This document shows positions 1 to 32,000 of a DNA stretch of 32,000 nucleotides, piece by piece. Each line of letters starts with the position of its first letter. Positions within the stretch are counted from its first letter, which is position 1. Made by a program: the position numbers and the translations under genes. Under the pieces are notes generated by a model. The model was given only the letters and a program-made list of their open reading frames with translations, did not search any database and was not told the DNA's origin. The DNA is taken from assembly GCF_000175255.2 (NCBI RefSeq), contig NC_017183.1, positions 284 through 32,283 on the forward strand, given 5' to 3'. The DNA comes from Zymomonas mobilis subsp. mobilis ATCC 10988 (lineage in GTDB: Bacteria; Pseudomonadota; Alphaproteobacteria; Sphingomonadales; Sphingomonadaceae).

Positions 1-76
1 TTGAAAAGACAGCGGATAATGACACGCGGTCTTCTGGTTGAATTTTCTGCCTTCAATTCTGGTTAAACACTCTGGG
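1..76. repeat. Imperfect direct repeat, copy 1 (integrase/att flank); partner at 3908-3983
   Basis: Manual alignment. Shared blocks are GTCTTCTGGTT (29-39 vs 3937-3947) and TGGTTAAACA[C/A]TCTGGG (59-76 vs 3966-3983). Both copies start with TTGAAA..ACAGC. Roughly 70% identity by eye. Confidence 0.6.
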
Positions 77-610
77 TGCGTCAAGCCAAAAGAGAGAAGA
101 GGCCATGTTGGGCGTGAAGCTGGCTCGTTCAAAAAAAGAGGGCAGCCATGCGTCCAAACCAGCGGACATGTTGTGTCGCGGTGGTTTGCAAACCGGTCAG
201 GGGTAGAGCAAAGCTCTCCCCCGTGGACCCTCTCTTGATGTCAGAATGGGAGGGAAGAACGGAAGGTCGACTTTGTGTAGGGCGATCGATAAAATAGGAC
301 ATTTACTCATAAAACAGCCAAGCACCAGCCAATTGATTCAGTTTGAGTGTTCGAACCTACCTAGTCCGCCGATTGCTCTCCATAACCCGATATTGCCGCC
401 GATCACCGCATATCTCGTGCAGTATAGCAAGTTTCATGCTATTGCTTGATAACTGCTTACCCGAGCCGGCAGTACGGCAGCTTTCGACCACCTTTAAGAC
501 ATTTAGATGTGTTGATGTGAGCAACAGCTTATACTGGAGTATGTCACTCGGCTCGCACGAACCGACCGGGCGCAACGCAGAATCAATTTAGTCGAAGGGA
601 AAAATGACAG

Positions 611-2113
611 GTGATCTCGAACTCACGAAAGTCGATTGCTGCCCTTGCCGAAGATTTCATTGCGCTATCTAAGCAAGGCAACAACTGGTCGCATGGAGCC
701 GACGGGATTCAGTTCATGAGGGAGTTCGAACGGCACTCAGACAATCCCGAAGCGGGCGAAGAACTGGTGGCCGCTTTGGAAGAGCGCGGCGACTTGATAC
801 TTTCCCCGCTGGTGGAGTTGGCATTTACCCCGCTCGTCGTTATGCGCCAGCATAGCGTCGGGCACGGGGGATTCCACACCGGTGCGATGGGACGTGGCAG
901 TGCGCGCCTCCGTTGGGTTTACGACTGTGGCGCTTCACGAACCGAGGGACAGCAGAGACTCTCAGAGGAGATCGGCATTTTGGCGGGCGAGCCAGGCGAC
1001 GCGAAGCGGCGCATCGACCTCTTGTTCATTTCGCACTTCGATCGAGATCATATCTCCGGGATCGTGCAGCTGATGTCTGCGCTGGAGGTCGACACGGTCG
1101 TGATCCCGTATCTTGACGATCTCCAGCGTGCGATAATTCTCGCTGGCGAAATAGCGGACCGCGAGGAAGCGGGGGCTAGCGTGGCGCCGGGACTGACCCA
1201 GGCGCTGTTCGACCCGGTCGCTTGGCTGACTGAGTTTGGTGCGAAGTCGGTGATACAGGTTCGCCCGGGGGGACCGGGCTTTGATGGGGCCATGCTTCTG
1301 AGTTACGGCCCCGGCGACGGGCCTGAGTTATCAGAGGACGTCGAAGGTGCGAAGCCTGTACTTGTTCGTCAGAGTGACGATGCGGTCAACGCCGCGGATG
1401 ATCACAGTGTGGTCGACTCTGGTTCGGGTTGGATGGTGACGCATTTCGGTCGCCGGTTCGGGGATTGGTGTTTCCTCCCGTATGTAACGTCGGCTAAGCA
1501 GAGTGCGCGTGACGCGTTCAGAGCGGCGTTTGACGGACTGATCGAGCGCCGAGAGGACGAAAGCATGATAGCTGCCTTCCATCGCAAGATGGAAGAGACA
1601 GACTTTCCGACCAAGGTTAAAGCTACCTACAAAGAGCACGAACTGGGCGACGCGAATGCAGTATCCATGTCGCTCTACGTCGGGCCGTTCCGGGATGAGG
1701 TCTATTTTAGCCGCAAGCCATTGCGGGCAGGCCAGAAAAGACACGAGGCTGGTCCCGGCTGGTTGCTAACGGGCGATGCGAAGCTTGCGCAGGTCGGCAG
1801 GCGCAACGACTGGTGCACTTTTTACAAGCCGTTAAAGAGCCGCATCGGCGCACTGATGCTTCCGCATCACGGCTCTCATCTGAACTTCCACGAGGATATT
1901 CTCGACATCGTGGAAGAGGATTGTCTCCTCTTCGCGTGCAGACGCGCGAAGTTGGGGGACCCCCTGCACGAGAACGTCTGGACGGTCGTTGAGCGCCGAC
2001 CGGTCGCCATCGTATCCGACGACCGCGAGACATCGCTCATGCAGGTTAGCGGAGCCACAGTTCTAAAATATGCTGAGCGAGAGCTCTCAGACTTGGCTAA
2101 GGAATGGTGCTGA
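611..2113 (+). CDS. MBL-fold (ComEC-C-like) metallo-hydrolase, 500 aa, stand-alone
   Basis: GTG start with AAGGGA 10 nt upstream. Motifs VGHGGFH, YDCG, SHFDRDH (HxHxDH-like), LLTGD and LPHHGSH, in the order typical of metallo-beta-lactamase-fold hydrolases. Long GC-rich ORF; the antisense ORFs inside it look like artefacts. Confidence 0.75.
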   Translation: MISNSRKSIAALAEDFIALSKQGNNWSHGADGIQFMREFERHSDNPEAGEELVAALEERGDLILSPLVELAFTPLVVMRQHSVGHGGFHTGAMGRGSARLRWVYDCGASRTEGQQRLSEEIGILAGEPGDAKRRIDLLFISHFDRDHISGIVQLMSALEVDTVVIPYLDDLQRAIILAGEIADREEAGASVAPGLTQALFDPVAWLTEFGAKSVIQVRPGGPGFDGAMLLSYGPGDGPELSEDVEGAKPVLVRQSDDAVNAADDHSVVDSGSGWMVTHFGRRFGDWCFLPYVTSAKQSARDAFRAAFDGLIERREDESMIAAFHRKMEETDFPTKVKATYKEHELGDANAVSMSLYVGPFRDEVYFSRKPLRAGQKRHEAGPGWLLTGDAKLAQVGRRNDWCTFYKPLKSRIGALMLPHHGSHLNFHEDILDIVEEDCLLFACRRAKLGDPLHENVWTVVERRPVAIVSDDRETSLMQVSGATVLKYAERELSDLAKEWC

Positions 2114-2434
2114 CGCCTAGTTAGCCATATGTTTTCCCGAAACTCAGACTATCGCGACGGCAGCCAATTACCGAAGGCGGGCTGAAGAGGGCTATGGCGT
2201 AGACGTAGTTCTCATCCGATTCTGGCGCGCCTCGTCCGCTATCCGCCTTTTCCGGCAGAGCGTCGAATAATTCATGTCAGCTTTCGGGAAACTTTCCCAA
2301 CCGCCTGGATGACCGATATGAGGCGGAAGCGGTCATTAAAGTCAGCTTTAATTCTTTGTTTGTGGGGCAACGGGGGTGGAACTCCCCCTTGCCAGATGTT
2401 GAATGGGTAGCCATTCAACACTGCTGGCTCCCTT

Positions 2435-3796
2435 TTAAATCGTCATGTTTGCAAAGGCTGTGTCTGGGTGGCTTATTGCTTCTATGGTTTGCAGCAAGTT
2501 GGCTGTTGATATGCTGGTCAAATAGGTTGTGGTACCCTGACTTTTGTGGGTAGCTTCATGACCCAGCAGGCGGTCTATCCATACTTCCCGGATGTTGGCA
2601 TCTGCGTTTCTGAGTTGTGTGGAGACGGTGTGCCGGAGAATGAAACGTGATTTCTGCTGGCAGGCCGATATGGGTCTTGAACAATGAGAAAGCTCTGCCA
2701 AGGGCTGCTCCCCTGATACCTTGTTTCGAGGTCTCAATACCGGAAATGAGGTAAGGGACATTCGTGGTCTCTTTCAGTACCAGCACACCAGCTTCAATCA
2801 GTTTTGAATGGACTGGCACAATGCGGGTGCCTGCGTCAGTCTTGGGTGCCCAGCCGGTTTCGGTATGGGGGCGGATAAGAAAGCAAGGGATACCGTCAAC
2901 ACTCTGAAGGTCTTCTTTGCGCAAGACGTAAATCTCGCCCAATCGCATTCCGCTATAAGCTGCAATCAGTGTGACCAGCCGGAAGGTCTGTTCTGGCACG
3001 GACGTGCTATGCCATGAGGCAGAGGCTAGCAAAGCCAGTTCTCTGGCAGTCCAGCTTCTGCGTATGGTCTTTTGCCCATTCTCAAAACTCCAGCCTGTCC
3101 ACGGATTGCGTGTGACCAGTTCCCGCTGGTATAACTGATTCCACAGGGCAGAGAGGCGCATCATGTGGTTCTTGACGCTTTTCTCGCTCAGGGTGGGCAG
3201 ACCTTCCTCTCTGGCTCTCTGAGCATCTTCCTCAAGTGTAAGGCTGCTCTTGCGCTTTCCCAGTGAGGCCGGAAGGGAAAACAGGAGGTCTCGAAACGCT
3301 CCGGCCTTCTCGCCACCAATAATAGATACAAGAGCGTCTCTGAAAGTTTGTAAAAACAACTCTCCCGCCCGTTGTATTGCTTTCTTGGTGTCGGCGCTGG
3401 CATAGGGATTATCCAGCACGAAGCGTTTCAGCGCACCGGAGAGCATTAAAGGTTGGTTTGGCCGTTTTCTTCACTGTCCGGGGTTTGGGGATCGATGCTG
3501 CAACTGGCAAGGACCCCGTTTCCTGAGCAGATGAAGGCAGGTTCACGCTCTGCAAATCCCGCATCCTTCAAGCCTGCTTAAAGCATCCGGTTCAGAGAGG
3601 ACAAGATAGGGCTGGGAGAATAATTCTGTAAGGAGTGATGCCTTTTTGCATGGTAGCCGGTTTTCAGGGAAACCCAGATTTCCCGTCGGCTTAAGGCGGC
3701 TCGCAGGGTAGGGGGAACGATACGGCGAAAGTGGTAAGTGGTGCCTCGGATACGGGGCATAAAATCTTCCCTCAGTGGGGAATGACGATGGAGCAA
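2435..3796 (-). pseudogene. Tyrosine recombinase/integrase, disrupted (copy 1)
   Basis: Three ORF pieces. 3578-3796 carries the N-terminus MPRIRGTTYHFRR. 2556-3446 is the core. 2435-2761 carries RHTVSTQL...LLGH...TTY (catalytic R, H, Y) in another frame. Frameshift near 2636-2640 (FHS|RHT) and a stop/frameshift between 3447 and 3577. Confidence 0.85.
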
Positions 3797-3849
3797 AGAC
3801 AGCCTTTGCCCCTCATTCAGCCGAAAAATCGTGCCATTTCAAGTGTCTG

Positions 3850-3878
3850 TGGTGCGAACTGCGGGACTCGAACCCGCA
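3850..3878 (-). other. tRNA 3'-end fragment (T-arm + acceptor + CCA), att-core-like
   Basis: Reverse complement reads TGCGGGTTCGAGTCCCGCAGTTCGCACCA, i.e. GGTTCGAGTCC T-loop, acceptor 3' strand, then CCA. No matching 5' acceptor strand (GCGAACT) upstream, so this is not a full tRNA. It lies ~90 bp from the integrase start. Confidence 0.6.
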
Positions 3879-3907
3879 TCAACCCACAGTGACACTTTCC
3901 TAACCCT

Positions 3908-3983
3908 TTGAAACAGCAAAAAGAATGCGACGTGCTGTCTTCTGGTTACTGAATTTCCTATATCGTTGGTTAAACAATCTGGG
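3908..3983. repeat. Imperfect direct repeat, copy 2 (partner of 1-76)
   Basis: See copy 1. It lies just outside the tRNA fragment and integrase copy 1. Confidence 0.6.
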
Positions 3984-4282
3984 AAGTATCATGCTGAAAT
4001 TTGTTCAAAAATAAGCCTGCTTCGGCCTTCATCTCGGATATGCAATATTGCGATTTGATTTCTCGAAGTAAATATCTAAAAAATAATGGTTGATAGATGC
4101 GTCGAAAATTCTCATGTTGGGCTATCGTAATCCTAATTACCCTATTAAAGTTCCCATCAACTTTTAACGTCTGGATTATGGTTAATAAAACAGCGGATCA
4201 ATTAAGCGCGGGCTTCATGGAAGACGGTGATACCCATGGCCTTTGCTGCGCATAGCCACTTGTCTAATGGACTGGGGGAATA

Positions 4283-7200
4283 GTGGATACTTTGAATTTT
4301 GGGTTTTTAGGGCCGCACAATAAGCAATTAGTAACCCTTGCAGCTCTTGCAGAGCACTATTTCCCTAGCGATCCCTCTACTGTGATCGTCAAGCTACGCC
4401 AGTTTGCTGAGTTGATGGCCAAGTTAGTCGCTGCTCATCACGCTGTTTATCGTGATGAGCGTGAAACATTTGAAGAAACTCTGCGTCGCTTATCATATGA
4501 CCGCCTGATACCGAAGGAGGTCTCTGATATTTTTCATACTCTTCGGAAGGCCGGAAACAGCGCTATACATGAAGCAAAGGGCGATCATTCCACCGCTCTT
4601 GCCGCGCTAAAATTCGCTTGGTCTCTCAGTATCTGGTTTCATCGGACTTATGATCGAGCACCCAATTTTAAGTCCGGTGCTTTCGTGCCACCGCGAAAGC
4701 CCATCGATGCGATGGTTGCTCTGCGCGAAGAGATTGAAACACTTAGGCAGAAAGTAGCAGATACTGAAGGTGATGCTGCTCGCGCTCGTCTTGAAGCTGA
4801 AGAACAGGCTCAGGCGCGCGAAGCAGTAGAAGAAAGGCTACTGCGAGAGGCCGAGGAGCGTGCCGCCTGGGAGAAGATTGCTCAGGATATTGATGCCGAA
4901 AAGGCCGAGGTCACAAGCAAGCTCACTGCTCTCCAAGCCGAAGCGGAAACCAGTCCTCGTGCCGAGGCTGCTCAATTGGTGGAGCAGGGTAAAAAAGCTG
5001 CGGTAAAAATTGACCTCGACGAGGCAGAAACCCGCGCCCTCATAGATCAGCAACTGCGCGACTGCGGATGGGAAGTCGATACCCAAGATCTTCGATACAG
5101 CAAAGGTATTCGCCCAGCCAAAGGCCGTAATCTCGCTATCGCTGAATGGCCGACCGCAAAAGGGCCTGCTGATTACGCCTTGTTCGTTGGTTCTACGTTG
5201 GTCGGCGTTGTTGAGGCAAAGCGGAAACGGAAAAACGTGTCCGCAGCGATTGATCAGGCTGAGCGCTATTCAATCGCCATTAAGGACAATGCCGATTTTA
5301 GTTATGCAGGTGGTCCTTGGGGTGATTACAAAGTACCATTTGTGTTCAGCGCGAACGGCAGATCCTACCTCAAGCAGATTGAGACAGAGAGCGGGATCTG
5401 GTTCCGTGATACCCGCCGTGCCGCAAACCATCGCCGTGCATTGGTAGACTGGCCGACGCCAGAAGGCCTTACCGGTCAGCTTGAAGTCGATCAGGATGCG
5501 GCCAACGCTGCCCTGAAGGCGCAGCCATTCGAATTCGGTTTTCCGCTGCGGCATTATCAGGAAAGTGCGATTCGCTCAGTTGAATCCGCGCTATCTGCGG
5601 AACAACGCGCCGTCTTGATCGCAATGGCAACCGGCACCGGAAAGACTAAACTCGCTATCGCCATGCTATACCGCTTGCTCTCGGCCAAGCGGTTCCGGCG
5701 CATCTGCTTTGTAGTAGACCGCAGTGCTCTTGGCGATCAGACAGAGGGAGAGTTTTCGACGACCAAAGTCGTATCCGGAAAGACATTCGCGGAAATTTTT
5801 GGCCTTAAAGGGCTGGGAGATGTGACGCCAGATATAGAAACCAAAGTCCATATCTGCACGATTCAAGGCTTAGTGAAGCGTGTGCTGTTTGCTGCTGATG
5901 CTGCGTCTACACCGCCTGTCGACCAATATGACTTGATGGTCATCGATGAATGCCATCGTGGTTATCTGCTTGATCGTGAAATGTCTGATGCTGAGCTGAG
6001 CTTTCGGGGGCAAGATGATTATATCTCCAAATATCGGCGTGTGCTGGACTATTTTGATGCGGTTAAGATTGGCCTGACTGCGACACCTGCGCTGCATACC
6101 ACTGATATTTTTGGTGATCCGGTCTTCACATATTCCTATCGCGAGGCAGTAGTTGATGGTTTCCTAGTCGATCACGAACCACCTATCCGTATCGAAACAG
6201 CTCTGGCGCGGGCAGGCATTAAGTTCGAGAAGGATGAAGAGCTTGAGCAGCTCAATACCCAGACTGGCGAGGTCGATCTGGTCAACGCGCCCGACGAAAT
6301 CAGTTTTGAAGTTGAGGCATTCAACAGGCAGGTTATTACTCCGGAGTTCAATCGCGCTGTTGCAGAGGAGTTGGCGCAGCATATTGATCCGGCACTTCAG
6401 GGTAAGACGCTTATTTTCGCGGCGACCGATGCCCATGCAGACATGGTGGTGAGCGCTATAAAGAAGGCTTTTGCAGAGCAATATGGTGAAATTGATGATG
6501 CTGCGGTGAAGAAAATTACCGGCAGCGTGGACAAGGTAAAAAACTTGATCCGTTCGTTCCGTAACGATGCCACTCCGCAAATCGTTGTAACGGTCGATTT
6601 GCTTACCACAGGCATTGATGTACCAAAAATCACCAACCTTGTGTTCCTGCGTCGCGTGAACAGTCGTATCCTATATGAACAGATGATCGGACGTGCGACG
6701 CGCCTGTGTCCGGAAATAAATAAGGAGGTTTTCCGGATTTTTGATGCGGTTGATCTTTATCCTCATCTTCAGAACGTGACCGACATGAAGCCCGTCGTCG
6801 TTAATCCATCGATTAGTTTCACTCAGCTTGTTCAGGAAATGATGGCAGCGCAGAACGATGAGCAGCGTGAGGTTATTCGAGAACAAATTGCTGTCAAGCT
6901 ACGTCGCCAGATCAAGAAGCTGACCGAGGAAGCAAAGCATCAGTTTGAGGCCATCGCGGGGGAAGCACCGGAGGCGACGTTGCAGAGGGTTATGGCCGGT
7001 GATGCACCGGGCCTTGCTGCATGGCTGAAGGATCGTGTCGCGATTGGCTCCATTCTCGACTGGAAGGATGGTGATGATAATCCCCACTATGTTCCGATTT
7101 CTCACCATGCGGACCAAGTCGTTGCTGTATCGCGTGGTTATGGCAGCGCCACCAAGCCTGAGGATTTTCTAGACAGCTTCACCGCTTTCGTGCGCGACAA

Positions 7201-7660
7201 TATCAACACTATTGCTGCGCTGAAACTTGTCGTGCAGCGCCCCCGCGATCTGACCCGCGCCGATTTGAAGGAATTGCGCCTAGCTCTGGATTCCAAGGGA
7301 TTTTCCGACGCCAACCTGCGTCGTGCTTGGGCGGATGCGCGTAATGAGGAAATAGCCGCGTCCGTCATTGGCTTTGTCCGTCAGGCCGCGCTGGGAGACG
7401 CTCTCGTTCCCTATGAAGATCGCGTGCGGGAAGCTATGTGTGCGATCATGGCGAGCCGCGCATGGACCGACCCGCAGAAGCGCTGGCTCAAGCGGATCGG
7501 CGAACAGATTGAAAAAGAAATTGTCGTAGACCGAGCGGCCATCGATAAAGAGCCATTTATCTCCGATGGCGGCTTCAATCGCCTGAATAAGGTATTCGGC
7601 GGGGAGCTGGAAAATATCCTCGCCGGGATCAATGAAGAATTGTGGAAGAAGATCGCGTAA
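4283..7660 (+). CDS. hsdR: Type I restriction enzyme R subunit (1125 aa) with long N-terminal extension
   Basis: GTG start after GGGGGA. PD-(D/E)xK-like ADYALF...VVEAKRK. Helicase motifs MATGTGKT, VIDECH, LTATP, QMIGRATR. The C-terminal part resembles the EcoEI-type R C-terminal domain (from memory). The stop abuts the hsdM ATG. Confidence 0.95.
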   Translation: MDTLNFGFLGPHNKQLVTLAALAEHYFPSDPSTVIVKLRQFAELMAKLVAAHHAVYRDERETFEETLRRLSYDRLIPKEVSDIFHTLRKAGNSAIHEAKGDHSTALAALKFAWSLSIWFHRTYDRAPNFKSGAFVPPRKPIDAMVALREEIETLRQKVADTEGDAARARLEAEEQAQAREAVEERLLREAEERAAWEKIAQDIDAEKAEVTSKLTALQAEAETSPRAEAAQLVEQGKKAAVKIDLDEAETRALIDQQLRDCGWEVDTQDLRYSKGIRPAKGRNLAIAEWPTAKGPADYALFVGSTLVGVVEAKRKRKNVSAAIDQAERYSIAIKDNADFSYAGGPWGDYKVPFVFSANGRSYLKQIETESGIWFRDTRRAANHRRALVDWPTPEGLTGQLEVDQDAANAALKAQPFEFGFPLRHYQESAIRSVESALSAEQRAVLIAMATGTGKTKLAIAMLYRLLSAKRFRRICFVVDRSALGDQTEGEFSTTKVVSGKTFAEIFGLKGLGDVTPDIETKVHICTIQGLVKRVLFAADAASTPPVDQYDLMVIDECHRGYLLDREMSDAELSFRGQDDYISKYRRVLDYFDAVKIGLTATPALHTTDIFGDPVFTYSYREAVVDGFLVDHEPPIRIETALARAGIKFEKDEELEQLNTQTGEVDLVNAPDEISFEVEAFNRQVITPEFNRAVAEELAQHIDPALQGKTLIFAATDAHADMVVSAIKKAFAEQYGEIDDAAVKKITGSVDKVKNLIRSFRNDATPQIVVTVDLLTTGIDVPKITNLVFLRRVNSRILYEQMIGRATRLCPEINKEVFRIFDAVDLYPHLQNVTDMKPVVVNPSISFTQLVQEMMAAQNDEQREVIREQIAVKLRRQIKKLTEEAKHQFEAIAGEAPEATLQRVMAGDAPGLAAWLKDRVAIGSILDWKDGDDNPHYVPISHHADQVVAVSRGYGSATKPEDFLDSFTAFVRDNINTIAALKLVVQRPRDLTRADLKELRLALDSKGFSDANLRRAWADARNEEIAASVIGFVRQAALGDALVPYEDRVREAMCAIMASRAWTDPQKRWLKRIGEQIEKEIVVDRAAIDKEPFISDGGFNRLNKVFGGELENILAGINEELWKKIA

Positions 7661-9124
7661 ATGAGCACTACTACCGATATCGTCGCCAAGCTCTGGAGCC
7701 TCTGTAACGTCCTGCGTGATGATGGCGTCACTTACAATGAATATGTGACGGAGCTAACCTACCTGCTGTTCCTCAAGATGCTGGAGGAAACCGAGAAGGA
7801 GGCGCGCCTGCCGGAAGAGTGGCGCTGGAGCCTACTTGCCAAACGTGAAGGCCTGGATCAACTCGACTATTACAAGGCGATGTTGCTTGAACTTGGCAAA
7901 GCAAAGGACAAATTGGTCAGCGCCATTTTCATCGACGCCCAAACTCGGCTGCGCAAGCCGACTAACCTCAAGGCCCTGACTTCCAACATCGATCAGCTCG
8001 ATTGGTTTTCTGCCCGTGAAGAAGGGTTAGGCAATCTTTATGAAGGCCTGTTGGAAAAGAACGCATCTGACAAGAAATCCGGTGCTGGACAATATTTCAC
8101 ACCCCGTCCTCTGATCGACTGTATTGTGCGCCTGATGCGGCCTCAGGCGGGGGAAGTGATTCAAGACCCGGCAGCGGGCACAGCGGGTTTCCTCGTCGCA
8201 GCTGATCGTTACATCAAGGACCATACCGACGATCTTTACACATTGACTAAGGAACAGGCTTCCTTCCAACGGCATAACGCCTTCTGTGGTGCGGAATTGG
8301 TGCCAGACACCCACCGCCTGAGCATGATGAATCTGCTGCTGCACGGCATTGAAGGCGGCGTGGAGAATATCGACACGCTCTCACCTGATGGCGAGGCGCT
8401 TCCCAAGGCCAATCTGATCCTGACCAATCCGCCCTTCGGCACGAAGAAAGGCGGGGGACGTCCAACCCGTTCCGATTTCTCGATCACAGCGGATACGTCG
8501 AATAAGCAACTCGCCTTCGTCGAGCATATCGTGCGCGCATTGAGCCCCGGCGGGCGTGCCGCTGTGGTCATTCCAGACAACGTGCTGTTTGAGGATAATA
8601 CTGGCCGCCGCCTGCGTACTTGGCTGATGGATCTGTGCGACATGCACACCATCCTGCGCCTGCCGACTGGCATTTTCTACGCACAAGGGGTCAAGACTAA
8701 CGTGCTGTTCTTCCAGCGTGGCAAGAGCGACAAGGGTAACACCAAGGCGGTCTGGTTCTATGACATGCGGGCGAACATGCCCGCTTTTGGCAAGACCCGC
8801 CCGTTAACCGTTGCCGACTTTGCGGATTTTGAGAAGGCATATGGTGCGGAAGCCAATGGCGGAGCCAAGCGGCGAGATGGCGGAGAGGACAGCCGTTGGC
8901 GCAAGTTCGACCGTGCAGCCATCGCCGAGCGCAACGATAATCTCGACATCAGTTGGCTGCGTGATACCGAGGTAGAAGCTGAAAAAACGCTGACTGAACC
9001 AGAAGACATCGCCGCTGCAATCATCGGCCATCTGAAAGCGGCGCTGGATGAGATCGAGACGCTGTCAGACGAATTGGAACCAGATAGCGTCGAAGAGGCT
9101 GCTTCTGTGGAGGAAGCAGAATGA
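7661..9124 (+). CDS. hsdM: Type I R-M N6-adenine DNA methyltransferase M subunit
   Basis: HsdM-N-like start (KLWSLCNVLRDDG), SAM-binding DPAAGTAGFL, catalytic NPPFG. ATGA overlap with hsdS. Confidence 0.95.
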   Translation: MSTTTDIVAKLWSLCNVLRDDGVTYNEYVTELTYLLFLKMLEETEKEARLPEEWRWSLLAKREGLDQLDYYKAMLLELGKAKDKLVSAIFIDAQTRLRKPTNLKALTSNIDQLDWFSAREEGLGNLYEGLLEKNASDKKSGAGQYFTPRPLIDCIVRLMRPQAGEVIQDPAAGTAGFLVAADRYIKDHTDDLYTLTKEQASFQRHNAFCGAELVPDTHRLSMMNLLLHGIEGGVENIDTLSPDGEALPKANLILTNPPFGTKKGGGRPTRSDFSITADTSNKQLAFVEHIVRALSPGGRAAVVIPDNVLFEDNTGRRLRTWLMDLCDMHTILRLPTGIFYAQGVKTNVLFFQRGKSDKGNTKAVWFYDMRANMPAFGKTRPLTVADFADFEKAYGAEANGGAKRRDGGEDSRWRKFDRAAIAERNDNLDISWLRDTEVEAEKTLTEPEDIAAAIIGHLKAALDEIETLSDELEPDSVEEAASVEEAE

Positions 9125-10380
9125 GCAACTTGCCACAAGGATGGATTCAAACAACATTTGCTGACATTACAAATCAGCGATCGGGTAATAGTAAGCTCGT
9201 CAAAGGGAAGCTTGAAAGCCAAGAGAGCAATGGCCTTTACCCGGCTTTCAGCGCTAGCGGTCCAGATGTCTGGCGAGATGCTTTTGAATATGAAGGCGAT
9301 GCCATCATTGTGTCCGCAGTCGGTGCGCGTTGCGGCAAGGCATTTCGCGCTAAAGGTCAGTGGAGCGCGATCGCAAACACGCACATTGTTTGGCCAGAGC
9401 CCCAAGTGGTTGAGACGGAATTTCTATTTCTACTCCTGAATGACGAAAACTTTTGGGAAAAGGGCGGATCGGCGCAGCCCTTTGTGAAGGTACGTGCTAC
9501 TTTTGAGCGAACGATCAACCTCCCCCCTCTGCCTGAACAACGGAGGATTGTGGCGAAGATCGACAGCCTCACCGGCAAATCCAGACGTGCACGCGACCAT
9601 CTCGATCACATCCCCCGCCTCGTCGAGAAATACAAACAGGCCATCCTCTCCGCCGCCTTCAGGGCCGACTGGCCGCTCATATCGGTTGGCGAAACCATCC
9701 GGGCGGTTGTGGCTGGCAAAAACCTGCGCTGCGAGGAACGCCCACCTTTCGAACACGAAAGCGGTGTCGTGAAAGTCAGCGCTGTAAGTTGGGGAACTTT
9801 CGATGCACGAGCTAGCAAAACTCTTCCTGAAAGCTTCACGCCGCCCGAGAATACACGAATTAAGGCTGGGGATTTACTCATTTCGCGTGCAAACACACTG
9901 GAGCTTGTCGGCGCGGTGGTAATCGTGTTGGAATGCCCATCAAACTTATTTCTTAGCGATAAGGTGCTGCGACTGGACGTTGAGGATGGTGACAAGCCAT
10001 GGCTGATGTGGTTCTTGCGCTCGCCTGATGGGCGTGCAGCTATAGAAGGTGCTGCGACCGGCAATCAACTCTCAATGCGCAACCTTAGTCAGGCCGCACT
10101 AAAGAGCATCTCGATGCCTTGGCCTGCCGCCGAGCAACGCGAAGAGATCGTTAGCCGCATCGAATCCGCATTTGCTTGGATCGAATGCCTCGCCGCCGAT
10201 GCTGCTAGCGCCCGCAAGCTGATCGATCACCTCGACCAGTCCATGTTGGCCAAGGCCTTCAAAGGCGAGCTGGTGCCACAAGACCCGGCCGACGAACCCG
10301 CCAGTGCCTTGCTCGATCGCATCCGGGCAGAACGTGCTGCCGCGCCAAAGGCCAAGCGTGGTCGCAGAAAGGTCGCCTGA
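9121..10380 (+). CDS. hsdS: Type I R-M specificity subunit (two TRDs)
   Basis: Translationally coupled to hsdM. Two variable regions are each followed by a conserved helical spacer (LPPLPEQRRIVAKIDSL... and PWPAAEQREEIVSRIESA...). Confidence 0.9.
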   Translation: MSNLPQGWIQTTFADITNQRSGNSKLVKGKLESQESNGLYPAFSASGPDVWRDAFEYEGDAIIVSAVGARCGKAFRAKGQWSAIANTHIVWPEPQVVETEFLFLLLNDENFWEKGGSAQPFVKVRATFERTINLPPLPEQRRIVAKIDSLTGKSRRARDHLDHIPRLVEKYKQAILSAAFRADWPLISVGETIRAVVAGKNLRCEERPPFEHESGVVKVSAVSWGTFDARASKTLPESFTPPENTRIKAGDLLISRANTLELVGAVVIVLECPSNLFLSDKVLRLDVEDGDKPWLMWFLRSPDGRAAIEGAATGNQLSMRNLSQAALKSISMPWPAAEQREEIVSRIESAFAWIECLAADAASARKLIDHLDQSMLAKAFKGELVPQDPADEPASALLDRIRAERAAAPKAKRGRRKVA

Positions 10381-10383
10381 CCC

Positions 10384-11135
10384 ATGGTCATTCCATTGAT
10401 GCTGCCTGTCTTGCTCCTTGCCGCTGTTGGCGAACAGCGCGTGGCCGATGCCGCAGAACGCATCGCCGATGAACTTGGTCTCACTCCCGATGAACGCGAA
10501 GAAATGCTGCCCAGCGGGCGGCAACGCCTGTTGCACAACCGCATCCATTGGGCAAAGTTCTATATGTCCAAAGCAGGGGCGTTTCATCGCGACCGAAGCG
10601 GGGCGGGCGCTGCTGGCATCCAATCCTGCATGCATCAGTGTGAGCGACCTCAAGGACTATGAAGGCTTCTGCGAATTTTACAGTGGACAGAAATCTTCTG
10701 ACGACGATGCCGGGTCTGTTGCCATTGCCCCGTCAGTCGAAACTGATACGCCATAGGAGCAGATTGAGACGGCCTATCAGGCTGTGCAATCGGCCCTTCG
10801 TGCGGAATTTCTGGAACGCATCGTCCAGAACAGTCCGGCCTTTTTCGAGCAACTGATCGTCGATTTACTGATCGCTATGGGATATGGCGGATCGTACAAG
10901 AATGCAGTCACCCAGCTCGGCCGTTCTGGTGATGGCGGCGTGGATGGTGTCATCAACGAAGACAGGCTGGGGCTGGATCATGTTTATGTGCAGGCCAGGA
11001 GGTCTGTGGGTCGCCCCGATGCGCAGGCGTTCGTTGGTAGTCTGGTCGGGCATGCTGCTACCAAGGGCGTTTTCGTTACCCCTCCGCCTTCAGCAATCAT
11101 GCCCAGGATTATGATAAACACCTAAGGTGGCGCTT
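10384..11135 (+). pseudogene. mrr: Mrr-family type IV restriction endonuclease, multiply disrupted and 3'-truncated
   Basis: Mrr-N-like LPSGRQRLLHNRIHWAKFYMSKAG and catalytic-domain-like DLLIAMGYGG...GDGGVDGVI...VYVQA. Extra G in the G4 run 10576-10579 (frameshift). In-frame TAG at 10754-10756. A second frameshift near 11078-11083. Homology stops near 11120 with roughly 60 C-terminal residues missing. Confidence 0.8.
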
Positions 11136-11219
11136 TTTATGCAGCCTTGCCCATTGGTAGCTTCCCTCGTTTTCCTGTTAAAATACTCCTTGTTTCTCAA
11201 AAGCTATGTCCTCTTTTTT
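11136..11219. repeat. Long-range inverted repeat, left copy (IR-L)
   Basis: Reverse-complement match to 30690-30773 with about 5 mismatches in 84 bp by hand alignment. Contains two 13-bp direct repeats 23 bp apart (11163-11175 and 11186-11198). Confidence 0.9.
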
Positions 11220-11525
11220 TCGTTCTTCGGATTGTGTTTCATCTGGCTACGAGTAGGTACTTCTTAAAAAGAGGAAATGAGGAAAATTAGACAGGAATAG
11301 TCGTGGGAAGCTGCCGGTAAAAAGGTTCAACCATGCAATTTTGTTCGAGCTGAGAAAGATCAAATATAATATAAATGACCGTATCTATAATTATAAACGG
11401 TGTATGTTAAAAAAAGCCTTGATATCATTATCTCATTTCAGCTCAACAGAAAATCATAATAAAATTTTGTAAGTAAATACTAAATTTTTAGATTATCTAT
11501 CTATATATTCTATAATTATAATTTT

Positions 11526-14500
11526 TTAAGGTCTCATTTTTCTTCTAAGCTCGGTAAACTTAGGATCAGATTTTATACATTCAATATTACTGAGCTTATC
11601 GATTAATTCTCCTATTTTATATCCATAAAATATATCCTGTATATCAGATGGGATAATGACCTGAAGTAACTTAAAAATTTCTTTCGGAAATTTGAGTATG
11701 ATTGTGTCATCCAAACGAGAAAAACAGTTAGCAATTTTCAAGCTATTTTTAATAATAGTTAATCGTGGTGAAATCAGTTGTACTATGTCCGGCATTTTAT
11801 CATCTGCCAATAGCGCGATTTCAATGAGTTCTTCAGATAAAGCTTGGGTTCGAGTTATAAGTTGACGTGGCCAGACTTTATTAAGAAATTCTATAACTTC
11901 TGTCCATTTTTGTTTTTCTTTTGCCCATATCTTGACAGAATTTATTATAGTAATGCGCCCTTTATCATCTGTTTTTATAAGAAAATCACGTAATTCTTCG
12001 TTATTAACTAGCCTGTCTCCTTCTTGATTTAATGATATCCATCCTCTAAATAGCAAGCGCATAACTATGCCATAATTTTTATGATTTTTCTGTGATACTA
12101 AATCGGTTAAAATTATTTTTAGACGAGCAAACAGATCATGGTTCCAGCTAGTATATTGACATGCTGATGAAATAAATGCCCTGGAGGATTCAGAATTAGG
12201 ATTTTGCTCTATCTGTGAAATAATATGCTCATCAGTCCATTGCTTGTCGATAGAATAGATCCGGCCTAGCTTGGTGCCAAATATTGCCATAACACAACAA
12301 AGCGCATCATTCTTTGCTGATATTAGGCAATTAGCACGTGTGTGCCATTCCTCATCTATAGTCTTATTTAAGATTTCATCAATAAGTAATACTGTCATCT
12401 TACCTATAGGAGAGTTTATCGATTTAAATAGCCAGTTTTCTTGTTTTTTATCTACAACTAGAGTTTCTGATTCTGCAAAAGAGATAAGGACAGATTTAAC
12501 TATTCGTTCCCATAATTTTAAGTAGGATTTTTTTGCATCTATAGCCAATGCCCGACCATGTTGTTCCATCCATGATGCAATAGAATCAATGCTGGTATTG
12601 AATACTTCTTCTGATAATGAGTAGATCCGTTCTACAATTAGTATCTTTAGTCTTAGTTTATCTGTACGGCGTGCTTCGTTACAGAGAAACTCTGACCAAT
12701 ATTGCCTACGGGTTTCTCCACGTTTCGCTGCATAAATTAAGGCAGCTAATGCCTTAACGGGGTATTCTTTTGATAATCCTTTAAAGGGGCGCCTTTCTAT
12801 TAAAAAGTCAGGCGATTTTCTTGAAATATCATCAGATTTTTCTAGTATTTTATCAATAGGAATTCCAAATAGTTCTGTAATATCTGTGTCTGTAGCAACA
12901 CAACCGCCGCGTGAACTTGATCTATAAGTATTATCTAGAGCATATTCCGGTGTCCATTCAGGGGTAATTTTACGCAGTTCTAGACGCTTTGTTTCTAAGT
13001 CGAAGCTGACCGTCAATTTTTCTTTTTTAAGCCATTCAAGACGGTTAAGAATCTGACAGGTTCGATATTCTTTATATTGCTGGTCATCGATACCTTTATA
13101 TCGTTTTGGACCGGATAAAATTTTATTTTCAATTTTTTCCCTTGTTTCTTCATCAAACTCGGACCATCGAGTATTAAGTGATACAAGCAAGTCATGCTGA
13201 ATTTGGATATCCCAGAACACATCATTCGATAAATTCAGAATTATGTCACTGGCCTCTTGTTGAGAGGTCAGTCCTGCTTGACCTGTTACCCAGACATATA
13301 AATTTCTAAAAATTTTATCCTCTGAATCTGGCCATTTCCTCCATTCACAGCGCGCTGCCTCTGAATTATGCTCGTATAGCTGTTTTAATTCATTTGCGTA
13401 GTGTCTAATCAAAGAAGATATATTTTCTTCCTCATTATCAGGAATGCTAGCTGGATCGTCATATTCAACGATAGGATGGAGTCTAGGATCAAAATAGCCT
13501 TGATTGTCAATCTCGAGATCTTCGGCTGATTCTAGATAGCTGCGAATTACGCGTATATAACGAACTAAGAATTTTTTCGGGATTTTCATTTCAGTAGGAT
13601 GATTTGGATAAATAACTTTTGCTGAGACGAGATCTTGATGATTTTTTGTATCATCTAGAGGTATTTTTCTTTTGCTTCCCACTGAAATGCGCGGTCGTTT
13701 TAGATTTTCAAATTCGCGCTGTAGCCAAGATGTCCAGCCTTCCTTTTTAGAAAAATAATATAGTTCCCAAAATTTTGAATTACAATTTTCATCCGATGAA
13801 TCTGACTTAGATGACAAGAGTAAATGCCATGCCTGTCTGATAGGACTTTCCATATTTCCATCTATATTGTGAGTTATATTGTTAGTAAGTTCAGAGTGTA
13901 ACCAGTTCTGGCGGCTAGCCCACCATACAGTGATATTTTGATTCACTACGCGGCCAATCCAGTACGCTAATGATTGTAGTCGTGCAGGAAGGTTGTTTCC
14001 TTTATTTCTGAGACTAATAAACAAGTTCTGTTTGTTATTAGATGTTTCTTCAAATGCTGACCATACATTGGAAGGTATTAGATGTTTTTGTGAATTGTCC
14101 TCAGGAAGAGGTCGTGGATCACTATCGAGGCAAAAGTTATTAAAGATCGCTAGGGGATCCAGTATTTCTTCAAATAAATCATGAAGATAATTTTGATTAC
14201 TATATCGAATAAAAGGATCAAAGACACATAGCCATTCCGCCGATGGGGGCGTTGCATGACCTGCAAATTTTTTCGCTCCAGAAGTTGATGACACGACATG
14301 GGCTACCTGTCCTCGTTCGTAAGGATCAAGCTCCCTAGGTTTTTTTAGTGCTTTGTCTGAAATGATAGATTTCTGCCACTCATGTGGATCATTCGCTCTC
14401 TCTCCCCACGCTTTCAGTGATTCCCACAGAGATGGGAAATCTTGATGAGAAATTGCAGTAACTCCCTTGTCCTGCCAGAGAGCGGAGGCTTCATCTTCCT

Positions 14501-15275
14501 TTCCTTGTTGAAAGGTATACAGTCCTCTTGTTTTTGTTGATCCTTTCAAACCTTCAAGCAAATATTGAATCGGAGGATCATCTGCAGAATAACCAACGAA
14601 AACAATCTTATATCTTTCTACGAGAGTCTTCATGAAAGCTGTTGCCCATCCATCAGAGAGATAGGCGCGTCCAAAGTCGGCGGATGAGAGTATAAACTCC
14701 TTTGACGCTGCGTCTGAGTAGTCAGGATTGACCATACCATGCAAATGGATAATCCCTTCCCATTCATCTCTTCTGGGATCTGGCAAATCGGGGGGTGAAA
14801 TTTCGGGGATATCTGGTGCAGCAAGCTGGAATAATCGATCAAAATTTGTTGTAATAAGCCGATGTCGTCCATTCGGCATTTTGGAAAGATTAAATAAAGA
14901 TTTATGAGGATCAAGGCCAGGATTAGAGTTTGGTTTTACTGCCTGTGAAACATCTGATCGTATATCTTCTACCGCAAATTCTTGTTCTAATAATGCAAAA
15001 ATTCTATCAGCGGGAGGTATACCTCCAACGCCGGGTGGGGTTTCTATCTTATCAGAAATTTCTAAAAGCTGTCGAGCTGGACTCGAAGCCGATGATCCAA
15101 GAGAAGAGATAACTCGTTTTGCTAGCTCAGGAAAGCTTAGCCCTCCTGCCTCTTGCATCGATATCCCAGCTCCACAGAAGAATAAAACTTCTCCTTCATC
15201 TCGCGCATAAAGAAGGTCATCTGGTATATCTGGGCCATCAGCAAAAAATCGCATTCTAGATGTTAGCCTAAACAA
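11526..15275 (-). CDS. SIR2-like (SIR2_2-type) N-terminal domain fused to ~950-aa helical C-terminal region; DSR1-like candidate defence protein
   Basis: 1249-aa uninterrupted ORF in very AT-rich DNA. The N-terminal ~250 aa carry FFCGAGIS (aa 32-39), ITTNFDRLF, IIHLHGMV and FVGYSADDPPIQYLL, the motif order of bacterial SIR2_2 NADase domains. The remainder is unrecognised and rich in L/I/K/E/W. Confidence 0.8.
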   Translation of the reverse strand: MFRLTSRMRFFADGPDIPDDLLYARDEGEVLFFCGAGISMQEAGGLSFPELAKRVISSLGSSASSPARQLLEISDKIETPPGVGGIPPADRIFALLEQEFAVEDIRSDVSQAVKPNSNPGLDPHKSLFNLSKMPNGRHRLITTNFDRLFQLAAPDIPEISPPDLPDPRRDEWEGIIHLHGMVNPDYSDAASKEFILSSADFGRAYLSDGWATAFMKTLVERYKIVFVGYSADDPPIQYLLEGLKGSTKTRGLYTFQQGKEDEASALWQDKGVTAISHQDFPSLWESLKAWGERANDPHEWQKSIISDKALKKPRELDPYERGQVAHVVSSTSGAKKFAGHATPPSAEWLCVFDPFIRYSNQNYLHDLFEEILDPLAIFNNFCLDSDPRPLPEDNSQKHLIPSNVWSAFEETSNNKQNLFISLRNKGNNLPARLQSLAYWIGRVVNQNITVWWASRQNWLHSELTNNITHNIDGNMESPIRQAWHLLLSSKSDSSDENCNSKFWELYYFSKKEGWTSWLQREFENLKRPRISVGSKRKIPLDDTKNHQDLVSAKVIYPNHPTEMKIPKKFLVRYIRVIRSYLESAEDLEIDNQGYFDPRLHPIVEYDDPASIPDNEEENISSLIRHYANELKQLYEHNSEAARCEWRKWPDSEDKIFRNLYVWVTGQAGLTSQQEASDIILNLSNDVFWDIQIQHDLLVSLNTRWSEFDEETREKIENKILSGPKRYKGIDDQQYKEYRTCQILNRLEWLKKEKLTVSFDLETKRLELRKITPEWTPEYALDNTYRSSSRGGCVATDTDITELFGIPIDKILEKSDDISRKSPDFLIERRPFKGLSKEYPVKALAALIYAAKRGETRRQYWSEFLCNEARRTDKLRLKILIVERIYSLSEEVFNTSIDSIASWMEQHGRALAIDAKKSYLKLWERIVKSVLISFAESETLVVDKKQENWLFKSINSPIGKMTVLLIDEILNKTIDEEWHTRANCLISAKNDALCCVMAIFGTKLGRIYSIDKQWTDEHIISQIEQNPNSESSRAFISSACQYTSWNHDLFARLKIILTDLVSQKNHKNYGIVMRLLFRGWISLNQEGDRLVNNEELRDFLIKTDDKGRITIINSVKIWAKEKQKWTEVIEFLNKVWPRQLITRTQALSEELIEIALLADDKMPDIVQLISPRLTIIKNSLKIANCFSRLDDTIILKFPKEIFKLLQVIIPSDIQDIFYGYKIGELIDKLSNIECIKSDPKFTELRRKMRP

Positions 15276-15883
15276 TAAGATTAAAATACATTTTAGTTTA
15301 ATATTGAATAACTAAATATTTTTAATTGCATATAGATTTATCATCGTAAATTCAGGAAGGCTGTTAACCAGTCTACAAGTTTTTATAGAAAAAAATTATA
15401 AAATTTAAGTGAGGTAGAAGATAGCAATATATCTGGTACGTCCACGAACGAAGCGTGATCTATCTGCTCTTTCTGGATTGAAGCAGTTTTCCTCCATTGC
15501 AAGCCGTATGATCTGCTGCATAGGATATAAAGCGATCTTCTGGAGTTATGGAAATAACACAAAATGGAGACATCTTCGTGTTGCAGTGGAGGTTTGTTGG
15601 TGATCGAGATGTCTCTCATGAACGCATCTGATCTATATAACTCTCTACATATTCCTGCGAAACAGTGCGATATGCTAGCCACCTGCCAACGATGAGCAGC
15701 TTATCGGTTGAGGTATCTAGCCAAAAATCCTAGGATCTAGATCAAGCAGTAGCGCGCTGTAGCCACTCGATATAAAAAATTGCGACATCATTTCTGGCTT
15801 TTATCCATTTTTTTCCAACCATTTATTCCGTTTCAATTACCATATGGCTTAACTGACGAGGCGTCATCAGATCTGTTGTTTTT

Positions 15884-15901
15884 GTATCTTATTTAAGATA
15901 C
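15884..15901. promoter_or_regulatory. Palindrome GTATCTTA-TT-TAAGATAC upstream of dinJ (candidate TA operator)
   Basis: Perfect 8-bp arms with a 2-bp spacer, ~28 bp upstream of the dinJ ATG. AGGAG RBS at 15918-15922. Confidence 0.45.
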
Positions 15902-15928
15902 AATCTCAATCAAGATAGGAGTCCTCTC

Positions 15929-16207
15929 ATGCCTACAGCAAAAACAATGATACATATTCGGGTCGCAGGTGACCTGAAAGAACAGGTAAGCACTACCCTT
16001 GCCTCTATGGGCTTATCTGTTTCCGAAGCTGTTCGTTTATTCCTACATCGTGTCGTAGCAGAACAAAAATTCCCTTTCGAACTACGTGTCCCGAATGCAG
16101 AAACCCGGCTGGCAATGTCTGAAGCTGATGAAATTATTAAAAGCCACCAAAGTCGTTTTTCTAATTCCAAAGAGTTGATCGATGGCCTTGAAGCGCACAG
16201 CAAATAG
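15929..16207 (+). CDS. dinJ: RelB/DinJ-family antitoxin
   Basis: IHIRVAGDLKEQVSTTLASMGLSVSEAVRLFLHRVVAEQKFPFEL is a typical DinJ RHH N-terminus. Overlaps the toxin gene. Confidence 0.85.
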   Translation: MPTAKTMIHIRVAGDLKEQVSTTLASMGLSVSEAVRLFLHRVVAEQKFPFELRVPNAETRLAMSEADEIIKSHQSRFSNSKELIDGLEAHSK

Positions 16208-16511
16208 TAAGCGTGCTTCTCTACCGAGATCCTCCGATTATACCAAAACCTTCCTAAAGGACTGGAAGCGCTTATCACGATCAGGACGCTACGATCTTAA
16301 TCGTCTAAAGTCAGTCATGATGCTCCTGATTGAGAATGATGAACCCTTGTCCGCTGAATGGTTAGATCATCCTTTAAAGGGTGAAATGGCCGCCTATAGG
16401 GAATGTCATATAGGGGGTGACTTCCTGCTTATTTACAGAATAGACAACAGCCGTCAGCCCGAAATGGTGATCTTCGTACGGGCGGGAACACATTCAGAAC
16501 TCCTAGAATAA
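16182..16511 (+). CDS. yafQ: YafQ/RelE-family mRNA interferase toxin
   Basis: YTKTFLKDWKRL...LIENDEPLSAEWLDHPLKGEMAAYRECHIGGDFLLIYR...FVRAGTHSELL matches the YafQ pattern (DHPL.G....R..H......LIY...GTHS.LF). The start could be ATG 16182 or TTG 16188. Confidence 0.85.
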   Translation: MALKRTANSKRASLPRSSDYTKTFLKDWKRLSRSGRYDLNRLKSVMMLLIENDEPLSAEWLDHPLKGEMAAYRECHIGGDFLLIYRIDNSRQPEMVIFVRAGTHSELLE

Positions 16512-16527
16512 AGGCTTATTTCTTAAA

Positions 16528-16589
16528 ATACGTATCGACGTATATAGCTAAATACGTATTTAAGTTAAAAAGGATTGACGTATGCACGT
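16528..16589. promoter_or_regulatory. ATACGTAT-box array, copy a (upstream of parA)
   Basis: Boxes ATACGTAT 16528-35, ACGTATAT 16538-45 and ATACGTAT 16552-59. The near-palindrome ACGTATATAGCTAAATACGT spans 16538-57. ACGTATGCACGT at 16578-89 overlaps the parA ATG. Preceded by AATAAAGGCTT at 16507. Confidence 0.7.
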
Positions 16590-17205
16590 TATTACGTTTT
16601 TAAGTCAAAAGGGCGGTAGTGGTAAGACAACCCTTTCGGTTCACACGGCTGTGGCAGCAGAGGCTGTCGGCAAGAAAGTCTGCATCATTGATGCTGATCC
16701 TCAAGAGAGTGCAACAACTTGGGGGATGTCTCGGGAAAAGCCGACACCTATCGTAGCTACGGCTCAAGCTAGTGATCTGGATGCCGCCCTTTCGGCAGCT
16801 GAGGCAGAAGGTATAGACTTGGCTATCATTGATGCACCGCCTCATGCCGCTCCTACGGCTAGTCAGATCGCCCGTCGAAGTGATTTTATTCTAGTCCCTA
16901 TTAGACCAAGCGCTTTTGACTTAGCGGCTGTGCCGGCAATTATGGATATTATTAGGGCATCGAAATCGAGAGGCGCTTTCATTCTGTCAGCCTGTCCTTT
17001 CCGTGCTCCAGAGATCGAAGAGACACGCCTTGCTTTAGAAAGCTATAATCTTCCTATTTTTCCATCCGAGATTGTTGACCGTCGCGCTTTTGCTCGCGCA
17101 GTCACCACTGGATGCGCAGTCACAGAATTTGAAAGCAATGGCAAAGCTGCTGAAGAGATCCATCATTTATGGACTTGGATTAATAATACGTTAGAACGTA
17201 TATAG
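16582..17205 (+). CDS. parA: ParA-family partition ATPase (small, type Ib-like)
   Basis: Deviant Walker A SQKGGSGKTT, IIDADPQ, IIDAPP. 207 aa. Confidence 0.9.
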   Translation: MHVITFLSQKGGSGKTTLSVHTAVAAEAVGKKVCIIDADPQESATTWGMSREKPTPIVATAQASDLDAALSAAEAEGIDLAIIDAPPHAAPTASQIARRSDFILVPIRPSAFDLAAVPAIMDIIRASKSRGAFILSACPFRAPEIEETRLALESYNLPIFPSEIVDRRAFARAVTTGCAVTEFESNGKAAEEIHHLWTWINNTLERI

Positions 17206-17221
17206 CTATATACGTATATAC
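17186..17221. promoter_or_regulatory. ATACGTAT-box array, copy b (parA/RHH gene junction)
   Basis: Perfect 20-bp palindrome ACGTATATAGCTATATACGT at 17196-17215, overlapping the parA stop. Flanking ATACGTTA. Followed by AAATAAGGGCTTTTT. Confidence 0.7.
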
Positions 17222-17241
17222 TTAAATAAGGGCTTTTTGCT

Positions 17242-17532
17242 ATGGCCAAGAAACCAACCGGACTAGCTGCTTTTTCCCGCCCTAAAGCGGTTACTCATCT
17301 TTCGACAGATGAGCCCACCTCTACCATCGAAAATCAAACAGCCTTTCCGATGCGCAAGAAAAGAGGATCAGGTGACACCGTTGCTTTAACGGTGAAAGTT
17401 CGCCGCACCGATTGGCAACGATTACGTCAGCTGGCGGATGCAGAGGGAACAACAATTCAAGCTATGGCCGAGGCAGGCTTTTCTGCTATCCTCGCCCAAC
17501 ATGGTTTAGCGTCTCTTAAGACAAGAAAGTAA
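17242..17532 (+). CDS. Putative ribbon-helix-helix partition/regulatory protein (ParG/omega-like)
   Basis: Position immediately after parA. Disordered basic N-terminus, then VALTVKVRRTDWQRLRQLADAEGTTIQAMAEAGFSAIL, a beta-strand + two-helix pattern. Confidence 0.6.
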   Translation: MAKKPTGLAAFSRPKAVTHLSTDEPTSTIENQTAFPMRKKRGSGDTVALTVKVRRTDWQRLRQLADAEGTTIQAMAEAGFSAILAQHGLASLKTRK

Positions 17533-17576
17533 ACGTATCAACGCATATAGCTAAATACGTATTGAGCTATATGCGT
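17533..17576. promoter_or_regulatory. ATACGTAT-box array, copy c (downstream of RHH gene)
   Basis: AACGTATC, ACGCATATAGCTAAATACGT (17541-60) and AGCTATATGCGT (to 17576). Followed by AAATAAAGATTTTTT. Confidence 0.7.
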
Positions 17577-17629
17577 AAATAAAGATTTTTTATATACGAG
17601 ATGTCAATATTCACAGTTCTTGTCTAACA

Positions 17630-18289
17630 TTGCGCATCTGTCTTACTCAGATGAAAAATTGGTTAGAGTCTCATCCTCGTCATATACCGATTTTTGTTAT
17701 GATCGAAGCCAAGGTACAACCTTTGCATTTAAAGCTTGCTAGTAACCCAGCTAAAACCCCAAATTTTTCAAAAATACCGCCCTTCACCGATGAAACTTAT
17801 AACGAAATCGATCAAACTATTGTGGATGTATTAGGTCGAAACAAAGTTATTATCCCCGATGATGTGAGAGGCGGCTATCCTAATTTGGAAGATGCAGTTT
17901 TTGCTGGAAATTGGCCAACACTTGGCCAAGCACGTGGAAAATTTATCTTTTTCTTAACAACAGCGACAGGCCGTGACGGCGTCGCGGCATATCTGAATGG
18001 TCATCCGGGGCTTAAAGGGCGAATGGCATTTATGGATTCCGAACCTGGAAAACCTTATGCCGCTTTTGTTCTTGAAGATAATGCCTTAACCCAGGGAAAT
18101 ATTATTCGGAATGATGTCAAAAAAGGATATATTGTCCGAACCAGAGCCGATATTGATACCTACGAAGCTAAAAAGAATGATCTAACAAGGGGGAAGGCTG
18201 CATTTGATTTTAGCGCTAAAGCGGCTGGCAACGCGGTATGTCGGAAAACCTCTGAGCACAATAAAGGTGCTCGGATTATTTCTCACTAA
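17630..18289 (+). pseudogene. Fragment of a Ca2+-dependent PI-PLC-like phospholipase C (N-terminal half missing)
   Basis: ICLTQMKNWLESHP.HIPIFVMIEAK...GYIVRTRADIDTYEAKKNDLTR resembles the middle and C-terminal part of bacterial PI-PLC-C1-type proteins (from memory). The reading frame opens only at 17579, right at array c. The C-terminal tail is aberrant. Confidence 0.55.
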
Positions 18290-18424
18290 GAAGCGAAAAA
18301 ATAAATATAGCGTTATAATATAACTTTAAATATTAAATGTGATTCCCTGTGAGAAATAATATAATGTATTTTTTAAATGTAAAAAAAGTAATTTTAAAAT
18401 AGATATTCATTTATTAAGTATTTT

Positions 18425-19795
18425 ATGAACGCATACGGAGAATTTTGTGGAAATAAAAAAATAAGTATTAAAAATTTCAGAGGCATTCAAAATGCCGATT
18501 TTGATTTTTGCAATAAAGTTAATCTAATAGTTGGTATTAATGGCGCAGGAAAAACGAGTGTTTTAGATAGTATAGCTCTATTATTATCATGGCTTATTAA
18601 CAGAACTCTTAATAAAAATTCTTCAGGACAACCAATTAATGATTTGAGTATTCGTAATGGGTGTCGGGAGGCCGCTCTTTCGATAACAGTAAATTATGAT
18701 AATCAAGATTTTAACTGGATGCTTGTAAAAACAGGGAGAGGCTTAAATGCTAGATCTCAGAAATCAGAACTTTCTCTCTTGGCGGCTCTTTCCAAGAGAT
18801 TCCAAATAGAGTTGGATAATAAAAACGATGAGGCTTCACTGCCTTTGTTTGTCTATTATCCTGTAGATAGGGCAATTGTAAAGGTACCTATTCGGCGTCG
18901 AAGAAGACAGGCTTTTAGTCAATTATCTGCATATGATGAGGCTCTTAACCCAAACGTAAATTTTAAAAGTTTTTTTGAATGGTTTCGATTTGAGCAAGAG
19001 AAACATAATTCTTCTTTAGCTAATCTTCTGCATTCTATGGATTTGTCGGATACTGATTCCCTGCTTTTTAAAGCTACAAAATACAGAAAAACTATAAAAG
19101 AAATTCTTAAGGAATTATATAATCCTCTATCTTCTAAAGGGTTGAAGGCGGTATGCCAAGCTATTTATGAATTTATGCCAGGATTTTCTGACCTTAGAGT
19201 TTTATACGAGCCATTAAGAATGGTGATCGAAAAAGAAGGTGTGCATTTAAATCTCCTTCAACTCTCTGGAGGAGAAAAATGTATGTTAGCGTTAATTGGA
19301 GATATCGCCCGACGACTTGTTCTAGCAAATCCCAGCATGGACAATCCCCTAAAAGGTAAAGCTATCATCTTGATAGATGAAATCGATCTTCACCTTCATC
19401 CAAGGTGGCAAAAAAATATTATAGAACGATTAAATTCTACATTTCCTAATTGTCAGTTTATTATAACAACACACTCTCCTCATATTATAACTCACGTTCA
19501 TTCAAATTGTATATCCATCATTTCTACAAATGAAAATGGAGCTTTTAATGTAAGTAAGGCTCGAAATTCTTACGGATTTTCTTCAGAAGTTCTTTTGTCT
19601 GAAATTATGGGACTGGACACAACGCGTCCCCAAAAGATCCAAGATAAATTGGATAAAATTTTTCAAAATATTTCAGACAATGAACTGGATGAGGCAGAAA
19701 CAAAGCTACAATGTTTAAAAACAATAATGAGAGACGATCCCGATGTCGTAAAAGCTGAGGCTCTTATTTTTAGAAAAAAAATTATCAATAAATGA
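18425..19795 (+). CDS. ptuA: AAA/ABC-type ATPase, Septu PtuA-like
   Basis: Walker A GINGAGKTS, signature LSGGEKCML, Walker B IILIDEIDLHLHP, H-loop ITTHSP. ATGA overlap with an HNH gene. Confidence 0.8.
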   Translation: MNAYGEFCGNKKISIKNFRGIQNADFDFCNKVNLIVGINGAGKTSVLDSIALLLSWLINRTLNKNSSGQPINDLSIRNGCREAALSITVNYDNQDFNWMLVKTGRGLNARSQKSELSLLAALSKRFQIELDNKNDEASLPLFVYYPVDRAIVKVPIRRRRRQAFSQLSAYDEALNPNVNFKSFFEWFRFEQEKHNSSLANLLHSMDLSDTDSLLFKATKYRKTIKEILKELYNPLSSKGLKAVCQAIYEFMPGFSDLRVLYEPLRMVIEKEGVHLNLLQLSGGEKCMLALIGDIARRLVLANPSMDNPLKGKAIILIDEIDLHLHPRWQKNIIERLNSTFPNCQFIITTHSPHIITHVHSNCISIISTNENGAFNVSKARNSYGFSSEVLLSEIMGLDTTRPQKIQDKLDKIFQNISDNELDEAETKLQCLKTIMRDDPDVVKAEALIFRKKIINK

Positions 19796-20409
19796 AACAA
19801 ATAAAAAAAACAAAAGAGCCTCAGTCCTTTTCTGAATGGAAGGCTAAAGCAAATTCTGATTGGAAACCTGCATGGGAAAATTTACAGAATCCTGAAAAAG
19901 TAGATATTTTAGAAAAGTTAATTGAAGATCAACATGGAATATGTTGTTATTGTGAAGCTAGAATCTCTGTAGAATCTGCACATATTGAACATATAGTTCC
20001 AAGGAGTATTGATATTAGAAAAAGGTTATCTTTTTCTAACCTTTTAGCATCTTGTCAAAAAGAAACTCAAAAAGGGGATCCTCTGACTTGCGGAAAATCT
20101 CGTGGCGATTGGTACGATAAAGATTTTTATTTGAATCCATGTGATGAGAATTCTCGAAAAGAAATTATCTACTTATTAGATGGAAATGTTACGGTACAAA
20201 ATAAAAATTTTAAAATTTTTATCGAAAAAATCAATTTAAATATTGAGTCAAAAAAAAGAGCACGTTCTAACGTTATAGATATTTTTACAGATTTAGATAC
20301 TAGCGATGCCCAAAAAATATTGGACGTTTGGCTCTCTGAAAAAGTATATCATCCTTATATAAGTGCAGCTCTCACTGCTGCTAAAGAGTTATGTGGAATT
20401 GAATACTGA
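19792..20409 (+). CDS. ptuB: HNH endonuclease, Septu PtuB-like (TIGR02646-type)
   Basis: HGICCYCEARISVESAHIEHIVPRS HNH core plus a downstream Cys-containing segment. Coupled to the ATPase gene. Confidence 0.8.
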   Translation: MKQIKKTKEPQSFSEWKAKANSDWKPAWENLQNPEKVDILEKLIEDQHGICCYCEARISVESAHIEHIVPRSIDIRKRLSFSNLLASCQKETQKGDPLTCGKSRGDWYDKDFYLNPCDENSRKEIIYLLDGNVTVQNKNFKIFIEKINLNIESKKRARSNVIDIFTDLDTSDAQKILDVWLSEKVYHPYISAALTAAKELCGIEY

Positions 20410-20541
20410 GAAATTTTTAACTTTCTAACACTACTAGATCGGAGAGATTTTACTTTGGCCATTTCCACTGGTCGTGTTGCCATAGAAAATAGAGGAAATA
20501 TTGGTGGTTATCTTTGTTCTTTCCAGACCTTAAAAAATTAA

Positions 20542-20579
20542 TACGTAAATACGTATGTAGTTATCTACGTATTTACGTA
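20542..20579. promoter_or_regulatory. ATACGTAT-box array, copy d (variant)
   Basis: Perfect 14-bp inverted arms TACGTAAATACGTA (20542-55) and TACGTATTTACGTA (20566-79) with a 10-bp spacer. 33 bp left of the IS. Confidence 0.6.
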
Positions 20580-20612
20580 ATTTTATCCATATTATTCCCT
20601 TACTATTACTAG

Positions 20613-21457
20613 GCTCAGGACTCATTCTTTGAGATAGAAGATGAAACTTGCTGCGATATGGATTGCTGACATGAATGTGTGAGCGCACCGGTCGTATCGT
20701 GTTGCGACACGCCGCCAGTCTTTGAGCTTTGCGAACATATTTTCGATGAGGTGACGTTTTTTATACAGATGCCAGTCGTAAGGCGGCTTTGATTTCCGGT
20801 TCTTCTTCGGCGGAATACAGGCGGTGATATTCCGGTCTGCGAGAGACTGTCTGATTTTATTACTGTCGTATCCCCGGTCCCCGAGAATTTCTTGTGTTTC
20901 TTCCGGCAGATTTGCCAGCAGAACATCCGCGCCTTTGAAGTCACTGACCTGACCTGCGGTCAGATGCAGCCGGACAGGGCGGCCCTGACTATCGCATACA
21001 GCGTGAAGCTTTGAGTTCAGTCCGCCTTTCGTGCGTCCGATATGGCGGGGAAAAGCCCCTTTTTGAGCAGGGAGGCCGCTGTCCGGTGTGCTTTCAGATG
21101 TGTTGCATCGATCATCAGACGCTTTGAACGGCCTGCCTGCTCCGTCAGGGCGACGAAGATCCGGTCAAAGACACCCAGGCGGCTCCACCGGATAAACCGG
21201 TTGTATAAAGTCTTGTGCGGGCCATACGCTTTCGGGGCGTCTTTCCACTGAAGGCCGTTGCGGATCACGTAAACGATCCCGCTCAGGACACGACGGTCAT
21301 CGACACGCGGCACACCATGCGCCAGTGGAAAAAACGGCTTAATCCGTTCCATCTGGTGCTCAGACAGCAAAAACACGTCACTCACAGCTTCACCTCCATC
21401 GGTAAACCTGTGAATCACAACAGCCCGCTCAACTCAAGAAATTAACAGGTCCTGAGC
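20613..21457 (-). mobile_element. IS5-family (IS427-group-like) insertion sequence, 845 bp
   Basis: Terminal inverted repeats GCTCAGGAC / GTCCTGAGC. CTAG on both flanks (20609-12 and 21458-61). Two-frame transposase inside. Confidence 0.9.
20622..21418 (-). CDS. IS5-family DDE transposase, two frames joined by probable -1 programmed frameshift
   Basis: orfA is 21017-21418 (RVLSGIVYVIRNGLQWKDAP...). The downstream frame, which has no ATG, reads IGRTKGGLNSKLHAVCD...GDRGYDS...RHLIENMFAKLKDWRRVATRYDR. Slippery CAAAAAGG on the coding strand at about 21059-21066. Confidence 0.85.
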
Positions 21458-22034
21458 CTAGATAAGCCAACTAGCTTAACGACAAGCCTTTGAACATTGG
21501 ATACGATCCCGCGACAACGAACTAACAAAACATTCCAGTGTTCTAACTCTGAAAGTTTTTATTCTGCTATCAAGCCAGACTGACTGGATAGATGACATCA
21601 AAATTGCTGATTAAATCAGAGTGTCCTTGGTCAAGAAATAGTGGTAAAATTATGTCTAATGTTGCCAAAAATCTCGAATTGACTTAAATGTGGAGTTCTG
21701 CGTTGAAATGCGTTGGGTGGAGAAGAATAATTTTATTAGATTATCTGCTTTATAGGCCTAAATACAGGCATTTATGACCTGTCTTGCGTCATATTCCGAT
21801 GCGTAAAAATCGGGGGGCAAATTTACCGCGGGTTTCGGCTGGCATCGAACGCAAAGGGTCTGAAAAAACATTTCTGAAATAATATTGCTAACGTTTCGTT
21901 AGACATTTTTGGGTAAATTTTAGACATAAAAAATCTGTCAGTTGTGCCTCACGCTTGATAAGCGAGGCAGATGCGTTACCTTCATACCATTCACATGATG
22001 GCGATCGAGATAATTAAAATAAAGGCTTTTTTGC

Positions 22035-22066
22035 AATACGTATAAACGCATATAGCTAAATACGTA
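22035..22066. promoter_or_regulatory. ATACGTAT-box array, copy e (immediately upstream of darG)
   Basis: ATACGTAT 22035-42, ACGCATATAGCTAAATACGT 22045-64, ATACGTAT 22059-66. Box phasing (0/+10/+24) is identical to copies a and f. Preceded by AAATAAAGGCTTTTTT. Confidence 0.7.
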
Positions 22067-22094
22067 TTTAAATTGATAGCTACGCCCGACCGGA

Positions 22095-23186
22095 ATGGTA
22101 TTTCTGATGATTATCTTCACGCAAGGCAACCTACTAGAAGCTAAAGTCGAGGCTCTTGTTAATACCGTTAACACCGTCGGTGTGATGGGTAAGGGTATTG
22201 CGCTCATGTTTAAAGAGCGCTTCCACGAGAACTTTCGCCTGTATTCTGCTGCGTGTAAGGCTAAGGAAGTTCAAATCGGTAAGATGTTCGTTACTCCAGT
22301 CTATGAACTAGGGGAAACACGCTGGATTGTGAACTTTCCGACTAAACAGCATTGGCGTAATCCGTCACGAATAGAATGGATTATAAAAGGCTTACAGGAT
22401 CTACGGCGTGTCCTGCTCGAAAAGAATATAAAATCTATTGCTATTCCTCCTTTGGGTGCTGGCAATGGCGGGCTTTCATGGAAAGATGTTCGTGGACAGA
22501 TCGAGTTGGCCTTAAGTGATCTCGATATTGATATTTTTGTGTTTGAGCCGACTACCCAATACCAAAACGTGGCTAAGAGGACAGGCGTAGAAAAACTAAC
22601 GCCCGCCCGCGCGTTAATAGCTGAATTAGTCCGTCGATACTGGGTAATGAGTATAGAGTGTAGTTTGCTTGAAATTCAAAAGCTGGCTTGGTTTCTTCAG
22701 AGAGCTATTGAACAGTATTCTCCAGATAATAATCCACTGAATTTAGATTTTCAGCCACATAAATATGGTCCTTATACTCATCAGCTAAACCACTTGTTGA
22801 ATAATTTAGATGGGAGCTATCTTCATTCTGATAAACGTATCAGCGATAGCGACCCGCTGGATGTCATTTTATTTGTTGATAAGCGCAAAGACGATTTACA
22901 GGCTTATTTGAAAAGTGAGGCCAAGCCTTACAGGCAAGCATTAGAATCTGCCGCCATGCTTATTGATGGTTTTGAGTCCCCCTTTGGGATGGAGCTGCTG
23001 GCTACAGTTGACTGGCTGCTAACTCGCGAAAATATAGAACCTAATGTGTCAGCTTTACGTAAGGGATTGCGTTCTTGGCGAGGTGGTGCAGATGCGGCCT
23101 TGCGTAAAGATCGAATTTTTAATGACCGATCTTTGGGAATTGCCCTTGATCGCTTAACTAAAATCTCTACGCCTGTAATGGCGTAG
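22095..23186 (+). CDS. darG: DarG-like macrodomain ADP-ribosyl glycohydrolase antitoxin (no darT partner present)
   Basis: N-terminal macrodomain: [63 protein letters not shown]-terminal region [11 protein letters not shown]...KYGPY...[17 protein letters not shown] as recalled for the DarG toxin-binding domain. The true start may be ATG 22107. Confidence 0.85.
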
Positions 23187-23295
23187 AGTGTCTTATCTCT
23201 TCTTTATTGAGGAAGCTATTAGGCCGAAATAGTCATCTGTTTTCAATTAGGTAATTATCCATAACGCCTAAAATAAAGGTTTTTTATAAATGGAG

Positions 23296-23359
23296 ATACG
23301 TCTTAACGTATATAGCTAAATACGTATTTAAGTTAATAGCTATATTTGTATTTACGTAT
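23296..23359. promoter_or_regulatory. ATACGTAT-box array, copy f (downstream of darG)
   Basis: ATACGTCT 23296-303, ACGTATATAGCTAAATACGT 23306-25, ATACGTAT 23320-27, TTACGTAT 23352-59. Preceded by AAATAAAGGTTTTTT. Confidence 0.7.
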
Positions 23360-23500
23360 TATGTAGCCTGATGCTACTTATATGATATTCGGTTAGCTGG
23401 GAGAGATAATGTAAAGATACAGCCCGTTATTAACAGAAGGTTGAATGCCAATTTCACAGGAATTGCAGCGGTTAGAAAGAAAAGGGCTTTTGGTTCTTAA

Positions 23501-23764
23501 TTAAAAGAAATCGGGTGGAGGTGCCGGTGCCGGAACAGCATTTGCGTCGAATGCGAACAAGGCAAATTGCAACCAAGAGGGTTCTCGTTTTACTATCCCA
23601 TTTTCAAAGCGAGAAATCGATTGTTGTGTAGTGGTGAAAATAGCACCTCGCTTTTCAGCTTCCTTAGAAACCATATCGGCTAGCTTTTGCGCACTCCATC
23701 CCCTTTTTATCCGAGACGCTCGAACAAACTCGCGGAGCTTATCTAAATCCGTTAAGTTATCCAT
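23501..23764 (-). CDS. Atypical HTH protein, paralogue 3 (HTH only, 87 aa)
   Basis: Shares W[ST]..KLA.(~12 aa).QQSIS.FENG..K..P.W with the two upstream genes. 5-nt gap from paralogue 2. Confidence 0.6.
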   Translation of the reverse strand: MDNLTDLDKLREFVRASRIKRGWSAQKLADMVSKEAEKRGAIFTTTQQSISRFENGIVKREPSWLQFALFAFDANAVPAPAPPPDFF

Positions 23765-23769
23765 CTGGC

Positions 23770-24276
23770 CTATTCGTTGTAAAGCAAAGGGTGAGATAAC
23801 GCGACTGGGAATTTTTTTGCCAGTGAAGATGCAATATTTTGTTTAAGTGACCATGAGTCACTAAAGTCTACATCCAAAGGAACTAATAAACTCAAAAACA
23901 AGTTTTTGAGTTTATCTTCGCTTGGAAGAATTTCTTTATAGATAATTTTTTTATTATCATCTTCTGATATTGTATCAGTCGAAAATTTCGGTTCTTCTTC
24001 TTTTGTGAAAGAAGGTTTAGATACTACAAAATCTGTTAGTTTAGCCTGCTCCAACAAAGCTGCTTTTACATAATTCAGCCACAGAGGTATCGACTTTATT
24101 TTTCCATTTTCAAACAAGGAAATAGATTGCTGTTGTAAATTTAGTTTAACGCCATGACGTGCAGCCACCTGTTTTGCTTCGTCAGCTAACTTTGCTGCCG
24201 TCCAGTTTATACGTTTACGCTCATTTCTTATCCATGTGCGTATTTCGTCTATTTTTGAGATACTGGTCTGCGTCAT
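23770..24276 (-). CDS. Atypical HTH protein, paralogue 2 (168 aa, with conserved C-terminal module)
   Basis: Same N-terminal pattern. C-terminal LPSEDKLKNLFLSLLVPL...IASSLAKKFP aligns with paralogue 1. Confidence 0.6.
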   Translation of the reverse strand: MTQTSISKIDEIRTWIRNERKRINWTAAKLADEAKQVAARHGVKLNLQQQSISLFENGKIKSIPLWLNYVKAALLEQAKLTDFVVSKPSFTKEEEPKFSTDTISEDDNKKIIYKEILPSEDKLKNLFLSLLVPLDVDFSDSWSLKQNIASSLAKKFPVALSHPLLYNE

Positions 24277-24301
24277 AATATCTATTTATACCAAAAAGAT
24301 A

Positions 24302-24751
24302 TTACTGAAACAAACTTATCTGTTCCAAGCCTTTCGGAAGACGTTGCGCTAAAATACTGGCAATTTTTCGTTTTAATTGGGGTGTTATATCTTCCTCTAC
24401 TGGAGTTAAAAGACCCAGAAACAATTTTTTAAGATCTTTTTCTTCCGGAAGGCCGACATTTTTTGATGCATTACATTTTGTTAAGGTAATGGAGTTCATC
24501 GTCGGAGAGATAGGGTTATTCTCAAATGCAGCCATTACATAAGGCATCCATGACGGAATGCTCTTAATTTGCCCAAGTTCAAAGGCAGAAATGGATTGCT
24601 GCTTAAGGTTACTTTCGACGTTTCTTTGTTTTGCAGCCATACGCGCTTCTTCAGCGAGTTTTGTTCGACTCCAGCCTCGTAGCTGTCGTTCTTCAAAAAT
24701 CCACTTACGGAATTTTTCAACAGTTCTCAATTTTGAAGATGCTTCATTCAT
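24302..24751 (-). CDS. Atypical HTH protein, paralogue 1 (149 aa)
   Basis: GWSRTKLAEEA...QQSISAFELGQIKSIPSW. C-terminal LPEEKDLKKLFLGLLTPV...IASILAQRLP. First gene of a three-gene minus-strand operon. Confidence 0.6.
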   Translation of the reverse strand: MNEASSKLRTVEKFRKWIFEERQLRGWSRTKLAEEARMAAKQRNVESNLKQQSISAFELGQIKSIPSWMPYVMAAFENNPISPTMNSITLTKCNASKNVGLPEEKDLKKLFLGLLTPVEEDITPQLKRKIASILAQRLPKGLEQISLFQ

Positions 24752-25031
24752 GCAGCGATTCTACAATTGAATCAGATCTCAAACACCTGAAAAACAATTG
24801 CATAATTTTTTATAAAACTGAAAAATGATTTTTTTATATTGCAAAAAATTGCAAATCATAATATCCACAATAAAATGCAATTTTTTGGATTCGATTTAAC
24901 TATGTTTCTATCTTTAGAGAATTTCTTTCGGCAAGAGTCAATCAAAAATTTGACTGTGGTTTAGGTAAAAAGAAAAAAATCACAATTTTTTGTTGGTTAG
25001 ATACAATTATATACTCAAAAAGGTAGATAAA

Positions 25032-25253
25032 ATGATGGCAAACGAAGGTAAAGATATAAAGCCATCTACCATAATTCTATTTTGCCAACAGTTTGATTTG
25101 AAAAACAATAATCACGATTATTGTTCTCAATTAATAGGCCGTCAATCTCTAAAAATCTTTTTTAAATCTAGCACTAACAAGACAGCCATAGCTTGTCTTT
25201 CATTGGGGCGGCCAGTTTCCCTTCGGGTGAAGAGTAAGATCAATGACAATTAA
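25032..25253 (+). CDS. Hypothetical small protein (73 aa from ATG 25032)
   Basis: AAAGG about 9 nt upstream of ATG 25032. The stop overlaps the next gene's ATG (ATGACAATTAA), suggesting coupling. No recognisable motif. Confidence 0.35.
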   Translation: MMANEGKDIKPSTIILFCQQFDLKNNNHDYCSQLIGRQSLKIFFKSSTNKTAIACLSLGRPVSLRVKSKINDN

Positions 25254-25560
25254 AACAGCCGAAAATATGCCCTCCTTAATTGATGGCGAGATCAGCACAT
25301 TCAAGCAGAAGATTAGCAATGCCATGTATCTTTATATGGGGCAGATGGAATGCGGTCTTCGCCTGTTGATGGATCGCTTGGAAGGTATTCGTCGGGCAGA
25401 AGAGACCCGCTCTTATGCTTTACTGGAAAATGTCTCAAAAGATGAATTAATAAGATTTAATACTGAAATATTAAGTCTTATCGAGGTGATTAAACGTTCG
25501 GCAACTACGGCCAATGAGGGCTTGAACGGCTTTATCCAAAACTTTGGTTCGTCTTTATGA
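25243..25560 (+). CDS. Hypothetical protein (105 aa)
   Basis: ORF with host-like composition, coupled to the upstream small ORF. No recognisable motif. Confidence 0.45.
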   Translation: MTIKTAENMPSLIDGEISTFKQKISNAMYLYMGQMECGLRLLMDRLEGIRRAEETRSYALLENVSKDELIRFNTEILSLIEVIKRSATTANEGLNGFIQNFGSSL

Positions 25561-25684
25561 CCCATTGTTTTTTCAGCCTTTCCTATTTGGAAAAGACCTG
25601 TTCTGTTTCCGTCAGTTCTAACCTTGGGCTTCAGACCGAGGCCTATTCGGCACCCCCTCATCTTCTCATTGGAGAGACCGTCTT

Positions 25685-25936
25685 ATGAGTTCTATTCATG
25701 CGACCGAAGAGCTGACTGAAAAGCTCCAATCCATTATCCGTCTTGAAGAAGAAAAGGCGCGTTTGGATGGCCAGATTGCCGAAGCCTATCGTGATCTGAA
25801 AGGCCAGAAATACGACATCAAGAAGGCCAAGCTTGCGGTCAGCCGTTCGCGGAAAGGTCATCCTGAAAACTCTATTCGTATTCTGATCAACCAGATCGTC
25901 AATGATCGGGCGATGAGCCGGAAGCTTGTCCCGTGA
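25685..25936 (+). CDS. GapR/DUF2312-like small DNA-binding protein
   Basis: GGAGAG RBS 8 nt upstream. LQSIIRLEEEKARLDGQIAEAYRDLKGQKYDIKKAKLAV parallels the GapR pattern L.SII.R.ERLE.EK..I...IKEVYAEAKG.GFDVK.L (from memory). Confidence 0.65.
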   Translation: MSSIHATEELTEKLQSIIRLEEEKARLDGQIAEAYRDLKGQKYDIKKAKLAVSRSRKGHPENSIRILINQIVNDRAMSRKLVP

Positions 25937-25985
25937 TCAGAACCGGCGCAGCCTCTTCCCTTTTATCTATTTCAAATTCAGGCCT

Positions 25986-26018
25986 GCCACAGCGGAGAAT
26001 CTTCGCTGTGGCTTTTTT
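25986..26018 (+). terminator. Rho-independent terminator
   Basis: Stem GCCACAGCG / CGCTGTGGC with a 9-nt loop, followed by TTTTTT. Confidence 0.75.
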
Positions 26019-26042
26019 GCGTCCAAGACCGGAGCCCGCACA

Positions 26043-27800
26043 ATGACCGCCTCTTCTTCTTCATCATCTCATTTCGTGGCGTCGTCTCCTATGGCTCCTT
26101 CACTTAATGCCGATCTGTCCTCTTCTGTGAACCTGTCGGACACCTCTCTTTTTTCTCCAAAGCCTGATCTCGCGCCTGCCCCATTATCCGCTGAGTTGTC
26201 TTCTATGTCGCCTAACCTTGTATCGCCTTTGGAAGCTGCTGACTTATCCTTAGCAATCTCCGCTTCGTCTTCGCCATCCTTGGCTTCTCCATTACGTGCT
26301 ACCATCTTACCAGATTCTTCTACAGCTCCATTACCTTCATCTCCCTCCTCTCTGTCTTTTAAAGGTAGCCCTTTTGTGGACAGGTTAGGCCGTTTCAAGC
26401 GCGGCACTTATCGTTCAATGCTGATGCAGACGGGAATGTCCTACGACCATGCAAAAGACATGGCTGATCTTGCTGCTGAGGAATTTAAAAACGCCAAGAA
26501 AAGGGAGCCTATCGGTGCGACATATGACCACCAATCATCTTCCTTGGCCAATAACGTCGCCCCCGAAATTACGGCCTCAAATACCAATAGTGAGGTTACA
26601 GCCTCCGCATCAGATTTCGACGAAATCGAATATTTTGATCAGATGGTATCAAACGGCGTTGATCCTGAAACCGCTGCCGATATTGCCCGTAAAACAGCTA
26701 TTGCCAGACGTAGAGACCCTCTCGAACGATCCACCCGCTATAAAATCCGCCGTCGGACTCCTGATCCGGTGCATCGGGATTCTTATGAGGTGGGCGAACG
26801 TGAGAAGTCGGTCTGGAAGCCGGTCAATCCGCAAGAGATCGGTGCCTATCTGGAAGCGGTCGATCAATATTCGATCAAAACTAAGGGCTTAAGCGATAAG
26901 GCCGTTCGCCTTCTAAAGATGCTGTTTCGGATGGTCGACTTTAAAACTGGCCGTCTGGAACCGACCCTTGATACTATTTGCGATAGTGTTGGCTATGCCC
27001 GTGCGACGGTCGTCAAATTGCTGCGACAGCTACAGGATTTAGGCTTCATCCGCTGGATACGCCGATCAATTAAGATCAAGGCGGACGGCAAAGGCCCCCG
27101 CCGCAAGCAGACCAGTAATGCCTACGGCTTCTTGTCTCCCAAGTCTTGGCCAGAGTTGGCCAGACAGGTTTTCGAGCGTGTCATGCGTCGGAGGAATACG
27201 CCTGTTCCTGATGATATTGACCACGCCCAAGAGGCGGATAAAGCTGAAACCAAAGCCATAATTGAAAACCTTCCCCCTGTTGAATTCATGAAAGAAATAT
27301 CGGGGGCAAAAGCGCCTAATGCGCTCACAGATTCATTGATACAGTTAGCTAAATCTATCGAGCGGGCAGACCAACTGGAACAAGAAAAACAGGCTAAGAA
27401 GGCAGCACAGGCCGATCAGGAAAAGGTTAAAACATCTTCCAAAACCTCCAAGGAGGATACCTCAAAAAAGCCCCAAATTTCGGACAATCAACGCGAGTTC
27501 AATTCTTATACTCTATCCTGTTATAATTATTTAAATAATACCGGCGCTAAAAAATTTGAAACGACAGAAGAAAATAAAGACTGTCTCGCGCCTGCGTTAG
27601 CAGGAGCGACAGGCGTTATTTTAGACACGAAACCTGAACCTGACCGCTTCACAAAAGAACTTAATACCCTGAACCTCCGGCCTGATCAGGTAGCAACCAT
27701 CATTCAACACAGGAACAAGCGGAGGGAACAGCGCATGATGCCCCTTTCACCAAAAGATATCGCCGACCTCCTCATTAAAACAAGACAGATGCGCCCATGA
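26043..27800 (+). CDS. Putative plasmid replication initiator (winged-HTH type) with S/P/L-rich N-terminal extension
   Basis: ATG 26043 is chosen because the terminator at 25986-26018 lies inside the longer TTG-25926 ORF. Segment LKMLFRMVDFKTGRLEPTLDTICDSVGYARATVVKLLRQLQDLGFIRWIRR is typical of HTH Rep proteins of small alphaproteobacterial plasmids (from memory). Charged K/E/Q-rich C-terminus. Confidence 0.6.
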   Translation: MTASSSSSSHFVASSPMAPSLNADLSSSVNLSDTSLFSPKPDLAPAPLSAELSSMSPNLVSPLEAADLSLAISASSSPSLASPLRATILPDSSTAPLPSSPSSLSFKGSPFVDRLGRFKRGTYRSMLMQTGMSYDHAKDMADLAAEEFKNAKKREPIGATYDHQSSSLANNVAPEITASNTNSEVTASASDFDEIEYFDQMVSNGVDPETAADIARKTAIARRRDPLERSTRYKIRRRTPDPVHRDSYEVGEREKSVWKPVNPQEIGAYLEAVDQYSIKTKGLSDKAVRLLKMLFRMVDFKTGRLEPTLDTICDSVGYARATVVKLLRQLQDLGFIRWIRRSIKIKADGKGPRRKQTSNAYGFLSPKSWPELARQVFERVMRRRNTPVPDDIDHAQEADKAETKAIIENLPPVEFMKEISGAKAPNALTDSLIQLAKSIERADQLEQEKQAKKAAQADQEKVKTSSKTSKEDTSKKPQISDNQREFNSYTLSCYNYLNNTGAKKFETTEENKDCLAPALAGATGVILDTKPEPDRFTKELNTLNLRPDQVATIIQHRNKRREQRMMPLSPKDIADLLIKTRQMRP

Positions 27801-27977
27801 CCCTGTCAGCTATCATTCTGACAGATCACCGTCTATTTATTCCTCCGGTGCTGTTCGCTTCGCTCACAGGCTTGGCGAGAAAGGAATTTGCCTTTCAGTA
27901 GAGCTATCTAATTTCTAAAAATTCGCATTATCGATAATGTAATAAAAAGCTAATTTTTAAAAACCAAATTATAGCGA

Positions 27978-28005
27978 TTACATCAAATCTATGAATGTGT
28001 ATAAT
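27978..28005 (+). promoter_or_regulatory. Sigma70-like promoter for hicAB (TTACAT-16 nt-TATAAT)
   Basis: -35 at 27978-83 and -10 at 28000-05. The hicA ATG lies only 7 nt after the -10 and has no SD, so the mRNA may be leaderless. Confidence 0.4.
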
Positions 28006-28012
28006 ACATAAT

Positions 28013-28162
28013 ATGAAAAGTCGTGATTTGATCAAAGAAGTTGAAAAAGCAGGATGGATACTCGACCGAACACGTGGCTCTCATCATATCACGATACCAC
28101 ATCCTAAAAAGGAACTTGGTGTTGGGCTTGTTCGGGCTATCCGTAAGCAAGCCGGATTGTAG
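28013..28162 (+). CDS. hicA: HicA-family toxin, unusually short (49 aa; probable in-frame internal deletion)
   Basis: Not in the ORF track (under 60 aa). Hand translation: MKSRDLIKEVEKAGWILDRTRGSHHITIPHPKKELGVGLVRAIRKQAGL. It has both family hallmarks, GSHH and (V)PHPKK.L..G....I.KQAGL. About 10 residues usually found between them are absent. Confidence 0.7.
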   Translation: MKSRDLIKEVEKAGWILDRTRGSHHITIPHPKKELGVGLVRAIRKQAGL

Positions 28163-28171
28163 GAGAAGTTT

Positions 28172-28597
28172 ATGCGTTATCCTGTTGCTATAGAGCCAGA
28201 TACAAAATCTACGGCTTTTGGTATTGTCGTACCGGATTTACCCGGTTGCTTCTCGGCTGGCGATACGATGGATGAAGCTATTGCCAATGCTGAAGAAGCC
28301 GCATCTGCTTGGATCGATGCCACATTAGATAGTGGTCAAGATATTCCTGTACCTAGTTCTATCTCAGATTTATATAAGAACCCTGATTATAAAGGATGGT
28401 CTTTCGGTTTTATCAATATAGATCCAGCTTTGTTGAGTGATAGGGTAAAGCGGGTAAACATTACTTTACCTGAAAGAGTTCTCGAACGTCTTGATCTCTT
28501 GGCCAAAAAGGCAGGAGAAACTCGTTCTGGTATGATCGCTTCTTTGACCTTAAAAGCTCAAAAACAAACAGATCATCATTCAGCTGTTATGATCTAA
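28172..28597 (+). CDS. hicB: HicB-family antitoxin with C-terminal RHH
   Basis: MRYPVAIEPD...FGIVVPDLPGCFSAGDTMDEAIANAEEA (HicB RNase-H-like fold start). C-terminal RVNITLPERVLERLDLLAKKAGETRSGMIA (RHH). Confidence 0.85.
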   Translation: MRYPVAIEPDTKSTAFGIVVPDLPGCFSAGDTMDEAIANAEEAASAWIDATLDSGQDIPVPSSISDLYKNPDYKGWSFGFINIDPALLSDRVKRVNITLPERVLERLDLLAKKAGETRSGMIASLTLKAQKQTDHHSAVMI

Positions 28598-28652
28598 CAA
28601 GTAGTAATCCAAATATAGTCCCATATATTTTATAGGGTATGTCGTAAAACCA

Positions 28653-28682
28653 AGAGCGCCGATTATTCGGCGCTCTTTTTTG
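28653..28682 (+). terminator. Rho-independent terminator after hicB
   Basis: Perfect 10-bp stem AGAGCGCCGA / TCGGCGCTCT, loop TTAT, then TTTTT. Confidence 0.85.
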
Positions 28683-28830
28683 TCGTCAAAGTTTTCCGTC
28701 TATTTTTCCTCGATAATTCAGGCCGGAAACGGGCGGTTTCCCTCGCTAGCCAGAAAACACCTGGTTCAGGAACAATAAACAGGGAATACACTCAGCATGA
28801 CTTTTCTGAATGGTACGTACGAACATCTAG

Positions 28831-29566
28831 GTTCTGTTGACAAAGGAAGGCAACCACAATTTTACGGCCGCGATATGAAGGAAGGCGAGGAAAGATTTTC
28901 TGGTTTTGTCATAGCGTGTAGCAATACGTCTGGACGGCTTCAGCTTATTAAACATCCGCTCAATACAATGATGATCTTTGTCGTGCTGGAGATTATAAGG
29001 AATAGGCTTTTTTCGATTGGAACGAGGCGGGATAACAGGAAGAATGCCTCGAAAGGGTAGTTTTTCGCGTAACCTATTTATCAGCAAGAAAACAGCGGGG
29101 CGTTGTCACAGAGATATCTCAGCACCAGAATAATCAGAGACCGCACCACCGGTTAGCGCGAAAGCTAGAGGGCGACCTTGACCATCGGAACGGGCGCGAA
29201 TGATCGTGCTATCTATCATATGTTGCCAGTCATCTGGTCAACCAGGGTTTCAAGAAGAGCGTCCCAGACACCCTGTTCCGACCACCTACGAAACCGAACA
29301 TAGACCGAATTCCATTTCCCATAACGTTCATGCATGTCTCGCCACGGGCAGCCTGTTCGAATCACATGGAGCACATAAAGCATACCATTGAGAAATAACC
29401 GATTACTTTTGGCGGGACGCACGCAGCGGCCTCGTTCGCTGGGAATAAGACCCTCTATTATCTGCCACTCCGCGTCCCTCAGATCTCCTCGCATCCTGTC
29501 TGCCATACAAAACTTGTTCTCAATTTATCTCTAAAAATCTTAAATTACACTCTTTGTCAACAGAAC
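28831..29566 (-). mobile_element. Decayed IS5-family element (736 bp) with intact ends
   Basis: 15-bp terminal inverted repeats GTTCTGTTGACAAAG / CTTTGTCAACAGAAC. CTAG on both flanks (28827-30 and 29567-70). The transposase is in pieces: orfA at 29216-29506; next frame WQHMIDSTIIRARSDGQGRP...; an in-frame TGA; and the LLADxGYDS segment with the second catalytic D appears deleted. The C-terminus IERMFNKLKPSRRIATRYDK is intact. Confidence 0.8.
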
Positions 29567-29736
29567 CTAGTCATCAGCTACCTCTATTAAATAGTAAGCT
29601 ATCACAGCGTGTCCGCTTTGCCGAGAGCGCATTGGATGGCCTGTCGGTATTCGATTATCCAGATAAACGTAATTTTGTGGCTGATGAGATCACAGCCATT
29701 AAAAATGAATTACTTGAGTTAGGGGCTTCATTATGA
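29567..29736 (+). pseudogene. ParA C-terminal remnant (second par locus), interrupted by the IS
   Basis: LPLLNSKLSQRVRFAESALDGLSVFDY...EITAIKNELLEL matches the ParA C-terminus. The frame continues across the IS into 28742-28830, but no Walker motifs remain upstream. Confidence 0.5.
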
Positions 29737-29965
29737 CCAAAACAGCATCTTCAATCAGCTTAACGCGCCCGTCGCGTGCCGTTAAAAAGCCATCTTATGT
29801 TGATCAGTGGGTCGCAAAGTGGAACGCCGATGATAACGCAGAAAAGACAAATCGTTTTTGTCTATACCTGCAGACATTCATAGAAAGCTGAAACTTCAGG
29901 CCATGGATGAAGGGAAAATGATGATCACTCTAGTCCGTGAAATTTTAGCCGAAAAGTTCGTCTAG
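29733..29965 (+). pseudogene. RHH partition-protein gene (ParG-like) with a frameshift
   Basis: ATGA overlap with the parA remnant. Frame 1 stops at 29889-91 after 52 aa. The -1 frame reads SIPADIHRKLKLQAMDEGKMMITLVREILAEKFV*, a typical RHH C-terminus. The indel lies near 29855-29875. Confidence 0.5.
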
Positions 29966-30689
29966 GTTTTGAGAAAATAAGCATTTTTTGCATCTTTTTT
30001 ACGTTTTACAAAATGCGTTGAGCATGCGTTTATTTGCGAACAGTAAAAATGGGCATTTTTCTAAAAAAATTTGTGCTTTAAAGGCTATTTTACGCAATAT
30101 TTTTTATTTTGCGTTGGATCAGAAATTGCGTAGAAAAGCGGCATGTATGGCGCGGAGGCTAGGGTTGGTCTACCGAACGCTAAGGGTATAATAAAAAAAC
30201 ACCTCTCTTGATATTTTTATATCAACTGATGGGTTTTGATACTGCTTCTTTAAAAAGAATTGATCCATTTCATCGGCGATAGTTTAGAGATCTACCTTTC
30301 CGAAAGCCAAAAGCTGCCTATACACCATCAGCCCAGAGATCCCTCTACAGCAAGAAAGAAGGTATATGACCAGTGGACCAAGAAGAGGAAGTATTTTACT
30401 CTGAGAAGACATCCTAATGCTTTTTGGGCTTACAATCTTCTATCCATAAACCTTGACTAAAAATGGATGATGCAGAAGATAGCCTCTATCTCTCCATCTT
30501 CTTCTGTAATGAAGGGCTGATTTACCAAACAGTTAAAGATCCAAACTTCTATCCAGCCTGTATATTCCATTGCATTTCCCTGATCCTTCTTACTAGCTGA
30601 TTGCTATAATTATACCGGTCTTATTTTTCTCAAACTCTCTCTTTTCTAACTCCTCTGCCCATAGCTAACTGAAGCCCAATCCCGAGGAT

Positions 30690-30773
30690 AAAAAAGAGGA
30701 TATAGCTTTTGAGAAACAAGGGGTATTTTAACAGGAAAACAAGGGAAGCTACCAATAGACAAGGCTGCATAAA
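30690..30773. repeat. Long-range inverted repeat, right copy (IR-R)
   Basis: Reverse-complement partner of 11136-11219. Internal direct repeats GAGAAACAAGGGG (30711-23) and GGAAAACAAGGGA (30734-46). Confidence 0.9.
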
Positions 30774-31200
30774 TATGCATAAGAGATTTTCGGCCGTATT
30801 TCATTGAATAAAGCTATTTTAAGGCCGTATTTTAGGTTATTTATGGCTGTCCTGCATAAGATCAAAAAATGCATAAAAAGCGACCTATCTACGCCGAGGG
30901 CTTGGGTGGGACTACCACTCCAAATAGGTCAAAATCATTTTTCGTAAAATCCTGATGACATCGCCTCGAGTTATGAGTTTTGAAACTCTGAGTTAGGGGA
31001 TTCGCAATCGACATAAATAAAGAGGGCATATGCTAATCTTTTTACGTTGGAGATAATAAAATGACGACTGATTCCTCGGCAGATCAAAGTCGAATTTCTA
31101 TCAGCCATCTCATTGATCCCTAAGAGTTGTCGACCTTATTTTGTTCAATCTGGCTAACACAAAATCATTGTTTGAAGCACGACAAGGATTTTTTATCTGA

Positions 31201-32000
31201 TCAAAATCCCAACTGCTTTGAAGCAGGGAACCCCCTCGATGGTTTGCAGGTCTTCTTTCCGTAGGGTGCAGATTTCGCCCAGCCATAGGCAGCAATAAGG
31301 GTCACAAGCCGGAACGTAGGTTCAGGCACCAAGGCACTATGCCAAGAAGCAGAGGCCAGCAATGCCAGTTCCTGTGGCGTCCAGCTTCGTCGTACGATTT
31401 TGGGGGCACTCTCAAAATGCCAGCCAGACCAAGGGTTCTTTGCCACCATCTCCCGTTGCACAAGTTGGTTCCATAGGGCGGACAGACGAAGCATATGGTT
31501 CTTGACGCTTTTATTGCTCATGGTCGGGAGACCATTAGACTTGGCTCTCTGTGCCTCCTGTTGCAGCGTCAGACTGCTTTTACCCTTGCCCAGTGTTGCA
31601 GGAAGGGCAAGAAGCAGGTCACGGAAGGCTCCAGCTTGGTGACCGCCGATGCCACTGACAGGCGTATCCCCAAAAGCCCTGATATAGAGGGCCACAGTTC
31701 TTTTGGTTGCCGGTGCTGGCCTTGGGATTGCTCAAGACAAATGTGCTAAGGCGTCGGAAAGCATGAGGGCAGGGAGTTTCTTTTCGGTGCTTCGATGTTT
31801 CCTGATGATCTTACAGGTCAGTTTCTCCCTCGGTTTTATGACCTTCCGTTTGGGGGCAGAGGTTGCCTTCGCTTCCTGAGCCATAACCTCAAGTTCCAGC
31901 GTCACCGGGCTTTGAAAGGTAAGAGGAGACGTCAGTTCCTTGCCTGAGAACCGTCCCTGCATATCTGGCCTTATGTAAGACTTCACCTGTGCGGGCATAA
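31201..32000 (-). pseudogene. Tyrosine integrase, disrupted (copy 2; paralogue of 2435-3796), runs off the window end
   Basis: GAFRDLLLALPATLGKGKSSLTL...VKNHMLRLSALWNQLVQREMV...RRSWTPQELALLASASWHS...FRLVTLIAAY aligns closely with copy 1. In-frame TGA near 31727. Frameshift at about 31290 (LGEICTLRKEDLQTIEGVPCF lies in another frame). The catalytic C-terminal half is absent. Confidence 0.8.

Follow-up and report, generated by a model that had tools for sequence, protein, structure and literature searches.

A probable recombination scar of a repeated non-coding backbone unit forms an 84-bp inverted repeat pair in a Zymomonas mobilis plasmid

The analyzed window, a stretch of 32,000 nt, represents a plasmid of Zymomonas mobilis and is a relative of pZM32. 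Two inverted arms of 84 nt each, here named IR-L and IR-R, were detected by a repeat search of the window. They are 94% complementary, are separated by 19,470 nt and divide the plasmid into two regions of different composition. The region between the repeats (11220-30689) had a GC content of 40.4% vs 53.7% in the other region (31220-32000 plus 1-11125). The GC-rich arm was ~82% identical to Acetobacter plasmids and, judged by its sequence, looks foreign. The features that bear on the repeat pair are listed in Table 1.

Table 1. Features of the window relevant to the inverted repeat pair
Feature	Coordinates	Strand	Remarks
Truncated mrr restriction-endonuclease fragment	10784..11125	+	Abuts IR-L; Pfam Mrr_cat profile positions 3-85 of 115
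IR-L, short leftward extension	11124..11135	+	Homologous to first TTATGCA repeat of unit B; sequence and alignment
IR-L core	11136..11219	+	Partial third copy of the unit, profile positions 218-300 of ~305; nhmmer E = 2e-20
IR-L, diverged spacer-like flank	11220..11330	+	~64-68% identical to the spacer after unit B
Replication initiator, HTH_36-type	25926..27800	+	Pfam and homologue annotation; 2.9 kb from IR-R, 14.7 kb from IR-L
IS5-family transposase remnants	28827..29572	-	Pfam DUF4096 at 29216-29506; homologous to the pZM32 and pZM33 IS5 remnants
parA C-terminal fragment	29569..29712	+	Cut off by IS5 remnant; confirmed, like parG', by comparison with intact homologues
parG-like ribbon-helix-helix pseudogene, frameshifted	29733..29965	+	tblastn with intact 78-aa pZZ6.01 homologue: two frames, 82% and 94% identical
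Unit A	29949..30245	-	Diverged direct paralogue 744 bp downstream of unit B; nhmmer E = 4.5e-49
B-A spacer, ~440 bp	30246..30685	-	TATAAT box; ORFs only short and non-conserved
Unit B	30686..30989	-	~300 bp, non-coding; nhmmer E = 8e-100, alignments, motif counts
IR-R core, 3' third of unit B	30690..30773	-	Repeat search, alignments
Module, far-left part	30990..31219	-	Edge at 31219 common to pZM32, pZZM404, pZM39 and an AN0101 contig (L011)
Tyrosine-recombinase-like pseudogene, integrase-like copy 2	31220..31764	-	Cut at ~residue 189, exactly at module edge; tblastn with copy 1

Both ends of the GC-rich arm are formed by broken genes, as had been proposed from the sequence. On one side the mrr fragment ends directly at IR-L, and the same junction is present in pZM32. 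On the other side integrase-like copy 2 is cut 447 bp beyond IR-R (originally estimated at ~430 bp). By self-BLAST this copy shared 71% nucleotide identity with positions 2905-3305, and neither of the two integrase-like copies matched any Pfam or NCBIfam model. The only transposase sequences that Pfam found in either arm were IS5-family fragments, the second of which (DUF4096) is located at 21017-21418; the original prediction had likewise recognised no transposase that fits the repeats.

Local alignment of IR-L with the reverse complement of IR-R gave 79 identical positions out of 84, with mismatches at 11150, 11152, 11168, 11187 and 11208 and a longest perfect identity of 20 bp. The limits and the number of mismatches thus agree with the earlier hand alignment. 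In a whole-window self-BLAST the sole long-range inverted match was 11136-11329 vs 30773-30581 (76.9%, E = 5e-35). Two 13-bp direct repeats, GAGAAACAAGGGG (30711-30723) and GGAAAACAAGGGA (30734-30746), were located at the predicted distance of 23 bp start-to-start.

Inward of the cores a weaker similarity (22/32 and 48/73 identical) extends to 11329/30581. The predicted inward extension is therefore real, but past ~11330 the alignment scores were not clearly above shuffles, and the further match GACCG..TATAATTATA at 11378-11400 could not be distinguished from chance. Outward, 11124-11143 matched the reverse complement of ~30888-30870 with ~95 bp extra on the right side, as had been described. 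Four TTATGCA direct repeats lie in this part of the unit, and the offset appears to stem from a deletion between two of them; the short leftward extension of IR-L probably marks this deletion of ~95-110 bp.

Rather than being an element in its own right, the 84-bp sequence forms the 3' third of an AT-rich non-coding unit of ~300 bp. Unit B, whose end constitutes IR-R, contains in order the hairpin-like GGAGTGGTAGTCCCACC, four TTATGCA, two AAATACGGCC and a core ending in TTTCTCAAAAGC. Unit A terminates in TTTTCTCAAAAC at the parG stop codon. The two units were identical at 192 of 261 positions with an alignment score of 96 compared to 36 +/- 7 for shuffles, which supports their paralogy. Both ends of the unit carry a conserved TCAAAAC-containing sequence. 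Unit B, the 440-bp spacer and the diverged unit A represent the normal layout, a module of 1.0-1.3 kb that was 85-96% conserved across 42 plasmid records, beside unrelated cargo. Three spacer alleles were found, 68-72% identical to one another. IR-L, by comparison with this layout, is an extra, truncated and inverted copy consisting of the last 84 bp of the unit and ~110 bp of diverged spacer. The GC content of the repeats (37-38%) corresponds to the AT-rich Zymomonas backbone, unlike that of the GC-rich arm.

All six reading frames of the module were full of stops, and neither the B spacer nor the flank of IR-L contained a parG or parA remnant; a decayed larger gene was rejected as its origin. 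A small hydrophobic protein or type I toxin was rejected as well, given that a 46-aa ORF whose start lies in the core is not intact in pZM33, AN0101_c4, pZM32_a and pZA1002. Most changes between the copies of this ORF alter the amino acid. A structured RNA was also considered and discarded: no Rfam match reached the gathering score, and the best hit of a permissive search had E = 4.9. Fold z-scores of single sequences against shuffles ranged from -1.2 to +0.8. No tRNA or tmRNA genes were found, and promoter and terminator scans remained at or below chance.

The core was present in 42 PLSDB plasmid records, every one from Zymomonas. It occurred once in 26 of these, while eight pZM33-type records carried a second, direct copy and eight pZM32-type records an inverted pair. 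The extra inverted partial copy, IR-L, was restricted to the pZM32-type plasmids. In a profile search units B and A were found together at every module-bearing locus except that of pZA1002 (B only), with IR-L as a partial third copy. Outside Zymomonas no copies were detected: among 185,579 species genomes (GTDB) only Z. mobilis AN0101 matched, and metagenome and viral contig collections yielded no core. The window is colinear with pZM32, including the mrr'-IR-L-SIR2 junction. In pZZM405 and pZYMOP02 the module has the opposite orientation with respect to rep or parG, and rearrangements at the module are therefore common.

This distribution bears on the proposal that the repeats are the ends of a large transposable or captured element which brought in one of the two arms. 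The foreign composition of the Acetobacter-like GC-rich arm and the broken genes at both of its ends would fit such an element. However, the repeats belong to the AT-rich backbone both in composition and in occurrence, beside unrelated cargo on the 42 records, being partnerless on 26 of them and having a direct partner alone on eight more. The junctions also lie at different points within the unit, one at the left edge of the module (31219) and the other ~18 bp before the first TTATGCA. No target-site duplication was found in the sequence outside both arms, where the T-run side is homologous spacer (64-68%) and the other side is unrelated. None of the IS5 fragments is tied to the 84-bp ends. 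We consider ends of this kind extremely unlikely.

The two arms are copies of one piece of the ~300-bp non-coding unit that belongs to the backbone of Z. mobilis plasmids of 30-44 kb. In our view the pair probably marks the joints left by old recombination events in a plasmid of mosaic structure. According to this model IR-L would be a scar between two module-bearing plasmid backbones. A cointegrate may have formed first and then undergone deletions. One crossover would have taken place near the T-run at 11219, and the deletion between TTATGCA repeats at 11143. The outcome would be the joining of an Acetobacter-like GC-rich arm with integrase-like genes, type I restriction-modification and mrr to the AT-rich backbone, which carries rep, par and the defence genes. 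This recombination history is a reconstruction, and no intermediate plasmid was found.

Identity changes in steps at IR-L alone, from 34% in the left flank to 94% in the core and 64% in the right flank. Among eleven B-type copies the core (83-99%) was not conserved above the left (86-96%) or the right flank (61-98%). As the step is confined to IR-L, a mosaic of two unit alleles is suggested for it rather than a special function of the 84 bp. Alternatively, the drop from 94% to 64% exactly at the limits of the 84 bp may be due to purifying selection, acting on a putative site of protein binding or on a putative promoter (TGTTAAAAT, resembling an extended -10 box), in which case IR-L would be functional and not a scar. 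The core would then be a cis-acting site under selection in both copies, either as a platform for a shared protein of the host or of a plasmid, or as an extended -10 promoter for a short transcript. Several observations agree with this: the identity is held over exactly 84 bp, TAAAAT is retained in most copies, the motif GRAAACAAGGGR gave 5 matches vs 0.54 expected, and two or three ACAAGG-containing repeats lie ~two helical turns apart as a possible binding platform. A host-factor site shared by co-resident plasmids also causes no incompatibility. Against it stands, besides the equal conservation of the flanks in the B-type copies, that the core is only 70% identical in unit A of pZM33 and that in pomaceae its conservation is plainly below that of the left flank. 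Furthermore, CAAAAC replaces TAAAAT in pZM32 copy b, the paralogue unit A lacks the 13-mers, and no gene follows downstream, the 46-aa ORF having stops and frameshifts in several copies. RNA folds were not better than shuffles, and the alifold consensus structure of 13 units reached only -5.9 kcal/mol. Selection on the core is thus a possible but unlikely explanation.

The inverted geometry, dividing the circle into two arms, had also led to the suggestion of a segment inversion, that is a working switch in which homologous or site-specific recombination flips the 19.5-kb arm as in the yeast 2-micron plasmid. Tyrosine-recombinase-like genes are located nearby, and in the course of evolution the module has come to lie in different orientations on different plasmids. 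The minimum usually quoted for efficient RecA-dependent exchange in E. coli is ~23-27 bp; the 20 bp of longest perfect identity count against this route, for which the pair would at best be a very poor substrate. Regarding a site-specific system, recombinase-like copy 2 is truncated and neither copy matches a profile; no intact recombinase was found, and no serine recombinase among the ORFs scanned. A single flank combination is common to the window and the eight pZM32-type records, all of them colinear across both junctions, no record carried the recombinant mrr'-core-B-spacer junction, and most plasmids lack an inverted partner. Inversion is formally possible, but it found no support and is very improbable.

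A further proposal treated the 13-mers as iterons or secondary Rep binding sites that form a second origin or a handcuffing site. Two similar 13-mers 23 bp apart in each arm are in line with this. Shared iterons, however, render plasmids incompatible. Cores 92-99% identical to IR-R are present on pZM32, pZM33 and pZM39, which are stably held together in strain ZM4 (PMC5930841), and the iteron reading is therefore disfavoured. The core is lacking from p29191_2, pZYMOP01 and pZA1001 despite their related rep regions, and a 2-kb fragment of p29191_2 is reported to support replication of a shuttle vector (PMC10832546). Near rep the motif was not found; each arm holds only two 13-mers, both arms are far from rep (Table 1), and the 13-mers are absent from unit A. 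Paired Rep sites are accordingly hardly credible. Immediately upstream of the rep operon, an AT-rich repeat region at 24763-24992 makes a more plausible origin candidate than the 13-mers.

Unit A abuts the parG' stop codon (29965), which places the module just downstream of a decayed type Ib parA-parG operon. The combination of parG and unit A is kept in pZZ6.01 and pZYMOP02. AYGCA boxes are clustered in both units at 5-6 times background with irregular spacing. AAATACG boxes, likewise irregularly spaced, number 11 in total, where 0.45 would be expected, and the intact par region contains them as well. Since these box arrays adjoin parG, their position and motif content suggest that the ~300-bp unit most likely served as the region acting in cis in a partition cassette which has since decayed. 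Today the unit is presumably inert or bound only by shared host factors. Two observations count against a link to partition: active centromeres as similar as the units on co-resident plasmids would make these plasmids incompatible, and the par genes beside unit A are pseudogenes.

More speculatively, the ~300-bp unit might be a new cis-acting site, recognised by a protein of the host or of a plasmid, that serves as the preferred crossover point when accessory blocks are swapped among co-resident Zymomonas plasmids; we regard this as quite improbable. If true, the unit would correspond in function to pdif modules but depend on another recombination machinery, and IR-L and IR-R would be two live sites bracketing the defence/restriction arm. 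A Xer/dif site itself was sought and rejected. The Xer/dif-type consensus has 11-bp arms, GCGCATAA and TTATGTTAAAT, as an imperfect palindrome with a spacer of 6-8 bp; the dif-like pattern GCGCATAA-N6-TTATGTTAAAT gave 0 matches when as many as 3 mismatches were permitted. For CATAA-N6-TTATG, 1 mismatch being permitted, one match was obtained outside the module compared to 1.6 expected, which is chance level.

The result is a corrective one, in that a striking inverted pair turns out to be a backbone repeat of a plasmid family for which no new mobile element or switch is needed. The conserved non-coding module, which adjoins decayed partition genes and occurs on most 30-44 kb plasmids, is likely a hot spot of plasmid-plasmid recombination. 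Z. mobilis is an industrial ethanol producer whose native plasmids serve as vectors and integration platforms, and the design of stable constructs should take the module into account. Should the unit prove to be active, Zymomonas would possess in it a new determinant of maintenance or recombination.

Compared with known systems, the pair resembles the repeats of the yeast 2-micron plasmid (599 bp, with FRT sites, flipped by Flp) in splitting a small circular replicon into two unique arms. It differs in the lack of a dedicated recombinase, a length of only 84 bp with identity runs of at most 20 bp, and no sign of two isomers. The direct 13-mers ~two helical turns apart recall the iterons of theta-replicating plasmids (F, R6K, pPS10), but here they are only two, far from rep, common to compatible plasmids and absent from plasmids with related rep regions. 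With the type Ib centromeres parH of TP228 and parC1/parC2 of pB171 par2 the units share non-coding arrays of short boxes beside a small parA and a ribbon-helix-helix parG/parB, as well as two related sites in direct orientation. In the window, however, the adjacent par genes are pseudogenes and the boxes are irregularly spaced, and near-identical units occur on compatible co-resident plasmids.

The pdif modules of Acinetobacter plasmids (inverted XerC/XerD sites) are similar in being short conserved sequences on many plasmids of one genus that border exchangeable accessory blocks, and one Zymomonas pair is in inverted orientation as well; the 28-bp Xer-type site is absent here and the breakpoints lie at no one fixed position. 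In comparison with scars and duplicated segments in mosaic plasmids of multi-plasmid hosts, which arise when a cointegrate forms and then undergoes deletion, intermediate plasmids were not recovered, and for the ~300-bp unit and the B-spacer-A arrangement we found no description in the Zymomonas papers searched. The features shared with such scars are the partial, diverged backbone copies at joints between blocks of differing origin and composition, the broken genes at these joints and the presence of the same segment on co-resident plasmids.

The original prediction of a near-identical inverted repeat of 84 nt at IR-L and IR-R (the left and right arms of the pair; see table) was correct: 79 of 84 positions were identical in inverted orientation, with 19,470 nt between the arms. 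The mismatches at 11150, 11152, 11168, 11187 and 11208 limit the longest perfectly identical run between the arms to 20 bp. In a self-comparison of the window the inverted match extended to 11329/30581 (77%, E = 5e-35) and no other long-range inverted match was found, and the pair is no chance match. The proposed outward similarity was likewise located, at 11124-11143. As described, broken genes lie outside the pair: mrr' stops at 11125 beside IR-L (Pfam Mrr_cat, profile positions 3-85 of 115) and the second integrase-like copy is cut at 31220. The difference in composition between the AT-rich and the GC-rich arm of the replicon amounted to 40.4% versus 53.7% GC.

Comparison between plasmids indicated that the core, i.e. 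the 84 bp of each repeat, belongs to a larger block. A block of 1.0-1.3 kb surrounding IR-R (31219 to 29964) shared 85-96% identity between plasmids and contained no ORF of at least 80 codons. Self-alignment of this block revealed two paralogous units, here named B and A, in direct orientation and 744 bp apart. They were identical at 192 of 261 aligned positions (alignment score 96 versus 36 +/- 7 for shuffles) and both had a TCAAAAC-containing start and a TTTCTCAAAA(C/G)C end. IR-R represents the 3' third of unit B. According to a unit profile search both units were present on all loci carrying the module (unit B, spacer and unit A) with the exception of pZA1002, which had unit B only, and IR-L, both here and on pZM32, was a partial third copy (profile positions 218-300). 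It resembles a unit shortened by a deletion of roughly 95-110 bp from one TTATGCA repeat to another.

The neighbours of the module on other plasmids were unrelated (autotransporter, hsdR, RND pump, cas3) and its orientation relative to rep or parG varied. In the pZM33 locus (3757-4088 and 4508-4792) unit B had an internal duplication of roughly 56 bp. Unit A of this plasmid was far less diverged from B (70%) than unit A of other plasmids and the core was therefore still recognisable there (70% identity). In pZYMOP02 of subsp. pomaceae the two units were found in opposite orientations.

The core was present in 42 plasmid records, all from Zymomonas, with 92-99% identity apart from a partial match in pZA1002 (67 bp, 91%). 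Z. mobilis AN0101 was the sole match when one genome per species was scanned for the core pattern, and none was found in metagenome and viral collections. On pZM32 the two cores lie at 32405-32488 and 19286-19369, on pZM39 the core lies at 32016-32099 and on pZM33 at 21517-21600. The closest PLSDB relative of the window plasmid was pZM32 of strain ZM4. Both were colinear in the restriction-modification arm, the mrr'-IR-L-SIR2 junction, the par and rep regions and the surroundings of IR-R; other cargo differed. No PLSDB record covered most of the window, so the plasmid itself is absent from that database.

Between IR-L and IR-R the core was 94% identical, the left flank 34% and the right flank 64%, a pattern for which selection on the 84 bp is the main rival explanation. 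Eleven B-type copies compared with IR-R gave 83-99% for the core, 86-96% for the left and 61-98% for the right flank, and in the pomaceae copy the left flank was clearly better conserved than the 5' half of the core. By these alignments the core is not favoured over its flanks in diverged copies and stands out in IR-L only. The spacer occurred as three alleles (IR-R type, pZA1002 type and IR-L type) with 68-72% mutual identity, the switch lying at core position 67 in pZA1002 and 84 in IR-L. We read this as a mosaic produced by recombination between unit alleles.

No Rfam family, significant fold, conserved consensus structure or Xer-type site was found, and stops occurred throughout all frames of the module. 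A 46-aa hydrophobic ORF starting in the core was rejected as a small protein, not being conserved. An extended -10-like TGTTAAAAT was present in most copies, lost in pZM32 copy b and followed by no gene.

The end of unit A coincides with the stop codon of parG', a frameshifted ribbon-helix-helix gene preceded by parA'. In pZZ6.01 a 78-aa parG homologue, annotated as intact, is followed by unit A, and the same arrangement was seen in pZYMOP02. There, the C-terminal end of parA was fused in frame to parG (1162-1461 of that locus), resulting in a 99-aa ORF. Since unit A adjoins these remnants, we regard the module as the sequence downstream of a type Ib partition cassette, a cassette decayed in all plasmids examined. 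Both units contained clusters of AYGCA boxes, at a density five to six times that of the window on average. Additionally, unit B contained two AAATACGGCC boxes similar to the AAATACGTAT box, which occurs nine times around the intact parA-parG and darG (together 11 matches versus 0.45 expected). Our best guess, held with low confidence, is that the unit is a relic partition-site region. The nine exact AAATACGTAT boxes alone compare with 0.45 matches expected for the searched pattern. Imperfect palindromes of AAATACGTAT and ATAGCT boxes bracket the parA-parG operon and darG. These palindromes are likely either operators or centromere sites for ParG, or else a small regulatory element present in several copies. 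The intact ParG is encoded at 17242-17532.

Anti-phage defence genes occur at high density on the plasmid. Upstream of darG, the counterpart of 21463-22082 in pZZM405 was no more than 73% identical, and the DarT (DUF4433) partner seems to be degraded in the window.

Features of the window plasmid and their positions
Feature	Position (strand)	Remarks
IR-L	11136-11219	partial third unit copy
IR-R	30690-30773	within unit B
Unit B	30989-30686	about 300 bp, paralogue of unit A
Unit A	30245-29949	about 300 bp, paralogue of unit B
parG'	29733-29965	adjoins unit A
parA'	29569-29712	last 50 or so codons of parA, before parG'; cut by IS5 remnant
AAATACGTAT/ATAGCT palindromes	16525-16565, 17196-17224, 17552-17589, 20539-20583, 22035-22070, 23297-23361	
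Dsr1-type SIR2 protein	11526-15275 (-)	E = 1e-74
Septu PtuA/PtuB pair	18425-20409 (+)	E = 3e-142 and 4.5e-55
DarG macro-domain antitoxin	22095-23186 (+)	E = 1e-124
Type I restriction-modification system	4283-10380 (+)	
Acetobacter-like segments of GC-rich arm	2274-3944, 4292-9668	80-83% DNA identity to plasmids of Acetobacter species
Integrase-like gene, two direct copies	2556-3446 (-), 31220-31764 (-)	63-71% identical
500-aa ORF	611-2113 (+)	weak metallo-beta-lactamase-fold match; weak matches to defence-associated MBL proteins (LmuA, Avs1a, RT-associated MBL)
AT-rich direct-repeat region	24763-24992	several imperfect repeats (ACAATTG..., TTTTTTATA...)

The original prediction offered three readings of the pair, the first being the ends of a large captured element. 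One part of it held: the GC-rich arm ends in broken genes and is plausibly foreign. Its restriction-modification genes shared 82.7% identity with an Acetobacter vaccinii plasmid, and several Acetobacter plasmids matched its integrase-like region at 80-83%. The repeats, however, are unlikely to be its ends. They have backbone composition, are unpaired on most plasmids, meet the GC-rich arm at non-equivalent unit positions and are accompanied by neither target duplications nor a matching transposase. The Acetobacter species concerned occur in vinegar, fruit and the fly gut; the likeness of this arm suggests that genes have moved between Zymomonas and acetic acid bacteria living in common sugary niches. 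Relatives of the integrase-like copies carry the annotation tyrosine recombinase or DUF6538 protein, and neither copy, the second being truncated, matched a Pfam or NCBIfam model.

Segment inversion as an active switch is opposed by identity runs of at most 20 bp, the lack of an intact recombinase and a single isomer in 9/9 sequenced relatives; rare RecA events between the arms may occur. The two 13-mers spaced 23 bp apart, which had suggested paired Rep/iteron sites, were confirmed. Against such a role, they were missing from unit A and the motif was not found near rep. Furthermore, three plasmids bearing near-identical cores coexist in ZM4 (PMC5930841) and the core is missing from plasmids whose rep regions are related, among them p29191_2, from which a 2-kb fragment replicates as a shuttle vector (PMC10832546). 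For the replication origin, the AT-rich repeats just upstream of the operon ending in gapR and rep are a stronger candidate than the inverted pair.

The best explanation for the pair is one backbone repeat plus one truncated relic of it, both placed where recombination joined the parts of a mosaic plasmid. No description of the unit of about 300 bp was found in the Zymomonas literature searched, and its interest for vector design and for the biology of Zymomonas plasmids is modest; as plasmid evolution goes, the finding is ordinary.

Follow-up and report, generated by a model that had tools for sequence, protein, structure and literature searches.

The question raised by this locus is why six copies of a short, phased sequence module should recur among otherwise unrelated cassettes of a plasmid. 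The window, by which we mean the whole 32,000-nucleotide stretch that was analysed, is a Zymomonas mobilis-type plasmid, and a sequence-only reading of it had suggested that the modules are either the sites of a plasmid-wide regulon, bound by a small ribbon-helix-helix (RHH) protein, or recombination sites that delimit cassettes. Our results indicate that the modules are probably RHH binding arrays of a partition (par) system, and that arrays e and f, together with an array g of sister plasmids, were probably derived from a duplicated par locus.

The six modules named in that reading are all present. The 22-mer ACGTATATAGCTAAATACGTAT, with up to 3 mismatches allowed, gave 8 strand matches where 0 were expected, confined to the six module sites, and ATACGTAT occurs 8 times (0.32 expected), every time within a module. 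An independent scanner that chains ACGT/AGCT boxes at multiples of 8 bp found six arrays in the window against 0.16 expected. In a position weight matrix (PWM) scan of the whole 32 kb, the arrays scored 20-37 against a null maximum of 12.6; the scan placed no further site above the null, and no array at the window's rep, relB/relBE or hicAB genes. Each module consists of tandem 8-bp units, each combining a tetramer box (ACGT or AGCT) with an AT-rich spacer of 4 bp, in a strict register NNA[C/G][G/C]TNN that had gone unnoticed before. The box phasing of 0/+10/+24 reported earlier is correct and is a by-product of this register. The flanking motif AAATAAAGGYTTTTT was likewise found as described, 5' of a, e and f, 3' of b and c, and absent at d (0-2 mismatches).

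Coordinates are collected in Table 1. The overlaps of array a with the parA start and of array b with its stop were both borne out. Array a has four contiguous boxes in its first sub-array and three in its second, which lies over the parA ATG (at 16582) and codons 1-6, and its two box-less units hold the parA ribosome-binding site; array b covers the final parA codons and the TAG at 17203-17205.

Table 1. Features of the window, in window positions.
Feature	Position	Strand	Basis or description
relB-yafQ toxin-antitoxin pair	15929..16511	+	Pfam RelB E 4e-15, YafQ_toxin E 3e-27; directly 5' of the par operon
Motif AATAAAGGCTTATTT before array a	16506..16520	+	Includes the yafQ stop codon; part of the duplicated module common to e and f
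Array a	16528..16599	+	Nine 8-bp units, 7 boxes; sub-arrays 16528-16559 and 16576-16599
parA	16582..17205	+	207-aa type Ib Walker ATPase without N-terminal DNA-binding domain
Array b	17186..17217	+	Four boxes; RHH-gene ribosome-binding site follows 3'
RHH gene	17242..17532	+	96 aa, previously unannotated; putative centromere-binding protein and repressor
Array c	17531..17578	+	Six units, the first at the stop codon of the RHH gene; par-locus array on the downstream side
PI-PLC fragment, N-terminally truncated	17630-18289	+	Pfam PI-PLC-C1, profile positions 115-299 of 329 only
Septu ptuA	18425-19795	+	PADLOC PtuA E 3e-142
Septu ptuB	19792-20409	+	PADLOC PtuB E 4.5e-55
Array d	20541..20580	not assigned	40-bp near-palindrome, five units, centre a degenerate AGCT (here AGTT)
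IS5-family element	20603..21462	-	Megablast to IS5 copies in Acetobacteraceae plasmids; Pfam DUF4096; extent of homology to NC_015715
Module e	22017..22083	+	AAATAAAGGCTTTTT motif 22017-22031 and array e 22036-22083 (six units, 4 boxes)
darT remnant, last 23 nt	22084-22106	+	Alignment with pZZM405, which retains darT
Orphan darG antitoxin gene	likely start 22107, longest ORF from 22095, to 23186	+	PADLOC DarG E 1e-124, aligned from residue 5
Module f	23271..23359	+	AAATAAAGGTTTTTT motif 23271-23285 and array f 23296-23359 (eight units)

The genes called from the sequence all hold, namely parA, the RHH gene, the truncated PI-PLC fragment, the Septu pair PtuA/PtuB and DarG. The order toxin-antitoxin (TA) pair, parA, RHH gene is also found in L001-L004, and a CopG/ParE pair takes the TA position in L010-L015. 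The IS5 element sits between array d and a segment of about 575 bp 5' of array e, and this segment is contiguous in pZYMOP01. Other DNA-binding proteins encoded in the window are RelB, HicB, a GapR-like protein, an 87-aa helix-turn-helix (HTH) protein and a 624-aa HTH protein that is a putative Rep.

Arrays a, b and c flank and separate the ParF-like parA and the RHH gene, and this association extends well beyond the window. In PLSDB, the module is present in exactly those 15 Zymomonas plasmids that encode the RHH protein. Among metagenomic parA-RHH loci, 8-bp arrays adjoin the genes in 77 of 78, with 188 arrays found against 2.7 expected, and counts by period were 0 (6 bp), 1 (7 bp), 188 (8 bp), 22 (9 bp) and 0 (10 bp). 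The parA-RHH pair is likewise bordered by arrays in plasmids of Rhizobiales and Rhodospirillales (61-65% GC) and in beta- and gammaproteobacterial plasmids. The layout of array a, including the boxes in the first parA codons, is repeated in L001-L004, L005, L011, L015 and L016, and downstream arrays comparable to array c are also found in the distant relatives L016 and L018.

ParA matches ParF of TP228 (4dzz) over its full length (E 2e-19) and scores 183.8 against the NCBIfam model NF041546 ParA_partition (cutoff 180). Its neighbor, which in homologous loci always follows a parA of 204-207 aa, is "hypothetical" in every annotation, matched no curated family, and has many homologues on which PF20605 is recorded. 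Its sequence combines an invariant peptide at the N terminus (M.KKPTGLAAF) with a disordered linker, a basic patch and a C-terminal domain in which the homologue alignment shows a VALTVKV strand and two helices. In the AF2 model, pLDDT is 75-94 at residues 41-90 and below 50 at residues 13-37. The fold is predicted to be RHH-type from a Pfam Antitox_RHH match that is weak and below cutoff (E 0.0015) and from Foldseek, whose top 23 matches are all RHH proteins, though the E values are weak (0.4-3 for these 23, and up to 7 among the Foldseek matches); sequence searches against solved structures returned no RHH protein for the 96-aa protein.

The proposal that this protein binds the modules gains support from co-occurrence, covariation and site architecture, and on this comparative evidence we consider binding very likely. 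The flanks of the units co-vary with one residue of the RHH β strand, Lys going with WTACGTAW and Arg with TGACGYCA. In Lys loci (ALTVKVR; 44 loci, 670 units), flank position 2 is T/A and 17% of boxes are AGCT, while Arg loci (35 loci, ten variants) all show TG...CA flanks, 56-71% of their units carrying G at position 2, and are nearly devoid of AGCT boxes (0-3% except in one single-locus variant). This covariation points to the RHH protein as the binder, although it amounts to few independent events because the Lys and Arg types possibly go back to one ancient split. In TP228, experiments have placed ParG on parH and the O_F operator, where tetramer boxes are separated by regular 4-bp AT-rich spacers, one dimer is bound per box and box orientation is tolerated; the arrays described here, as read from their sequence, share this architecture of sites for RHH centromere-binding proteins. 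That another plasmid protein (RelB, HicB, the GapR-like protein, the 87-aa HTH protein, or the putative Rep using the boxes as iterons) is the binder appears very improbable. Several such proteins are encoded in the window, and relatives have an array 5' of a CopG/ParE TA operon, whose antitoxin is itself an RHH protein, but no genes other than those for ParA and the RHH protein are shared by every array-bearing context. Arrays surround parA-RHH in beta- and gammaproteobacterial plasmids and in the phage-like contig L007, which lack the TA pair, the GapR protein and this Rep; moreover, the window's rep, relB and hicB genes have no array nearby, and it is with the par RHH β strand that the box flanks co-vary.

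The 96-aa RHH protein would then be the centromere-binding partner (a ParB/ParG analogue) of the ParF-like ParA, the two forming a type Ib plasmid partition system. One RHH dimer would occupy each 8-bp unit, cooperative binding may cover an array with dimers, and ParA may be recruited and stimulated by the conserved tail at the N terminus (M.KKPTGLAAF). Array a extends over the promoter-proximal region as well as the ribosome-binding site and first codons of parA; it is probably the autoregulatory operator, and the putative centromere, of the par operon, and arrays b and c would complete a three-part site around parA and the RHH gene.

Arrays e and f, more distant from the par operon, are paralogues of array a, with which they share the upstream motif and the array layout. 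In sister plasmids L001-L004, a parA pseudogene with an internal deletion comes after f and is itself followed by the further array g, and the interval between f and g aligns with both ends of parA (tblastn E 5e-7 to 1e-5). Unlike in these plasmids, tblastn found no parA relic in the window, where array f is a fusion of an a-type f with a b-type g that lies about 230 bp further on in the sister plasmids; the right flank of the window's f is identical to the flank after g in L003 and L004, and the same fusion is present in Z. mobilis AN0101. Array e is cut at its right end by the deletion that took out darT. We therefore regard f, with g in the sister plasmids, as the probable remains of a second par locus with a decayed parA, and at least e and f were presumably not built de novo beside defence genes.

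Are the distant arrays still in use? We lean, by a small margin, toward a present-day functional use of d, e and f. The alternative, that only a-c function and the other three persist as inert remnants of past recombination and of a duplicated par locus, we consider rather unlikely. Decay is visible in the parA pseudogene between f and g, in the loss and fusion of arrays (the f/g fusion of the window and AN0101, the truncated e and a shortened b in pZM32) and in array d, which was not found in pZZM405 or pZA1001. On the other hand, the box consensus of e and f is as good as that of a (PWM scores of 36.2, 36.7 and 36.5, respectively), with 29 of 32 core positions identical to a. Identity is 88-92% between a and f and 81-91% between b and g, whereas the adjoining pseudogene has drifted to 67-78% identity with parA, a difference that is modest and that gene conversion between repeats could yield without function. 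Across the family, arrays outside par regions are about 5-fold overrepresented, with 29 in 195 kb against roughly 5 expected when the in-region shuffle rate is scaled to that length. Sites with an intact consensus will be bound given the protein, whatever their origin. Since the distal arrays have retained consensus boxes, the RHH protein should load onto them even now, and they would in that case serve as accessory centromeres.

A stronger version of present use is an omega-type regulon in which selection has placed darG (darTG), and possibly other cassettes, under the RHH repressor, with a mainly transcriptional role that would couple the level of the partition protein to the expression of addiction and defence genes. 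In related alphaproteobacterial plasmids (rep_cluster_1420), arrays lie at promoter-like distances, 75-140 bp 5' of TA and copG-rep operons, and also at parA, which resembles the placement of omega sites at PcopS, Pdelta and Pomega on pSM19035 and makes an omega-like regulon plausible by analogy. An array precedes darG or darT-darG in 6 of the 6 Zymomonas plasmids examined, ending 23 nt 5' of darG in the window and 143 nt 5' of darT in pZZM405, and array e would act as an operator there as omega does on pSM19035. Against this, e and f arose by duplication of the parA operator region, so that selection need not have tied the modules to darG; what f precedes is a defunct parA and no live gene, and downstream of f, g and d there is nothing for them to control. 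Because array d, 22 bp from the IS5 copy, is situated at gene 3' ends and not in a promoter position, and because rep genes have no array, no plasmid-wide regulon is evident in the window, where relBE and hicAB are likewise without arrays; a consensus promoter scan placed no promoter. We thus find a strong regulon of this kind doubtful, if a serious contender, and hold regulation of neighboring genes by d, e and f to be equally tentative. The analogy with KorB that had been drawn fails on both protein type and site type.

Arrays c (left) and d (right) border variable defence cargo, at 17630..20409 in the window. The content of this interval differs in sister plasmids, and d has orthologues in L001 and L004. 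Such bracketing, together with hybrid arrays and an array that overlaps the 3' end of a resolvase gene in rep_cluster_1420 plasmids, might suggest that cassettes are captured and delimited by a dedicated attC- or res-like system of site-specific recombination, but we give this almost no credence. The arrays of the window and of the Zymomonas plasmids have no integrase or resolvase beside them, in 77 of 78 loci the arrays track parA-RHH and no recombinase, and 4-9 tandem 8-bp units of variable number are unlike the core sites of known recombinases. Of the earlier idea that the modules are recombination sites, what stands is that homologous or slippage recombination acts on the arrays; nothing points to a dedicated system. 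Dispersed array repeats may promote recombination that deletes or swaps cassettes between arrays. Recombination between arrays is evident in the f/g fusion of the window, in a c/d hybrid array directly after the RHH gene of sister plasmid pZZ6.02 (L003), and in array b of pZM32, where exactly two units (16 bp) were lost in phase and the parA stop was removed; the junctions lie inside the repeats and in phase, as expected of homologous recombination or slippage.

The six dispersed modules of this Zymomonas plasmid (arrays a-f), together with parA and the 96-aa open reading frame behind it (the RHH gene), appear to constitute an uncharacterized and widespread RHH-type (type Ib) partition system with an omega-like dispersal of its sites. 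The window is Zymomonas mobilis-type plasmid DNA, mosaic relative to sequenced plasmids, and its features are collected in the table together with those of related replicons.

Coordinates of arrays, genes and repeats in the window and in related replicons
Feature	Position	Description
Array a	16528-16599	four boxes; two units lacking a box, where the parA ribosome-binding site lies; three boxes on the ATG and codons 1-6
Array b	17186-17217	spans the parA stop codon
Array c	17531-17578	begins at the stop codon of the RHH gene
Array d	20541-20580	40-bp palindrome, five units
Array e	22036-22083	
Array f	23296-23359	
relB-yafQ	15929-16511	Pfam RelB, YafQ_toxin
parA, 207 aa	16582-17205 (+)	full-length match to ParF of TP228, E 2e-19; NCBIfam ParA_partition above cutoff
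96-aa ORF (RHH gene)	17242-17532 (+)	weak RHH signal
Truncated PI-PLC fragment	17630-18289	partial Pfam PI-PLC-C1 match
Septu ptuA/ptuB	18425-20409	PADLOC
IS5	about 20603-21462	megablast, Pfam DUF4096
darG	22107-23186	PADLOC DarG, E 1e-124
Three tandem small ORFs	23501-24751 (-)	87-aa HTH_3-like, 168 aa, 149 aa
39-nt direct repeat	23589-23627, 24095-24133, 24564-24602	one copy per tandem ORF, 72-77% identity
300-nt direct repeat	2952-3251, 31282-31581	71% identity
ORFs holding the 300-nt repeat	2556-3446 (-), 31201-31695 (-)	296 aa, 164 aa
Defense and addiction island	4283-15275, 18425-20409, 28172-28597	
Array b of pZM32	L001 5650-5690	
Extra arrays of L005	L005 8078-8109, 17691-17714	at the CopG/ParE TA operon and the copG-HTH (rep) operon
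parA-RHH pair of a phage-like contig	L007 9311-10306	with arrays, on a 50-kb contig
Second gene pair of pZA1001	L021 1527-2467	AAA-ATPase and CopG-RHH genes, unrelated to parA-RHH

The six modules, first noticed in a sequence-only reading, are real and lie far above chance. Matches to the 22-mer core with up to 3 mismatches are confined to them in the window (0 expected). Two independent scans give the same count: chaining ACGT or AGCT boxes spaced by multiples of 8 bp yields exactly six arrays over the 32 kb, where 0.16 are expected, and in a PWM scan the arrays score 20-37 against a null maximum of 12.6, with no further array in the whole window. The motif ATACGTAT occurs 8 times in the window (0.32 expected), always within a module. 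Cut into 8-mers, each module resolves into tandem 8-bp units, NNA[C/G][G/C]TNN, made of a palindromic tetramer box (ACGT, 73%; AGCT, 27%) and a 4-bp AT-rich spacer, with the symmetrized consensus A-T-A-[C/G]-[G/C]-T-A-T and 3 to 9 units per array. This 8-bp register, which the sequence-only reading did not see, explains both the box phasing of 0, +10 and +24 that it had described correctly and the near-palindrome around AGCT; its placement of boxes over the start of parA (array a) and over the parA stop (array b) is also borne out. Across 15800-24000, a search for sigma-70 promoters and terminators found 24 promoter-like matches against 19.8 expected, none of them convincing in any module. Other roles for the repeats fell away: AAATAAAGGYTTTTT is not a terminator, having no stem, and was dropped as a separate protein site, being Zymomonas-specific, moving with the duplicated a-type module and providing the ribosome-binding site of the RHH gene at b, and a role as Rep iterons was likewise dropped, none of the arrays in the window lying near the replication genes.

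Judged by sequence, parA, the RHH gene and the arrays would together make up a type Ib plasmid partition system. Residues 1-195 of ParA align with residues 1-196 of ParF (206 aa), its best PDB match (E 2e-19); the RHH ORF starts 36 nt after parA and, at 96 aa, lies within the size range of about 45-130 aa for type Ib centromere-binding proteins; and a repeated cis site adjoins the par operon, by presence and position, with a predicted role as centromere or operator. The gene pair is kept in every relative examined. Its second member, labeled "hypothetical" in every record seen, opens with the invariant peptide M.KKPTGLAAF, continues through a variable linker and a basic patch, and ends in a strand-helix-helix C terminus that reads VALTVKV / DWQRLRQLADAEG / TIQAMAEAGFSAVL in the alignment. 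Pfam Antitox_RHH scores 19.1 bits, below its cutoff of 27.2, and no family for this protein was found in NCBIfam or PADLOC. In an AlphaFold (AF2) model, residues 41-90 are confident and 13-37 disordered, and the 23 best Foldseek matches are all RHH proteins, Arc, CopG, NikA and AmrZ among them. Since their E values are weak (0.4-3) and sequence and family-profile searches of solved structures (PDB) returned no RHH protein, only spurious L19 and convicilin matches, we regard the RHH fold of the modeled protein as probable rather than proven.

The arrays track this gene pair almost wherever it was followed. Within PLSDB, 15 Zymomonas plasmids contain the module, each at 5-7 places, and these are exactly the PLSDB Zymomonas plasmids that encode the RHH protein; in five sister plasmids (pZM32, pZZM405, pZZ6.02, pZYMOP01 and pZA1001) the arrays stand at homologous positions. 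Homologues that are 60-70% identical, in plasmids of Rhizobiales and Rhodospirillales, always follow a parA of 204-207 aa, and these plasmids, at 61-65% GC, still show 8-bp ACGT/AGCT arrays in three places: upstream of parA with extension into its first codons, where the two genes meet, and downstream of the RHH gene. Beta- and gammaproteobacterial plasmids (about 43% identity) carry units of the form TGACGYCA or TAGCGTCA on the upstream side of parA and again after the RHH gene. At 77 of 78 metagenomic loci, one or more arrays fall in the interval from -1000 to +450 bp around the beta-strand codons, and the total is 188 against 2.7 expected; sorted by period, the counts are 0 at 6 bp, 1 at 7 bp, 188 at 8 bp, 22 at 9 bp and 0 at 10 bp. 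Homologues are spread over plasmids of alpha-, beta- and gammaproteobacteria, among them resistance plasmids from Brucella/Ochrobactrum, Klebsiella and Serratia. The pair and its arrays also lie on a phage-like contig (L007) beside P2-like tail genes (tube, tape measure, GpU and tail X) and a phage integrase; this contig may be a phage-plasmid using the same partition system. The second gene pair of pZA1001 is apparently another partition-like locus, at which no ACGT arrays were detected.

The sequence-only reading had named the RHH protein as the candidate binder of the modules, and co-occurrence, elimination and residue-flank covariation support this well at the level of sequence. ParA and the RHH protein are the only gene products common to all array settings, and type Ib ParA proteins have no specific DNA-binding domain, leaving the RHH protein as the likely binder by elimination. 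Moreover, the units vary with the predicted contact residue. Loci with a Lys-type beta strand (ALTVKVR; 44 loci, 670 units) have T at flank position 2 in 53% of units, A in 25% and G in 10%, with 17% AGCT boxes, whereas the 35 loci with an Arg-type strand, in ten variants, have G at position 2 in 56-71% and T at position 1 in 50-75%, and AGCT boxes make up 0-3% in all variants but one single-locus variant (VRVR, 22%). Arginine paired with G is a classic contact. This covariation is supportive of, but not decisive for, binding of the arrays by the RHH protein, because one or a few evolutionary events may underlie it; it does offer a natural test of RHH specificity. A scan for the exact core in one genome per species (185,579 species) found it only on a plasmid-sized Z. 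mobilis contig and as one unrelated, isolated palindrome in a Saccharibacteria MAG, and therefore gives no sign of a general chromosomal motif, with the limit that the scan allows no mismatches and degenerate chromosomal copies would escape it.

Among known systems, the nearest matches are ParG/parH by site architecture, the MetJ metboxes by unit geometry and omega by site distribution. Metboxes repeat in tandem an 8-bp palindrome that has ACGT at its center (AGACGTCT); one RHH dimer binds each repeat, and neighboring dimers make cooperative contacts. The units described here come closest to them, above all the TGACGTCA units of the Arg-type relatives. The likeness is one of geometry: MetJ is a chromosomal, corepressor-dependent metabolic repressor that is not known to have a partition role or a ParA partner. 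In the type Ib locus par2 of pB171 (parC1-parA-parB-parC2), which encodes an RHH ParB, clusters of 6-bp repeats lie upstream and downstream of the genes, and arrays a and c, as well as the layout in two distant relatives (L016 and L018), resemble these flanking clusters; pB171 is not known to have either a junctional array between its genes or dispersed copies. The classic alphaproteobacterial type Ib locus, par of the Agrobacterium plasmid pTAR, has a small ParA, a ParB of about 94 aa and a multi-repeat parS. A secondary description gives pTAR parS as "13 heptameric repeats separated by integral helical turns," which, as so described, is not obviously the 8-bp register found here; homologues of the RHH protein are present in plasmids of Agrobacterium, the host genus of pTAR.

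The TP228 sites parH and O_F consist of tetramer boxes with regular 4-bp AT-rich spacers at an 8-bp period, in arrays of 4-12 boxes that serve as operator and centromere and in which box orientation is flexible (PMC3130281). Like TP228 parFGH, the present system combines a small ParF-like ParA, a partner predicted to have a flexible N-terminal tail and a C-terminal RHH domain, and tetramer boxes with 4-bp AT-rich spacers in an 8-bp register throughout. Unlike in TP228, the box is a palindromic ACGT or AGCT instead of 5'-ACTC-3', and the arrays lie upstream of, between and downstream of the genes as well as far from them, whereas those of TP228 lie upstream only. Neither phmmer nor a profile search of the PDB found homology of the RHH protein to ParG (ParG 1p94 ranks 42nd in Foldseek, E 6.7). 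Box sequence and the lack of detected protein homology both set the system apart from the ParG family. Omega of pSM19035 (Inc18, Firmicutes) is an RHH centromere-binding protein with an unstructured N terminus, and its arrays of unspaced 7-bp WATCACW heptads, parS and operator at once, stand at three promoters: PcopS for copy control (copS), Pdelta for parA (delta) and Pomega for the TA operon (omega-epsilon-zeta). Membership in the omega family fails on unit type, the units here being spaced and 8 bp long (188 metagenomic arrays at period 8, 1 at period 7). The present system further differs from omega in its proteobacterial host, in its ParF-like ParA of 207 aa and, in the window, in having no array at replication genes and two distal arrays that are remnants of a duplicated par locus. 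Current models are not overturned; the ParG and omega paradigms are extended to a new lineage.

The history of the distal arrays was read by printing all arrays with their flanks and aligning the region behind darG to the intact par locus. Arrays e and f match a in layout and carry the same AATAAAGGYTTTTT motif; in sister plasmids they also have TAACGTTATTACGTTT in common with it, a sequence that corresponds to parA codons 2-6. By these shared features, both are taken to be paralogues of a. In pZM32, pZZM405, pZZ6.02 and pZYMOP01, about 230 bp after f align to both ends of parA, taking in the Walker-A codons on the 5' side, tblastn recovers this relic (E 5e-7 to 1e-5), and a further array, g, which corresponds to b, comes next. 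This arrangement argues that f through g is a second par locus whose parA has been internally deleted and has decayed. Near d, e and f, tblastn found no relics of the RHH gene, relB or yafQ, only the parA relics of the sister plasmids. In the window the whole parA pseudogene is absent, and what lies to the right of f is the sequence that follows g in pZZ6.02 and pZYMOP01; f and g have fused here, as they have in Z. mobilis AN0101.

The sequence-only reading had also offered recombination sites delimiting cassettes as an alternative, and the part of this that stands is homologous recombination between the repeats. The interval bracketed by c and d holds different cargo in different plasmids: a PI-PLC fragment and Septu in the window, a TonB receptor and PLC in pZM32, and PLC fragments, IS5 and dCTP deaminase in pZYMOP01, while in pZZM405, where no d array was detected, the interval from c to e holds a TonB receptor, PLC, DGQHR and a Dam methylase. 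In pZZ6.02 there is no cargo and a c/d hybrid array lies directly 3' of the RHH gene, which is either a recombinational deletion or an ancestral state in which one array was later split by cargo insertion. Other changes keep the register. Array b of pZM32 is shorter by exactly two units (16 bp), and the parA stop went with them, so that the annotated parA reads on and overlaps the RHH gene; array e of pZZM405 has lost one unit. A supplementary list gives yafQ of pZM32 as a pseudogene (PMC7566282). Both the window and pZZ6.02 show a clean deletion that starts within array e, spares only the last 23 nt of darT and leaves an orphan darG. The darT gene of pZM32 was lost by a different, internal deletion, and pZZM405 retains it. 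On this comparison the toxin gene darT has been lost at least two times with the antitoxin gene darG kept. A dedicated site-specific system of the attC, res or dif type does not fit the arrays, which have no recombinase adjoining them in the window or the sister plasmids, vary between 3 and 9 units and track parA-RHH. The relic par locus and the array fusions show partition sites spreading on a replicon and then shaping the gain and loss of defense cargo.

Whether the distal arrays are now in use bears on the plasmid-wide regulon that the sequence-only reading had proposed in the style of omega or KorB. The KorB version is ruled out by protein class and site type: the candidate binder is a 96-aa RHH-type protein and not a large HTH ParB, and the sites are tandem 8-bp units, where the KorB O_B site is a 13-bp palindrome (PMC3597684). 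The omega version is plausible and agrees by position with the rep_cluster_1420 relatives, where arrays 75-140 bp upstream of a CopG/ParE TA operon and of the copG-rep operon, together with those at parA, mirror the omega sites; in the window it extends to arrays at parA and before darG but not to the rep, relBE and hicAB genes, at which the PWM scan found none. Such extra arrays upstream of the CopG/ParE TA operon are seen in L005 and L010-L015 (Ochrobactrum/Brucella, Agrobacterium vitis, Roseomonas, Thalassobaculum, Shinella and Rhizobium plasmids), with further arrays between a resolvase gene and the copG-HTH (rep) operon; resistance genes are present on several of the plasmids, e.g., IMP-8 on pT210003-IMP.

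On balance we lean slightly toward some present function for the distal arrays. Arrays e and f score 36.2 and 36.7 in the PWM, a 36.5, with 29 of 32 core positions identical; all six Zymomonas plasmids examined have an array ahead of darG or darT-darG; and outside the par region the metagenomic loci hold 29 arrays in 195 kb against roughly 5 expected from the in-region shuffle rate scaled to that length, about a fivefold excess. Identity is 88-92% between a and f and 81-91% between b and g against 67-78% between the adjoining parA relic and parA, but this margin is modest and gene conversion between repeats could be its cause. Present use is further weakened by f, g and d having no gene to control downstream and by arrays visibly undergoing fusion and trimming. 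That the distal arrays control transcription is a tentative proposal which we are inclined to doubt.

What the analysis documents is the anatomy, association, covariation and evolutionary history of the arrays; the mechanism that we infer would run as follows. If the protein acts as ParG does on the O_F operator and parH of TP228, each box would hold one RHH dimer and dimers would coat an array cooperatively, while the conserved N-terminal peptide, on its disordered tail, would make the contact to ParA. Repression of parA-RHH would fall to array a, with every loaded array adding to the partition complex. As intact consensus sites would be loaded wherever the RHH protein is present, the distal arrays would be at least accessory partition-complex sites, and array e would probably act as an operator for darG. 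Our results lead us to speculate further, in a composite reading that we consider unlikely in full, that this widespread proteobacterial RHH family is an omega-like plasmid-wide regulator that works through 8-bp "metbox-like" arrays and couples partition to TA and defense genes (darTG; parDE-like pairs) and to copG-rep, that the arrays double as homologous-recombination joints for the loss or exchange of defense cassettes, e.g., Septu, dCTP deaminase and DGQHR/Dam, in Zymomonas plasmids, and that the Lys/Arg switch in the beta strand re-targets the protein between WTACGTAW and TGACGYCA units. If true, this would make the Lys/Arg switch a ready-made incompatibility switch.

The analysis gives a "hypothetical" protein a likely function and a predicted recognition code. 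The parA-RHH-array system is carried by pZM32, the native plasmid of ZM4, and for Zymomonas vector design the arrays with parA-RHH offer a compact candidate stability cassette that would probably also determine incompatibility.

Elsewhere in the window, the three tandem small ORFs that share the 39-nt repeat may be paralogous genes; no family assignment was found for the 168-aa and 149-aa members. The two copies of the 300-nt repeat lie inside two minus-strand ORFs that have no Pfam family. The plasmid is largely a defense and addiction island, with a 1249-aa Dsr1-like SIR2 protein, Septu, a HicB antitoxin, RelB/YafQ, DarG and a type I restriction-modification operon assigned by position and similarity to pZM32.
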